From positions 31,971,792-32,035,791 of the forward strand of contig NC_092382.1 in the NCBI RefSeq assembly GCF_030028105.1: DNA of 64,000 bases. Direction: 5' to 3'. The DNA comes from Mobula birostris. Taxonomy: Eukaryota. Positions 1 through 64,000 of this stretch are shown here, piece by piece. Both the position numbers and the translations under genes were made by a program. Below the pieces are notes generated by a model. That model had not been told where the DNA came from. It saw only the letters and a program-made list of their open reading frames with translations, and made no database searches. How positions within the stretch are numbered: the first letter of the stretch is position 1; each line of letters starts with the position of its first letter.

Positions 1-116
1 AGTGTTCCTGGTGATCAACCATCCACTGACTACGCCGATCATGGTCACGCCAAGGAAAAATACCACAATGGCCACGATTGCGCCAGAGCTGAGGATACAT
101 TTGCCATCTGTTTTTT
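1..116 (-). CDS. Duplicate copy of the gene A TM exon, cut by the window edge (probably artefactual)
   Basis: Identical to 14226-14341. Confidence 0.5.
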
Positions 117-492
117 CTGTTAACACACAAAGAAAATGAATATCTTACATTCCGAGAACACGTCTTTATCAGTGACAAATTCATTTTCACAGCAATTTGA
201 CTGGGTCAGTTTAGAGTTGTATATTGTCTCACAAGGATTACCCCCCGAATGAAAGCGTTAACATGCGTTGAACGTTTAATTGGTCTGGGTGTGCAGTCGT
301 TTGAATTTACAAGGATTGTCGGGGGGTGGGGGCGTGGAGGGAACCGCATTGAAACTTTCAACGAATGTTGGAAGGTCTAGACAGAGTAGATGTGGAAAGT
401 GTGTTTCATGCAGTGGGAGTGTCTCGGATATGGAGGCACAACCTGAGAATAGAGGGGTGTCAATTTAAAATAGTGATGCGCGGATATTTCTG

Positions 493-2372
493 CATAAGAC
501 CATAAAACAAAGGAGCAGAAGTCCGCCATTCGGCCTATCGAGTCTGCTCCGCCATTTTATCATGAGCTAATCCATTCTCCCATTTAGTCCCACTCCCCCG
601 CCTTCTCACCCTAACCTTTGATTCCTTGGCTACTCAGATACCTATCAATCTCTGCCTTAAATGTGACTTAGCCTCCACTGCCACCGTGACAACAAATTCC
701 ATAGATTCACCACCCTCTGGCTGAAAGAAACTTCTTCTCATCCCCGTTCTGAATGGGCGCCCTTCAATCCTTAAGTCGTGGCCTCTCGTACCAAACCCCG
801 CCATCATGGGAAACAGGTTTGCCACATCCACTCTGTCTATGCCGTTCAACATTCGAAATGTTTCTATGAGATCTCTCCTCATTCTTCTAAACTTCAAGGA
901 ATACAGTCCGAGTGCGGATAAACTTTCCTCATATGTTAACTCTCTTATTCCTGAAATCATTCCAGTGAATCTTCTCTGCACCCTCTCCAACGTCAGCACA
1001 TCCTTTCTTAAATAAGGAGCCCAAAACTGCCCACAATACTCCAAGTGAGGTCTTACCAGCGCCTCATAGAGCCTCAAAATCTCATCCCTGCTGCTATACT
1101 CTATTCCGCAGGAAATGAATGCCAACATTGCATTCGCCTTCTTGACCACAGACTCAACCTGGAGGTTAATCTTACGGGTTTCCTGGCACGAGGACTCCCA
1201 AATCCCGTTGCACCTCAGAATTCTGAATTCTCTCCCCATTTAAATAATAGTCTGCCGGTTTATTTCTTCTGCCAAAGTGCATAATGATACACTTTCCAAC
1301 ATTGTATTTCATTTGTCACTGCTTTGCCCATTCTTCCAAGCTATCCAAGTCTCTCTGCAGACTCTCCGTTTCCTCAGCACTACCGGCCCCTCCACCCTAT
1401 CTTTGTAGCATCAGCAAACTTAGCCACAAAGCCATTTATTCATTAATCCAAATCGTTGATGTGCAACGTAAGAAGAAGCGGCCCCAAGACGGACCCCTGT
1501 GCAACACCACTGTTAACCGGCAGCCAACCAAAATAGGATCCCTTCAATCCAAATCTCTGTTTCCTGCCAATCGGCCAACGCCCTATCCATGTATGTAAAT
1601 TTCCCGTAATTCCATGGGCTGTTGTCTTGTTAAGCAGCCTCATGTGTGGCACCTTGTCAAAGACAGTCTGAAAATCTAAATATACAACATCCACCTCATC
1701 TGCCTGGTCTAGTCTGCTGGTAATTTCCTCAAAAAATTATTATAGGTTTGTCAGGAAGGATTTTCCTTTCAGGAATCCATGCTGAGTTCTGCCTATCTTG
1801 TCATATGCCTCCAGGTGCTCCGTATCCGTAACCTCATCCTTGACAGCAGACTCCAACAACTTCCCAACCACCGATGTCAAGCTAACAGGTCTATAATTTC
1901 CCTTTTGCTTTCTTGACCCCTTCTTAAATAGCGGAGTGACATTTCCAATCTTTCACTCCTCCGGAACCATGCCAGAATCTATCGACTTTTGAGCGATCAT
2001 TGCTAATGCCTTTGCAATCTCCACAGCTACATCCTTCAGAACACGAGGGTGCATTGCATCTGGTCCGGGAGATTTATCTACCTTTAGACCATTCAGCTTC
2101 CTGAGCACTTTCTCTGCTGTAATTGTGACTACGCACATTTCACTTCCCTGCCACCCTTGAGTGTCCGGTATACTGCTGATGTCTTCCTCAATGAAGACTG
2201 ATGCAAAATACTCGTTCAGTTCCTCCGCCATCTCCGTATCTCCCATTACAATTTCTCCAGTATAATTTTCTATCGGTCCTATATCTACACTCAACTCTCT
2301 TTTTCTCTTTATATACCTGATAAAGCTTTTAGTATCCTCTTTCATATTATTTGCTAGCTTCCTTTCATAGTT
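493..2372 (-). mobile_element. 5'-truncated CR1 LINE (ORF2 RT to tail)
   Basis: Minus-strand ORFs with YLDFQ and LVRPHLEYC motifs; tail at about 493-507. Confidence 0.9.
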
Positions 2373-2442
2373 TCAGATTCCTCGCTTCTGCTGAAAATAC
2401 CGTGAACATCCCAATAATCTGTATTGTTGACTTCACAAACTT

Positions 2443-2455
2443 NNNNNNNNNNNNN
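2443..2455. other. 13-N assembly gap
   Basis: N run. Confidence 1.
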
Positions 2456-3082
2456 ATCCAGGTAACATCTAGTAAATCTTCTCTGTACTCTCTCTATTTT
2501 GTTGACATTTTTCCTGCACTTCGGTGACCAGAACTGTACACAGTACTCTAAATATTGCCTTTCCAATGCCTTGTACAATTTTAACATTCCATTCCTGGTG
2601 ACCCTATCCCGCTGAGGTATGTCTCAGTGGAGAGACTATGTTCATTCTGTAATCTATCAACACACATTGATATTGGACAAATCAACCAACCTCCCTTACC
2701 ACCCGATCCCGAGAAGCTCAATCCTTCCTGCTGAATCTGTCTGCTCTTGGTTTTTAAAATGCTCTCCCTGGTACATCTATAGATTTTTTTCTACGATCAT
2801 TGGTGACGTACCACGTACTCTGATAGTTTAAGGAGACAGCCCACCAGAAACACCTGAGTGAGGGTTTTGGTAAGGGAGCGGTGATAAATTCCAGCCTTGC
2901 CAGCAACACATAGATTCATCCCTTAAAATACTCAGCAACAATCCCAACCACTCTTTCCTAACACCCGGTTAAATATCTCAATTGCTATGTTTTTATTTTC
3001 TCTCATTCTCTGTAGTTGCATTAATGTGCTGATCCATCATTAACTCCCAAGTTCCTTTTCGCCTCGTTTCTGTTTTTACATC

Positions 3083-5615
3083 GAACACAGAACATAGAAT
3101 AGCACAGCACAGACCAGGCCTTTCGGCCTACAATGTTGTGCCGACCCTCAAACTCTGCCTCCCATATAAGCCCCCAACTTAAATTCCTCCATATACCGGT
3201 CTAGTAGTCTCTTAAACTTCACGAGTGTATCTGCCTCCACCACTGACTCAGGCAGTGCATTCCACGCACCAACCACTCTCTGAGTAAAAAACCTTCCTCT
3301 AATATCCCCCTTGAACTTCCCACCCCTTACCTTAAAGCCATGTCCTCTTGTATTGAGCAGTGGTGCCCTGGGGAAGAGGCGCTGGCTATCCACTCTATCT
3401 ATTCCTCTTATTATCTTGTACACCTCTATCATGTCTCCTCTCATCCTCCTTCTCTCCAAACAGTAAAGCCCTAGCTTCCTTAATCTCTGATCATAATGCA
3501 TACTCTCTAAACCAGGCAGCATCTGGTAAATATCCTCTGTACCCTTTCCAATGCTTCGACATCCTTCCTATAGTGAGGTGACGAGAATTGGACACAGTAC
3601 TCCTAGTGTGGCCTAATCAGAGCTTTATAGAGCTGCATCATTACAACGCGACTCTGAAACTCTATCCCTCGACTTATAAAAGCTCACAACCCCATAAGCT
3701 TTCCTAACTACCTTATCCACCTGTGATGCAACTTTCAGGGATCTGTGGACATATATCCCGATATCCCTCTGCTCCTCCACACTACCAAGTATCCTGCCAT
3801 TTACCTTGTACACTGCCTTGGAGTTTGTCCTTCCAAAGTGTACCACCTCACACTTCTCCGGGTTGAACTCCATCTGCCACTTCTCAGCCCACTTCTGCAT
3901 CCTATCAATGTCTCTCTGTAATATTTGACAATCCTCTACACTATCTAGAACACCACCAACCTTTGTACCGTCTGCAAACTTGCCAACCCACCCTTCTACC
4001 CCCACATCCAGGTCGTTAACAAAAATCACGAAAAGTAGAGGTCCCAGAACAGATACTTATGGGACACCACTAGTCACAATTCTCCAGTCTGAATGTACTC
4101 CCTCCACCACCACCCTCTGCCTTCTGCAGGCAAGCCAATTCTGAATCCACCTGGCCAAACTTCCCTGGATCCCATGCCTTCTAACTTTCTGAATAAGCCT
4201 ACTGTGTGGAACCTTCTTAAATGCCTTACTAAAATCCATATAGATCACATCCACTGCACTATCCTCATCTATATGCCTGATCACCTCTTCAAAGAACTCC
4301 ATCAGGCTTGTTAGACACGATGGCCCTTCACAAAGTCATGCCGACTGTCCCTGATCAGACCATGATTCTCTAAATGCCTACAGATCCTATCTCTAAAAAC
4401 CTTTTACAACAGCTTTCCCACCACAGACGTAAGACTCACTGGTCTATAATTACCTGAACTATCCCTACTACCTTTTTGAACAAGGGGACAGCATTCGCCT
4501 CCCTCCAATCCTCTGGTACCATTCCCGTGGACAACGAGGACATAAAGATCCTAGCTAGAGGCTCAGCAATCTCTTCTCTCGCCTCGTGGAGCAGCCTGGG
4601 GAATATTCCGTCAGGCCCCGGGGACTTATCTGTCCTAATGTATTTTAACAACTCCAACACCTCCTCTCCCTTAATATCAACATGCTCCAGAACATCAACC
4701 TCACTCATATTGTCCTCACCATCATCAAGTTCCCTCTCATTGGTGAATACCGAAGAGAAGTATTCATTGAGGACCTCGCTCACTTCCACAGCCTCCAGGC
4801 ACATCTTCCCACCTTTATCTCTAATCGGTCCTACCTTCACTCCTGTCATCCTTTTTTTCATTCTCGTAATTCAAGAATGCCTTGAGGTTTTCCTTTACCC
4901 TATCCTTGCCATAGAGGGAGTACAAAGAAGGTTCACCAGATTGATTCCTGGGATGGCAGGACTTTCATATGAAGAAAGACTGGATGAACTGGGCTTGTAC
5001 TCGTTGGAATTTAGAAGATTGAGGGGGGATCTGATTGAAACGTATAAGATCCTAAAGGGATTGGACAGGCTAGATGCAGGAAGATTGTTCCCGATGTTGG
5101 GGATGTCCAGAACGAGGGGTCACAGTTTGAGGATAGAGGGGAAGCCTTTTAGGACGGAGATTAGGAAAAACTACTTCACACAGAGAGTGGTGAATCTGTG
5201 GAATTCTCTGCCACAGGAAACAGTTGAGGCCAGTTCATTGGCTATATTTAAGAGGGAGTTAGATATGGCCCTTGTGGCTATGGGGGTCAGGGGGTATGGA
5301 GGGAAGGCTGGGGCGGGGTTCTGAGTTGGATGATCAGCCATGATCATAATAAATGGCGGTGCAGGCTCGAAGGGCCGAATGGCCTGCTCCTGCACCTATT
5401 TTCTATGTTTCTATGTTTCTACTTGCCAAGGCCTTCTCATGCCCCCTTCCTGCTCTTCTCAGCCCCTTCTTAAGCTCCTTTCTTGCTTCCCTGTATTCCT
5501 CAATAGACCCATCTGATCCTTGCATGCTAAAAGTCATGTATGCTGCCTTCTTCCACCTGACTAGATTTTCCACCTCACTTGTCACCCATGGTTCCTTCAC
5601 CCTACCATTCTTTAT
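3083..5615 (-). mobile_element. CR1 LINE (different subfamily), host to a nested insertion
   Basis: RT fragments 3148-4861 continue at 5421-5615. Confidence 0.9.
4902..5420 (+). mobile_element. Young CR1 3' fragment nested antisense in an older CR1
   Basis: Open ILAIEGVQRRFTR...GAGF*; (TTCTATGT)n tail; nearly identical to 43969-44736. Confidence 0.9.
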
Positions 5616-5829
5616 CCAGTTCCCAGCCTTCTCCCCGTTACCTTTTAATGCCATGTCAAATCAAGAACCTATCAATCTCTCGGATTACTCGGAGGCATTT
5701 AAAGTCTGGAAGAAGAATAATGGAATGGTCGGGGAGGGGTGAGTTGGCAGGGGATCGAGTGTGATAGGGAACTGGGAGTGAAGTGTTTGGGACATATTCT
5801 ACTGAATGATTCGGCATGTTAAAGGACCG

Positions 5830-6220
5830 GAGAATTGTTTTGTGTTGCTGTTCCCCTGTACTCAGCTGACAACAGATGTTGCAGACAGTATAAGGATAAA
5901 AGAAAGTTTGAGACAGGATCTCTGACCTGACAACACAGGACTAAGCTCGTCAAAGGCAAACATTCGTGAGAAGTTTTTTTGCTTTTTCTCTTGGTTTTTC
6001 TTAGAATTGAGCTCGGGAAGTATGTGTTACACAATGCCAGTTTGTTCGGAACCGACTTTGTTTACAACAAGGGAAGCAGCCGATTGCCATCTGCAGAAAC
6101 TAGATCGACAGAAAGTTAACTCTTTATAAACACCAACAGAGAGACAGAGAAGATGGGGAGCGTGACTGAACACGGGTCACCGAGGGTGCGCCAGAACAGA
6201 CCACGTCCATCTCAGATCTC
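5830..6220 (-). pseudogene. Relic terminal exon of an unidentified gene ending VVNKVGSEQTGIV*
   Basis: Inverted homolog of 27585-27990; codons 6068-6030, TAA 6029-6027. Confidence 0.45.
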
Positions 6221-8309
6221 CTATCGCCTCTTTTTTTTTATTTTTCGAGTGTCATCTTCTTCTCATATGTACGCTTTTTAATCCTGAGGACGTGTCTTCT
6301 GGTCTTAGATTCTCCCACCATAAGAAACATCCTCTCCACATCCACTCTCTCTGTGTCAACTGGTCCTGGATTCCCCCACTATGGAAAACATCCTCTCCAC
6401 ATCCAATCTCTCAAAGCCTTTCACCATTCGAGAGGTTTTATTGAGGTCACCCCTCATTCTTCTGAACTCGCTGTATACAGGCCCAGGGCCATTGAAAGCT
6501 ATTCATAGGACAAGCCATTCTACCCTGGAATGACTTCCACACAGCTGCTTTGAACTCTTCATCAGTTTCAGCTCATCGTTTGTCAGACAAACGGCTCAGA
6601 CCTGCTTACAATGCCACAAGTGAGCTGTCATCAGGGCATTATGAAGTTTTAATATTGCATCTTGCTTTTATATTCGAGTCCTCTTGAAATGAATGCCAAC
6701 ACCTCTTTTACCTTCGTCATCAGAGACTGATCCTGCAAGTCAACCTTTAACGAATCCTGCACAGGGAATCCCAAGTCCCTTTGTACCCCAGTTTTTGTCT
6801 TGTATTTTCTTTCCATTTAGGAAACAGTCAACCTTCCATTTCATCCCCCAAAGTGCATGCTTAAACACTTCCGAAAGTACATTCCAACTGCCTCTTTTGA
6901 CCATTCTCCCAATCTGTCTGAGTCCTTCTTTAGCCTCTCTAATTTCATGTCTCTTCATCTATCTTCCAATCGTCTGCAAACCTTACAACAAAACCATCAC
7001 TACCCCCATCCCACTCATTGACATCTGACGGAAAGGAATCTTTCCCAACACAGACCCTGTGAAACACCACTCGTCACCGTTTGCCAGTCCGAAAAGGGTT
7101 CCCTTATTCCCACCCTTCGTCTCCTTCCCGGACTACGTGTTCCCGTTCTGGGAAACTGCCAAGCGGCCTGCATTATTTCCGGATTTTCTGGAGCTGCTTC
7201 GGCGACGAGTGCTTTCGGGGTGAGGCTCTGGGTGTGACCCGATTCCTCGCCGATTTCGCCGACTGAAGCATCTGGGGAGACCGAAATGTCGAGACAGCAG
7301 GCGCTGTGCGAGCTACCGGAGGCCTCTCTATTTCTCCCGATGGTGACAGACAGTCCACTGGTCCCAGAGTCAGGGCAGCTCGAATTGACTCAGGTTATCA
7401 AATCATTTTGATGTAACTGAGTGGAATTCAAAGCGATCTGCGTGAGATTCAGGGGTACACGCAAAAAGAAAATTATATTCAGGTGGACAGCGGCAAAGTG
7501 AATTGTTGAATTCCAACAGTGAGAGAAGACAACACAATCAACTTGAATACTATGGGTTAATGGCTGCAGGAGCCCATACTGATATAATTTGATTCATGTT
7601 ATCCAAATGAAAGAAAAAAAAATACGGAAAGCACAAATTGAGAGCGGGTGGTAAATACGAGAGGAATTAGTGAGAAGGTGAGAGAAGGAAAAGTGAAATC
7701 CAGATTTACATGAAATACCGAGAGTGGTCGGTGCCTTGAACGCACTGTCAGGGGAAGCAGTGAATTGCAGCTTAAGTGTCATTTGGGCATTTACGCGGGG
7801 AATGGAAGTGTGCTGATCTCATATCGGCAGATGTATTGTTCTAATCTCACATGATGGTTTTCGTTGGCCGAGGTGCCAGTTCCTATTCACGTCTGTTCCC
7901 CACCCCTCGCCACCCCCCAGCCACCTTGAGCTGTACGAACCAAAGAGCAAAGAAAGAAGAAGTTTGAATCCATAATACCCAAAAAAAAAATCAGGTAACT
8001 GCGTTACAGTGAAACATAGACACCAGGGAGACTGGTGGAAGAACCAGGGGATGTGAACGGGTTATGGGGTAAATCAGGATTTTTCAAACAGGAAGTGACG
8101 TCATAATCTCGGTGTACAGGAACATTGGTAACGGAGGCTGAATCAGTGACTCGGATTGATAATCATTTACTGAGCTAATTCACGCAGAAATCAGGAGGCA
8201 ACTCAGGGTTTCAGCAAAGTTTTCTGTTTTATTACGTTTATTATTCAGCCATAAAGCGCGGAATAGCCTTTCAGCAACCGACGACAAACCCCATTAACAG
8301 AGGAGGTTT

Positions 8310-8992
8310 ACGAGGGCGATGCCTGGGTTGGAGAGCCTGGCCTATGAGAATAGGTTGCGGGACCTCCGCCTTTTCTCCTTGGGGCGACGGAGGATGAGAG
8401 GTGACTGATAGAGGTGTACAAGACGATGACGGTGATTGATCGTGTGGACAGCTGGAGGCTTTTCCCCAGGGTTGAAATGGCTAACACGAGAGAGCATAGC
8501 TTTATGGAATTTGGGGGTCGGTACAAGGGGAAGGTCAGAGGTAAGATTTTCACACAGAGAGTGCAGGGTGCGTGGAATGCACTCCCAGCGAAGGCGGATG
8601 CAATGGATCTTTAAGTGCAAACACAGAATAATCTGCAGATGCTGGGGTCAAAGCAACACTCAGAGCACGCTGGAAGAACTCAGCAGGTCGGGCAGCCTCC
8701 GTGGGAAAGATCGGTCGACGTTTCGGGCCGGAACGTCCCGACGAAGGGTTCCGGCCAGAAACGTCGACCAATCTTTTCCACGGATGCTGCCCGACCTGCT
8801 GAGTTCCTCCAGGGTGTTGTGGGGATCTTTTAAGTGTCTGTGAGATCGGCGCATGGAGTTTAGAAACATAGAGGGCTGTGTGGCAGGGTAATTCTAGGCC
8901 GTTTCCAGAGTAGGTGCCATGATCGGCACAACATTGTAGGCCGAAGAGCCTGTAATTTGCTGTAGATTTCTATCTTCTATGTTCGATGTTCT
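8310..8992 (+). mobile_element. CR1 3' fragment interrupted by a palindromic element
   Basis: RRMRGDLIEVYK...FTQRV motifs; degenerate TTCTATGT tail. Confidence 0.75.
8618..8822. mobile_element. Penelope-type palindromic element
   Basis: Long inverted arms GAACTCAGCAGGTCGGGCAGC...GCTGCCCGACCTGCTGAGTTC; flanked by GGATCTTT(T)AAGTG direct repeats. Confidence 0.7.
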
Positions 8993-10237
8993 AACAGTAA
9001 CTTAACCACGGGACACTTTACAATGACCAATTAATCTTCACGGACTTTGGATAGGGAGATCTACAGATTTATTACACATGACGCCGGACTTCATCTCCGA
9101 ACTCGCAATGCTAACAGCACCTGAGTAAAATAGGGTTGATTGAGGCTTAAGAGCAGAGAGACTATGTTATTTGCTGCTTCGCTTGGAAACACTAAAGCTT
9201 ATTAGGTATTTTCTAATCCCTGGATAGACACTCCTGCCTTCCATCCTCGTATCCCCACCACTCTGTCCAAATGGGTTTGTGCCTCTGGGACACTAATGGA
9301 AGCTGAATACGAGCAGACTGACACAATATTCAGTGGGCGAATACGTATCCCTTGCTCACAGCGAGCTCCGTGACGCTAAGGGTGAAATTAATGGAATTAT
9401 TCCCACTTGGCCGCTTGTGCCGCCGAACCGGCCTCACGCCAAGTGAATAACGGAGCTATGCTGAGGGTTGAGAGCGAAACACTACGATATTTCATGTTTC
9501 TGAGCGTACCAAGTGGTCAGAAAACTATCGGCCCATGATGGGGGTCAGGACGGTATAGAAATTGTATCACACAGCAACGTTGAGAGGGAATATGTTGGTG
9601 GCAGTGTGGAGGTGGCAATTACGGGATGTAAGGTCTGGGTTGAGCTGAGAAAACTAAGCTGCTTTGATACTAACGAGTCAAAACCTTCAGTGATATCTTC
9701 ATCGTGAGGATGTGAAACGCAGAGAGAATCCTACGGAGACATGGGGAACAATTATACAGAAACAAGGAAAGACATTCTGAACGATGGCTTTTTCCTCGAT
9801 GGTTGTCCATCCTCTGTGTCAATTCACCTGCCAACTATCCTCTTCCGTTCACCAGTGACGTCATCTGAGGAAACAACACACCATTTATGTTGACTACGTC
9901 AGCAACCCGGAAGTGCTGCTGCTGGTGAGGAGAATTACGAGGTGACGATTTTCGAATCTGTGCTAAAACATCGTGACAATGCAACCTTGAAAACAACTAG
10001 TATATTTCATATAGATACAGGCCCAGAAAATTTGTTCCTTTCAATATCAATAAAACGCTGTATGATACCGCCTAACTCGAATCTTGCGTTGTTACGTGTC
10101 TCGAAACTGCTAATCACAGTGTAGTATATACATGGACACAACCATCGCACTGCATAACTCACAGACCTGAAATTAGTAGATACGTTTCCTTTACAAGTGA
10201 CACTGTGTATCGTCAGCCCAATATTCCATTCACATAC

Positions 10238-10281
10238 CTCCTCAGATCACTGTAAACAGATCGGTCCTGCAGCACAAGTCC
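10238..10281 (-). pseudogene. Gene A former cytoplasmic exon 4 (GLVLQDRSVYSDLR), splice acceptor mutated
   Basis: Aligns to 48411-48454; acceptor reads AACTG instead of AACAG; lies downstream of the premature stop. Confidence 0.75.
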
Positions 10282-10933
10282 CAGTTAATGTGAGGAAATC
10301 AGCATGATTAGCAGCATTTTGTTATTAAAAGCATTTTGTGATAGAAGAGAACAGCAATAATATTGAAGAGTATTTGCGCTTATTTAATAAATTCTGTCTG
10401 AAAGTAACACGGAATAGTCAGACCATGATGAAAAGAGGATCAGAGACAGACAGTCATGATCCCCAAGCGAAAGGGAGCATAATCCCTTGTCATTCGCTTC
10501 TCTTCCTTCAAAAGATCAGAGTGATATTTGCAACTTTCCAGTCCTCAGAAACAATTCCACAGCAATCTGTAGCTTGGAATATCAGTAATTATCCCTCTAC
10601 TACCTCTTCAGTGGCCCATTTCAGAATGGTGTGGTGCAGTTAATCTTGTCCATTTAGTCCAGGTGATTCATCTACCTTCAGCCCTTCCAGCTTGCCTTGC
10701 ATCTTCTCCTTATTAGCCACTCCCGTGTCCTGACACTGTCAGACTGATAGTTTGCTCCACAGCAAAGATTGACACATAATACTTCATGAATGGATCCGCC
10801 ATGTCTTTGTCCCCAACTGCTGCCTCTTCGATTTCATTTCCGCTATGGAATGTCTCACCTCATCGTCTGTCTCTTACTGTGTAAAGTGGAAACAATTACT
10901 TCAAGAAGGCATTGACGCAAATGTAGTCCTTAC

Positions 10934-10975
10934 CATATAAGTGGAATTTCAATCATCTGCATTGTTCCTTGTGCC
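10934..10975 (-). CDS. CEACAM-like gene A, cytoplasmic exon 3 with premature TGA (GTRNNADD*NSTYM)
   Basis: 42 nt, CAG/GTAAG; TGA at 10951-10949 where gene B has GGA. Confidence 0.8.
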
Positions 10976-12165
10976 CTGGAACGAGAACATGAAGATTTCT
11001 ATTGAAGCGTTTAACCAAGTGCACAACAATTGTATTCTGACTCTGCACATAAAAAAGGGAGTATCAATTTTCACATTCACTGCTGATTGGAGCATATTGC
11101 ATCATTCGCCGTTCGACAGACTGCGTGTTTCGGATTCAGTGTCAGAAAAGTACATATTTTCTCTGACACCAGGAACGCTTCCGGACAGCATTAGATGATT
11201 TGTAAGCATTCAGCAATAAGGGTAGCATGATGAATGTTATTTGACGAGGAGCTCGCCTTCAGAACCAAACATCTTGAGAGATTATTCCTGATCAGAATTT
11301 GCACGTCACAGAGAGGGGATATGGACTTGCGTCCTCAGGATGCTGACCGTATTTGCTATTTCTCTAAACGTTCACATAGATCATCGCTGATCACAGTCCG
11401 GCAGGTGCAGACCTAACCACCGCTTCCACTTGTGTCTTTCCCGCTTTGACCGGACATTTAAAGAGGATCCTTCATGAAATATATTCCACTCAGAGTAAGA
11501 GCTGTCTTTTTTGCATTGTACAACAATTATGTATTCTGCAGAAACAGCAAATAACTCGGGTGAAGAAGTTCTGCAGGTGCTGGAAATACGGAACAACGCA
11601 CACAAAATGCCGGAGGAACCCAGCATTTCAGGTAGCATCAATGAAAATTAATAAACATTCGACGTTTTGGGCCGAAAGCCTTCTGCTGGACTGGAAAGGA
11701 AGCAGAAAGGCGCCAGAATTTAAAAAAAAACAATAAGTGGGGGAGAGGAAGGTTGTCTATGTGGAAGGTGAATGGTGGACCTGGAGAGTGGGGAAGGTAA
11801 AGCGCTGAAGGAAAATGAATCCGATTACAGAGGAAACTGGACCATGGTAGAAATCGAAGATGGAGAGTCTCCGGGGAAGTTCATGGACATGTGAAGATAA
11901 GAGATAAGAGTCGAGGGCGAAGAATGGAACAAGAGGGAAGTGAACAAAAACACGGGTAGGAAAAGGTCGATGTTCGTTGCTATCTGGTTTGGGTCTACTT
12001 TGAGGCGTTGTTCCTCAGTTAACTGGAAATGTGAACCAGTGATCTACATAAATGGCCAATCAGTGCCCAAGGGCCCGATGGACGCTACCGATCACATTAC
12101 CGATGTTCTTATCTTTCCTTCGCAAAACAATGACTGAGACCATGAACATAATACAAACATCCAAC

Positions 12166-12230
12166 CTGCTCATTCCTTGGGAAATTTTCATAGTTTTGCG
12201 ATGCGTCCGCAGCGTTTGTATCCAAGGTGC
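12166..12230 (-). CDS. CEACAM-like gene A, cytoplasmic exon 2 (STLDTNAADASQNYENFPRNEQ)
   Basis: 65 nt, CAG/GT, phase 1-0; paralogous to 45961-46025. Confidence 0.8.
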
Positions 12231-12628
12231 CTGTGGGATCAAAACAGATATGTCACAACGGTGAAGAGCAGTAGGGACCGTTGTTAGTACTGCAGACGTC
12301 AATCCGGGCCCCAAACAAAATGCAACCATAGCGTGAGCCACGTCCCATCCAGTTGTCAGAAACACGTAATCTCTTGTACAGAAGACCAGTAACTGAGGGC
12401 CTATATTGATCAATATGAAGGGAAATTAAGTCCACTAAACTACAATTCCATCTCCCCCTGATATTGTAATGTTCAGTTCAAAATTTAAACTTTTTTCACT
12501 GGGATACCAAACGATAGGCAAGATAAAACGACCTCCAGCTTGTGTGCGCTATGAGCTTCCATATTTAAATGCAATGTTTAGATTTCCGTGGGCTCAGTAA
12601 TAGAACAGTTCAAACGGGGTTCACTCAC

Positions 12629-12684
12629 TCTTTCTTCTGGAATTGGTGCTCGTGTCGTGTTTGGATTGCGGTGGATCTTTGATG
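12629..12684 (-). CDS. CEACAM-like gene A, cytoplasmic exon 1 (IKDPPQSKHDTSTNSRRK)
   Basis: 56 nt, AG/GTGAGT, phase 2-1; paralogous to 44925-44980. Confidence 0.8.
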
Positions 12685-13432
12685 CTGAATGAACAGAAAC
12701 AAAGGTCAAAACATGAATTCGGCAGGATGTCACTTTCCTTCACTGATCCACCGAATGAGAACGACCCCTATAATTCCATTTGATAATTTCTATTCATTCC
12801 TTGATACTGTTCCTGTTATTAGATACCCTGTTCCAGTCCTACTCGATCTCAACAACAGTGACCATAATGGGTTATGGATAGAAAACGTTCTGGAATTTCG
12901 GACCTCAGCTTTCCAGGAGAAAGTGACACACCTGCATTAATGAACGCAGCCCACTTTCAAACAAATGCTCACACTTCAGGAAAGCCACGTCCACGTACAA
13001 GATAATACTGATTCTGTCCACGGATGTCTCCTGATCTGTGGCATAATTCTAGAGTTGCTAATCAATTTTAGCTCCTCCTTGGGTAAAGAGGTTTAAAATG
13101 CCAACAGGTGGAGACCGAGCAGTCCCCATTTTCCTTAAACACCGGGGACGTGCGGATTGACCAACTGCTCCACTGTGACTGAAACTGATTGTTATCGACA
13201 GGGTAATATTCAGTCATAGATCCGTTATCTCACGGAAAAGGACCTCAGTGCCTGGTGAGGATCTACACCAATGCACCGTCCGTGTTCCATTCCTGAACCT
13301 TGGACATGAATCGTCACCATTTAATTATCCATTTCCCTCTTAAATTCCGCAGCTGATCCGCCCTTAGGAAATCTGCAAACAGAGCTTCCCCTGTTCCAAC
13401 AGCAAACTGCTGGCAAACTAACCATTCACCCT

Positions 13433-13595
13433 ACACACATCAAAGTTGCTGGTGAACGCAGCAGGCCAGGCAGCATCTGTAGGAAGAGGTGCAGTCGACT
13501 GCACCTCTTCCTACAGATGCTGCCTGGCCTGCTGTGTTCACCAGCAACTTTGATGTGTGTTGCTTGAATTTCCAGCATCTGCAGAATTCCTGTTG
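13433..13595. mobile_element. Penelope-type palindromic element with 14-bp target-site duplication
   Basis: Near-perfect loopless palindrome 13433-13559 centred on GTCGAC; TAACCATTCACCCT at 13419-13432 and 13596-13609. Confidence 0.8.
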
Positions 13596-14220
13596 TAACC
13601 ATTCACCCTGACTTGTAATGGCTGCCTCTTTCATCTTGAGTCTCTAGACTTTAATCCTGTACTCAGTGATGTGGGAGAGCAAATTCAAACTCACATATGA
13701 ACTCCGATGTTTATGTGTTTCAGTATGAACTCCACTCAAAATGCCTTCCAGGAAACAGCGTGCTTCCAAAAGCACAATCTGTCCCTGAACCCAGTATCCG
13801 CTCTGGTATATTTCTTCTGCACCATTTCTGAATCCCTAGCTTGCCTCCTGTCATATGCTGAGGAGGCAGGAAAAAATAACTTTCAACACGGCCAATAGTT
13901 CTGTTCCTGCTATGCACGCATTCCAGACTTCAATAATTGTTGTTTCGGAAACAAATCCCAGGACCCGTTGTGCCGTGTGAAACACTTCCTCGTCCTGCAT
14001 CTCCGCATCTAAAAAGGGTCTGTTCATGTTCCCCCACAAATAATGCCTGACTCGCCAATTTCCTCCAGCTCCAGTTTGTGTCCCCTTCTTCGTTCACCGG
14101 CTGCATCGCAAATTCGTGTTAAAGCTTCCAATAACCCACTTCTGCCAAAAAGAAAAATCTTCCGCACTAAATGAAAGTAGAGGTGACATTCGGGAAAAAA
14201 AAATAAAAACATGCATTTAC

Positions 14221-14341
14221 CCCTCAGTGTTCCTGGTGATCAACCATCCACTGACTACGCCGATCATGGTCACGCCAAGGAAAAATACCACAATGGCCAC
14301 GATTGCGCCAGAGCTGAGGATACATTTGCCATCTGTTTTTT
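14221..14341 (-). CDS. CEACAM-like gene A, transmembrane exon
   Basis: 121-nt phase 1-2 exon EKTDGKCILSSGAIVAIVVFFLGVTMIGVVSGWLITRNTEG; paralogous to 42937-43057. Confidence 0.85.
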
Positions 14342-14717
14342 CTGTTAACACACAAAGAAAATGAATATCTTACATTCCGAGAACACGTCTTTATCAGTGA
14401 CAAATTCATTTTCACAGCAATTTGACTGGGTCAGTTTAGAGTTGTATATTGTCTCACAAGGATTACCCCCCGAATGAAAGCGTTAACATGCGTTGAACGT
14501 TTAATTGGTCTGGGTGTGCAGTCGTTTGAATTTACAAGGATTGTCGGGGGGTGGGGGCGTGGAGGGAACCGCATTGAAACTTTCAACGAATGTTGGAAGG
14601 TCTAGACAGAGTAGATGTGGAAAGTGTGTTTCATGCAGTGGGAGTGTCTCGGATATGGAGGCACAACCTGAGAATAGAGGGGTGTCAATTTAAAATAGTG
14701 ATGCGCGGATATTTCTG

Positions 14718-16597
14718 CATAAGACCATAAAACAAAGGAGCAGAAGTCCGCCATTCGGCCTATCGAGTCTGCTCCGCCATTTTATCATGAGCTAATCCAT
14801 TCTCCCATTTAGTCCCACTCCCCCGCCTTCTCACCCTAACCTTTGATTCCTTGGCTACTCAGATACCTATCAATCTCTGCCTTAAATGTGACTTAGCCTC
14901 CACTGCCACCGTGACAACAAATTCCATAGATTCACCACCCTCTGGCTGAAAGAAACTTCTTCTCATCCCCGTTCTGAATGGGCGCCCTTCAATCCTTAAG
15001 TCGTGGCCTCTCGTACCAAACCCCGCCATCATGGGAAACAGGTTTGCCACATCCACTCTGTCTATGCCGTTCAACATTCGAAATGTTTCTATGAGATCTC
15101 TCCTCATTCTTCTAAACTTCAAGGAATACAGTCCGAGTGCGGATAAACTTTCCTCATATGTTAACTCTCTTATTCCTGAAATCATTCCAGTGAATCTTCT
15201 CTGCACCCTCTCCAACGTCAGCACATCCTTTCTTAAATAAGGAGCCCAAAACTGCCCACAATACTCCAAGTGAGGTCTTACCAGCGCCTCATAGAGCCTC
15301 AAAATCTCATCCCTGCTGCTATACTCTATTCCGCAGGAAATGAATGCCAACATTGCATTCGCCTTCTTGACCACAGACTCAACCTGGAGGTTAATCTTAC
15401 GGGTTTCCTGGCACGAGGACTCCCAAATCCCGTTGCACCTCAGAATTCTGAATTCTCTCCCCATTTAAATAATAGTCTGCCGGTTTATTTCTTCTGCCAA
15501 AGTGCATAATGATACACTTTCCAACATTGTATTTCATTTGTCACTGCTTTGCCCATTCTTCCAAGCTATCCAAGTCTCTCTGCAGACTCTCCGTTTCCTC
15601 AGCACTACCGGCCCCTCCACCCTATCTTTGTAGCATCAGCAAACTTAGCCACAAAGCCATTTATTCATTAATCCAAATCGTTGATGTGCAACGTAAGAAG
15701 AAGCGGCCCCAAGACGGACCCCTGTGCAACACCACTGTTAACCGGCAGCCAACCAAAATAGGATCCCTTCAATCCAAATCTCTGTTTCCTGCCAATCGGC
15801 CAACGCCCTATCCATGTATGTAAATTTCCCGTAATTCCATGGGCTGTTGTCTTGTTAAGCAGCCTCATGTGTGGCACCTTGTCAAAGACAGTCTGAAAAT
15901 CTAAATATACAACATCCACCTCATCTGCCTGGTCTAGTCTGCTGGTAATTTCCTCAAAAAATTATTATAGGTTTGTCAGGAAGGATTTTCCTTTCAGGAA
16001 TCCATGCTGAGTTCTGCCTATCTTGTCATATGCCTCCAGGTGCTCCGTATCCGTAACCTCATCCTTGACAGCAGACTCCAACAACTTCCCAACCACCGAT
16101 GTCAAGCTAACAGGTCTATAATTTCCCTTTTGCTTTCTTGACCCCTTCTTAAATAGCGGAGTGACATTTCCAATCTTTCACTCCTCCGGAACCATGCCAG
16201 AATCTATCGACTTTTGAGCGATCATTGCTAATGCCTTTGCAATCTCCACAGCTACATCCTTCAGAACACGAGGGTGCATTGCATCTGGTCCGGGAGATTT
16301 ATCTACCTTTAGACCATTCAGCTTCCTGAGCACTTTCTCTGCTGTAATTGTGACTACGCACATTTCACTTCCCTGCCACCCTTGAGTGTCCGGTATACTG
16401 CTGATGTCTTCCTCAATGAAGACTGATGCAAAATACTCGTTCAGTTCCTCCGCCATCTCCGTATCTCCCATTACAATTTCTCCAGTATAATTTTCTATCG
16501 GTCCTATATCTACACTCAACTCTCTTTTTCTCTTTATATACCTGATAAAGCTTTTAGTATCCTCTTTCATATTATTTGCTAGCTTCCTTTCATAGTT
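14718..16597 (-). mobile_element. 5'-truncated CR1 LINE in gene A intron 2
   Basis: Identical to 493-2372. Confidence 0.9.
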
Positions 16598-17149
16598 TCA
16601 GATTCCTCGCTTCTGCTGAAAATACCGTGAACATCCCAATAATCTGTATTGTTGACTTCACAAACTTCTATATGGTCAGGCCAAGGCCTTCCACGCTCCG
16701 AGGATAACTTGAACAATCTCCCATTCCAGTAGCATCCTTGTGAATTTTTTCAGCGCCTTTAAGGCTGAATGAAATTCTTCTCAGAATTCTTTCTGCCTAT
16801 TCGAGGAATGATAATGCAATTCCTAACCATAAGCTTCAAGGTGAATTTTATGTCCCATCAAAACATCTAACCCTACAGTAAAATTCGTCATTCGCGTCAT
16901 ATCACCTCAGCGGGAATCTTGATGGCCTAAGCCCGCAAGCGTCGACTCGACCCTGGCTCCTGGAATGCAGTCCCAAAACTTACTAAAGCTAATTGCACCT
17001 CTTTCAGATGTTTGGGGGGACCGGAGCTCCCATTGTCATTCGGACTGACAAAGGGCTGAGGCCCGGAACGTCGACCGTACCTCTTCCTATAGATGCTGCC
17101 TGGCCTGCTGCGTTCCACTAGCATTTTGTGTGTGTCACTCAAAGATGGT

Positions 17150-18245
17150 TGCTTAGCTCACTGATATACGCTCTCTTCACACACGACGACGTGACTAGTG
17201 ACAGATCATATTCTAAACGTCAAATTGCCGATGATACAACTATTGTTGACAGAATTTTCGATGCAACGATAAGGCATACGGGAGAGTGACAGATCAGCTT
17301 GGTGACAGGTGCCGCAACAATTACCTTGTACTCAACTTCACTGAGTCTGAGGACGTGATTTGAACATCAAGAAGGGTTAGTCGAGTGCAAACACACACCA
17401 GTCCTCATCGAGGGAACGGAAGTGGAAAGGGCGAGCGGTCTCAAGATGCTGGATGTCAACCTCTCTGAGGTTCGACCCTGGGCCGAACATATTGATGCAT
17501 TTGCAATGAAGGCACCGCGGCGGCCATTTTTCATCAGTAGTTTGAGGAGATCTGATATGTTACAGAAGATACTCGCAAATTTCTACAGATGTACCGTGGG
17601 GAGCATTCCAACTGTTTGCCGGACGTGCTGGTCCTGGACCCAGCACACAAGTGCAATAGCGAAGATTGCATAGCAGCTCCTCGACTTCCTTTGGAGATTG
17701 TGAAGATTCGTCATGCCGTCTCCCTTCGATAGATGTGTAATGCTGAATGTATTGACCTATTGCTTCGCGGCCTGGTATGAGAAAAATCAATGCTTTTGAA
17801 TGGAAAATTCTATAAAAAGTAGTGGTCACGGCCCAGTTCATCACCGGTAAAGCCCTCCCAAGCACTGAGTGCATCTACATGAACGGCTGTCGGATGAAAA
17901 CATAATTTGCCCTCAAATATCCTCACCACCCAGGACATGCTATTTTCGCGATGCTGACATCAGGTAGCAGGTACAAGAACCTCAGGACTCACACCACCAC
18001 GTTCAGGAACAGTTACAACCCTTCAGCCATCAGGCTCTAGAACAAAGCGGATAACTACACCCACTGGCCATCCAGTGACATGTTCCCACAACCAATGATC
18101 TCAGTTTAAGGACCCTTACCCCGTGATTTCATGTCCTGAGTATTTATGACTATTTATTTATATTTGTATTTGCACTGTATGTTGTCTTGTCCACTCCCGT
18201 GGATTGTTCATTGATCCTGTTGTAGTTACTAATCTACAGCTTTAC
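17150..18245 (+). mobile_element. Degenerate Rex1/Babar-type LINE 3' part
   Basis: Remnants KIADDTTIV and HPGHAIFAMLTSGSRYKNLRTHTTTFRNSY; homologous copies lie in intron 2 of genes B and C. Confidence 0.65.
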
Positions 18246-18536
18246 TGGGACGGGAGAGAGTTGAACAGTCCGCAAATTGGGACCGGCAGGGTGCGCTAGA
18301 GGCGAGGTTCACCACCCACAGCCACCGATCATAGCCGAACGTTGTCCGAGAGGATCTTCAAACTAAATCTAATGCGGATCTGTGTTGTTCACTTGGTACA
18401 ATTTTTTTTTCATTCAGAAACAATGGGTCATCCAACAACTACAAGTACAGGTCATATTGTATTCTGTCGCCACAGGAATAAAAATGAATGTTATAGTCCG
18501 AGATTGCATGACTCTGTAAAGCTTTGTCTCACTTAC

Positions 18537-18854
18537 CAATAACACGCAGAAAGATGGTCGCTGAGGTTCGGGAGCCATTAGTTGGAACGATCGTCACACG
18601 GTATTCCCCATTGTCCAACATGTTCACCGACTTCAGCAGAAGCGACCCATTGGAGATGAATACATAAGCCCGCGATGTGTAGGCCTTGTCAACGGTCACG
18701 GTCTGGCCGATCCACTGGGCGATTTTTTTCCCCTTAAAAATCCAGTTTCCACTGATGACATTGCCCGACGGCCGCACTGAAAAGAGCGCATCTCCCCCGA
18801 CGGTGACATTTATCTGGCTGTGCTCAACGAAAATGGTAAACTGCTGAGACTCAC
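18537..18854 (-). CDS. CEACAM-like gene A, exon 2: IgV (N) domain without the canonical disulfide
   Basis: 318-nt phase 1-1 exon, polypyrimidine/CAG acceptor and GTAAGT donor. Reads GESQQFTIFVEHSQINVTVGGDALFSV...SRAYVFISNGSLLLKSVNMLDNGEYRV...LRVI, with NGSLLL and DxGxY motifs and no Cys, as in CEACAM/HEPACAM/CD2-type V domains. Confidence 0.9.
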
Positions 18855-19056
18855 CTGACAGAGAGAAAATCGTATGAGAGAAAAGCGACAGACACGGATA
18901 GAATCGAGAACTGCACGTAACTCAATCTGTACAAATACCAGGGGTATCTACATAGCTCAGTAACGTCGACCCTTATAACCCTGATGTTCATGACTCCAAC
19001 CACCCGCCACTCTGATGATTATCCGACCACTGACTGTTCGAGAGAGTGACCCTCAC

Positions 19057-19108
19057 CCGCCGTTATGCAGAGACAAAGAACGAGCGCTGCGAAGGGCAGT
19101 CCCGACAT
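19057..19108 (-). CDS. CEACAM-like gene A, exon 1 (signal peptide MSGLPFAALVLCLCITAG)
   Basis: ATG at 19108-19106, hydrophobic leader, phase-1 GTGAG donor; same peptide in genes B and C. Confidence 0.85.
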
Positions 19109-19157
19109 CCCGACAGAGAGCAGCGCCGATCTCTGTTACACTCGGAGACTGAGCTGC

Positions 19158-19218
19158 ACTTCCGGGTTTGCGCGGCAGATAATTGGATTCTGACGTCACA
19201 AGCGGCAGCACTGATTGG
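19158..19218 (-). promoter_or_regulatory. Gene A proximal promoter: CCAAT box, CRE (TGACGTCA), ETS (CCGGAAGT)
   Basis: ATTGG 19214-19218, TGACGTCA 19191-19198, ACTTCCGG 19158-19165; same order and spacing in B and C. Confidence 0.6.
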
Positions 19219-20104
19219 ATCAGATATTCTGTACTCTGCTCAAAATCCAGATCAATTGTTGTGTGCTGTTATACAAATATCTGCTGCTGTGTTGAATCCG
19301 ATAATAATCTCAAAGAGAGTTTTTCTCACCCATCGATATGAACGGAAAGTGAGTGAGTAAAGCGAGCGTCGTCCACGCGATCTCGAGAGAGAGGCGCCTG
19401 TCTCTGTTACACTGGGAGAGTGAGCCACATTTCCTGATCTCCATTGAAGAGCTCGGTAGTCCTGATCTGAAAAGCCGGAGCTGATTGGATCGCACAGCGA
19501 GAAGGCGGAGACTGAACGAACATAAAACGCTGTTGGAACAGGAGGCTATTCAGCCCTTGATATTCTCCCATGGTCCTCTATCAGCTCACGTAGCATTTTT
19601 CTGAAAACTATTTTCCTACGAGATTGAGAGACTGGTCGGGTGTTGGTGCCGCATTAATTTTTGAACCGACAAACAACAATACCAAGGAATTGATTGCATC
19701 TTCACGAAGCAGAAACAGGGAGAACACATCAGCCCTCATTCAAGGGTCGACGGTAAGGGTGAGCAGTTTCACGCTCCTTCCAAACGATCTCTGCTTTGCC
19801 TCACATATTTTTGCATTCACAAAGAAAGATCCGTCAGCGGTTGTATTCTACTACGTGATTGAAGAAATTTGGTATTGGTATGTCACTCAAAATCGCGAAC
19901 TACACAAGATGGGAAGCATTCTGACTGGCGCCATTGCCGTCTGGTTAGCAGGCTCCAATGCACAGGATCGGCAAAGATTGTAGAGGGTTGTGTACACAAT
20001 CACATCCATCACGGTACAAACCTCCCCATAACCCAGGACATCTTCAGAAGGTGGTGCCTTAACGATACCAGGCACAGAATTAAGGGCTACCAACGTCCGT
20101 GACA

Positions 20105-20561
20105 TGGTCTCTTCTCATTACCACCATTCGGGATAAGTTCTTGTCTCATTGCGACGATCCTGGGTATGCTCTTGTCTCATTACTACCATCTGGGATGTGT
20201 TCCTGTCTCACCATCCGGGGTATGCTCTAGTCTCATTACTACCATCCGGGATATGCTCTTGTCTCATTACTACCATCCGGAATATGCTCTTGTCTCATTA
20301 CTACCATCCGGGATGTGCTCTTGTCTCACCATCCGGGATATGCTCTAGTCTCATTACTACCATCCGGGGTATGCACTTGTCTCATTACTACCATCCAGGA
20401 TATGTTCTTGTCTCACCATCCGGGATATGCTCTAGTCTCATTGCTACCATCCGGGGTATGCTCTTGTCTCATTACTACCATCCGGGGTATGCTCCTGTCT
20501 CCTAACTACAATCCGAGATATGTTCTTGTCTCATTGCGACCATCCGGGGTATGCTCTTGTC
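20105..20561 (+). repeat. Minisatellite, about 31-bp unit ATGCTCTTGTCTCATTACTACCATCCGGGGT with 23-bp variants
   Basis: Directly visible tandem array. Confidence 0.9.
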
Positions 20562-20619
20562 TCTTTCCTAACATCTGGACTACAGAGTGTCGTGGGAGCT
20601 GAATTCTGAAGGAAGGCAA

Positions 20620-23600
20620 TTTTTTTTTAAAAACTTCTTCGAGTGCAAGAAGGACGAGACTGCGCTGGCGCGTGACGTCAACAGAACAGCGCGGAGAGTT
20701 TTAAAAGGAGACCACCCTATACAGCGGGCAGCGGAGTGTGTGGGAGCAGAGTTCAGGGCTTTGGCTTCAAGGGGCTTCGGCGGTAAACGGGAAGAGGTGA
20801 GAGCAGAGCGCCAACTCTTTTTTTATTTTCTTCCCCCCGCCCCTTTCTCGAATCGACCCAGAAAGACAGGAACAGCAGGGCTCTCACAGCTAACGGTACG
20901 AGCTAACAATTTAAAAAGTTTATCTGTTTGGCGAGGTAAGTGGGTGTGTAGACTTATTTTTCCTGTTTTATTCCTGTAGAATTAGATAGCATGCCTGCAG
21001 GGTTAGTACTTTGTTCAGGGTGTCAGATGTGGGAATCCCGGGAGACCTCCAGCCCCACTGAAAGCCACATTTGCGCCAGATGCACCGAGATGCAGCTCCT
21101 CAGAGACCGAGTTAGAGATCTGGAGCTGCAGCTTAATGACCTACTGCTTATCAGGGGAAGTGAAGAGGTGATAGACAGGAGCTACAGGGAGGTAGTCATC
21201 TCTAGGCTACAGGGGTCAGAAAACTGGTTCACTGTCAGGAGAGGGAAGGGAAAAGCCCGGATAGTGGAGAGCACCCCTGTGGCTGTCCCCCTCAGCAACA
21301 AATATCTTGTTCTGGATGCTGTTGAGGAGGATGACCTGACAGGGGACGCCCACGGTGACCGGGTCTCTGGCACTGAGCCTGGAGCTGTTGTGCAGGATAG
21401 AAGGAGGGTGAAGAGAGATGCGATAGTCGTGGGGGATTCCATAGTCAGGGGAACAGACAGGAGATTCTGTGAGCCTGACAGAGATACCCGCATGGTGTGT
21501 TGCCTCCCAGGTGCCAGGGTACGGGATGTCTCGGATCGGGTCCTGAATATTCTGAAGGGGGAGGGTGAGCAGCCAGTTGTCTTGGTTCATGTTGGTACCA
21601 ATGACATAGATAGGACAAAGGAAGAGGTCCTGAAGAGAGATTTTCAGGAGTTAGGAAGGAAGCTGAGAAGCAGGACCTCCAGGGTAGTAATCTTGGGATT
21701 GCTACCTGTGCCATGTGCTAGCAAGGGCAAGAATAGTCCGATCAGGCAGATGAATGCGTGGCTGAGAGACTGGTGCAAGGGGCAGGGCTTCAGATTCTTG
21801 GATCATTGGGATCTCTTCTGGGGGAAGTATGACCTGTTCAAAAAAGACAGGTTACACCTGAACCTGAAGGGGACCAATATCCTGGCGGGAAAATTTAATA
21901 GAGCTGTTAGGGAGGGTTTAAACTAATTTGGCAGGGGGATGGGAACCGGAATGATAGAACAGAGGAAGGGGAAAACAGAAATAAATCTAAGATAGTGAGC
22001 AGTAAAGATATCAGGAAAAACAGGCAGGTGATGGGGCAAATTTGTAGCCATTGGGATGAGTTGCAGTGCAATAAAGTTGCAGTGAAATCAAAGATAAAAG
22101 TATTAAATACTGGTCTTAAGGTGTTGTACTTAAGTGCACGCAGCATAAGGAATAAGGTTGGATGATCTTGTCGTACAGCTACAGATTGGCAGGTATGATA
22201 TTGTGGCCATCACTGAGACCTGGCTAAAGGATGCATGTCTCTGGGAGCTGAACGTCCAATGATAAACGGTGTATAGGAAGGATAAGAAGGTAGGCAGAGG
22301 GGGAGGCATATCTTTATTGGTAAGAAATGATATTAAATCATTAGAAAGAGGTGATATAGGATCGGAAGGTGCAGAATCTTTATGGGTTGAGCTAAGAAAT
22401 CGCAGGGGTAAAAGAACCCTGATGGCAGTGATTTATAGGCCTCCAAACAGCTGCAGTGATGTGGACTACAAATTACAACAGGAAATAGAAAAGGATTGTC
22501 AGCAGGGCAGTGTTATGATAATTGTGGGGGATTTTAACATGCGAGTAGATTGGGAAAATCAGGTCGGCACTAGATCTGAAGATAAAGAATTTGTAGAACG
22601 TCTGCAAGATGGCTTTAAAGAACAGCTTGCTGTTGAGCCCACTAGGGGGTCGGCTGTACTGGATTGGGTATTGTGTAATGAACCGGAGGTAATTAGAAAG
22701 ATTGAGGTGAAGGAACGCTTAAGAGGCAGTGATCATAACATGATTGAGTTCACTGTGAAATTTGAAAAAGAGAAGCCGAAATCTGATGTGTCGGTATTTC
22801 AGTGGAGTAAAGGAAATTACAGTGGCATGAGAGAGGAACTGGCCAAAGTTGACTGGAAAGAGACATTGGCGGGAAAGACGGCAGAGCAGCAGTGGCTGGA
22901 GTTTATGCGAGAAATGAGGAAGGTGCAAGACACGTATATTCCAAAAAAGAAGAAATTTTCGAATGGGAAAAGGATGCAACCGTGGTTGTAGTCAAGAGAA
23001 GTCAAAGCCAAAGTTAAAGCAAAAGAGAGGGCATACAAGGAAGCAAAAAATAGCAGGAAGACAGAGGATTGGGAAGTTTCTAAAACCTTACAAAAGGAAA
23101 CTAAGAAGGTCATTAAGAGGGAAAAGATTAACTATGAAAGGTTTTAGCCGATAACATAAAAGAGGATACTAAAAGCTTTTTCAAGTATATAAAGAGTAAA
23201 AGACAGGTGAGAGTAGATATAGGACCGATAGAATATGATGCTTGAGAAATTGTAATGGGGGATAAGGAGATGGCAGAGGAACTGGACGAGTATTTTGCAT
23301 CAGTCTTCACTGAGGAAGACATCAGCAGTATACCGGAAACTCAAGGTTGGCAGGGAAGAGAAGTGTGCGCAGTCACAATTACGACAGAGAAAGTACTGAG
23401 AGAGCTGAATAGTCTAAAGGTAGATAAATCTCCGGGACGAGATGGAATGCACCCGCGTGTTCTGAAGGAAGTAGCTGTGGAGATTGCGGAGGCATTAGCG
23501 ATGATCTTTCAAAAGTCGATAGATTCTGGCATGGTTCCGGAGGACTGGAAGATTGCAAATGTCACTCCGTTATTTAAGAAGGGGGCAAGGAAGCAAAAAG

Positions 23601-25006
23601 GAAATTGTAGACCTGTTAGCTTGACATCGGTGGTTGGGAAGTTGTTGGAGTCGATTGTCAAGGATGAGGTTACAGAGTACCTGGAGACATATGACGAGAT
23701 AGGCAGAACTCAGCATGGATTCCTCAAAGGAAGATCCTGCCTGACAAACCTATTACAATTTTTTGAGGAAATTACCAGTAGGCTAGACAAGGGAGATGCA
23801 GTGGTTGTTGTATATTTGGATTTTCAGAAGGCCTTTGACAAGATGCCACACATGAGGCTACTTAACAAGATAAGAGCCCATGGAATTACGGGAAAGTTAC
23901 ATACGTGGATAGAGCGTTGGCTGATTGGCAGGAAACAGAGAGTGGAAATAAAGGAATCCTATTCTGGTTGGCTGCCGGTTACCAGTGGTGTTCCACAGGG
24001 TCGGTGTTGGGGCCGCTTCTTTTTACATTGTACATCAACGATTTGGATCATGGAATAGATGGCTTTGTGGCTAAGTTTGCTGACGATACGAAGATAGGTG
24101 GAGGGGCCTGTAGTGCTGAGGAAACGGAGAGTCTGCAGAGAGACTCGGATAGATTGGAAGAATGGGCAGAGAAGTGGCAAATGAAGTACAATGTTGGCAA
24201 GTGTATGGTTATGCACTTTGGCAGAAAAAAATAAACGGGCAGACTATTATTTAAATGGGGAAAGAATTCAAAGTTCTGAGATGCAACGGGACTTGGGAGT
24301 CCTCGTACAGGTTACCCTTAAGGTTAAACTCCAGGGTGAGTCGGTGGTGAAGAAGGTGAATGCAATGTTGGCATTCATTTCCACAGGAATAGAGTATAGG
24401 AGCAGGGACGCAATGTTGAGGCTCTATAAGGCGCTGGTGAGACCTCATTTGGAGTACTGCGGGCAGTTTTGATCTCCTTATTTAAGAAAGGATGTGCTGA
24501 CGTTGGAGAGGGTACAGAGAAGATTCACTAGAATGATTCCGGGAATGAGAGGGTTAACACATGAGGAACGTTTGTCCGTTCTTGGACTGTATTCCTTGGA
24601 GTTTAGAAGAATGAGGGGGGACCTCATAGAAATATTTCGAATGTTAAAAGGCATGGACAGATTGGATGTGGCAAAGTTGCTTCCCATGATGGGGGAGTCT
24701 AGTACGACAGGGCATGACTTAAGGATTGAAGGGCGCCCATTCAGAACAGAAATGCGAAGAAATGTTTTTAGTCAGAGGGTGGTGAATCTATGGAATTTGT
24801 TGCCACGGGCAGCAGTGGAGGCCAAGTCATTTGGTGTAATTAAGGCAGAGATTGATAGGTATCTTAGTAGCCAGGGAATCAAAGGTTATGGTGAGAAGGC
24901 CGGGGAGTGGGACTAAATAGGAGAATGGATCAGCTCATGATAAAATGGCGGAGCAGACTCGATGGACCGAATGGCCTGATTCTGCTCCTTTGTCTTATGG
25001 TCTTAT
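20620..25006 (+). mobile_element. Near full-length CR1-clade LINE (5' end approximate)
   Basis: 5'UTR, ORF1, then an ORF2 broken by stops and frameshifts (endonuclease YRPP/GDFN/SDH; RT YLDFQKAFD, KFADD); tail TCTTATGGTCTTAT at 24993-25006. Confidence 0.95.
20991..21926 (+). CDS. CR1 ORF1p: zinc finger/leucine zipper plus SGNH esterase
   Basis: 311 aa; CxxC...CxxC, heptad leucines, GDSIVRG, HVGTND, DRLHLN. Confidence 0.9.
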   Translation: MPAGLVLCSGCQMWESRETSSPTESHICARCTEMQLLRDRVRDLELQLNDLLLIRGSEEVIDRSYREVVISRLQGSENWFTVRRGKGKARIVESTPVAVPLSNKYLVLDAVEEDDLTGDAHGDRVSGTEPGAVVQDRRRVKRDAIVVGDSIVRGTDRRFCEPDRDTRMVCCLPGARVRDVSDRVLNILKGEGEQPVVLVHVGTNDIDRTKEEVLKRDFQELGRKLRSRTSRVVILGLLPVPCASKGKNSPIRQMNAWLRDWCKGQGFRFLDHWDLFWGKYDLFKKDRLHLNLKGTNILAGKFNRAVREGLN

Positions 25007-25709
25007 TGTCCTTACTAAAGTGTCACACTTCGATTGGGAAGGTTGCTCGGAAAGTGCTGCCACGTGGGGAGTTCCCGGCTTCGGAACCCACCAGTGTGAA
25101 GGCACAGTGGACAGATTTCGGAGTGCAGGCACCAGAGGGTGGTGGGGCTCCTCGTTTTCTATTTTGCCCTTCAGCCGCAGACAGCAGGAGATGCCGGGTG
25201 GGGAGTGAGACTTCAGGAGGGGCGAGCGAATTCACCCTGGTGAGTAAAGATGGTGCAATTCTGTAAACGTTGCACACATCGACCACTAGGTGTCGCTGGT
25301 GAAGAAAGGCAACTGCAGCAGTTTGTTCTGCAGCAGTGTCCAACTCCACACTGTCTGCTAGCAATAGATAAGAGAGAAAAGGGAAACTGTGGGAATGACT
25401 TCCTCATAGTTCTTCAACGGTTCAATTAAACAATAAATAATACAAAACAGAACCCACTTTCTGATGCTTCTGTCCCTCTAATCCACAGGATAGTTCACGG
25501 CGGACAAAATACAGGGTGATTTAAACATCGAAGTAAATAACAGCTTATTTTTCCATCAGGACCTGAGGCTTTAGTAATTGTAGCATTCAGACTGCATACA
25601 AGACTTCTCAAACCACTCTTAAGCGTTGAATCCGTTCCATGAGACTGTAATGAAAACTAAACCACAGACCACACAACCCATCCCCCAGCAGTTTCCTCTA
25701 ACCTGCTCT

Positions 25710-25847
25710 NNNNNNNNNNNNNNNNNNNNNNNNNNNNNNNNNNNNNNNNNNNNNNNNNNNNNNNNNNNNNNNNNNNNNNNNNNNNNNNNNNNNNNNNNNN
25801 NNNNNNNNNNNNNNNNNNNNNNNNNNNNNNNNNNNNNNNNNNNNNNN
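25710..25847. other. Assembly gap
   Basis: N run. Confidence 1.
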
Positions 25848-26294
25848 CTCGGAAACTGCACGGCATCGTCCCCACCCATGGGTGTACTGTGACCAATGTT
25901 GCAGAAGCGACAAACTCCAACATTTCGTTGCCTCTGAAGGGTTGAACACTGTCGGGGGCCTGGGTGGGTTGCAGCCATTGAGAGATGTGAGTTCAAACTC
26001 CTCCGCGATCGTTGTAAATTGTCGAACACATCTCTCTAAATTATCTGAGAGTTGTTTCCAAACGCCCAGCGCTCTGCAGCATTTACAAACACACAATACT
26101 CGAGGGACCCAACAAGATTTACAGCATATATGGAAGGACAATGTTGCAGATCAGAGCCCTTCACCGAGACTGGAAAAGAAAAGGCAAGAAACCAGAACAA
26201 GAATGTTGGGGGAGGGAAATCAGGTAAAACTCAAACCCCAGAGATAGTGACTTCAGCTGTAACTAAACCCTTGTTCAAATCTAGCTGACGAGCA

Positions 26295-27248
26295 ATTTAT
26301 CTTTCCTCTTTCTGATTTTTATAAATGACCTGGATGAAGAGGCAGAAGGCTGGGTGAGTAAGTTTGCGGACGACACGATGATTGGAGGAGTTGTGGATGG
26401 AGCTGTAGGTTGTCGAAGGTTACAAGAGGATATAGACAGGATGAAGAGTTGGGCAGAAAAGTGGCAGATGGAGTTCAATCCGGGTAAGTGTGAGGTGATG
26501 CATTTTGGAAGGACAAACCAGAACCCTGAGTAGAGGATTAATTGTCGGTCACCTAAGAATGTGGATGATCAGAGGGAACTTGGGGTTCAAACCCAGACAT
26601 CCCTCAAGGTCGCTGCACAGGTTGATAGAATAGTTAAGAAGGCCAATGCGATGCTAGGCTTCATTAATTGGGGGTTGAGTTCAAGAGTGGAGAGGTCATG
26701 TTGCAACTCTGCAACTCTCTGGTGAGACCTCACTTAGAGTATTGTGTTTGGTTGTGGTCATCTCGTTATAGGAAGCATGTGGAAGCTATGCAGAGGGAGC
26801 AGAGAAGATTTACCAGGATATTGTCTGGATTGGAAAACAAGGGATAGCAGAGCTGGGACTTTTCACTTTGGAGCGTAGAAGGATGAGAGGGGACTTGAAA
26901 TATGTCTACAAGATTATGAGAGGCACAGATAGGGTGGATACCCGGTACCTGTTTCCCAGGGCACGAATAGCAAACACCAGAGGGCATATGTACAATGTTA
27001 AGGGAGGGATGTTCAGGGGTAAGTTTTTACACAGTGGGTTGTGGGTGTCTGGAATGACTTTCCAGGGATGGAGGTGGAGGCTAAAACATTGGGTTTATTT
27101 AAGAGCCTTTTGGACAGGCACATGGATGAAAGAAAAATAGAGGTTTACAGGGTACTCCGGGTTTAGTACTTTTTAAAAGTAATATATGCGTCGACACAAC
27201 ATGGAGGGCCGAAGGTCCTGCATAGTGCTGTAGTTTTCCAGTGTCTAG
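26295..27248 (+). mobile_element. CR1 3' fragment
   Basis: FINDLD..KFADD through RRRMRGDL motifs. Confidence 0.85.
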
Positions 27249-27584
27249 TGCCTAGTGTCAAAACTAGTTTCGCCTCCGCCGATCAACAGGGTCCCCAATG
27301 CAGGACTCAGCAGCCAAAAGAGCAGCAAAGACATTGCAGATGTTCCAGAAGGCGGCTGGGGAAAGGGACGGCCCAGTGGCTGTGTCAAAGTACACGTAGA
27401 GCACTGCCCAACGTCTCGGTGGGAGAACCAGTTGATGGTTCGGATCCCGGTACCTCCATCGGGGATCTCGGACCCGAAACGCAGACTGCGTCTCTCTCCG
27501 CAGCTGCTGGCTGAACCAGCGTGCCCTTACAGTAATTTGTGCCTCGTCGAGGAAGAAATGACACTCGGAAACAAAGAACTGACA

Positions 27585-27990
27585 GGAGATCAGAGGCCAA
27601 TGTGATCTGCAGTGGCGCAGCCGCAGAGTCCCGTGTTCAGTCTCGCTCTCCGCCCTCTCTATGAGTCTCTGGCCGTTCATAAAGGGTTAATCAGGTTGCT
27701 GTGGATCTGATTTCTGCAGCTGCAATCGGCTCCATATTTTGTAGTAAATAAAGTTGGTTCTGAGCAAACTGGTATTGTGTAACAAACACTTCCGGAGCTC
27801 AATTCAACGAGCCCTGAATTGTGAGAAAAAGAATGGAAAAGCACCTCGCGAATGTCAACCTTTGGCGCGCTTAATCCTGTTTTGTCAGATCAGAGACCCT
27901 GTCCCCAGCCTTGTTTTGTACCCAGTGTCCACAACATCTGATGCCGGATGTACACACGGAGACAACAACACAAGGAACCACTCTGCTCCT
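27585..27990 (+). pseudogene. Second relic copy of the terminal exon ending VVNKVGSEQTGIV*
   Basis: Codons 27741-27779, TAA 27780-27782; only synonymous differences from the other copy over these 13 codons. Confidence 0.45.
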
Positions 27991-28249
27991 CGAAACTCCC
28001 GAGCCATTCACAAGGATCTACGCCAGACACTTCTGTCCCGGTTCCCCATCACCTCCGATCCCGCGCCAATTCACCACCCCGACCTTTCGAGCAGTATTCG
28101 TCTCCTCTTTAATTCCCTCCCAGTGACCCCCCTCAATTTCCATTTGAATAGATGATTCATAAAATATGAACATAATTTCCCAAACACAACCGATTCAATC
28201 TTGCAATTCTGTCCCATCCACAAGTAGCAAAGGAGTGGGAAAAAGTAGT

Positions 28250-28425
28250 AGAACTTCACACTTATCTCCCCGGGAATCTTGATTTGATTAGCTTTATCTG
28301 AAGACAGAGATATCCTGTCATTATCATGGATGGGTCTGTTATCCTCTAACCACGTTCTTCCCTGGATCCTGCCCTTGCGTCAAAAATGAATACAGCCCTA
28401 TTTCCACGGTCCTCCATTATTTTAA
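28250..28425 (-). pseudogene. Fragment of a further IgC2 A-type exon
   Basis: RTWLEDNRPIHDNDRISLSSDKA matches RTWFKDNQPI...RIFTSPDKA of genes B/C; frameshifted. Confidence 0.55.
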
Positions 28426-29046
28426 ATGAAGAGTTAAAATTGCTCTGGCAAGTCCGGGACATTATTCGCTGTAGCGTCAAATGAGCATCTCCGAAAATTT
28501 GACTTATACATAAATCCAGCAGTTTGACATAAATCCGAGTGTGATAGAGAAGTTCGTGACCGAAGGTCGAAGGAGATATTAGCTTCAAACTTTCTGCACA
28601 ATCACTCAAAGAGTTGACCTGCATGTACCTGTAACGAGAGCTGTATACCTCATCTCCTTCTACCTTAGGCCACGAACTTATCAATTACCCATGCTGTGGT
28701 CACCTTCTGGAGGTCTAAGATCCGTATGCTCCACGACGGCTGGATTATGTTTGTAAATGTCAGAGGGGACTATGCTGAAAAATAAATGTGCTGGGTTTTC
28801 TAAAATTGACTCTTTCTACATTAGGCCACGAATTTATCAATAACCCCTCGTAAATCCCTTCCGGACCTCGAGTATATCTATAACTCTGCTCCATCTTGCC
28901 TGTCCCTGACGAACAATTTGTTGTTTTTTTTCTCTCTTTGATGACTAAAGTAGACAGAATAGAACAGCGTGAAATTTGCAAAATAAAATTGCTCTGAAGT
29001 TGAACCGGCCGATTGAAGTGTAATATCGACAGAAACTTTTACTTGC

Positions 29047-29314
29047 CCTGTACTGTGATCTTTACAGAAATGCTGTTGTGTTTCCTGGTTATTTTTTTGT
29101 CAGCCTGACAAGTATACTTTCCATTATCAACGTTGTTTTCTAAATCGGTGGTGTCGCTCTGTCCTGTCTGCGCATGATGTGTCCCATTGCGCCATCTATA
29201 GTCAGCACTGGGAATTGACTGGGCGGAATAATTTATTTCAGACTTGGAACGATATCTGTCGCAGGTAGACCCACCTGCGGCACCTTCAACAGAAATCTAG
29301 ACGGTATGTTGTTT
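29047..29314 (-). pseudogene. Decayed CEACAM-like IgC2 B-type exon
   Basis: YSAQSIPSADYRWRNGT...TGQ...DNGKYTCQA...SVKITVQG resembles CEACAM B domains; first Cys to Tyr, in-frame stop near the 5' end, GC donor. Confidence 0.7.
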
Positions 29315-29369
29315 CTGTTATCAGTTATGCCGAATTTAATTTGAAGTAATCAGCTACATGCACACTTAC

Positions 29370-29636
29370 AGTTAACCTGCAGGTAGATTCCTGCGATGTC
29401 GCTGGTATAATCATCGCTAACGGGACATTTGTTCTTTCTTGTTTCAGTTCTGTGAAGGCGGGTTATGTTCAGATTAACTTTTTCTGAAGACAGAGATATT
29501 CTGTCCTTATCCTGGGTGAGTTTGTTCATGTTCTTCTTTGAAATGTTCCCTTGTTTGTCACAAGTGAATTCAACCTTACTGTTGCTTTCCACGTGACTTA
29601 AATTGCTGCTGGTTACACGGTCACGAGACACGGGCT
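29370..29636 (-). pseudogene. Decayed CEACAM-like IgC2 A-type exon
   Basis: ACAG|AG CCC GTG start and T|GTAAG end; EPVS...VEFTC...DRISLS...KC...YLQVN; core Trp and DxGxY lost. Confidence 0.7.
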
Positions 29637-30009
29637 CTGTAAATAGACGTGAAAGAGGAATGGAACTAATCCATTTTACTGCATTCTTGTCATACCAGTT
29701 GGGGCTCTGTAGACCAAATTACGATCGTGACCGACATATGGGTCTTAATGGCAAATGAATTGCAGCTTCAGAACACGAGGGCGCGCGGCTTCAGTTCTGC
29801 TACGTCATGGGGGGGGGGCGAGTGTTACGTTTTTCGATGAACAAAGGCTCTGCTGCTAAGTTAACACATTTCACGTCACATGCAGGTGATCATATACCCG
29901 ATACTGATTCTGATTATGCACTCTACTGCCCTATGTGCGATGCTAAATTGTTTGCACTAGAGGGAGTGTCAAAAACAGAGCGTCATTGTTGTCAAATACA
30001 TGTTCCGCC

Positions 30010-30548
30010 CTTAAGACCCAAGACCAGAGCCTGTGGCCCCAAAACCCAAGACCCCAGCGTGAGGTCTCAAGACCCAAGACTCCAGCCTATCTCCAAGCTC
30101 AATTCTCAAAACCCAACCCTGTCTCCAAACTCAAGCCCCAGGACCCCAGCCTCTAGCCTGAAGAACAAGACCCCAGCCTCAAGCCTGAAGACCAAACCCT
30201 AGCCTGAAGCCTGTAGACCAATATCCCAACCTCAAGCCTGAAGTCCAAGATCCCAGCCTCAAGTCTGCAGACCAAAGCCCAGCCTGAAGCCTGTAGACCA
30301 ATATCCCAACCTCAAGCCTGTAGACCAAGACCCCAGCCTCAAGCCTGAAAGCCAAGACCCAAGCCTCAAACCTGAAGGTCAAGACCCCAGTCTCAAGCCT
30401 GTAGACCAAGACCCCAGCCTCAAGCCTGAAAACCAAGACCCAAGTCTCAAGCCTCAAGACCAAGACCACAGCGTCAAACCTGAAGACCAAGACTCCGGCT
30501 TCAAGACCAAGACCCCAGTCTGCCGCCCCAAACCTCTAGACCCCAGTC
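30010..30548 (+). repeat. Minisatellite, about 27-bp unit AAGACCCCAGCCTCAAGCCTG(A/T)AGACC
   Basis: Tandem array; gives the 9-aa periodic ORF 30179-30490 (-). Confidence 0.85.
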
Positions 30549-31224
30549 ACGACCTGTCCTGTAGTGACGTCATGTCCTTGCCTGGTTCTGGGGACCCGTA
30601 CCCGAGGCAAGACCCAGGTTCTGGGTCGTTGTCCAGTCTCTGGCTTCGAGCCCAAGCCTAGGATCCTTGAGCGTAGTTCCTTGTCCTGGTTCCCTGTCTT
30701 GTCCATGTCCTAGCCCAAGTCTGCGGACTTCTCCCTGCTCTTTGTCTGTATCCTGTCACGTCCCTACTCGAGTCAAGTCCTGTTCCTAGTACTTCAGTGT
30801 CTGTGTCTTACATTTGAGTCCGCCATCAACGCCCCCATTGTGGCAGTGACCCCTGAGAAACGGTTAAGTTTATGATCAAGAAAGCCATCAATGTATTGAT
30901 TAAATTTCAATTGATAGAAAAGTATGAATAATAGATGTCGTCCGATCAAAAAACAAAAATTAGTATAGATATTGGAAAGAGGTTTTATTAGAACAGAAAC
31001 GAGTGGTTAGTGCAGAAAAATTGGAGAAGTGACTCTGGCGAAAGAAGGGCTCGGTTTCGATGAAAGATGCATTAAAATTGTGGTTTGGCATTCTGATAAA
31101 CTAAGAACAGATAAGGGATTGAGCATAAACAACAGGAATTCTGCAGATTCTGGAAATTCAAGCAACACACATAAAAGTTGCTGGTGAACGCAGCAGTCCA
31201 GGCAGCATCTCTAGGAAGAGGAGC

Positions 31225-31260
31225 AGTCGACGTTTCAGGCCGAGACCCTTCGTCAGGACT
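31225..31260 (-). ncRNA. Minimal type I hammerhead ribozyme motif (second copy)
   Basis: Reverse complement AGTCCTGACGAAGGGTCTCGGCCTGAAACGTCGACT; G-U pair at the base of stem II. Confidence 0.6.
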
Positions 31261-31619
31261 TTGATTGGCAAAGTTGAAAGAGCAACAACACAGAAAACAG
31301 ACGGGACGGTGTCACCGCAAGGGGGCAGTGTGGAACATGCGGACTCAAGGTCAGAATGTGAGCAATGGTCACACGCGTCCCCGAGCCGATCCACCTTGCA
31401 GTCCGGTCTCGCACCTTCGTCTCCTTCTGTCTCCAGGATCACATTTCTGTCTCCTAAACGTCTCCCTGACCGATTTGAAAACATTGGACCGAGCTTGTAT
31501 AATAATTAAAATACCATTGGCGATCTGGGGAGGCAATTTCCAGCAGCTCACAAATCTAGAAGATGTACGTCTTTTGAGCTGTTATCGCTGCAGTCTTCAG
31601 CGAATTAAGGACAAAAAAA

Positions 31620-32170
31620 CACGAGTTGTCTACATGCACCAACGATCATACGAACTCCACATGAACACTACCGACACATTGCACAAGAAAATTATGGTGC
31701 CCGGACGATTGGCTCGGAGCGGATCCGGATTTTTCTTCCACGCCCACAGAAAATAGGTTCTAGTCCTCTGATTGAGGATCCCCAATCGTTATTACACTCC
31801 CCTTTCATCATTCCCTTCTGGCCCACAAAGCCAGTCTCAGTATCTTCCTCGTGGTAATTTCCACGCACCAGCGACCCACAAACAGCATCTAAAGCGGTAT
31901 ACCTATTATTGAGGGGTACGGCCACAGGGGGCGCTGCTCTGGCTGTCACCCATGATACTGCCTCGAAAAACCATCTCAGTGTGACTAACTCCCTGTAGTG
32001 TCTATCTCTCCCCTCCTGATTGTCCCGTGTGATTTCAAGTTCCTGTAACAGCAGCTCCGGTTCCTTAACATTCTCCCCCAGGAACTGCACCCGATGCACA
32101 GTGTGCTGATGAATTTATGACGGATAGTGGCGGTATCTCAATTTCCCTAAATCTCACACAAGGAACATGA
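31620..32170 (-). mobile_element. Decayed CR1 ORF1 (esterase) fragment
   Basis: PVAVPLNNRYTALD matches ORF1 at 20991. Confidence 0.7.
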
Positions 32171-32664
32171 CTCTGACTCTGCATCTATTCTCAGCGCACT
32201 AGCTATGTAATAACAGAGGGAAAAATCAACTTACTAGAACTTCATTCCTTACTTCGAGCATGCGGCTGCGTTTGTCTAAGCTTGTTCTCGCCTAAGCCTG
32301 TTTCACTAAAGCCGGACCACTCTAACAATTCCCCACTCCAGCAATGGCCGGTCCAACAATGGAGTATGCTTCTACATCTGGGTGGCCAATTCAGAGAAGA
32401 CCTGTCATTACTGTCATAAACGCCAGGCGGTGTAACGCGCCGTCAGTGCACAAATAGGTAATACATGCACAAAAATGTACAAAGTATTTAAATAAGGAAA
32501 CAACCGAGTGACCGAATAAATAAAGAAATGAGCAGAAAAAGCAAAGGACCAAACAAATAAAAGAGTAATTGCGAGATCATTTTCATGGGTCAATCGATCA
32601 TTCAGAAATCTGATTGCAGCAGCTGCAGGTAAATCGCTGAGTGTGGGTCTTCAGGGTCATTTAC

Positions 32665-32960
32665 ATTTCCCGGATGGTCGTGATGAGACGAGTGCATATC
32701 GCGGACGGTAGTAACGGGAAGAGAGCATACCCCGGGTGGTAGTAACGGGAAGAGAGCATATCCCGTATGGTAGTAATCAGAAGAGAGCATATCCCGTATG
32801 GCAGTAATCAGCAAAGAGGAAATCCCGGATGGTAGTAATGAGACAAGAGCGTATCCAGGAGAGTATGAATAGGAAGAGAGCATATTCCGGATCGTACTAA
32901 TGGGAAGGGTGCATATCCATAGAGGTAGTAATGAGACAAGAGCATATACCGGAAGGTGAT
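32665..32960 (-). repeat. Degenerate copy of the same 31-bp minisatellite
   Basis: GGTAGTAATGAGACAAGAGCATATCCCG units. Confidence 0.8.
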
Positions 32961-33670
32961 GGCCCTTAATTATTGAGCTGGCATTCCTGTGGAACCGCCT
33001 TTTGAAGATGGCCTGGATTATGGCGAGGCTTCTACCGTTATGGATCCGATCGCGTATACAACACTCTGCGATCTTTGTCGATCCTGTGCATTGGAGCCTG
33101 CATATCAGACCGTGATCAAAACTGTCAGTATGCTCTCCACCTTCCATGTGCGTACATTTCCCAGTCTTTGGGGACGTACCAATACCAAATCTCTTCAATC
33201 ACCGAATTGAACACAGCCGCTGACGTGCCTTTCGTTGTTAATCTATGAATATGTGAGGCCAAACAGAGAAGGAGCTTAAAGCTGCTCACACTTAACCTCC
33301 ACCGCCCATTTAATGAGGACTGGTGTGAGTTCTCCCCACTTCTCCTTCCTGGAGTTAACTATCAATTCCTTGTCTTGCTGTCTTTGTGTGGAAGATTATT
33401 GCAGCGACAGCACCTGACCAGTCTATCAATCTCGTAGCAAAATAGCTTTGAGAAAATTGCCACGTGAAATGTTAGAGGAGGACAGAAGATATTAAGGGCC
33501 GAATAGCCTTCAGTTTCTTCAGCGTTTTATATCGCTCAGTCTCCGCCTTCACGCTGTGCGATGCAATCAGCTCCGGCTTTTCAGATAACAGACTCTCTAG
33601 ATTTTCATTGGTGCCCAGGAAATGTAGCTCAGTCTGCGAGTGTAACAGAGATCGGCGCTGCTCTCTGGTG

Positions 33671-33707
33671 ATGCCGGCTCTCATTCTTTGTCTCCCCATT
33701 ACGGCGG
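33671..33707 (+). CDS. Possible alternative upstream leader exon of gene B (MPALILCLPITAG)
   Basis: Degenerate tandem copy of exon 1 with ATG and phase-1 GTGAG donor. Confidence 0.35.
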
Positions 33708-33785
33708 GTGAGGATCACTCCCTCCAACCGTTAGTGTTCGGATAATCAACACAACAGCGGCTGGTTGTAGGGAAGAAGATGAGAT

Positions 33786-33846
33786 CCAATCAGCGCTGTC
33801 ACTGATGACGTCAGCATCCACTTATCTGCTCCGCAAACCAGGAAGT
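33786..33846 (+). promoter_or_regulatory. Gene B proximal promoter: CCAAT, CRE, ETS
   Basis: CCAAT 33786-33790, TGACGTCA 33806-33813, CAGGAAGT 33839-33846. Confidence 0.6.
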
Positions 33847-33895
33847 GCGGCTCAGTCTCCGAGTGTAACAGAGATCGGCGCTGCTCTCTGTCGGG

Positions 33896-33947
33896 ATGTC
33901 GGGACTGCCCTTCGCAGCGCTCGTTCTCTGTCTCTGCATAACGGCGG
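33896..33947 (+). CDS. CEACAM-like gene B, exon 1 (signal peptide)
   Basis: ATG...GCG G|GTGAG; MSGLPFAALVLCLCITAG. Confidence 0.85.
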
Positions 33948-34146
33948 GTGAGGATCACTCTCTCGAATCGTCAGTGGTCCGATCAACAAGAGTGGCGGGT
34001 GGTTGGAGGAAAGAAGGGCAGGTTACAGGAGACGATCTAACTGAGCTAAGTACAGATCTCAGCTGTCTGTGCTGATTGAGCCCAGTGCAGCTCTGCAGTC
34101 TCTCCGCATATGTCGCTTTTCCCTCATACCATTTTCTCTTCCTCAG

Positions 34147-34464
34147 GTGAGTCTCAGCAGTTCACCATTTTCGTTGAGCACAGCCAGATAAATGTCACCG
34201 TCGGGGGAAATGCGCTCCTTTCGGTGCTGCCGTCGGGCAATGTCAACAGTGGAAACTGGATTTGTAATGGGAGAACAGTCGGCCAGTGGATCGGCCAAGC
34301 CGTGTCTGTTGACCCTGCCTACACATCGCGGGCTGAGATATTCATCTTCAATGGGTCGCTTCTGCTGAAGTCCGTGAGCGCGCTGGACAGTGGGGAATAC
34401 CGTGTGACTATGGTTCCAGTGAGTGGCCCTCAAACCTCAGCGATCGTCACTCTGCATGTTATTG
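34147..34464 (+). CDS. CEACAM-like gene B, IgV (N) domain exon
   Basis: 318-nt phase 1-1 exon within ORF 34110-34472; NGSLLL and DSGEY motifs; single unpaired Cys (WIC). Confidence 0.9.
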
Positions 34465-35029
34465 GTAAGTGAGACTGAGTTACACAGAGTCATGCGATCT
34501 CGCATTATAACTTTCAGTTTATTCCTGGTGTCATGTAATCCTTATTGTTCGTTACTGGATGGCGGATCATTCCGAATGAAAACTAAACCGAGTAAACAAC
34601 ACAGTTTCGTGTTAGATTTAGCTTGAAGTGCTTCCCGGAAAGGCCTCGGCGATGATCGGTGTCTGTGAATGCAAGAAGAACCCTACCAATCCCACATTTC
34701 AGACTGCTCAACTTTCACTCACAACCTGCAAAGCTGCAGATTAGTAACTATGACAGGATCAATGAACAATCCACGAGAGTGGACCAGACAACATTCTGTG
34801 AAAATACTAATATAAATAAATAGTAATAAATAATGAGAGCATGAAATGACGAAATAAAATGTCTGCACAGTGAGATCATTGGTTGTGGGAACATATCACT
34901 GGATGGGCAAGTGAGTGTGGTTACCCGCTTTCTTTCAGAGCCTGATGCCTGAAGGGTTGTAACTGTTCTTGAACCTCGTGGTGCGATTCCTGAGGTTCTT
35001 GTACCTTCTATCTGATGGGCGAGTGATTC

Positions 35030-36015
35030 TATACTCTACCTGCTCCTATGCTCTGTTCCTCTAGAAATGAATGCCAACATCGCATTCGCCTTCTTCATCA
35101 CCGGCTCAACCAGGAAGCTAACCTTCAGTGTATCCGCTACGAGGACTCGCAGGTCCCGTTGCATCTCAGAACTTTGAATTCTTTCCCCATTTAAATAATA
35201 GTCTGCCCGTTTATTTCTTCTGCCAAAGTGCGTAACCATACACTTTCCAACACTGTATTTCATTTGCCACCTCTTTGCCTATTCTTTCAATCTATCCAAG
35301 TCTCTCTGCAGACTCTCCGTTTCGTCAGCACTACCGGCCCCTCCACCTATCTTCGTATCGTCAGCGAACTTAGCCACAAAGCAATCTATTCCATAATCCA
35401 AATTGTTGATGTACAATGTAAAAAGAAGCGGCCCCAACACGGACCCCTGTAGAACACCACTGGTAACCGGCAGCCAACCAGAATAGGATCCCTTTATTCC
35501 CACTCTCTGTTTCCTGCCAATCAGCCCCAATGCTCTATCCACCTATGTAACTTTCCTGTAATTCCATGGGCTCTTATCTTGTTAAGCAGCCTCATGTGTG
35601 GCACCTTGACAGAAGCCTTCTGAAAATCCAAATATACAACATCCACTGCATCTCCCTTGTCTAGCCTACTGGTAATTTCCTCAAAAAATTGTAATAGGTT
35701 AGTTAAGCAGGATTTTACTATCTTGTCATATGCCTCCAGGTACTCTGTAATCCCATCCTTGACAATCGACTCCAACAACTTCCCAATAACCGATGTCAAT
35801 CTAACAGGTCTATAATTTCCTTTTTGCTTCCTTGCCCCCTTCTTAAATAGCGGAGTGACGTTTGAAATCCTCCCGTGCTCCGGAACAATTCCGGAATCTA
35901 TCGACTTTTGGAGGATCATCGCTAATGCCTCTGCAATCTCCACAGCTAGTTCCTTCAGAACACGAGGGTGCATTTCATCTGGTCCGTGAGATATATCTAT
36001 CTTTAGACTATCCAG
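35030..36015 (-). mobile_element. CR1 RT fragment in gene B intron 2
   Basis: ORFs 35036-35973 with YLDFQKA and KFADD. Confidence 0.9.
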
Positions 36016-36437
36016 CTTGACTTCTCTAACTTCCGCTAATTCCCCGTCTCCCCCTCGTACCCCATCCGTTATTTATTTCTATACACACATTCTTTCTCTC
36101 TCTCTCCTTTTTCTCTCTCTGTCACTCTGACTATACCCCTTGCCCAACCTCTGGGTTTTTTCTCGCACTCCCCCTTTTCCTTCTCCCTGGGTCTCTTGTC
36201 CCATGATCCCCTCAAAGCCCCTTTGCCAATCAACTGTCCAGCTCTTGGCTCCATCCGTCCTCCTCCTGTCTTCTCGTATCATTTCGGATCTCCCTCTCCT
36301 CCTCCCACTTTCAAATCTCTTACTAGCTCTCCCTTCAGTTAGTCCTGACGAAGGGTCTCTGCCCGAAACGTCGACTGTACCTCTTCCTAGAGATGCTGCT
36401 TGGCCTGCTGCGTTCACCAGAAACTTTGATGTGTGTT
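36016..36437 (+). mobile_element. Penelope-type terminal fragment carrying a hammerhead motif
   Basis: Pyrimidine-rich stretch, then CTGACGA..GAAAC core and the GATGCTGC..CCTGCTGCGTTCACCAG arm shared with 13433-13595 and 31130-31260. Confidence 0.7.
36341..36376 (+). ncRNA. Minimal type I hammerhead ribozyme motif
   Basis: AGTC-CTGACGA-A-GGG(tctctg)CCC-GAAAC-GTC-GACT: stem I AGTC/GACT, stem II GGG/CCC, palindromic ACGT stem III, GUC cleavage triplet. Confidence 0.7.
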
Positions 36438-36659
36438 GGTTGATACATGGAGAGGTGGTAAATTAGATTAGACATTGTCTCAATGGAAGAAGTAAAAGAG
36501 TGGTAGTAGAGGATTGCTTCTCAGAGCGGAGGCCTGTGACTGGTGGTGTGCCAGAGGGAACAGTTCTGGGTCCATTGTTATTTGTCACCTATATCAATGA
36601 TCTGGATGATAATGTGGTAAATTGGATCAGCAAATTTGCTGATGATACAAAGATTGGAT

Positions 36660-37250
36660 TACTGTCTTTGCTGTCCTGCTTCACAACTTCCTTCCTAAAA
36701 TCCTGTAGTCTGTTTTCAGGACCTCGTCTCGTTTCCTACCTAGGTAGTTGGTACCTATATGTACTACGACCTCCACCTTTTCACCTTCCCACTGCAGAAT
36801 ATGGGGAACCCGATCAGAAACATCCCAGACCTTGGCACCTGTGAGGCAACCTACCATCCGCATTTCTTTCCTGCATCCACAGAATCGCCTGTCTGACGCC
36901 CTGACTATAGACTCCTCTATAACTGCCGCCTTCTTTATTTTCCTACCCTTCTGAGCCACAGGGCCAGGATCTGTGCCAGAGGCCACTGTTGCTTCCCCCA
37001 AGTAAGCTACCCCCGCCCCGCCCCCAACAGTACTAAAACAAGAGTACTGTTAAGGGACACAACCAGAGGAGTACTCTCTTACATCTGACCCTTCTCTCTC
37101 CTGACTGTTACCCTTATATGTCCTCGAGGCCCCGGTGTGACTACCTGCCTATAGCTCCTCTCTATCACCTCCACACTTTCCCCGACCAGACAATGGTCAC
37201 CGAGCTGTATCTCCAGTTCTCTAATGCCGTCCCTAAGCACGCAGCTGGCG
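36660..37250 (-). mobile_element. CR1 ORF1 esterase fragment
   Basis: ESIVRASDRRFC...HIGTN. Confidence 0.75.
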
Positions 37251-38222
37251 CAGAGGCCGGGAGACTAAAATGAACAAGACTGGAAGGCGGGTAAATGCCA
37301 CTAGCTCAGCTAGAATATTTTGCGGGATAAAGGAGTCCTGTCTGACCCTAACAATGCCCTTGCAAAATCAGCTACTGATTTGCTGATGATGCCTGTTGGG
37401 ATCAGAGGCAGAGATGTCGAAATACCAGATCTTATTACAGCTTGCAGACCGTTGTCGTTTTGACAGTAGAAAGCTGATGCAGTTTCCAAAATTGCGCAAC
37501 ATATGTACTGGGCATGTCTTTTTTCTCGGAAGCTGTGAAAACATTGTCAGGAAATGTGCATCTGTCATGCAACGAATTTCAACAGAAGGTTAGTAAGATA
37601 CATCCCGCAGTTTGGCGTGGTTTTGAGTTCGTTTCGTGTTAACAGAAGGTGGCGGAATTCTGGAAGGCTTTGATAGGAGGAGTACTTAACCGACCACGGA
37701 TTCAAAACACTGAGCACCGTCAACTCCAACGCCAGTTTCAGATCACAAGAGGTGTATATGTGAGGCTCCCTTGCTCTTCTGATGTATTTCCGGGTTTCCC
37801 TGTTGGAAACTCTGCAAGCATAAACACCAGTGTGATTGAAAGTCTGGGCAGCGGTGGGGAACTGTTCAATGAACTGAAAAGGGGAAGATATTATATCGAG
37901 CCACAGGATTTACACTTGCGAAAGAAATGGTGACAGTTGACGGCAGATGAATATGAATCAGTTTTGGGATGCGAGACATGCTGAGATATTAAAGTACGTC
38001 TGAATACAATGGATTGGGAGGTTCGTCATGTGTCCAAACATACCTGTATATTCTTCTCACAATTTAACCGCTAATTATCATATTACCTGTCCATTTTTAA
38101 TCCACAGCAAAATCATGAGATTTGTCATTGACTGAGTAGCTCTATAGATTTTATTGACCGCTGAGGTACACAGGAATAAACATTAGATTTTCTGCAGACC
38201 CGGCACCTGATTAGCGCACCAT

Positions 38223-38402
38223 NNNNNNNNNNNNNNNNNNNNNNNNNNNNNNNNNNNNNNNNNNNNNNNNNNNNNNNNNNNNNNNNNNNNNNNNNNNNNN
38301 NNNNNNNNNNNNNNNNNNNNNNNNNNNNNNNNNNNNNNNNNNNNNNNNNNNNNNNNNNNNNNNNNNNNNNNNNNNNNNNNNNNNNNNNNNNNNNNNNNNN
38401 NN
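38223..38402. other. Assembly gap within gene B intron 2
   Basis: N run. Confidence 1.
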
Positions 38403-39830
38403 CTGCTCACAATTCTCCAGGTGAGGCCTCACTGGTGCTTAAAGGGTTAAAATATTACATCGTTGCTTTTATAATCTCGTGCACTTGAAATTAATGCGAA
38501 CATTGCATTTGCCTTCCTCTCCACAAAATCAACATGAAAATTAAACTGTACTGAATCCTGCACAAGGACTGTACAATGCTCTTTAATATGTTGTATTTTC
38601 TCTCCACTTAGGGGATATTCAACTCTCATTTACTTACCAAAGTGCATGACCGTTCGCTGACCGGCACTGTATTCCATCTGCCATTTCTTTGCCCATTCTC
38701 CTAATATGTCTAAGTCCTTATGTGGCCTCTCTAACTCCTCAAAGCTACATGCCCCTCCGCGTGTATTCATGTCGTCTGCAAACTTTATAAGAGTGCAATC
38801 AATTCCATCGTCCAAATCATTGACACTGAACAGGAAAATAATAGGCCCTAACACAGACCACCCTGGAACACCACTAGTCACTGTCAGACAGCCAGATAAA
38901 AGCTCACTATTTGGCTTTCGCCAATCGGCCACTACTAATCCATGCTAGATCTTTCCTGTAATACTATTAACTCGGAGCTTGTAAAACAGCCTCATGTATG
39001 GCACCGTGTCATGGCCTTCTGAAAATTCAACCGGTTATTGTTTGTCGATCCTGCCTGTTATTTATTACAAAGATTCCAACAGATTTGTCAGGCAAGATTT
39101 CGCCCTCAGGGAAGCATGGTGACTGTAGCCTATTCTGCCATGTGACCCAAGTACCCTGAGACCTCATCTTCAATAATCGACTCCTTTCCAAACAATTCTG
39201 ACCAACTTCCCTCTCATGGGTCTGTAATTCAATTTACACCATTGTAATACTGAAACATAGAACTTCAGCTTCTCCTTCACAAATTGCAGAGTGAATTCGA
39301 TCATATTATAAACAATTCCGAGAAGTTGTTTGTTCCCTTTTCCCTTAAGGTCTCGACTCAATTCTGGATAATTGCTCAACACCAAATCCAGAATAGACTT
39401 TCTGCTTCTCGGCTCTACCATGAGCTTCCCTGAAACGCCAGCTCGCAGCGACGCAGCAAGATCGCACTGCTGGAATTCAGCACCAACCTGATTTTCCCAA
39501 TCTATCTCATATTGAAATCCCCCATGGCTTATTGGAACACTTCCCCTTTTTCATGCATTTTCCATTACACGTTGTAATTTTAGGCCACATCATTATTCTG
39601 TTTGGTGATACTGCGCAACCCCCATCAGGGACTTTTTACCCTCGCTGTTCCACAGCTCTCTGCACATCAGTTTAATACATTCCGACCCACTTTCACCTCT
39701 TTCTAATAATTCAACTTCGTTTTTTTTCCCAATAGAGCAACGCCGACCCGCTTGTCCTCCTGCTTGACGTTTCGATACAATACGTCTCCTTGGACATCAA
39801 GCTCCCGGCTATAATTATTCCTCCTTGATT
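38403..39830 (-). mobile_element. Old CR1 ORF2 remnant shared with gene C (about 61900-62800)
   Basis: KFADD and SILDLVL remnants; colinear similarity. Confidence 0.7.
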
Positions 39831-40150
39831 CAGTGTTGCCTGCAATATTATAGGACTAATATTGTAGGTCCAGTAAGATGTATAAAGACAGAATATACGC
39901 GGAGGCCAGCTTATTCCCATTTGTTCCAGAGGACAATTAAACTATAGCAAGTTACTTAGTCCCGCTAAATAACAGCAGTAAAGCTTCAATCTCTGCGGGG
40001 TTTCATTCAGTCTGCGATTTGACCTGATATCGAAACACATGGGAATAAGAGATAGGAGTGGCGACGATATTGAGTTGGCGAAACACAAATACAGTGAAGG
40101 TGTAATTAAAACCAATCGTAAAACCATTTGCATTTTCATTGTAATTACAG

Positions 40151-40426
40151 AGCCAGTAACTGGGGTTACTGTGGTGGCCAATGATTCCACTCCCCTGGAA
40201 AACCTCGATACCATCGCACTGAGTTGTGACGCGTCGGGCCCTGTTCAGACACGGACATGGTTCAAGGATAACCAACCCATCCGGGAAAACAGAAGGATAT
40301 TTACATCTCCCGATAAGGCGAAACTGACTATAATCAGTGTTAACAGAAACGACGCAGGGGCGTACAAGTGCATCGCATGCAACCCAGCCAGCAGTGGCTC
40401 TGGAGAGACCTACGTGCAAGTTTACT
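40151..40426 (+). CDS. CEACAM-like gene B, IgC2 A-type domain exon
   Basis: 276-nt phase 1-1 exon EPVTGVTVVANDSTPLENLDTIALSC...WFKD...LTIISVNRNDAGAYKC...VQVY; Cys/Trp/DxGxYxC pattern intact, like CEACAM A domains. Confidence 0.9.
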
Positions 40427-40501
40427 GTAAGTACACAGTTAATCAACCGCGTTCATTTGTATCGGATATTACTATACTCGACAGGTATTCTCATTTTAGA
40501 G

Positions 40502-40760
40502 TTGGGCCAGAGAAGCAGAACATTCGACCGGAGAGTCCGGGTGTTTGGAATATTGTGTCAAACCTGACATTAACTTGCTTTGCTCGGTCAGTCCCTTGGG
40601 GTATGTATGCATGGTACAACAGGAACAAGCGCCTGCGGACAGGGCAGGAGCTCACCGTCGCGTCAGTGCGCTCGGTTGACGTTGGTTATTATGGATGTTA
40701 CGTTTTCTAGAGGATTTACCAAGAGGAGTTTTAATCTTACTGTCCAGGTTTATGCACAAG
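40502..40760 (+). pseudogene. Gene B IgC2 B-type exon, frameshifted (pseudoexon or soluble-isoform exon)
   Basis: GPEKQNI...LTLTC...YAW...DVGYYGC, then an extra T gives TAG at 40708-40710; length 259 (3n+1); weak GAG acceptor with a competing TAG 2 nt upstream. Confidence 0.75.
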
Positions 40761-41040
40761 GTGAATGAATGGGTCTCCCTCTAGTGTATACAAAAATACG
40801 ATGGTCTAAGATCCAAGCATTTGCCTTTCACGAACTCCACACTCCTCACTCCGTATCTTCACTCCTGTTTATAAGTGGTTCCTGAGAATAAAAGTATAGT
40901 CATAATAATAATATTTCCTTACCGATGCCAGGAGCGTTGAATGTTGGTTAGTGAATGTAAAATAACCTCCTCAATCACAAGGCAGCAACTATTTTATATT
41001 CACCATTTCCGTCCAGAACTGGTATGTTTTACTCCTGTTT

Positions 41041-42127
41041 TGTGAAAACCGTTCGGGACAGGTATCATGGTCCGTTCCCTTGTATCAGTTGGGCTGAATC
41101 AGAAGTTCCTGATACTCGTATTCGGGCTGAGAATATAAGAGGCCCTGCATTCGACCGTGGGTGCTGGTGCGTCTCGTCAGTGGGCCGGCCTCGCCTCCGT
41201 GGGGTAAAGCAGGCCGTTTTTGCCGTTGCCCTGCGGTTGGATCAGTCCCTTCCTGTTCTTGCCTCCGTTGGGTAAGCCATGCCGTCTTTGCCGTTACCCT
41301 CAGGCTGGACTGTTCCCTCCTTTCCCATTCCCTTCCTTCTGAAGCCTTTCCTTACCTGAGGCCTTGCCTGCGTCCTTGCCTGTAAGACAGTCAGGTTCTA
41401 CCGGCCAGAGGAAGACAGCAGCCTCGCTGTGTCTAGATATGTAAATGTCTTTCTGGTGTTGGGAACGGACTCTGCTTCCACGCCTTCGCTAAGTGGGTCC
41501 GGCCGTTTGCCGTTACCATGTGTTCAGAACCGTCTCTGTGTCCACGCCTTTGCAAGGTAGGTCAGGCCGTTTGCCGCTACCTTGTGTTGAGAACCGTCTT
41601 GTCGTGTTCAGCATTCTGTGTATGAGTCCGCTCTCTACGTCCTAATTCCAAGGAGGGGTCCCTGCTCAGTGTTCCATGTCCCTGTGTTTCTGTCTGTCGC
41701 AAGTCCGTGGTTCCGTGTTACCATGCTGTAGACCAAGGTTCCAAGCGTCCAGTCCTCGCCCACGGCTCCGAGCGTCCAGTCCTCGCCCAAAGCTGGGAGC
41801 GTCCAATCCTCGTCCAAGGCTCCGAGGTTCCTGTCTGCCAAGACCAGGTCATATCTTCGCCTAACTCCGGAGTCCGAACCCGAGTCAAGAACCAGGCTCT
41901 AGGTCCTTATCCAGCCTCTGGCTTGGAATCCAAGCCGAGGCTCCTAGTTCCCAGTTCCTTGTCCTGGTCCTGTTTTCTTAGCTAAAGTCCTAGCCCATAT
42001 ATCTGTTCCTGTCCCATCTCCTAGTCTGTGTCCTGTACCGTCACTAAGCCTAGTCCGGTCCAGTTCCTAGTACTTCAGCGTCCGTGTCTTGCATATGGGT
42101 CCGCTCCCGGCGCCCCCCTCTATGACA
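41041..42127. mobile_element. Putative solo-LTR-like element with internal tandem repeats
   Basis: TGT...ACA ends; its 3' part is shared with 30550-30845; its 5' start recurs at about 63975; no TSD seen. Confidence 0.4.
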
Positions 42128-42936
42128 CGAAGACGATATCGGAGGTGGTAAGACATACCAAAGGCTGAACAGTGGTGTATGTGCATTTTAGCGAGGTACT
42201 CGACAAGGTTCGCAAAGCTGGGATCATTCTGAAAGGCATCGTGAAGGAGTGGAGAGAAATGGGGCTACGTAGATTCAGAGTTGAATTGTGACAGATGAAA
42301 AAAGTGTTAATAGATGGCACCAGTTCTGGACTATAAGAGCATACGTCATAGGACAGGGAATTCGGCCATTCTGCCCATCGAGTCTTCATCGCCATTCACT
42401 CTTGGCTGATCCTTTTCCCCGCTCCTGAACCCTACTTCTTGGCCTTTTCCCCGTAACCTTTGATGCATTGTGCATTCAAGAACCTATCAAAATCTGCCTT
42501 AAATACACCCTACGAGCTGGCCCCCACTGCTTTCTGTGGTAGCAAATTTCACAAATTCACTAACTTCTGGCTGACGAAATTTCAGCGCACTCTATTTTAA
42601 ATTGACGCCCCTCTATCCTGAGGTTGTGCCTCCATATCCGAGAGTGCCCCACCGCATGAAACACGCTTTCCACATCTGCTCTCTCTAGGGCTTTCAACAT
42701 TCGGAAAATTCCAATGGGATTCCCAACCGCCCCCGTCTTTCTAAATTCAAACGAGTACGCCCCCAGCGCAATTAAACGCTCCTCGTATGTTAACCCTTTC
42801 ATTCCGGGAATAAGTCTTGTGACGCAATGTACAACTCTAAACTGACTCAGTGTAATTGCTGTGAAAATGAATTTGCCACTGATAAAGACGTGTTCTCGGA
42901 ATGTAAGATGAATATATTTCCCTTGTGTGTTATCAG

Positions 42937-43057
42937 CAAAAACAGATGGCAATTGTACCCCCGGCTCTGGCGCAATCGTGGGCATTGTGCTTGGTTTATT
43001 TGGCATGGGCCTGATCGGCGGAGTCAGTGGATGGTTGATCGCGAGGAAAACTGGCGG
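42937..43057 (+). CDS. CEACAM-like gene B, transmembrane exon
   Basis: 121 nt, KTDGNCTPGSGAIVGIVLGLFGMGLIGGVSGWLIARKTGG; resembles the GAIAGIVIG...KTG pattern of mammalian CEACAM1 TM. Confidence 0.88.
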
Positions 43058-43968
43058 GTAAATGCATGTTTTCTCCGAATATCGCCTCTACTTTCAATTG
43101 TAGAGTTTTTTTTTTTTGGCAGAAGTGGGACATCGGATGCTTTAACGCGAATTTGCTATGCGACAGGTGAATGCAGTAATTTACACTAGCCGGAAAGGGA
43201 AATAGATTAATATCTGGTGACAGTACATTGTCATGGCGCAGGAATGGAACAAGAACGGGACATAGATGTAGATACCCATCAAACACTGCTGTCCTTTCTG
43301 TGGGCGGTAAATCATATCAGACCATAACACCATAAGATATAGCAGCAGATGTAGGCCTTTCAGCCCATCGACACTGCTGCTCTATTCAATCATGGGTTGA
43401 CCCAATTCTTCCAGTCATCTCCACGCCCCTGCCTTCTCCCCATACCCTCTGATGCCCTGGCTAATGAAGAAACTATCTATCTCTGCTTTAAATACAGCGA
43501 ATGCCTTGACCTCCACAGCCGCTCGTGGCAACGAATTCCACAGATTTACCATAGTCTGACTAAAGTATTTTTTCCACAACACTGTTCTAAATGGAGGTCC
43601 TTCAACCCTGAAGTCGTGCCTTCTTGTCCTATAATCCCTTGCCATGGGAAATAACCTTGCAATATGTGACTGTATATTACCATGTCGGTAACATTCAACG
43701 TCGGGTATAATGGAGCAGTTGGTCAATCCTCGCGTCTCGTCTGGTGATTTTAACACAATGGGAACCGCTCGGACTCCACCTGTTTGCAGTTTTTTAAATC
43801 ACATTTCCCAAAAGGTGCTAAAATTGATCGGCAATTCTAAAATCATTCTACAGATCAGGGATAGTCTGTGGACAGAATCAGCATTAAGCTTCCACGTTCA
43901 TGGCTTCCGCTCACTGATGCATGTGTCACTTTCTCCTGGAAAACTGAGATGCGAAGGTCCAAAGCAGT

Positions 43969-44736
43969 ACATAGAAACATAGAAACATAGAAAATAGGTG
44001 CAAGAGTAGGCCATTCGGCCCTTCGAGCCTGCACCGCCATTAATTATGATCATGGTTGATCATCCAACTCAGAACCCCGCACCAGCCTTCCCTCCATACC
44101 CCCTGACCCCCGTAGCCACAAGGGCCATATCTAACCCCCTCTTAAATATAGCCAATGAACTGGCCTCAACTGTTCACTGTGGCAGAGAATTCCACAGATT
44201 CACCACTTTCTGTGTGAAGAAGTTTTTCCTAATCTCAGTCCTAAAAGGCTTCCCCTCTATCCTCAAACTGTGGCCCCTCGTTCTGGACTTCCCCAACATC
44301 GGGAACAATCTTCTTGCATCTAGCCTGTCCAATCCCTTTAGGATCTTATACGTTTCAATCAGATCCCCCCTCAATCTTCTAAATTCCAACGAGTACAAGC
44401 CCAGTTCATCCAGTCTTTCTTCATATGAAAGTCCTGCCATCCCAGGAATCAATCTGGTGAACCTTCTTTGTACTTCCTCTATGGCAAGGATGTCTTTCCT
44501 CAGATTAGGGGACCAAAACTGCACACAATACTCCAGGTGTGGTCTCACCAAGGCCTTGTACAACTGCAGTAGTACCTCCCTGCTCCTGTACTCGAATCCT
44601 CTCGCTATAAATGCCAGCATACCATTCGCCTTTTTCACCGCCTGCTGTACCGGCATGCCCACTTTCAATGACTGGTGTATAATGACACCCAGGTCACGTT
44701 GCACCTCCCATTTTCCTAATCGGCCACCATTCAGAT
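43969..44736 (-). mobile_element. Young CR1 3' insertion specific to gene B
   Basis: (ACATAGAA)n tail; AAGCAGT at 43962-43968 and 44739-44745 (likely TSD); absent from the paralogous intron of gene A. Confidence 0.9.
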
Positions 44737-44924
44737 GTAAGCAGTTATCGTCACTGTTGTTGAGATGGAGTAGGGCTGGATTTGGGAATCTGATAACGGG
44801 AACTTTCAAGTAATAACTGGGGAATTTCCAATGGATTGATAGGAATTATATCATTCGATGTATCAGCGCAAGAAAGTCACTTCCCGCCAAATTCATGTTT
44901 TGAACTTTGCTTCTGTTTATTCAG

Positions 44925-44980
44925 GATCAAAGATCTGCCACAATCGCAATACGGAGCGATCACCAATTCCGGAAGAAAGA
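44925..44980 (+). CDS. Gene B cytoplasmic exon 1 (IKDLPQSQYGAITNSGRK)
   Basis: 56 nt, TTCAG/GTGAGT, phase 2-1. Confidence 0.82.
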
Positions 44981-45960
44981 GTGAGTGATCTGCATTTCAA
45001 CTGTTCTGCTGCTGAGCTACTGGAAATCTTAATATTTCATTTAATTATGGTAGTTCCGAGTGAACAGAATCTGGAGGTTTTCATCCTAGCGAATTCGCAC
45101 GAATAATGATGTGTAACACTCGCTTCGCCTTGCAGCTCACATTTGGGGGTGATAACGCCCTGCCCGGCCATACTTAATAAATCTCGTTTGGATGGATGCT
45201 GCGCGATGTGTCCCCTGTTTCAAATCGGTATCCAGAAATAACAAACAGTGCACAATATGCTGTTAAACAATTAAGATTTATAACTCTGACTTAGACTATG
45301 TGGTTAGTAGAGAAACAACATATAAAAGAAAAAGGCGCCGATCCTTATCAAACAGGCTGTGCACATATCGTCGGAGCTCACTCAGCAGGATATTCTTTCC
45401 ACCTTTCGATTTCCTGCGAGCGTCGCCGAGCCCCGGACTTCCGCCCGGAGTTCAACCGGTCGGGCGGCCGACCGACTCTCACAAGTCGCGTCTCCTCTCC
45501 TCATTCCCCTCGTGCCTTCTGGCAAAAATCCGCGAAACAAACATCTTCCAGACACACAATAAACAACAACATTTCGCCCTTGGATAGCCATTGTAAATCA
45601 ATGTTCCGTTATCTCTGGTCATAACCCAAACATTGCAGCTACAGGAAAACCATTACCTCAGCAGTTAACATGACAGAGAAGCCAGTACAACTGCAAGGGT
45701 TGTTGGGATGTCCATTTAAATAAGTGGAAATTTTCAACTCAAAATTACAAAATCATTAGAGGGACGGCGTGATATTTTCCTTTCTGTATCTCATCTCAGT
45801 TATTTGTCGTCTATACACTGGATTGCCTGGTTCTGGCGTTTGAGGGAATGTGGTTCATGCTATAACTGGCATTTTTTTTGTGTCCGGATTGACATCTGCT
45901 TTTTTAACAACGACCCCTCATGCTCTTCCCTGCTGTGACATATCTGATTTGTTCCCGCAG

Positions 45961-46025
45961 CCACCTCGGATATAACCACTCTGATCGCATCGGGATCCTA
46001 CGAAAATTTCCCAAGGAATGAGCAG
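45961..46025 (+). CDS. Gene B cytoplasmic exon 2 (TTSDITTLIASGSYENFPRNEQ)
   Basis: 65 nt, CGCAG/GTTGG, phase 1-0. Confidence 0.82.
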
Positions 46026-47155
46026 GTTGGATCTTTGTATTGTGTTCATGATCTCAATGGCTGTTTTGCGAAGGGTAGATTAGAACACAAGTAATGTGAT
46101 GGGTATCGCTCATCGGGCCCTTTGGAGCTGATTGGGCATTACATAAGATCATGGATGATCAATTCCGTTTCTCATTCTCATTTACCAAGGAACGACGCCT
46201 CGAAATAGAACCATATTTGATGGCGTGAACATAGACCTTTTCCTCATGGAATTTTGTTCGCTTCCCACCTATTCTCCACACTGAATTCAAATATCTTCCC
46301 CTCCACCTGCCCAACAACTGCTTCTGGTGCCCCTCCTCTCTCTTTCCATTTCTGCCACCGTCTAGTCTCTCTTCAGCCCTTTACCTTTCTCCACTGTCCA
46401 TGCCCACCCATCGCCTTCCAGCTAGAAAACGGTCCGGTGCAATACTGCTTCCGCTTTTCCGCCTCCTTTCCAGTTCAGTGGAAGGGTCTCGGCCGAAACC
46501 GTGGACTGTTTGTTAATTTCCATTGATGCTGCTGAAACGCTGCGTTCCTCCGGCAATGACTCTGTGTTGCTCTGCACCTGCAGAATTTCTTCACTGGAGA
46601 CATCTGCGGTTTCCACACAATCCATAATTCTTGTACTCTGCAAAAACATATCTTGCTCTGACTGGATTATATTTCATGAAGGACTTTGTAAATGTCCGAT
46701 CAAAGCGGGCAAGTCACAGAGTGAAGGCACGGTCAGGTCTGCCCACGCCCACTGTGATCAGCTATGATCTTTGTGAGAGTTTACGAGAAAGAGCAAATAC
46801 GGTCAGCATCCTGAGGCCACAAGTCCATATCCCCAATCTGTCACGTGCACGTTCTGACCCAGACTAATCTCGCAGGGTGAATGATTTTTAATATGAGTTC
46901 CTCATGAAGTGAGCTACCATTATTGATGATTGCTTACTAATGATTTACTGTCGTTTGGGAACGTTCTTGATGTCAGCGAAAATATAGATTGTTCTCACAC
47001 TGAATCAGAAACACGCAGTGTGCAGAATGGCGAATGGTGCAATATTGCTCCAAGCAGCAATGAACGTGAAAATTGATACCGACGGGGTTGATATGCGGGG
47101 AGACAGAATACGCTTGGTTAGACGTCCAACAGAAATCTTCAAATTCTCGTTTCAG

Positions 47156-47197
47156 GGCGCAGGTAACAACGCACAAGATGGAAACTCCACTTACACG
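47156..47197 (+). CDS. Gene B cytoplasmic exon 3 (GAGNNAQDGNSTYT), first ITAM tyrosine
   Basis: 42 nt, TTCAG/GTGAG, phase 0-0. Confidence 0.82.
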
Positions 47198-48410
47198 GTG
47201 AGCGAATTATTTGTTCAATCCCTTTCTGAGTAATTGTTTCCACTTAACACAGTGAGAAACAGACCCTGAAGTGAGACATTCCATTGTGAGAATGACATCA
47301 AAGAGGCCACAATGGGGGACACAACAGTGGCGGATGAACTCATGAAGTATTATGTGTTGGTCCGCACTGTGGAGCAGACCGTCAGTATGACAGTGTCAGG
47401 ACACGGAAGTAGTTGCAGTCACGATAATAATAAGAGAATGTGAGGCATCCTGGAAGTGCTTAAGTCAACTGGACTAAACTGGACTAAATGGACGAGATTA
47501 ACCACACCCCGGGTCTCTGAAATATACCATAAGACGCCGCTTAAGTCCACATAAGAAATATGCCGCTGAAGAGGTAGCAGAGGAATTAGCAATAATTTCC
47601 CAAACTTCACATCAGTATGGAAATATTTGGGAGGACTGAAAGGTTGCAAATATCACTCTAGTCTCTCTGGAGGAAGGGAAACAGAGGACGGGTGATTGTA
47701 GGCGCCTTAGCTTACCTTCGGGGAGACGTCAGGTATGAGGAGCGCTTACTTACTGCAACCCCCTACTCACGGCAGTTCAGGAGGATGAGAGGTCGGACAC
47801 TTGAAACGTCGAATATTGAAAGACCCAAATAGAGTGGAAGTGGAGAGTACATCTAATTCCGGGGGACTCTGTGCCCAGAGGACAGAGCCTCAGAATACAG
47901 GGAACTCCCTTTGGAAGAGAGACTTTAGGAGCAATATCTTCAGCCGTAGTGTGGTGTACCCTGTGGAATTTATTGCCGGATATGGCAGTGTTGTCAAAGG
48001 TAGTGAAGCCAACATTACACTTGTCTGCTTTTCTACCTGCCAGTTAAATTTTAGTGAATCCTGCTCTAAGACTACTGAGTTGATAATTTCCTGATTAGAG
48101 AGAGTGTCAAACATTCTGGACAGAAGGCAAGTGATTGAGGGTGAGAATTGTAATGAATCAGCCATGATGAATGGCGGAGCAACCTTCGCCAAATTCTTCT
48201 CCTCTGTCTTATCGTCTTACGGTTCTCTCCTGTCTCCTGCGATAAGTAATAAGATCTCTTTCAACCCTTGTCCCTCTGTCCCACGGTCTATCCGAGCCGA
48301 CTTATTACATGTGTGGAAGTCCTTTTCGGTGTTATTCCAATTCTCCTCTATCACACAGTGCGTTTGTTATTAACTTCTGCAAATCACAATGATTTACTTG
48401 CGTTTAACAG

Positions 48411-48454
48411 GGACTGATTCTGGGCAACCGATCTCTTTACAGTGATCTGAAGAG
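48411..48454 (+). CDS. Gene B cytoplasmic exon 4 (GLILGNRSLYSDLK), completes the ITAM
   Basis: 44 nt, AACAG/GTAAGT, phase 0-2. Confidence 0.82.
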
Positions 48455-48756
48455 GTAAGTGAGCAGAACATGAGGCTATCGATGCAAAATGTGACTTGCG
48501 AAGGAAACGCGTCCATTATTGTCAGGCCAATGAGTTGAGCAGATTCCTGGCTGTGCCTGCTTTCAAATTACCCGGTGATTAACAGACGAAAGACATTTAA
48601 CACTGTGGGACATTTGTCATAGGCCTGTGGCCTTACGAGAGAGATAAATTATCTGCAAATTCTCATTGACACGGTGCCTGACGCCGAATAAGGAAATCTC
48701 GCCCGTATTTGGTCTCACCAACTTTATTTCCATCTGTTTGCTGAGATCGGTGAGAA

Positions 48757-49666
48757 GCTGGGTGGCAGTGTGAAAAGTGTTATGAGAATGCAGGGTGACT
48801 TGGACATGCTGGGTGAGTGGGCAGATGCATGACAGATGCAGTTTAATGTGGATAAATGTGAGGTTACCCACTTTGGTGGTAAGAACAGGAAGGCAGAATG
48901 TTATCTAAGTGGAGTCAAGTTAGGAAAAGGGGAAGTACAACGAGATCTAGGTGTTCTTGTACATCAGTCACTGAAAGCAAGCATGCAAGTACAGCAGGCA
49001 GTGAAGAAAGCTAATGGCATGCTGGCCTTCATAACAAGGGGAGTTGAGTATAAGAGCAAAGAGGTCCTTCTGCAGCTGTACAGGGCCCTGGTGAGACCAC
49101 ACCTGGAGTACTGTGTGCAGTTTTGGTCTCCAAATTTGAGGAAGGACATTCTTGCTATTGAGAGAGTGCAGCGTAGGTTCACAAGGTTAATTCCCGGGAT
49201 GGCGGGACTGTCATATGTCGAAAGATTGGAGCGACTGGGCTTGTATACTCTGGAATTTAGAAGGCTGAGAGGGGATCTTATTGAAACATATAAGATTATT
49301 AAGGGATTGGACACGCTGCAGGCAGGAAGCATGTTCCCGCTGATGGGTGAGTCCAGAACCAGAGGCCACAGTTGAAGAATTAGGGGTAGGCCATTTAGAA
49401 CGGATTTGAGGAAAACTTTTTTCACCCAGAGAGTGATGGATATATGGAATGCTCTGCCCCAGAAGGCTGTGGAGGCCAAGTCTCTGGATGCTTTCAAGAA
49501 AGAGATGGATAGAGTTCTTAAAGATGGCGGAATCAAAGGTTATGGGGATAAGGCAGGAACTGGTTACTGATTGTGGATGATCAGCCATGATCACACTGAA
49601 TGGCGGTACTGGCTCGACGGGTCGAATGGCCTACTCGTGCACCTATTGTCTATTGTCTATTGTCTA
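48757..49666 (+). mobile_element. CR1 3' insertion in the last intron of gene B
   Basis: ORF 48836-49375; (TCTATTG)n tail; absent from the 373-bp paralogous intron of gene A. Confidence 0.9.
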
Positions 49667-49697
49667 TTTAACATGAATTGTTTATTTATTTCCTCAG

Positions 49698-50742
49698 ATG
49701 ACCTCACTGGTGAACAGAAGAGGATGGTTGCCCGGGACTTCACACATCAGAAGGACAACCATCGTGGAGGATGCAGCTTTCAAAACGTCTCTTACTTTTT
49801 ATATATAACCGTTATCCATGTTTCTGTCATATGTCTCTCGAGTGTGACATTTTCACTTCGAGATATCACTGAAGGTTGTGACTCTCTTTTTTCTATCGTA
49901 GCGGCTTAATTGTCTCGCCTCAGCGCAGACTCCTGCTTCCCCATAATAGGCACCCTCGTGCTTCCACCAACATTGGACCTCTCAGCTTTGCTCTGCGATA
50001 TGAACTCTATAATCTCATTGCCCACATCATAGGCGGTTCCGTTGCTCAAGACATGTTTCGTCAGATCGGGAACATAGCAGAGTGAGACTCTCAGCCTTCA
50101 GACTAGCATCAATTTTCTCTCGTCCTGGAGCCTGGTGCAGCAGCGGAAAGGGTCACGTGACAAAAATTCCAATGATTTCATCCTTCCCCTCCCGGGCCTT
50201 CATATTAGCAATGTATCAGTATTCGCTCACTAAATACTGTGAGATATGATGTGAGTTTCGTCTTGTCGAACGACCAGATTTTTACCTGACACCCAGCCCT
50301 ATTTCCCTCTGACACTTGTTTTGGGATCATTCCCGACCGCAATAGACACCTTGATGCCTTCTTATACATCCAGCAGTTGCCAGAAACCACACCTCCGCCT
50401 TCCGCCGCACACCGTGGTCACAGAGGCACAAGTACATTTGGACAGCGTGGGTGGTGGGGGGCGGGAGGGGTGTGTCGTTTGTGCACGAACATTCACAGCA
50501 GAAGGGATTTTCCAGGCACTGGGAAATACAGAGTTCGCGGTCGGGTTTGGAAAATAAGCAACAATATAACGTAAACAAGGAGTCTTGGAAAGAAAAATAA
50601 AACACTGTGGTGACGAATTCACAAAGAATTATCAAAGTCTGACCCAGACCATGAACACGAATAGAACATTAATACCAGGATAACGATTCTCAGGTGTCTG
50701 AAATATTTACAATATGCAACACTCGACCGATGATTGAATAAA
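49698..50742 (+). other. Gene B last exon: final Arg base, TGA 49699-49701 and 3'UTR (approximate end)
   Basis: TTTCCTCAG|ATGA is conserved in gene A; AATAAA at 50596-50601 and 50737-50742. Confidence 0.65.
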
Positions 50743-52459
50743 CACGCGGATGTCTGGTGGGATTTCAGAAGGTGCATCCTTTATTCTTGAACACGTGTCT
50801 CTTCAACTCTGTTATTGTCCATGCATTATCAGCGGCTGGTGCGTGGATGCGTCAGGTGCGCTCAGGCAAAATGCTCAGAGTTGGAATCACTATCCCTCTG
50901 CGCCACCATAGAGGCTATCTGACCAACTGACTATATCCTGGATTATATGTTTTGTATCAGAAAGTCTTTGAATGCCTATTCCACTCAGGTGCGGCACCAG
51001 AGCGCAGCTGGTCGCGGGTCGCTGGGGCAGCAGGTTCATTGGCCATTGTCAGATCATATTAAATAGAAACTTCAGATGACCCTTTCCCGCCCTCACCCTG
51101 ACTAAAACATCTCTCAAGAATCCTGTGGCTGATTATCCAGAAGCGTTGATGTAACGTTCTAACTCGTCCCCCCAGTGTCCAGAGTTTTTTCAAACAATCT
51201 GTCCTATGTATATTTAGAATTTCAAGTTCTCTATCTCTTGGTCGGGAATTAAAATAAACAAGATTCATAACAGACATTGTAAAGAACTTATTCCTTCTTT
51301 CCGACGGACTCCCTGTACTGAGTGCCGTGAACCCTGTCTGCAGTGAAATCAGGATCTGTACATCCGCGTTCTTGTCTAAACAAGTCCCCGCAAGTTCCCA
51401 CGTGGTTCACTGTGGTGACGTCACCACTGGCAAATCCTCACTGCAGCTGACAAATGCTCCTTTGTAAATTAATCACAAAAACACGTTTTTACGAGTTTCA
51501 ATTTACTTAGTCACTTAATTTAATCTGGAAAGTGTATCAGACAAACCGCTGAAGGAACGCACTTATATTTCAAAGATGAACTCAGGTCGGCTAATCGCCA
51601 GAAAGAGCCCGACCCCCGGCTTCAGGAGATCTCGGCCGTTCTGACTGCAACCTCAGACTTAACGTTGGTGGACGTCATGATTAGACGGACCCGACTGCAC
51701 TTTGTGATAACTGATAACGTATCTGCTATATTATCCCATCTGCGATGGGAATTGCTTTGTGCCTGTGGGGAAGTCGGAACTTTGTGGGAGAACAGGCTCG
51801 GAGAGAAAGCAGAGGCTGAAGGAAGTTGACAAATGTTTAAAAGCACGACTCTTGGATCTGAACTTATGCAATAGAAAGTTTTACCAGCTTTCCAGCAGTA
51901 ACCCCTATTCCACCCTGCGAGAACTGCTGATCGATTCTCCCGATTTCTGGGCACTCAAAGCTCATCCAGTGTCCGTTTCTTCTGTGTGTCTGTGTGTCTA
52001 CCAGAAAGCCAGCGGACCTTCCATACATATCCAAACATGCTGGACATCAGCTGTCCATGATACAGCTCCGCCCCTCTATCACCATTGCGACTCACGAGCT
52101 GCTCGGTGCCTCTCTGTCTCGGAATCAGCGGCACACTCCTCTCTCTCTTTTTAAAGTCACAGTCCATAATGAATAAACTTTAGGATTTCGTGACATTGCT
52201 GTGTGCAGGAGGTTCCAGGTAGCTCAGGAGCAGACTGCAGGTAGAGCTCACCTGTTTTGCTTTGAGATTTACAGCAAAGAAACAGGGTCTTCAGCCATTG
52301 AGCACATGGAGAAAAAATGTCATCTGCCTGCTCCCAATGACCTGCGCCTGCCAGATTCCCTACCGTTCAGGACCACATCCGAAACTACGCTTCAGCGTCG
52401 AAACCGAACTTGCATGGACCGCTTGTGCTGTCAGCGCCCCCTAGGGGGAACTGAATGAG

Positions 52460-53230
52460 AATCAGGTTTAATATCACCGGCATATATCGTGAAATTTGTT
52501 ATCTTAGCGGACACAGTACAACGCAATGCATGAAGATAGAGAAAATGAATAAATCAGGAAATTCATTACCCTAATGAAATGTGTTTAAATTAAATAGTAA
52601 GATTAAAATAGCCCAAAATAGAAATAGTATGACATGGGTTCCATGTCCATTTATAATCGGACGGCAGAGGGGAAAAGCTGTTTCTGAATCCCTAAGCGTT
52701 ATTCTTCAGGCTTCTGTACCTCCTTCCCGATCGGTAATGACATTGAGAGGAGGGGATGTCCTGGGTGGCGGGGTTCCTTTGTGATAGACGCCGCCTTTCT
52801 GCGGCCCCTCTCCTTGAAGGTGTCTTGAATACAAAGGAGGCCACTATCCATGGTGATTTCAGAACTTTCTGCAGCTACTTGCAATCCTACGGAGTTCCCA
52901 ACATTCCCCTGCAACCCCGGCCATAGCACCGCAGCCAGTCCGAATGCTCTCCACTGTACATCTGTAGACGTTGTCGGGTGTTTCAGTTGACAAACCAAAT
53001 ATCCTCAAACCCCTAAAGAAATTGTGCCGCCAGCAATGTGTTCGCACCACGTCATATCCTCAGACATCTTGAAGCACAGGAATTTAAAACTGCTCACTTT
53101 CTCCACTTCTGATCCCTCTGTGAGAATTGGCTCGTGTTCCCGCATCCGACTCTCTCTGAAGTCCACAGTCAGCTTTTTGGTCTTCCTGACACTCAGTGCA
53201 AGGCTGCTGCAGCGACATCACTCAACCAGC
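52460..53230 (-). mobile_element. Degenerate Rex1/Babar-type LINE fragment
   Basis: RKAASITKEPRHPGH motif; YRCTVESI remnant. Confidence 0.6.
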
Positions 53231-53242
53231 AGGTGTCGCGGC

Positions 53243-53460
53243 AGCAACACCTCCCTGTGTTTTCCTGCATTCATTTTACCCTCTAACTTCACAAGCCTTC
53301 CAGGGCCTTCTGTAGTGAAGCGTCCCCACAGCACGATGCATCACCCCCATGCTTCACGGTAGGGAGAGAGGGTTTTTGATGATGTGCGGTGTTTCGCTCA
53401 CGGCAAACACAGCATTTAGTCTGGTGGCCAAAAAGCCCCGTTGTTGTTTCATCAAGAATT
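53243..53460 (-). mobile_element. Possible Tc1-like transposase fragment
   Basis: Reverse strand reads PTVKHGGDASCCG, resembling the Tc1 PTVKHGGG-S-M-WG motif. Confidence 0.5.
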
Positions 53461-54284
53461 TATTCATTTCATGTATGATCCTGCATCGCTCTGATTCGGA
53501 GGTTGAAGGTATCTTGAACAAGGCAAAGAGTTCAACGTGAGTGTTCATGAAGTTAAAATGCAGTAGTGAATGTGTTTGTACTCACGGGGTATTGCCTAGC
53601 CTTGGAATTCCCTATCATTGACAGCTCTAAGGGTGGTGGTGATTGTGGGGGTGTAGTTGGTGCCGGTAAATTGCGGTTGTCACTGAAAAGGCCGTGTTTA
53701 GAGATAAAACTTGCCAGTTATCGGACTTTCTGGAGTTGATCTCTTACGGACCGGCAGCATGGATGAGATACCAAGATCAGATTGGACGTGATCTTCACGC
53801 TGGGTTGAGCGGAAGGAAAGGGCTGGACAGTCTATTCCTTGCTCTCATTTTTATCGACTTCAAAATGAAGCGGGGATCTGAACTTTCAGCAGTGACCTTG
53901 TCAATCTCTCTTAGCCTTTTTTTCATAACGGTTGCTTAAGGAATCGCGAAATCGACACATTTTCATCCGGCGGCGTGAGATCTCAACGCATTTTGACCGA
54001 ACCTGAAAGTAATGTGCGCTGGATTTGATGTGTAATTTCGTTCAGACCCTCCGATACTCCAACAGTGTTTCGTACCTTCGATCTCCAAAGTCTTTGTTAC
54101 ACATATCACCTTGATATTTGTCTTCAGAGCAAGGTTTAGTTCAAAGTTCAAAGGTGAAAATTTCAATTTTAATGTCAGAGGAATAGTGAGGTTGAGTTCA
54201 CGGGTCCGTGGACTGCTCAGAAACCTGATTGAGAAGCTGCAGGTGAATCGTTGAGACTGGGTCTCCAGTGTCATGTTCCTCCTT

Positions 54285-54420
54285 CTGGCTGTTAGTAATG
54301 AGACAAGAGCATATCCCGGTTGTTAGTAATGAGACAAAGCCGTATCCCGGTTAGTAATAAGGAGACGGGAGGATCTCCCGGATGGTAGTCATGAAAACGC
54401 AGCATATCCCGGATGGTCGT
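54285..54420 (-). repeat. Short copy of the same 31-bp minisatellite
   Basis: TAGTAATGAGACAAGAGCATATCCCGG units. Confidence 0.7.
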
Positions 54421-55003
54421 CAATTATGGTGAGGCTTGGATGTGATTGTGTGTGCAACACTCTGCAATCTTTGTCGATCCTGTACATTGGAGCCTGAAGA
54501 CCAGAATGCTCTCCACCTTGCATGTAAATATATATATTTCCCAGTCTCTGGTGACACACTGATATCCAATCTCTTCAGATAACTCATAGAATCCAGCCGC
54601 TGACGTGCCTTTCTTCGTGAATGTATAAATATGTGAGGCCAAGCAGGGATTCTCTAGAAAGGAGTAAAAGCTGCTCATGTCGGCGGCTGAGAGACACTCT
54701 CTTTGAGATCATTGTCGGATTCAACACAACAGCAAATAGTTGCAGAACAGCACACAAGATCTGATCCAGATTTGAGCAAAGCACGGATTCTCTGATCGGG
54801 ATCTGATCCAATCATGACAGAAGAGTATCGCAGACTGAACAGCCTTCTGCTTCTACAGCGTTTAAAGTTCATTCATTCTCTTCCTTCTCACTTTCCCATC
54901 CAATCAGCTCCGGCTTTTCGGATATCGGATTTTCCGGAGCTGGGAATACGTCTCAGTCTCCGAATGTAACAGAGACAGGCGCTGGTCTCCCGGGATCGCG
55001 TGG

Positions 55004-55046
55004 ATGACGTTCACTTTACTCTCTCTCTTTCCCTTCATGTCGGTGG
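55004..55046 (+). CDS. Possible alternative upstream leader exon of gene C (MTFTLLSLFPFMSVG)
   Basis: ATG, hydrophobic peptide and phase-1 GTGAG donor inside the duplicated promoter unit. Confidence 0.3.
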
Positions 55047-55156
55047 GTGAGAGAAACTCCCTGTGAGATCATTATCGGATTCAACACAGCAGCAGATATT
55101 TGCAGAACAGCACACAAGGTTTGATTCAGATCTGAGCAGAGTACAGATTCTCTGAT

Positions 55157-55217
55157 CCAATCAGCGCTGCCGCTTGTGACGTCAGAATCCAATTATCTGC
55201 CCCGCAAACCCGGAAGT
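55157..55217 (+). promoter_or_regulatory. Gene C proximal promoter: CCAAT, CRE, ETS
   Basis: CCAAT 55157-55161, TGACGTCA 55177-55184, CCGGAAGT 55210-55217. Confidence 0.6.
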
Positions 55218-55266
55218 GCGGCTCAGTCTCCGAGTGTAACAGAGATCGGCGCTGCTCTCTGTCGGG

Positions 55267-55318
55267 ATGTCGGGACTGCCCTTCGCAGCGCTCGTTCTCT
55301 GTCTCTGCATAACGGCGG
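55267..55318 (+). CDS. CEACAM-like gene C, exon 1 (signal peptide)
   Basis: Same as gene B exon 1. Confidence 0.85.
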
Positions 55319-55482
55319 GTGAGGATAACTCTCAGAAACTGTTAGTAGTCGGATAATAAAGAGTGGCGGGTCGTTGGAGGAACGAAGGACAGGTCACAGG
55401 GGACGATCTTAGTGAGCTAAGTACAGTTCTCCAGTCTATCCGCGTCTGTCGCTTTCCCCTCATTCCATTTTCTCTTTCTCAG

Positions 55483-55800
55483 GTGAGTCTCAGCAGCTTA
55501 CCATTGTCGTTGAGCACAGACAGATAAATGTCACCGTCGGGGGTGATGCGCTCTTTTCGGTGCGGACGTCGGGCAATGTCAGCAGTGGAAACTGGGTTTT
55601 TAAAGGGAAAACAATCGCCCAGTGGATCGGCCAAACAGTGTCTGTTGACAATGTCTACTCATCGCGGGCTGCGGTATTCACCTCTAACGGGTCTCTTCTG
55701 CTGAAGACGGTAAGCGCGCTGGACAGTGGGGAATACCGTGTGAATATGGTTCCAATTACTGGCTCCATGACCTCAGCCACCGTCACTCTGAATGTTATTG
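55483..55800 (+). CDS. CEACAM-like gene C, IgV (N) domain exon
   Basis: 318-nt phase 1-1 exon GESQQLTIVVEHRQINVTVGGDALFSVR...NGSLLLKTVSALDSGEYRV...LNVI. Confidence 0.9.
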
Positions 55801-56059
55801 GTAAGTGAGACACAATCGTGAGATCTCGGATTATAACTTTCATTCTAATCCTGATATGATAGAATACAATGTAACCCTTACTGTTCGCTGCTGGATGGCG
55901 GACCATTCCGAATGAAAACTAAACCGAGCAAACAAAACTTAGTTTGAAGTTCTTCTCGGAAAGGCATCGGCGATGATCGGTGTCTGTGACTGCAAACCCT
56001 GGCCTATCGTGAACACTGCCAGTTCCACTTTTCGGACGGCTCAACTTTCAGTCATAATC

Positions 56060-57100
56060 AGTAAAGCTGTAGATTCGTAACTATCACAGGATCAATGAAC
56101 AATCCACGAGAGTGGACCAGACACTATCCTGTGAAAATACTAATATAAATAAATAGTAATAAATAATGAGCACATGAAATGGCGAAATGAAATGTCCGCA
56201 CAGTGAGATCATTGGTTGTGGGAACATATCACCGGATGGGTAAGTGAGTGTGGTTACCCGCTTTCTTTCAGAGCCTGATGCCTGAAGAGTTGTAACTGTT
56301 CTTGAACCGAGTGGTGAGAATCCTGAGGTTCTTGACCGTTCTACCTGATGCCGTATCTCGAGAAGACCTAAGTGGTGAGGATATTTGATGACGGATGCTC
56401 TTTTCCTGCGACGGAGCTTCATGCAGATGCGCTCAATGGTTGGGAGGGATTTACCCGTGACGGACTGGGCCGTGTCCTCTAATTTTTTGTAGGCTTTTCC
56501 ATTCAAAGGCATTGATTTTCCTCATACCAGACCGTGAGGCAGCAGGTCAATACACTCACCATTACACATCGATAGAAGTTGTCAGAGTTTTAGACATCAT
56601 GACGAATCTCCTCAGTCTCCTAAGGAAGTAGAGGAGCTGTCGTGTAATCTTCGCAATTACACTTGTGTGCTGGGTCCAAGACCAGCATGTCCTGCAAACA
56701 GTTAGAATGCTCCCCCCGGTACATCTGTGGAAATTTGCATGTTTCTTTAGCGACATATCAGGTCGCTCAAACCCCTGACCAAGTATAACCGTTGCCCTGC
56801 CTTCATTGCAATTGCGTCAATATGTTGGGTTTGGGATCGATCCTCAGAGAGGTTGACAGCCAGCATCATGAAACTGCCCACCCTTTCCACTTCCGTTCCC
56901 TCGGTGAGGACTGGTGTGTGGGCGCCCTCAACCAACCCTTATTGACGTCCAAATCACTTCCTTAGCCTCAGCGAAGCTGAGTAAAAGGTAGTTGTTGCGG
57001 TATTACTCTCCCGTATGCCTCCTCGCTAACATCTAAAATTCTCTCAACAAGTATTGTGTCTCTGGCAATTTTATGGGTGTGATATGATCTCTGCCTAGTC
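56060..57100 (-). mobile_element. Degenerate Rex1/Babar-type LINE (paralog of 17150-18245)
   Basis: ORFs 56084-56935 match ORF 17422-17673 and its flanks. Confidence 0.65.
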
Positions 57101-57102
57101 AT

Positions 57103-59585
57103 CTGTGTATCGGAAGGATAGGAAGGTAGGCAGAGGGGGAGGCGTGGCTTTATTGGTAAGAAATGATATTAAATCATTAGAAAGAGATGACATAGGATCG
57201 GAAGGTGCAGAATCTTTATGAGTTGAGCTAAGAAATCGCAGGGGTAAAAGGACCCTGATGGCAGTTCTTTATAGGCCTCCAAACAGCTGCAGTGATGTGG
57301 ACTACAAATTACAACAGGAAATAGAAAAGGCTTGTCAGAAGGGCAGTGTTATGATAATTGTGGGAGATTTTAACATGCGAGTGGATTGGGAAAATCAGGT
57401 CGGCACTGGATCTCGAGGGAGAGAATTTGTAGAATGTCTGCCAGATGGCTTTTTAGAACAGCTTGCTGTTGAGCCCACTAGAGGATCGGCTGTACTGGAT
57501 TGGGTATTGTGTAATGAACCGGAGGCGATCAGAGAGATTGAGGTGAAGGAACCCTTAGGAGTCAGTGATCATAACATGATTGAGTTCACTGTGAAATTAG
57601 GAAAAGAGAAACCGAAATCTGACGTGTCGGTATTTCAGTGCAGTAAAGGAAATTACAGTGGCATGACAGAGGAACTGCCCAAAGTTGTCTGGAAAGGAAC
57701 ACTGGTGGGAAAGACCGCAGAGCAGCAGTGGCTGGAGCTTATGGGAGAAGTGAGGAAATTGCAAGACAGGTATATTCCAAAAAAGAAGAAAATTTCGAAT
57801 GGAAAAAGGATGCAACCGTGGTTGACAAGAGAAGTCAAAGCCAAAGTTAAAGCAAAGGAGAGGGCATACAAGGAAGCAAAAATTAGTGGGAAGACAGGAT
57901 TGGGAAGTTTTTAAAAGGTTACAAAAGGAAACTAAGAAGGTCATTAAGAGGGAAAAGGTTAACTGTGAAAGGAAGCTAGCAAACAATATCAAAGAGGATA
58001 CTAAAGGCATTTTCAAGTATATAAAGAGTAAAAGACAGGTGAGAGTAGATATAGGACCGATAGAAAATGATGCTGGAGAAATTGTAATGAGGGATAAGGA
58101 GATGGCAGAGGATCTGAACAAGTATTGTGCATCAGTCTTCACTCAGGAAGACATCAGCAGTACACCGGACACACAGGGGTGGCAGGGAAGAGAAGTGTGC
58201 GCAGTCAGAATTACGACAGAGAAAGTACTCAGGAAGCTGAATAGTCTAAAGGTAGATAAATCTCCCGGACCAGATGGAATGCACCCGCGTGCTCTGAAAG
58301 AAGTAGCTGTGGAGATTGCGGAGGCATTAGCGGTGATCTTTCAAAAGTCGATAGATTCTGGCATGGTTCCGGAGGACTGGAAGATCGAAAACTGTCACTC
58401 CGCTATTTAAGAAGGGGACAGGGAAGCAAACAGGAAATTATAGACCTGTTAGGTTGACATCGGTGGTTGGGAAGTTGTTGGAGTCGATTGTCAAGGATGA
58501 GGTTACAGAGTACCTGGAGGCATATGACAAGATAGGCAGAACTCAGCATGGATTCCTTAAAGGAAAATTCTGCCTGACAAACCTATTACAATGTTTGAGG
58601 GAATTACCAGTAGGCTAGACAAGCGAGATGCAGTGGATGTTGTATATTTGGATTTTCGGAAGGCCTTTGACAAGGTGCCACATATGAGTCTACTTAACAA
58701 GATAACAACCCATGGAATTACGGGAAAGTTACATACGTGGATAGAGCGTTGGCTGATTGGCAGGAATCAGAGAGTGGGAATACAGGGGTCCTATTCTGGT
58801 TGGCTGCCGGTTACCAGTGGTGTTCACAGGGGTCCGTGTTGGGGCCGCTTCTTTTTACATTGTACATCAACGATCTGGATTATGGAATAGATGAGGCTTT
58901 ATGGCTAAGTTCGCTGATGATATGAAGATAGGTGGAGGGGCCGGTAGTGCTGAGGAAATAGAGAGTCTGCAGAGAGATTTGGATAGATTGGAGGAATGGG
59001 CAATGAAGTGGCAAATGAAATACAATGTTGGAAATTGCATGGTTATGCACTTTGGCAGAAGAAATAAGTGGGCAGACTATTAGTTAAATGGAGAGAGAAT
59101 TCAAAGTTCTGAGATGCAACGGGACTTGGGAATCCTCGTACAGGATACCTTGAAGGTGAACCTCCAGGTTGATTCGGTAGTGAAGAAGGCGAATGTAATG
59201 TTGGCATTCATTTCTAGAGGAATGGAGTATAGGAGCAGGGATGTGATGTTGAGGCTCTATAAGACGCTGGCGATTCCTCACTTGGAGTACTGTGGGCAGT
59301 TTTTGTCTCCTTATATAAGAAAAGATGTGCTGACGTTGGAGAGGCTACCGAGAAGATTCACTAGAATGATTCCGGGAATGAATGGGTTAACCTATGAGGA
59401 ACGTTTGTCCGCTCTTGGACTGTATTGCTTGGAGTTTAGAAGAATGAGGGGAGACCTCATAGAAACATTTCGAATGTTGAAATGCATCGACAGAGTGGAT
59501 GTGGCAAATGGTTTCCCATGATGGGGGAGTCTAGTACGAGAAGGCATGACTTAAGGATTTAAGGCCTCCCATTCGGAACAAAAAT
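57103..59585 (+). mobile_element. CR1 ORF2 fragment in gene C intron 2
   Basis: Endonuclease and RT ORFs 57258-59521; same subfamily as 22269-24916. Confidence 0.92.
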
Positions 59586-60927
59586 GCTGGACTCGGTTTC
59601 GTGGGAAAGCGATTATAATTGTGAACGGTAGCACTGTGATATTCTCATTAGACCAAAACCCACTCACTGGAGATTGAACGAGAAAAAGTTCAATATTCGA
59701 GTCTATCTCGGAAGCTGGGGGATACAAATTGAAATGTGATCTTTCAAATTAAAATGCGAGTCGACGAGAGTACTCGTGATTATAGGATTGAAAAACGATT
59801 GCAGGAACGATTCCGGTGGATGTTACCGAATCTGGGGTCTTGTGTGTGGGGAGAGAGGATCGATAAGACATTTCTCTTTTGAAGTACATAAGACCTATTG
59901 GTGATCGTGAAGAGTTACACAAAACCATGAGGTCGGTACAACTACAGGGCCTTTATGGTGAAAAGAGACTCATCTCAAAGCGACGAGATGACTAAAGATT
60001 TCACGAGGAACCTGATGCTAATTAGAAAGAGCAGTCGGAGGAGTTGGTAGATGCGGACGCAGTCAGTGTTTGAGATGGAGATCGCCAAATACGAAAATCG
60101 GACAAGCTAGAATAAAAATGACATATGCCAGGTAATTTCAACTAGCTCAGCTAGAATATTTGGTGGCGTAAGTCAGTCTGGGCAACGGGCGTGCTTCAGG
60201 CTTGTGTGACTCTTACAGATACATTCTGAACATGTAATTTTCTCGGAAGCTTAGAACACATTGTCCAGAAATGTGCATCTGTTTTGCGATGAATTTCAAC
60301 AGGCGGTTCAGAAGATACTTCCCGCAGTTTCGTGTAGGTTTGACTTCGTGTTCACAGGAGGTGGCGGAAGTCTGGAACGTTGATTAGAGGCGTGCTTATC
60401 TGGCCATGAGTTCAAAACTCTAATTACTGACAACTCCAACGGCAGTTGCCGATCACAAGAGGTGTGTGTGCGGGGCCCTTGCTGTTCCAATGTATTTCCG
60501 TGCTTCCCGTTGGAAACTCTGCAAGCAGAAAGAAGATTGTGATTAAAAGACAGGACAGAATTTGAAAGGCGTTGGCCAATTTCCTGAACTGTTAAATTAA
60601 CTAAAAAATGGAGAAGATATGAAATTAAGCGGCAGATTCCCAATTGCAGAATTAGCGGTCACAGTTGTCGGCACATGAATAGAAATCAAGCTTTGGGATG
60701 CAGGACCCTCTGTGATATTTTAATACGGCTCAATCCAATTGATTGAGAACTTCTTCATGTGTCCAAACATACCAATATGTTCTTCACACAAACAAACCAA
60801 CTAATTATCACGTAATCTGTCAATTTTTAACTGACAGCAAAATAATTAAATTTGTGATTAACCGCGTTGCACTACAGATTTTGCTGACCACTGAGGTTCA
60901 GCAGACCTTACACCTGATTATCGCTTC

Positions 60928-60986
60928 ATCTATCCGCCTATCTATCTATCTGTCTATCTATCCATCCATCTATCTATCTATCTATC
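60928..60986 (+). repeat. (TATC)n microsatellite
   Basis: Direct observation. Confidence 0.9.
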
Positions 60987-61895
60987 AGGTGGCCAGGCGG
61001 ATTCAGAATTGACTTGCCTGCAGAAGACAGAGGGTCGTGGTGGAGGGAGTACATTCAGACTTGAGGACTGTGACGAGTGGTGTCCCACAAAGATCTGTTC
61101 TGGGACCTCTACTTTTCGAGACGTGGATGTGGGGGTGGAAGTGTGGGTTGGCAAGTTTGCAGATGACGCAAAGGTTGGTGGTGTTGTAGGTAGTGTAGAG
61201 GATTGTCGAAGACTAGGGAGAGAAATTGATAGGATGCAGAAGTGGGCAGAGAAGTGGCAGATGGACTTCAACCCAGAGAAGTGTGAGGTGGTACACTTTG
61301 GAAGGACAAACTCCGAGGCAGACTACAAAGTAAATGGCAGGATACTTGGTAGCGTGGAGGAGGAGAGGTTAGATTTTAAGAGTCGCGATGTAATGATGCA
61401 GCTCTGTAAAACTCTGGTTAGGCCACACTTGGAGTACTGTGTCCAGTTCTGGTCGCCTCACTATAGGAAGGATGTGGAAGCATTGGAAAGGGTACACAGA
61501 AGATTTACCAGGATGCTGCCTGGTTTAGAGAGTATGCATTATGATCAGAGATTAAGGGACCTAGGGCTTTACTCTTTGGAGGGAAGAAGGATGAGAGGGA
61601 AAATGGTAGAGGTGTACAAGATAATAAGAGGAATAGATAGAGTGGATAGCCAGCGCACCTTCCCCAGGGCACAAAAGCTCAATACAAGAGGACATGGCTT
61701 TAAGGTAAGGGGTCGGAAATTCAGGGGGATATTAGAGGAAGGTTTTTTCACTCTGAGGGTGGTTGGTGCGCGGAATGCACTGTCTGAGTCGGTGCTGGAG
61801 TCGGATACTCTAGTTAAATTTAAAAGACTGCTTGACAGGTAAGTGGAGAAATTTAAAGTGGTGTGTTATCTGAGAGTAAAAGTATGAAGGTCGGC
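60987..61895 (+). mobile_element. CR1 3' fragment with internal deletions
   Basis: ORF 61009-61842; same subfamily as 3083-5615. Confidence 0.88.
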
Positions 61896-63132
61896 ACTCA
61901 CTGGCAGACAGGCCAAATTAGCTCACCTTTTGGCTTTTGACAATCGGCCACTACTTTATCCATGATAAATCTTTCCTGCAATACAATTGACTGGCAACAA
62001 GTAGAGCAGCCTAATGTATGGCACCTTGACATGGCGTTCTGCAAATTAAAGAAAATCGACCGATTCTCCTTTCCATATCTTACCTGTTATTTCTTCAAAT
62101 AATTCCAACAGGTTTGTCAGGCAAGACTTCCCCCTGACTGCAGATTATTTTATCATGTGCCTCCAAGTACCTTGATACCTCATCTTTAATAATTGACACC
62201 TTTCCAAACAGTTCTGGCCAACACCCCTCTCATGGGTCTGTAATTCAATTTACCCCATTGTAAGACTGATACATATGACTTCAGCTTCGAATTCACAAAC
62301 TTCAGGGTGAATTCGATCATATTTTAAACACTTTACTAAAGTTACTTGTTTTCGTTTCCCTTAACATCTCTAATCAATTCTGGATCCGAATACATGATTC
62401 TGTACCGGGCTCAATCGCGAGCTGCCCTGAAACACCAGATCGCCCTGCTGGGATCCAGCACCAACCTGATTGTCCCAATCTATCTTCATTTTGAAATCCA
62501 CTATGACTTATTGAAACATTCCCCCTTTGACATGAATTTTGTATCACACGTCTTAATTTTAGGCGAAATCATCATTCTGTTTGGCGGTCTCTGTGCAACT
62601 CCCATCAGGGACTTTTTTTTACCCTTGCTGTTCCGCAGGTCTCTGTACATCGGTTTAATACATTCCGACCCACTTTCACCCCTTTCTAATAATTTGACGT
62701 CATTTTTTACCAACAGAACAAAGCCGATCGCTTGTCTTCACGCCTGTCCTTTCGATACAATATGTATCCTTGGACATCAAGCTCCCGGCAATAATCTTTC
62801 CGCCGTGATTCAGTGTTCCTTACAATATTATATGACTAATGTTGTGAGTCTAATAAGATTTGTAAAAACAGAGTATAGGGGGAGTCCAGCTTATTCCCAT
62901 TTGTTCCAGAGGACAGTTAAACTCTCGCCAAGTTACTTAGTCCCCCTAAGTAACAGCAGTAAAACTTCAAACTCTGCTGGAGTTTCATTCGGTCTGCGAT
63001 CTGACCAGATATCGAAACACATGGCGATAAGAGATGGGAATGGCGACGATATTGAGTTGGCGACACACAAATATCCTGAACGTGCAGATAAAACCAATCG
63101 TAAAACCATTTTTATTCTCATTGTATTTACAG

Positions 63133-63384
63133 AGCCAGTGACCGGAGTTATTGTGGTGACCAATCATACCATCGCACTGAGTTGTGACGCGTCGGGCCCT
63201 GTTCAGACACGGACATGGTTCAAGGATAACCAACCCATCCAGGAAAACGACAGAATATTTACATCTCCCGACAAGACGAAATTGACTATAATCAGTGTTA
63301 ACAGAAAGGACGCAGGGACGTACAAATGCATCGCCAGCAACCCATTCAGCAGTGGAGCTGGAGAGACCTACGTGCAAGTTTGCT
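63133..63384 (+). CDS. CEACAM-like gene C, IgC2 A-type exon with an in-frame 24-nt deletion
   Basis: 252 nt, phase 1-1; lacks DSTPLENL relative to gene B; core Cys, Trp and DAGTYKC retained. Confidence 0.8.
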
Positions 63385-63459
63385 GTAAGTACACAGTTAG
63401 TCAACCGCGTTCATTTGTATCGGATGTTACGATACTCGACGGGCGATCTCATTTTATAG

Positions 63460-63700
63460 ATGGGTCAGAGAAGGACAGAATTTGTACCGGAGTGTCCAAA
63501 ATTGTGTCAAAACAGACATTAACTTGATATGCTCTGTCAGTCGCCTCGGGAACATATGCATAGTACAACGTAAACAATCATCGGCAGAAACTCACCCTGG
63601 TGTCAATGAGCTCGGTTGACGTTGGTAATTGCAGATGTCAGGTTTTTTAGTGGTGTAACCAAGAGCAGCTTTAGTCTGACTCTCCAGGTTACCGCACAAG
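63460..63700 (+). pseudogene. Gene C IgC2 B-type exon, decayed
   Basis: Cys to TGA (63525-63527), Trp to TAG, and the same +1 T frameshift as in gene B; length 241 (3n+1). Confidence 0.8.
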
Positions 63701-64000
63701 GTGAGTGAATGTGTCTCTCACTAGTGTATACAAAAACACGATGGTCAAAGATCCAAACATTTCCCCAATCTCGAACTCCCCATTTATCACTGCATACCTT
63801 CAGTCCAGTTCATAAGTGGCCGGTCAGAGTATAATCATAGTAATAACGTTTCCATGGCGATGCCATAAACGTTGAATGTTGGAGAGTGATCTAACAAAAC
63901 TTCCCCATTCAAAAGGCACCAACTAATTTATATTCACCAATTATGTCCAGAACTGGTGAGTTCTATTCCTGTTTTGGGAAAACCGTTAGTGACAGGGCAA

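What the first reader, a model, noticed from the sequence alone, without database searches (positions are those of the whole stretch)
9861..64000. Cryptic cluster of CEACAM-like receptors with differently wired signalling tails (possible paired-receptor system in a probable cartilaginous fish)
Seen: three paralogs (A on -, B and C on +) with an identical leader peptide and 318-nt disulfide-less IgV exons. A and B share phase-compatible 121/56/65/42/44-nt TM and tail exons. B is IgV-C2-TM-ITAM. A is IgV-TM with its ITAM removed. C continues past the window. Known: mammalian CEACAM1 (ITIM) and CEACAM3 (ITAM) form a paired system in which similar N domains are coupled to opposite signals and bind pathogen adhesins. 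Inference: this is a lineage-specific expansion that behaves similarly, with an activating receptor next to a non-activating sibling. I cannot tell without a search whether it has already been described.
Basis: partly seen in the sequence, partly recalled or inferred. Interest (0 to 1): 0.85.

Follow-up and report, generated by a model that had tools for sequence, protein, structure and literature searches.

The report
Manta ray CEACAM-like receptor gene cluster
Three neighbouring giant manta ray genes encode CEACAM-type surface receptors with activating tails; they are real but already computer-annotated, and the copy without an activating tail simply carries a premature stop codon.

Summary
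The sequence observation holds. Genes A (minus strand), B and C (plus strand) share an identical 17-residue leader, a 318-nt cysteine-pair-less IgV exon and, in A and B, 121/56/65/42/44-nt TM and tail exons.

The cluster is not cryptic. Every B exon translation matches Mobula birostris RefSeq XP_072130945.1 exactly. C matches XP_072130949.1. A matches two 212/213-aa database models.

The family label fits. Its IgV profile hits CEACAM1 first among solved structures (2e-13, against 1e-7 or weaker for other families). The tail has the CEACAM-type ITAM, split by a phase-0 intron, plus a YxNx motif.

B and C both encode ITAMs. Skipping the 44-nt exon removes it in annotated isoforms.

A's loss is a TGA codon, seen in spliced RNA-like contigs of one sample. 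Two other samples show GGA. No run covering A's acceptor shows the reference defect. Cross-mapping from paralogs cannot be excluded.

No ITIM partner lies in the window. The only manta ITSM-type member found is 59-61% identical in the N domain and sits on another scaffold. In M. hypostoma, ITSM and ITAM members share 81-90%.

Earlier notes of this scan on this same window covered A's and B's tails.

The parts
19057..19108 (-). Gene A leader exon (ATG at 19108; 52 nt, ends in phase 1)
   Evidence: Its translation is residues 1-17 of database model P0229.
18537..18854 (-). Gene A IgV (N-domain) exon, 318 nt, no canonical cysteine pair
   Evidence: Residues 19-123 of P0229 and P0226.
14221..14341 (-). 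Gene A transmembrane exon, 121 nt. The part from 14226 upward is duplicated at 100% identity at window 1-116.
   Evidence: The TM-to-56-nt junction is seen in RNA-like contigs of X5 and X6.
12629..12684 (-). Gene A 56-nt cytoplasmic exon (His where B has Tyr)
   Evidence: Junctions on both sides are seen in X5 and X6.
12166..12230 (-). Gene A 65-nt exon with a YENF (YxNx, Grb2-type) motif
   Evidence: Junctions 12230|12629 and 10975|12166 are seen in X5 and X6.
10934..10975 (-). Gene A 42-nt exon. In-frame TGA at 10951-10949 where all paralogs have GGA. The first half of the ITAM follows the stop.
   Evidence: TGA in 240.7 of 240.7 depth in X6. GGA in 538.8 of 538.8 in X5 and 34.9 of 34.9 in DNA run X1.
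10238..10281 (-). Gene A 44-nt exon (second half of the ITAM, intact coding sequence). The reference acceptor reads TG (10283-10282).
   Evidence: Position 10283 reads as an AG acceptor in X5, X6 and X1. The 42-to-44 junction is seen in X5 and X6.
9000..9864 (-). Gene A last exon (one base completes Arg, then TGA; 3' UTR). It is also used directly from the 42-nt or the 65-nt exon.
   Evidence: Depth is high over 9000-9904. The 9864|10934 junction is seen in X6. An X8 contig covers 9000-9866. The lower end was not determined.
33896..33947 (+). Gene B leader exon
34147..34464 (+). Gene B IgV exon, 318 nt
   Evidence: Residues 19-123 of XP_072130945.1. AlphaFold2 model with pLDDT 95.1 and an IgV strand pattern.
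40151..40426 (+). Gene B IgC2 exon, 276 nt, phase 1 to 1
40499..40747 (+). Decayed second C2-type exon of B (in-frame stop at 40708-40710 and a frame change before its end). It is absent from both RefSeq isoforms. The limits are approximate.
42937..43057 (+). Gene B transmembrane exon, 121 nt
44925..44980 (+). Gene B 56-nt exon with a membrane-proximal SQYGAI (ITIM-like) motif
45961..46025 (+). Gene B 65-nt exon with YENF
47156..47197 (+). Gene B 42-nt exon. It ends with the first two residues (Tyr-Thr) of the first YxxL, followed by a phase-0 intron.
48411..48454 (+). Gene B 44-nt exon. It completes YTGL, then 7 residues, then YSDL.
   Evidence: It is skipped in RefSeq isoform X1, XP_072130944.1.
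49698..49810 (+). Start of gene B's last exon (Arg plus stop after the 44-nt exon; a 36-residue alternative end when the 44-nt exon is skipped). The 3' end was not determined.
55267..55318 (+). Gene C leader exon
55483..55800 (+). Gene C IgV exon, 318 nt
63133..63384 (+). Gene C IgC2 exon, 252 nt (8 codons shorter than B's). TM and tail lie beyond the window.
   Evidence: Residues from 125 of XP_072130949.1, whose tail holds an ITAM.
28287..29655 (-). Orphan, degraded C2-type exons (29655-29371, 29248-29048, 28376-28290) between A and B. They look like a relic of a fourth copy.
   Evidence: The conserved Trp of the first is lost, and the first Cys of the second is replaced.

Best explanation
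The window is part of a large, RefSeq-annotated cluster of CEACAM-family receptor genes on a 112-Mb chromosome-scale scaffold of the giant manta ray, Mobula birostris.

Shown:
- Each gene encodes a type I membrane protein with a CEACAM-type, disulfide-less IgV N domain.
- A has no IgC2 domain; B and C have one.
- All have an uncharged TM helix and a tail built from micro-exons.
- The tail carries a YxNx motif and an ITAM whose first YxxL is cut by a phase-0 intron.
- B and C encode the complete ITAM, so by motif they are activating receptors.
- Annotated isoforms that skip the 44-nt exon, and spliced RNA-like contigs with the same junction, lack the second ITAM tyrosine.
- A is a member of the IgV-TM-ITAM subtype. 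In the reference haplotype it carries a nonsense codon just before its otherwise intact ITAM.

Inferred:
- On clustering, Src-family kinases would phosphorylate the two ITAM tyrosines and recruit Syk-type kinases. The YxNx motif would recruit Grb2.
- Alternative splicing therefore tunes signalling within each gene.
- A's stop is best read as a young truncating variant, probably still segregating, of the kind expected in a birth-and-death immune gene family. It is not an evolved counter-receptor.

Any inhibitory counterpart is a separate ITSM-tailed CEACAM1-like gene on another scaffold.
For: Identity and annotation:
- 8 of 8 B exon translations are exact, ordered substrings that cover residues 1-324 of 325 of XP_072130945.1.
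- C's leader, IgV and C2 exon translations are in XP_072130949.1, which ends in an ITAM.
- A's leader, IgV, TM, 56-nt and 65-nt exon translations are in the database models P0229 and P0226, which end at or before the stop.

Family:
- B's IgV against the PDB: the first 14 of 37 listed sequences are CEACAMs (best E 3.5e-4). The first other family (JAM) has E 0.28.
- A 25-row family profile: the top 5 hits are CEACAM1 (2.3e-13 to 1.7e-8). Then come titin 1.4e-7, CD48 1e-6 and JAM-A 1.4e-6.
- The C2 exon's best hit is CEA at 2.6e-33.
- 51 of 66 full-length relatives carry CEACAM or PSG names from NCBI. So do 7 of 10 close hits and 7 of 10 distant hits that I looked up.

Tail: exon phases and motifs match the published description of CEACAM ITAM tails, namely a YxxL split by a phase-0 intron and a conserved YxNx (PMC5112662, legend text read).

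Transcription: RNA-like contigs show exon-shaped depth and the junctions TM>56, 56>65, 65>42, 42>44 and 42>last on the A tail.

Expansion:
- The profile search found 335 proteins at E<=1e-3 and 37 at E<=1e-30.
- At least nine further RefSeq genes of this type lie on the same scaffold.
- A's N domain is 86-91% identical to four further paralog genes, and C's is 98% identical to another gene.
Against: - Pfam finds only sub-threshold V-set/I-set matches for the N domain (17-23 bits, cut-offs 23.7-26).
- Foldseek does not single out CEACAM. TIGIT and PD-L1 rank first and CEACAM1 ranks 21st.
- NCBI's names are automatic and inconsistent. The same genes are also called HEPACAM-like, VSTM5-like or uncharacterized.
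- Synteny with CEACAM marker genes, and a tree with curated reference sequences, could not be done.
- The read evidence is contigs only, laid at 95% identity. At least two near-identical paralogs with GGA exist: XP_072130958.1 and XP_072132138.1. X6's TM-exon contig equals the former's TM exactly, and X1's equals the latter's. The GGA and AG readings may therefore be cross-mapped paralogs rather than alleles of A.
- B and C were not tested with reads.
- ITAM function rests on motifs alone. The acidic residue at -3 of the strict ITAM pattern is absent in B.
Confidence: 0.8

Rival explanations
1. A and B are a functional paired-receptor system inside this window. Similar N domains bind the same ligand, B activates through its ITAM, and A has been shaped by selection into a non-signalling or decoy partner.
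For: - A and B lie head to head, with an identical leader and homologous tails.
- A's reference sequence and its database models lack the ITAM.
- The TGA-bearing exon is transcribed and spliced in sample X6.
- The stop lies 15 nt from the exon's end, so transcripts that join the 42-nt exon directly to the last exon could escape nonsense-mediated decay (inference).
Against: - The N domains are 73% identical, below the 80-93% of published pairs.
- There is no inhibitory motif. A's tail is simply cut, and the ITAM-coding sequence downstream is still intact.
- GGA, not TGA, appears in contigs of 2 of 3 samples. The acceptor defect appears in 0 of 3 runs.
- Closer relatives of A (86-91% N identity) all keep the ITAM.
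- IgV dN/dS is 0.69-1.20 with no significant clustering on the CC'C''FG face (23 of 54 against 15 of 51 sites, p=0.22).
Confidence: 0.1
2. The family is not CEACAM. It would be a separate elasmobranch IgSF family (CD2/SLAM-, HEPACAM- or VSTM5-like) that shares only the generic disulfide-less V domain and a convergent ITAM tail.
For: - PDB E-values for the single N domain are weak (3.5e-4).
- CD48, JAM-A and CD2 appear lower in the same lists.
- A Receptor_2B4 Pfam match appears at E 0.02-0.03.
- One distant hit is named Ly-9-like, and some relatives are named HEPACAM-like or VSTM5-like.
- The fold search is not discriminating.
Against: - With a profile, CEACAM1 leads by five to six orders of magnitude over any other family.
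- The C2 exon aligns end to end with CEACAM A-type domains.
- The tail's exon phases and motifs match published CEACAM ITAM tails.
- ITSM-tailed multi-domain members with the CEACAM1 layout exist in the same family.
- Two papers trace CEACAMs to cartilaginous fish.
Confidence: 0.07
3. A's lesions are assembly errors, and A is an ordinary intact ITAM receptor.
For: - The acceptor TG is contradicted by all 3 runs that cover it.
- GGA appears in X5 and in DNA run X1.
- The region shows assembly trouble: a 2442-bp block is repeated at 100% identity next to a gap.
Against: - TGA is present in three spliced contigs of X6, summed depth 240.7, with no alternative base.
- The database holds two models ending at or before the stop.
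- This rival could hold for the acceptor base alone.
Confidence: 0.05

Closest known systems
Mammalian CEACAM3/CEACAM4/CEACAM19-type receptors (single IgV N domain, TM, ITAM or ITAM-like tail). The architecture is recalled from general knowledge. CEACAM3 as the ITAM-like partner of CEACAM1 is stated in PMC5112662 (abstract and passages read).
   Same: - Disulfide-less IgV N domain, single-pass TM and a tyrosine-based activating tail.
- Gene A's subtype (IgV-TM-ITAM, 233 aa in paralogs) has the same layout.
- The N domain matches CEACAM N domains best.
   Different: - About 25% sequence identity to human N domains.
- The expansion is independent and batoid-specific.
- B and C add one IgC2 domain.
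- No ligand or cell type is known.
Xenopus Ceacam group 1/2 ITAM members and paired receptors (Zimmermann and Kammerer 2016, PMC5112662; passages and the legend of Additional file 1 read; the file itself was closed)
   Same: - The first YxxL of the ITAM is split by a phase-0 intron.
- A YxNx Grb2-type motif lies upstream.
- The genes form clusters of rapidly duplicating paralogs.
- In M. hypostoma an ITSM-tailed member shares 81-90% N-domain identity with five ITAM members. That is more than the 77% it shares with the ITSM member of M. birostris. This is the pattern that paper describes.
   Different: - In this window all three genes are of the ITAM type.
- The M. birostris ITSM member found is 59-61% identical in the N domain and lies on another scaffold.
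- Gene conversion was not tested here.
Little skate CEACAM homolog known from ESTs (Chang et al. 2013, PMC3628338; Pavlopoulou and Scorilas 2014, PMC4079198; passages read)
   Same: A cartilaginous-fish CEACAM with the IgV + IgC + ITAM prototype.
   Different: Those papers report only an EST-level homolog. Here there is a multi-gene genomic cluster with exon structures, isoforms and a truncating variant.

Membership tests
CEACAM family | N-terminal IgV-like domain without the canonical intradomain disulfide | tested here: met
   Val stands at both canonical Cys positions in A, B and C and in 25 of 25 aligned family rows. The AlphaFold2 model has pLDDT 95.1 and an IgV strand order.
CEACAM family | N domain closer in sequence to CEACAM N domains than to other IgSF families | tested here: met
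   Single sequence: the first 14 of 37 PDB hits are CEACAMs. Profile: CEACAM1 at 2.3e-13, best other family at 1.4e-7. This covers solved structures only. The fold search was not discriminating.
CEACAM family | IgC2-type (A/B-like) domains after the N domain in multi-domain members | tested here: met
   B's C2 ORF: Pfam Ig_3 7.9e-18. The exon aligns over residues 7-84 with CEACAM A-type domains, and CEA is the top hit at 2.6e-33.
CEACAM family | Exon plan: short leader exon, the rest of the signal peptide in the N exon, one exon per Ig domain, phase-1 introns (plan recalled from general knowledge) | tested here: met
   The leader exon is 52 nt (phase 1). The N exon is 318 nt and the C2 exons 276 and 252 nt, all phase 1 to 1.
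CEACAM family | Cytoplasmic ITAM whose YxxL is split by a phase-0 intron, with a YxNx motif (as worded in PMC5112662) | tested here: met
   B: YENF lies in the 65-nt exon. The 42-nt exon ends after the first two residues (Tyr-Thr) of YTGL in phase 0. The 44-nt exon supplies GL, 7 residues and YSDL. Compared with the paper's legend text only.
CEACAM family | Location in the conserved CEACAM chromosomal neighbourhood (markers such as ATP1A3, PAFAH1B3, CNFN, LIPE named in PMC3628338) | not testable with these tools
CEACAM family | Clade membership in a tree with curated reference sequences | not tested
   No curated reference sequences could be brought in without typing from memory. The tree holds only database relatives with automatic names.
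Paired receptor system (CEACAM1/CEACAM3 type) | Partners with opposite motifs (ITIM/ITSM against ITAM) | tested here: not met
   No ITIM/ITSM tail exon was found in the window (tblastn with 155 proteins, among them P0021 and P0025). B and C encode ITAMs, and A is a cut ITAM tail. Short exons can escape tblastn.
Paired receptor system (CEACAM1/CEACAM3 type) | Highly similar ligand-binding N domains (80-93% in Xenopus pairs, PMC5112662) | tested here: not met
   B against A is 73% and B against C 71%. A, B and C against the M. birostris ITSM member XP_072122198.1 are 59, 59 and 61%. The feature is met elsewhere in the family: in M. hypostoma the ITSM member against ITAM members is 81-90%.
ITAM | YxxL/I, 6-8 residues, YxxL/I in the cytoplasmic tail | tested here: met
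   Met in B isoform X2 and C isoform X1. Not met in A's models, B isoform X1 or C isoforms X2 and X3. The strict form with D/E at -3 is not met in B.

The most novel reading that the evidence does not exclude
Rays run the CEACAM paired-receptor logic in two layers.

- Between genes: an ITSM-tailed CEACAM1-like gene keeps its N domain matched to same-species ITAM paralogs. In M. hypostoma this is 81-90%, against 77% to the sister species' ITSM member. That would push CEACAM inhibitory/activating co-evolution back to cartilaginous fish.
- Within genes: a 44-nt micro-exon acts as an ITAM on/off switch. Including it gives a full ITAM. Skipping it gives a tail without the second tyrosine.

Truncating variants such as A's TGA would be a third route to the same outcome.
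Probability: 0.3. Interest if true: 0.6.

Novelty: new member of a known kind. Interest (0 to 1): 0.35.

Why it matters
CEACAMs are a textbook case of pathogen-driven receptor evolution, but for cartilaginous fish the papers I found report only a skate EST. This window shows that a manta ray has a multi-gene CEACAM cluster with the same tail design as frog and mammalian ITAM members. It documents isoforms that drop the ITAM and a transcribed stop-codon variant.

It also points to a possible inhibitory/activating N-domain match in a sister species. That makes the age of CEACAM paired receptors testable. For this particular finding the result is mostly corrective: the genes are already annotated, and the proposed A/B pair is not a pair.

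Tried and rejected
- Pfam on the N domains gave only sub-threshold Ig matches.
- Foldseek against the PDB confirmed an IgV fold but could not assign a family.
- A tail-only protein search (residues 160-233 of P0194) reached only 14 batoid proteins. It gave no link to tetrapod tails.
- I tested whether the residues that vary among A, B and C cluster on the CC'C''FG face. They do not significantly (23 of 54 against 15 of 51, Fisher p=0.22).
- dN/dS of the IgV exon was 1.20, 0.69 and 0.99 for A/B, A/C and B/C. This is compatible with relaxed or diversifying selection and not decisive.
- In the N-domain tree, the three ITSM rows needed 3 changes, and 0 of 200 bootstrap trees made them one clade. 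The well-supported branches alone do not exclude one origin. I therefore rely on the pairwise identities.
- I first read the GGA and AG readings as clean allelic polymorphism of A. I weakened that after finding two near-identical paralogs whose TM exons equal the variant contigs.
- Two brute-force splice-site scans were too noisy to define exons. Homologous proteins did that instead.
- One literature search was badly framed and returned no relevant paper. One search replaced it.
Additional file 1 of PMC5112662, an alignment of CEACAM ITAM exons, could bear on tail homology. I saw only its legend.
- I made no joined (spliced) protein of my own. Models were compared exon by exon with database proteins.
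- Reads were laid on A's tail only. B and C have no read test here.

Full report
What is in the window. The 64-kb window (GC 0.46) has N runs at 2443-2455, 25710-25847 and 38223-38402. It is mostly LINE-type transposon remains. A tblastn search with B's IgV ORF found exactly three strong hits: 34161-34469(+), 18840-18532(-) and 55497-55805(+), at 100, 72.8 and 70.9% identity. The next hit had E 0.02. Self-comparison shows that A's downstream half (9322-14715, minus strand) is paralogous to B's (42576-50241). The 5' parts of all three genes align with each other.

Exons. Each gene starts with a 52-nt leader exon that encodes the same 17 residues (51-52 of 52 nt identical). A 318-nt phase 1-to-1 IgV exon with a GTAAGT donor follows. 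By comparison, intron 1 is 65-75% identical and the IgV exon 86%. With homologous proteins as guides the remaining exons are:
- A: TM 14341-14221, 56 nt 12684-12629, 65 nt 12230-12166, 42 nt 10975-10934, 44 nt 10281-10238, last exon from 9864.
- B: C2 40151-40426, TM 42937-43057, 56 nt 44925-44980, 65 nt 45961-46025, 42 nt 47156-47197, 44 nt 48411-48454, last exon from 49698.
- C: C2 63133-63384, then the window ends.

B also has a decayed second C2-type exon (about 40499-40747) with a stop and a frame change.

Gaps. The 38223-38402 gap sits in B's IgV-to-C2 intron. B's annotated protein runs straight from the IgV to the C2 exon. The flanks are colinear with gene C, and C's matching interval holds no family exon. 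The 25710-25847 gap lies in intergenic transposon DNA. No exon touches a gap, and the gap lengths remain unknown.

Whose genes these are. A profile of the three IgV domains found 335 proteins at E<=1e-3 in 1.84 billion representatives, 37 of them at E<=1e-30. A full-length search with a stingray relative gave 66 proteins. All named ones come from rays and sawfish, and 51 of the 66 carry CEACAM or PSG names from NCBI.

All 8 exon translations of B are exact substrings, in order, of XP_072130945.1, 'CEACAM7-like isoform X2' of Mobula birostris (325 aa). C's exons are in XP_072130949.1 to XP_072130952.1. A's exons are in two 212/213-aa models of the same 112,019,601-bp contig. These are listed without names, as the tool does for the window's own proteins. 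So the window is giant manta ray and the cluster is annotated. At least nine more genes of this type sit on the same scaffold.

Family. Pfam sees only sub-threshold V-set/I-set matches in the N domain. Against solved structures, B's N domain hits CEACAMs in the first 14 of 37 rows (best 3.5e-4). A 25-row family profile puts CEACAM1 first (2.3e-13 to 1.7e-8), ahead of titin, CD48 and JAM-A (1e-7 to 1e-6). The C2 exon hits CEA best. The AlphaFold2 model is a confident IgV (pLDDT 95.1), but Foldseek ranks TIGIT and PD-L1 above CEACAM1. The fold therefore does not decide the family.

The tail is the best family mark. It has YENF in the 65-nt exon and an ITAM (YTGL, 7 residues, YSDL) whose first YxxL is cut by a phase-0 intron. 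This is as described for CEACAM ITAM tails in PMC5112662 (legend text). Two papers place CEACAMs in cartilaginous fish on the strength of little skate ESTs (PMC3628338 and PMC4079198, passages read). I found no paper on an elasmobranch CEACAM cluster.

Signalling tails. B isoform X2 and C isoform X1 end in a full ITAM. B isoform X1 joins the 42-nt exon straight to the last exon and loses the second tyrosine. C isoforms X2 and X3 end in tyrosine-free tails. B alone has a membrane-proximal SQYGAI motif.

In the reference, A has TGA where every paralog has GGA, eight codons into the 42-nt exon. It also has TG for the acceptor of the 44-nt exon. The ITAM-coding sequence behind the stop is intact.

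Reads. No run is on record as RNA. Three small runs guessed to be RNA (X5, X6, X8) and one DNA run (X1) of the same species label hold the A tail. Laid on 9000-14400, the three RNA-like runs show depth peaks on the predicted exons. X5 and X6 show the junctions TM>56, 56>65, 65>42 and 42>44, and X6 also shows 42>last. The exon plan is therefore transcribed.

Position 10951 reads as TGA in X6 (240.7 of 240.7, three spliced contigs). It reads as GGA in X5 (538.8 of 538.8) and in X1 (34.9 of 34.9). Position 10283 reads as an AG acceptor in X5, X6 and X1, and never as the reference base.

Caution is needed here. These are contigs laid at 95% identity, and contigs drop variants. X6's TM contig equals the TM of paralog XP_072130958.1, and X1's equals that of XP_072132138.1. 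Both paralogs have GGA. The TGA exon in spliced RNA-like contigs is the firm result. Whether GGA is an allele of A or a cross-mapped paralog remains open.

Is it a paired system? Not within the window.
- B is 73% identical to A and 71% to C in the N domain.
- No ITIM/ITSM exon was found.
- Among 137 retrieved proteins with this N domain, none with an ITIM/ITSM-type tail exceeds 69% identity to A, B or C.
- The M. birostris ITSM-tailed member is XP_072122198.1, with the motifs TEYAEI and TDYAEV. It lies on a 171-Mb scaffold and is 59-61% identical in the N domain.

At family level the idea has some support. In M. hypostoma the ITSM member's N domain is 81-90% identical to five ITAM members, but 77% to the M. 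birostris ITSM member. The stingray ITSM member nests among stingray ITAM members in the tree, with moderate support.

Verdict. The specific A/B pairing is not. The genes are already predicted in RefSeq but I found no study of them.

Noticed in passing
window 1-2442 and 14226-16667; N run 2443-2455: A 2442-bp block, including 116 nt of gene A's TM exon and a LINE fragment, is repeated at 100% identity at the window's left edge. It ends exactly at a 13-N gap. It looks like a falsely duplicated contig end, but it could also be the edge of another A-like copy.
   Followed up: partly
window 28287-29655, minus strand: Three orphan C2-type exon relics lie between A and B, with conserved Trp and Cys residues lost. 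No IgV, TM or tail belongs to them.
   Followed up: partly
window 33615-33720 (B), 54949-55051 (C), 19380-19436 (A): Degenerate upstream copies of the promoter and leader segment. B's copy keeps an ATG, a 12-codon hydrophobic ORF in phase 1 and a GTGAGG donor, so it could serve as an alternative first exon.
   Followed up: no
window 20088-20578, 32664-32959, 54283-54420: A tandem repeat array lies upstream of all three genes at matching positions. Its period and role were not examined.
   Followed up: no
window 13424-13596: A short inverted-repeat element has extreme contig depth in every run (about 64,000 to 1.4 million, against about 20-50 nearby). It has copies at 17045-17135, 31129-31260 and 36341-36443, so it is a very high-copy small repeat.
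   Followed up: no
window 9698-10265 and 12165: Contigs in X5, X6 and X8 join the 65-nt exon to the inner part of the 44-nt exon (10265|12165). They then join 10238 to 9698 inside the last exon, with non-canonical ends. This may be a paralog's transcript that lacks the 42-nt exon, as in M. hypostoma P0200. It remains unexplained.
   Followed up: no
proteins P0203 and P0174, P0023, P0154, P0159, P0173 (Mobula hypostoma): The ITSM-tailed member and five ITAM members share 81-90% N-domain identity across different scaffolds. This makes them a candidate paired-receptor set.
   Followed up: partly

Follow-up and report, generated by a model that had tools for sequence, protein, structure and literature searches.

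Transmembrane CEACAM genes of the ITAM lineage whose cytoplasmic tail ends early are already known. PMC2110893 describes how cytoplasmic exon 2 of human CEACAM21 finishes in a stop, how dog CEACAM29 has lost the splice site at cytoplasmic exon 3, and how an N-TM cDNA of dog CEACAM24 keeps an unspliced intron between cytoplasmic exons 3 and 4. The locus described here, gene A, lies in a cluster of ~1.1 Mb in the ray Mobula birostris and belongs to the same class; unlike those three genes as that paper portrays them, it is found in a cartilaginous fish, joins a stop to a splice lesion on a mosaic haplotype, and keeps its YxN motif. A preprint (PMC13278318) reports single-IgV CEACAM1-like genes in terrapins, having a single N domain together with a transmembrane segment (TM), which have lost their motifs by splice-site mutation and are proposed there to be non-signalling decoys, their function untested. 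The terrapin genes, as presented in the preprint, come from an ITIM-bearing CEACAM1, with a 96-99% N-exon match, whereas gene A descends from an ITAM gene, and our analysis turned up no inhibitory partner for it. In layout, the intact sisters of gene A resemble the marsupial ITAM-bearing CEACAM1-related genes and CEACAM20, for which PMC2832619 gives four cytoplasmic exons; the sisters differ from that description in an extra fifth exon that contains the stop codon, and gene A also in lacking the ITAM.

In zebrafish, splice-site lesions lead to exon skipping or to the use of cryptic acceptors, and stops close to the last junction leave transcripts at wild-type levels (PMC5716581); the cases in that account are laboratory single mutations, whereas gene A is a natural haplotype with two lesions. 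Cartilaginous-fish CEACAM genes are barely described: they were noted from skate ESTs in PMC3628338, which also gives ATP1A3, PAFAH1B3, CNFN, and LIPE as synteny markers of the family, and our literature search, which covered titles and the starts of abstracts with most subscription journals outside its range, found no paper on this ray cluster. What gene A adds is a ray case in which loci with the stop occur both with and without the downstream acceptor. Activating-tail loss, known in mammals and turtles, thus also recurs in rays, and the four loci that share the stop, three with the acceptor and one without it, offer a built-in test of the 50-55 nt rule of nonsense-mediated decay (NMD) near its edge, in an elasmobranch. 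The same set of loci asks whether a splice lesion can stabilise a nonsense allele; if it does not, the case is one of ordinary turnover in an immune-receptor cluster.

Structure and family identity of gene A

Gene A consists of eight exons on the minus strand with a single-IgV transmembrane layout. Positions below are those of the window, i.e., the whole 64,000-nucleotide stretch that was analysed, unless a G000 coordinate is given.

19057..19108, minus strand: leader exon, 52 nt, ATG at 19108; matches 7/7 compared paralogues exactly; its joint to the IgV exon is spliced in RNA-like runs
18537..18854, minus strand: IgV-like N exon, 318 nt, with neither cysteine nor stop
14221..14341, minus strand: transmembrane exon, 121 nt; N-TM and TM-cyt1 joints present in runs
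12629..12684, minus strand: cytoplasmic exon 1 (cyt1), 56 nt; its SKHDTS is the majority state of the cluster and no lesion
12166..12230, minus strand: cytoplasmic exon 2 (cyt2), 65 nt; keeps YENF (YxN, GRB2-type consensus)
10934..10975, minus strand: cytoplasmic exon 3 (cyt3), 42 nt; TGA at 10951-10949 ahead of the first ITAM Tyr; spliced contig with 0 differences in run X6
10394..10399, minus strand: two upstream AGs, candidate cryptic acceptors that would trigger NMD; use not seen
10373..10444, no strand: putative site of recombination or conversion, where the stop-bearing segment gives way to the CTG-bearing one (shared derived sites end at 10444, differences begin at 10373)
10282..10284, minus strand: dead acceptor CTG of cyt4; matched without a difference by contig 10259-10435 of run X7 (organism B)
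10238..10281, minus strand: cytoplasmic exon 4 (cyt4), 44 nt, containing the second half of the ITAM; a cryptic CAG has its end at 10267
9073..9864, minus strand: terminal exon, a single coding base and the normal stop ahead of the 3' UTR; the first AATAAA begins at 9073, predicted exon end; joint 10934-9864 in X6
1-2442 and 14226-16667, with N run 2443-2455, and G000:C17:32148842 (strand not given): repeat sites that double the gene A tail and the tail of another stop locus

The sequence-only reading had the leader, IgV, TM, and YENF exons and their splice sites intact, and this was borne out: the leader, IgV, TM, cyt1, and cyt2 exons are all open, with GT/AG ends. For PMC11646289, a pseudogene is one whose N exon has a stop or defective splice sites; the N exon of gene A is open and its AG and GT are intact.

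The best PDB match of the IgV exon is CEACAM1 (E 5.5e-5), followed by CD2 (1e-3); the Pfam V-set model matches it at E 3e-4, under the curated cut-off. Compared with 40 shark and ray proteins, most of which carry the name CEACAM-like, the gene A IgV is 61-91% identical. There are no cysteines in the 105-aa N exon, and the canonical Ig disulphide is typically absent from CEACAM N domains. The intact paralogues of gene A carry YxN in cyt2 and a first ITAM YxxL split by a phase-0 intron; PMC2110893 and PMC2832619 describe both as the layout of ITAM-type CEACAM genes. By its N-domain match, its lack of N-domain cysteines, and the ITAM/YxN layout of its intact paralogues, gene A is a CEACAM-family member of the leader-IgV-TM type.

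Three shark and stingray CEACAM-like proteins (P0003, P0004, and P0036), 61-66% identical to gene A in the IgV, have ITIM-like tails and are, from their sequences, candidates for an inhibitory partner lineage. The 5' end of gene A (18855-19708) is likewise mosaic on paralogue comparison: intron 1 is near the loci at 32.79-32.89 Mb (6/202 differences) and far from the relatives of the gene A tail (47/199), and the upstream 600 bp differ by about a quarter from every one of the seven paralogues compared, so the promoter may differ.

The two lesions, NMD geometry, and transcripts

On re-reading the sequence, we found the TGA, the CTG acceptor, and the cryptic CAG where the sequence-only reading had placed them. 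Within the 42-nt exon 10975-10934, the TGA occupies codon 9; the first ITAM Tyr is the fourth codon past it, and 15 nt are left to the next junction. The cyt4 acceptor at 10284-10282 reads CTG; it is CAG in all 22 copies besides gene A and its adjacent duplicate. Recomputing the distances from the stop to the last junction (the last exon runs from 9864) likewise returned the earlier values, i.e., 59 nt with cyt4 included, 44 nt with the cryptic CAG, and 15 nt with cyt4 skipped. The stop therefore lies inside the 50-55 nt limit for NMD escape at 15 nt, the skip present in X6, and at 44 nt, the cryptic CAG, use of which was not seen. Were the upstream AGs at 10398 or 10394, which the sequence-only reading does not list, used instead, the distance between the stop and the last junction would grow to 175 or 171 nt; the AG at 10398 has a pyrimidine tract (11/14) as rich as those of true acceptors.

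The earlier statement that gene A has lost its signalling tyrosines stood in part: the ITAM is cut off, but Tyr196 in YENF is retained, and the tail, although without an ITAM, is not tyrosine-free. The predicted 212-aa product has this one tail Tyr only, with no ITAM and no ITIM, and is not strictly signal-free; YxN in cytoplasmic exon 2 is treated as a GRB2-like motif in PMC2832619. NCBI/UniRef holds a 212-aa protein, P0044, that ends at the stop and is identical to translated gene A, and a 213-aa protein, P0041, which is the gene A product skipping cyt3 and cyt4 and has no ITAM; both are predicted gene models. Models from other rays (P0019, P0033, and P0047) also skip cyt4, and no acceptor lesion is known there; skipping may thus not require CTG. 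Two M. hypostoma models, P0023 and P0045, single-IgV with the gene A type of TM, are without cyt3 and YxN and keep the last Tyr, a possible independent ITAM loss at the level of gene models.

Four sequencing runs under the same organism label, guessed to be RNA, have joints at gene A exon ends; X4 and X6 were taken as RNA solely from such joints, none of the runs being on record as RNA. Contig depths served as allele bookkeeping and are no measure of expression. In X6, the depth of 550.1 at position 10951 is made up of 309.4 for GGA, from a diverged paralogue with 5 differences, and 240.7 for the stop base. Three contigs account for the latter: one over cyt2-cyt3 without a difference (129.9), one that skips from cyt3 to the terminal exon, cyt5 (62.6), and one with a cyt3-cyt4 joint (48.2); the stop base on the last two was deduced from the depth sum and not from printed sequence. 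The contig with the skip cannot be assigned to gene A by phasing. Over 266 nt, a UTR contig from X6 matches gene A without a difference; the other three stop loci have 2 differing sites there, but two ITAM-intact loci fit the contig equally well. Intronic contigs of this run differ from gene A at 3 and 5 sites, exactly as predicted for loci with the stop and CAG, and a contig over the TM carries alleles other than those of gene A at 14296 and 14269. No base private to gene A was seen in the RNA-like runs X4 and X6, which were compared closely. The joint 10265-12165 was considered as cryptic-acceptor use; the same depth joins 10238 to 9698, and the joint was read as a diverged paralogue and left uncounted.

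The X6 contig of the haplotype with the stop and CAG is unbroken from cyt4 into intron 4 (9837-10282), and thus no fully spliced 59-nt inclusion form of that haplotype is displayed in X6. Its absence fits NMD, as read from the shape of the contig. Spliced contigs from X4 carry GGA only, with no skip, and contigs from the DNA run X1 carry GGA and CAG only; contigs drop minority variants, and the absence of the variants from X1 and X4 contigs was not read as absence. In X7, which bears the label of organism B, CTG is carried by a contig of 177 nt (10259-10435) that is identical to gene A, whereas 11/11 paralogues compared differ from it at four or more sites; X7 has no cover at the stop, and the order of the lesions is unreadable from it. 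Both lesions look real and not artefacts.

The reading we prefer, with confidence a little above even, is that gene A is a single-IgV CEACAM gene whose ITAM is cut off by a stop, whose next exon has lost its acceptor, and which likely makes a 212-residue receptor that keeps YxN, from a cyt4-skipped mRNA that likely escapes NMD. Its mRNA would skip the 44-nt exon, leaving 15 nt between the stop and the last junction, inside the 50-55 nt rule, and the skipped mRNA would derive at least partly from gene A. The 212-aa one-domain receptor may then reach the surface and bind what its ITAM-bearing sisters bind. Loss of an ITAM means that Syk-family kinases are not recruited; the receptor would have no Syk-type activation, may bind GRB2, and could dilute or damp the activating sisters or work in adhesion. 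Its origin would be that of an ITAM-less receptor arising through birth-and-death turnover, as with human CEACAM21 and dog CEACAM29. For the decoy of the sequence-only reading, no inhibitory partner or ligand was identified; the 24 tails found in the part of the cluster that was read are all of the ITAM type.

Cluster copies and loss of the ITAM

A genome search gave 22 matches inside ~1.1 Mb. We read 1.05 of the 1.22 Mb of the cluster, the window included and with 51 kb of N; the 1.05 Mb hold 24 tail copies, all ITAM-type, and a crude double-ITIM scan of the same span returned chance-like, unverified matches only. The stop is present in 6 of the 24 and CTG in 2. Six stop loci and two CTG loci were not retained as counts, however, because two copies lie in exact repeats adjoining 13-N runs, one of 14,212 bp with 1 mismatch and the other of 13,161 bp with 0. 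These are probably false duplications; we take the 13-N runs to be contig-overlap marks, although the Ns of the window could be masking instead. The counts were thus cut to four stop loci, one of which is truncated upstream by a gap, and one CTG locus; CTG is in gene A only, and the other three stop loci keep CAG.

The change of SQYGAI to SKHDTS, which the sequence-only reading had listed among the lesions of gene A, proved not to belong to it. SKHDTS is present in 18 of the 24 copies, 10 of which have a full ITAM, and Tyr occupies that position in 3 of the 24. The position is Tyr in 9/10 Hemitrygon tails and His in 5/9 M. hypostoma tails, so the Tyr-to-His polarity is probably correct and the change is old; on this comparison of tails, it predates and is independent of the ITAM loss of gene A. 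The earlier claim that gene A is not a dead pseudogene is probably right, given the spliced stop-bearing contigs, the exon-skipped form, the intact upstream exons, and the 212-aa database product; that the SQY-to-SKH change is selective for gene A is not supported.

Six of the 12 single-IgV loci are without a full ITAM, through three changes: the stop, the acceptor, and a change of the first ITAM Tyr to His at two single-IgV-type loci (G000:C17:31816629 and 32755382; model P0011). The other 10 tails keep both ITAM Tyr codons; Fisher's test of 6/12 vs 0/10 gives p 0.015, but this counts copies rather than events and is not used as proof. No stop or splice lesion was found in the located L, N, TM, cyt1, and cyt2 exons of the 12 single-IgV loci, two of which, beside gaps, are without located L and N. 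Because cyt3 and cyt4 make up 22% of the truncating target, the chance that both truncating events fall there is 0.049, a post hoc figure in a setting where conversion can purge lesions. Together, these counts weakly suggest relaxed selection on the ITAM with the ectodomain kept. The IgV pN/pS values vs the nearest paralogues (0.042/0.026, from 10 and 2 changes) give no sign of purifying selection and are uninformative in a family under diversifying selection; with so few changes, a comparison of dN/dS upstream vs downstream of the stop was set aside.

The alternative that survives best, a possibility we hold to be appreciable if well short of probable, is that gene A, a redundant duplicate of recent origin, is at an early stage of neutral decay: an intact promoter would drive its transcription, but its product would be invisible to selection. 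The cluster does contain fragments and near-identical block repeats, and stops stand in one IgV exon (32186487) and in the second IgC-like exon of gene B; moreover, the lesions are young (~1% divergence), the truncating events number only two, and the RNA-like runs X4 and X6 gave no gene A-private base. However, in the located exons of the 12 single-IgV loci, the 78% of the truncating target that lies upstream of cyt3 has taken no hit, the CTG haplotype is common to organism B, and stop-bearing spliced forms are present. An expressed, ITAM-less receptor that likely escapes NMD remains our best reading of gene A.

Mosaic origin and the order of the lesions

Over positions 13900-10400, only 2-3 of 3501 sites separate gene A from the other three stop loci and 43-48 separate it from the GGA loci; over 10399-9164, its distance to the stop loci (17-18/1236) is like that to the GGA loci (14-17/1236). 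The contrast between the two segments is significant (Fisher p 5e-8 or smaller), and it points to a recent conversion or crossover near 10444-10373 that homogenised the stop-bearing segment, with CTG on an older, separate segment. By these divergences, gene A is a recombinant in which the stop and CTG sit on segments of different history. No order is thus shown for the earlier proposal that the second lesion rescues the mRNA. Three histories are compatible: the stop came first, in a common ancestor; CTG came first, and the stop was later tolerated and exported; or independent lesions were joined by recombination. We put the chance that CTG appeared on a gene with the stop at roughly even, and selection is not shown by any of the three histories.

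A selected rescue would have the stop arise first and make the gene an NMD target, with CTG, or the recombination that joined the two, then favoured for a stable ITAM-less decoy. The geometry is right for this (59 vs 15 or 44 nt); the stop in four loci and CTG in one fit a stop-first order; gene A groups with the other stop loci at two downstream sites, 10170 and 9279; and the X6 contig with the stop and CAG lacks the fully spliced inclusion form, as NMD predicts. We nevertheless think it unlikely. The divergence downstream of 10400 speaks against it, the CTG segment is old and is also found in organism B, which makes CTG-first as plausible, and three stop loci persist with CAG. In addition, models from other rays skip cyt4 with no known acceptor lesion, and 59 nt barely exceeds a 50-55 nt boundary that, according to PMC12668785, is human-derived. 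We would likewise advance only with considerable doubt one further reading, namely that mobulid single-IgV CEACAM genes repeatedly shed the ITAM and that gene A is a selected recombinant in which a nonsense allele and a splice-dead 3' end make an NMD-proof, GRB2-only receptor; if true, this would be a naturally occurring instance in which one lesion compensates for another with respect to mRNA surveillance. Under the preferred reading of an expressed, ITAM-less receptor, the stop and CTG would have been brought together by ordinary duplication and gene conversion, in either order, and NMD escape would be a by-product of tail erosion under relaxed ITAM selection and not a selected repair.

That assembly or sequencing errors lie behind both lesions is very improbable and largely refuted: the probable false duplications and the DNA run X1, which shows neither variant, would allow it, but the stop is in four separate loci and in spliced X6 contigs, and CTG occurs with linked private bases in X7 under another organism label.

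Some other features of the region were recorded. In gene B, the second IgC-like exon has the in-frame stop (40480-40790, plus strand), and the 325-aa model of this gene, P0016, appears to omit that exon and keeps a full ITAM. Degenerate IgC-like exon remnants at 27900-29750 and 37700-37950, both on the minus strand, recur between genes cluster-wide. More distant IgV matches (75-77%), several with equal scores, are spread over C17 at 2-88 Mb and at C4:1108441, and a cyt4-like piece lies on C9:122051966. Three near-identical blocks of ~91 kb and several of ~46-52 kb occupy G000:C17:32.20-32.45 Mb and 32.75-32.90 Mb and could be either true copy-number variation or the product of haplotype assembly.

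Follow-up and report, generated by a model that had tools for sequence, protein, structure and literature searches.

The closest described systems are the ITAM-bearing CEACAM receptors of tetrapods. In eutherian mammals, human CEACAM3 and CEACAM4 and dog CEACAM23-30, as far as their published descriptions extend, have a transmembrane (TM) helix without charged residues, four cytoplasmic (Cyt) exons, a phase-0 intron that splits the first YxxL, and an acid-less, ITAM-like motif. The dog expansion and its phase-0 split are reported in PMC2110893, which also gives the 53-nt cytoplasmic exon of mammalian CEACAM1. For CEACAM3 the signalling pathway has been described, and Syk is reported to be dispensable for uptake (PMC7026191). 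The marsupial ITAM CEACAMs have four Cyt exons, a YxN motif in Cyt2, and the first YxxL split in phase 0 (PMC2832619); in the usage of that paper, the acid-less form is "ITAM-like".

Outside mammals, most Xenopus Ceacams have the phase-0 split and a GRB2-type YxNx motif, according to the legend of Additional file 1 of PMC5112662. The reptile endocytic receptors of a recent preprint have 0-2 IgC domains (PMC13278318). Skate ESTs have been given as CEACAM homologues (PMC4079198, PMC3628338). The abstract of PMC3628338 speaks of an ITAM architecture from cartilaginous fish to humans, and ITAMs are shown there for teleosts. We found no description of shark or ray CEACAM ITAM tails in the literature, mostly open access, whose figures and supplements may bear on this negative. 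On the other hand, the phase-0 split, the YxN motif, and the upstream ITIM-like tyrosines are already published for tetrapod ITAM CEACAMs.

Gene structure and tail transcripts

We analyzed a stretch of 64 kb (the window) at 31.97-32.04 Mb of contig C17 of the Mobula birostris genome. This vertebrate DNA is rich in LINEs and contains three CEACAM-like genes in tandem. The gene under study, gene B, is a real, expressed, and already annotated ITAM-type CEACAM-like receptor gene of this ray. Its features, in window coordinates, are as follows.

About 9860-19120, minus strand: gene A, CEACAM-like
33896-49701, plus strand: gene B, CEACAM-like
From about 55200 onward, plus strand: gene C, CEACAM-like
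33896..33947, plus strand: gene B leader exon (ATG, signal peptide), from translation and RefSeq model
34147..34464, plus strand: N (IgV-like) exon; the canonical cysteine pair of strands B and F is absent
40151..40426, plus strand: IgC A-type exon, Pfam Ig_3 E-value 1.5e-12; aligns with CEA A domains; in the RefSeq model
40501..40760 (5′ end approximate), plus strand: IgC B-type pseudo-exon, with a frameshift and an in-frame TAG near 40708
42937..43057, plus strand: stalk and TM exon, helix without charged residue
44925..44980, plus strand: Cyt1 (56 nt; phase 2 to 1), with the codon of Y265 at 44950-44952 in the non-conserved SQYGAI
45961..46025, plus strand: Cyt2, 65 nt, phase 1 to 0; YENF at 45999-46010
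47156..47197, plus strand: Cyt3, 42 nt, phase 0 to 0; YT at its end, the first ITAM half
48411..48454, plus strand: Cyt4, 44 nt, phase 0 to 2; GL, spacer, and YSDL; left out of RefSeq isoform X1
49698..49950, plus strand: last exon, one coding base, TGA at 49699-49701, 3′ UTR continuing past 49950; 0 differences to RNA contigs

Without the B exon, gene B is an open frame of 325 residues, identical letter for letter to RefSeq XP_072130945.1, "CEACAM7-like isoform X2"; a second isoform, X1, is XP_072130944.1. The name given automatically to both entries makes no mention of an ITAM, and human CEACAM7 is a GPI-type protein. Over the N and A domains, the best PDB sequence matches are CEA (E-value 1e-35) and CEACAM1 (1.5e-23, tied with titin), and most of 55 homologues carry CEACAM/PSG-like names in their source. 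The N-terminal IgV-like domain of CEACAMs typically has no canonical disulfide, and the translated N domain of gene B, a weak V-set match (E-value 0.005), has this family feature. The B-type pseudo-exon is omitted from both RefSeq isoforms, and a DNA contig crosses the break (40597-41243) with 0 differences and 0 gaps, from a run that may be the assembly's own sample.

The original prediction had read a spliced tail across these short exons, and the five exons joined to the TM exon at 42937-43057 do translate as it claimed, giving the tail of XP_072130945.1. All tail exon ends are canonical AG/GT. Gene B has four coding Cyt exons with intron phases of 2 (between TM and Cyt1), then 1, 0, and 0, and a last intron of phase 2 leads to the fifth exon with the stop; for mammalian Cyt introns, the phasing usually given is 2, 1, 0, 0. 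In each of the runs X6, X14, and X16, which come from one study and, like all our RNA runs, are classed as RNA from their GT..AG joints alone, none being on record as RNA, a single 1.3-kb contig bears the five GT..AG joints TM-Cyt1, Cyt1-Cyt2, Cyt2-Cyt3, Cyt3-Cyt4, and Cyt4-last. A fourth RNA run has the TM-Cyt1 joint and a contig of matching length, which brings that joint to 4/4 RNA runs; none of the five is in DNA run X1 among the matches listed. Since the Cyt3-Cyt4 joint is present in the RNA contigs (3/3 runs), YT is joined to GL in transcripts, and the predicted phase-0 split of the first YxxL stands.

Upstream of the tail, an RNA contig covers the N exon across 34179-34406 with 0 differences, and the leader-to-N joint is found in RNA contigs at 90% likeness, where it may belong to a paralogue. 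No RNA contig covers either the A or the B exon at 98% likeness, gaps that carry no evidential weight; at 90% likeness, contigs with 6-8 differences cover the A exon. Among the assembled contigs, no single one links N, A, and TM. For a loose end after the TM exon, no exact or near pattern was found in the window, the loci, or the genome. A tyrosine-free exon resembling it is present in paralogues and absent from gene B inside the window.

Tyrosine motifs of the tail

The tail has four tyrosines: Y265 (SQYGAI), Y288 (YENF), Y309 (YT|GL), and Y320 (YSDL). The last two, with a spacer of 7, fit the ITAM consensus YxxL-x(6-8)-YxxL as predicted. The acidic residue (D/E) at -3 of the strict consensus is missing, with N in its place, and among the 15 intact tails of gene B and its paralogues, gene B alone has also lost the acid that precedes the second tyrosine. 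When the 74-aa tail is shuffled 100,000 times, 0.87% of the shuffles contain the ITAM core, 13% the loose ITIM pattern, and 33% YxN; thus, only the ITAM exceeds chance as a pattern. The YEN motif is backed by conservation, and not by rarity of the pattern. Of the 64 proteins that we fetched, 28, from 6 ray and shark species, contain the ITAM core; the YEN tyrosine, although no selection criterion, is kept in 28/28, many of them close paralogues or isoforms.

SQYGAI, proposed as ITIM-like, does fit the loose pattern, but it has no support as a functional element. The strict pattern (I/V/L)xYxx(L/V) is absent from the tail, and the loose one matches both ITAM halves too. A tyrosine stands in the Y265 column in 12 of the 28 ITAM-bearing proteins, and the ITIM pattern is there in one, gene B itself. 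Similarly, 1/24 paralogous tails has the pattern (again gene B), two others having the tyrosine but not the hydrophobic residue at +3. SQYGAI is private to gene B and probably of chance origin.

How does this tail compare with those already described? Comparison of intron positions with CEACAM3/4, suggested by the original prediction, finds the phase-0 split and four Cyt exons common to gene B and the eutherian members as published. The eutherian members have no YxN, whereas gene B has YENF; and CEACAM3 has a YxxM second half, a tested function, and an N domain 88% identical to that of CEACAM1, whereas gene B has YSDL and an N domain 59% identical to that of the ITSM gene described below. The marsupial ITAM CEACAM1-related receptors, as described in PMC2832619, are like gene B in having four short tail exons, YxN in Cyt2, the phase-0 split, and a 7-residue spacer. 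Their motif has the acid (ExxYxxL) where gene B has N, and the stop of gene B lies on a fifth exon; the likeness is one of layout and need not mean orthology. The reptile ITAM CEACAMs of the preprint (PMC13278318) are given three Cyt exons, in contrast with four coding exons plus a stop exon in gene B. As in gene B, their ITAM is preceded by a further tyrosine motif, described as endocytic or in some cases ITIM-compliant; its distance of 17-21 residues before the ITAM corresponds to YENF (21 residues) and not to SQYGAI. Because the same features are in print for tetrapod ITAM CEACAMs, the architecture of gene B is not unusual for the family.

Paralogues and the ITSM gene

In C17:31.8-32.95 Mb, a cluster of 1.1 Mb, a genome search with Cyt4 found 24 matches. 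Fifteen of these tails have an intact ITAM, two have the first tyrosine changed to histidine, six have a stop in Cyt3, and one has an apparent Cyt2 frameshift; with 9/24 tails damaged, the cluster holds decaying copies. The exon lengths 56/65/42/44 are retained in 23 of the 24 tails, and YEN in 23/23 with a readable Cyt2. The pooled pN/pS of the cluster N exons is 0.80, not above 1, for 16 distinct of 23 intact sequences; one exon that has a stop was excluded, as were three that carry 2-nt insertions (0.83 with the three included). By region, the nominal values are 0.91 for C-C′-C″ and 1.13 for F-G. These ratios suggest that the cluster N exons are under weak constraint; positive selection is not proven. 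The motif-codon pN of 0 is partly circular and was set aside.

There is one genome match to an ITSM-bearing CEACAM1-like tail, on contig C9 near 121.9 Mb, and a broken ITAM-type tail adjoins it. The Cyt1 of this ITSM gene has 53 nt, as in mammalian CEACAM1, with phase 2 to 1, and leaves the same remainder by threes as the 56-nt Cyt1 of gene B. LIPE and a TMEM145-family gene lie at C9:132 Mb, 10 Mb beyond the ITSM paralogue, and gene B, on a different contig, has no LIPE/TMEM145 synteny; a search for cornifelin gave no match. Because the ITSM paralogue and the broken ITAM tail are on C9, 10 Mb from LIPE/TMEM145, the C17 cluster looks relocated.

In Xenopus (PMC5112662), as in the ray, there are many ITAM or ITAM-like genes per ITIM gene, and the group 1 N domains are the closest to fish sequences. 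The Xenopus pairs reported there are 80-93% identical in their N domains and are located between lipe and bcl3, whereas gene B is on a contig other than that of LIPE and its N domain is 59% identical to that of the ITSM gene (among 34 other N exons, the highest identity is 75%). If a paired receptor is marked by N identity of at least 80% to a conspecific inhibitory CEACAM, gene B is not one, and since its 59% is below the range of the Xenopus pairs, a decoy role for the ITSM receptor is not indicated. By the same measure, the basking shark has a pair: its ITAM and ITSM models have 92% N identity, cluster at 100/95 in a tree built from 52 distinct N domains, and have the first cytoplasmic stretch in common. 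In that tree, shark and ray rows separate (100/99), with ITAM and ITSM members on each side. Six N domains stand in tandem in the basking-shark ITAM model, which may be a chimera. In the literature we found, there is no account, for cartilaginous fishes, of numerous ITAM genes next to a single CEACAM1-like gene with an ITSM, or of the 92% pair of basking-shark models.

Proposed function and evolution

Our main reading, to which we give a probability of about three in four, is that the spliced product of gene B is a type I membrane protein of CEACAM-like kind (N-A-TM-tail) with a split ITAM and an upstream YENF, likely an adaptor-independent activating receptor like CEACAM3/4. The CEACAM type, the uncharged TM helix, and the conserved YxN agree with the adaptor-independent ITAM receptor originally predicted, the signalling itself being argued by analogy. 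We observe directly the exon structure, the splicing, the uncharged helix, the conservation of Y288, Y309, and Y320, and membership in the 24-copy cluster; the steps of the mechanism are modelled on CEACAM3 and on ITAM biology in general. The N domains would be clustered by a multivalent ligand, for which a microbial adhesin is the likeliest candidate and another CEACAM a possible one, and Src-family kinases would phosphorylate the tail tyrosines. pY309 and pY320 may then dock the tandem SH2 domains of Syk/ZAP70, or single-SH2 proteins as for CEACAM3, and pY288-E-N may be bound by a Grb2-family SH2. The outcome would be either uptake with killing or activation of the cell, kept in balance by the one CEACAM1-like gene that bears an ITSM. 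Counting against the activating reading are the missing acid at -3, the lost acid before the second tyrosine, the damaged tails, the Syk-dispensable uptake by CEACAM3, an N-exon pN/pS not above 1, and the lack of an RNA contig linking N, A, and TM.

Some of these observations could be explained otherwise. Gene B could encode an epithelial adhesion molecule whose tyrosines act mainly in endocytosis or sorting, as YxxL-type signals, with no activation of the Syk type. The acid-less form that gene B has at -3 is indeed called ITAM-like or endocytic in parts of the literature; however, a fixed 7-residue spacing between the YxxL halves and an invariant YEN in rays and sharks exceed the needs of sorting, and we consider this unlikely. 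Least probable is that gene B, though transcribed, is drifting within a birth-and-death cluster and does little by itself, as its dead B exon, the fraction of damaged tails around it, the private substitutions in its tail, and a non-motif tail pN/pS of 0.93 might suggest. A drifting copy is hard to reconcile with a frame open over 325 codons, canonical splice sites, and spliced transcripts in 4/4 runs, and B-less N-A-TM proteins of 325-331 aa are common among its relatives.

Very unlikely, too, is the ITAM-to-ITIM splice switch of the original prediction, by which regulated skipping of Cyt3 would produce an inhibitory isoform that recruits SHP1/2 via SLYSDL (and SQYGAI). The 42-nt Cyt3 is symmetric and its skip would keep the frame, as claimed, but SLYSDL would not be all that is left, as Y265 and YENF would stay too. 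Cyt2 is joined to Cyt4 in 2 of the 64 proteins (P0021 and P0050, from other ray species), and skipping would bypass the stop inside Cyt3 of 6/24 paralogues; yet the two models of a stop-bearing paralogue in the window either end at the stop or omit Cyt3 and Cyt4 together. For gene B itself, full inclusion assembles, and a Cyt3 skip is absent from the listed RNA joints and from both RefSeq isoforms. Moreover, a loose ITIM that fits both ITAM halves and 13% of shuffles, with the strict one unmatched, says little for inhibition. Neither a Cyt3- nor a Cyt4-skipping joint of gene B is among the matches listed, in contigs that drop rare variants. Two joints at 90% likeness (46026-48427 and 44978-47153) were rejected as exon skipping; their intervening letters are not known, and divergent paralogues explain both. 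Omission of the 44-nt Cyt4, on the other hand, is what RefSeq isoform X1 has, with a frameshift and loss of the ITAM. Among the joins in the 64 proteins, which come from predicted models, 27 are full and 4 skip Cyt4 (three species), and the pyrimidine tract of the Cyt4 acceptor is weaker (0.59) than that of any other tail acceptor. On our main reading, a Cyt4 skip that turns signalling off is more likely than a Cyt3 skip that makes it inhibitory.

For the history of the family, we tentatively propose, at somewhat less than even odds, that the last common ancestor of jawed vertebrates already had both kinds of CEACAM, the activating with an ITAM plus YxN and the inhibitory with an ITSM, and that mammals still use the exon phasing of that time. 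Sharks and rays would keep lineage-matched pairs, as the basking shark suggests, and in Mobula birostris the ITAM arm would have moved to a different chromosome, grown to 24 tails, and become unpaired, with the Cyt4 skip as a recurrent ITAM-off switch.

Gene B reveals no new signalling principle, and its modest interest is as an evolutionary extension: the ITAM-bearing CEACAM design, so far known from tetrapods and noted in zebrafish, extends to cartilaginous fishes with transcript support. This bears on whether the marsupial and eutherian ITAM tails were gained independently or inherited from an ancient YxN-plus-ITAM tail. And it makes gene B and its relatives candidate opsonin-independent phagocytic receptors of sharks and rays.

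Paralogue A and its duplicates

A paralogue on the upstream side of gene B lies in the opposite orientation and has the following layout.

9860-19120, minus strand: paralogue A (gene A), N-TM-tail, without IgC exons

The third of its short tail exons, Cyt3, holds a stop, and the acceptor of Cyt4 is mutated. As read from the genome, the tail of paralogue A would retain YENF as its sole motif. When the tails are read across the cluster, the Cyt3 stop is common to six copies. A second copy of the gene A TM and tail exons, with identical defects, is found at locus L005, and positions 1-2442 of the window match 14226-16667 at 100% identity. The identical stretches and the L005 copy point either to a very recent tandem duplication or to an assembly duplication.

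Decayed exons and fragments around genes B and C

The B-type exon of gene C (63460-63701) is disabled by stops, and its lesions differ from those in gene B; by sequence, decay of the B exon has happened in both genes alike. Within the N-A intron, each gene carries an inverted IgC-like fragment (37433-38018 in gene B, 60238-60900 in gene C), and this fragment is covered by RNA contigs with 5-11 differences in 4/4 runs. Directly upstream of the real leader of gene B is a degenerate duplicate of the leader-exon unit (33615-33778, 75% identity). The stretch that separates gene A from gene B contains remnants of Ig and N-like exons in a decayed state (28071-29718, minus strand), which probably represent a CEACAM pseudogene.

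Related exons elsewhere in the genome

About two dozen more N-like exons are scattered beyond the cluster, over 2-88 Mb of contig C17 and 1.1-1.8 Mb of C4; many are near-identical, and the C-strand cysteine is present. Some paralogues (L017, C17:32.46 Mb; L030, C17:32.05 Mb) have a terminal exon without tyrosine linked to TM, possibly a non-signalling decoy form.

The ITSM gene (L063-L066, C9:121.87-121.90 Mb) has a 57-nt exon. This exon is symmetric, bears one ITSM and is missing from some annotated isoforms; if splicing tunes a motif in this family, it would be a stronger candidate than the ITAM-to-ITIM switch that the original prediction proposed for gene B through skipping of the 42-nt Cyt3.
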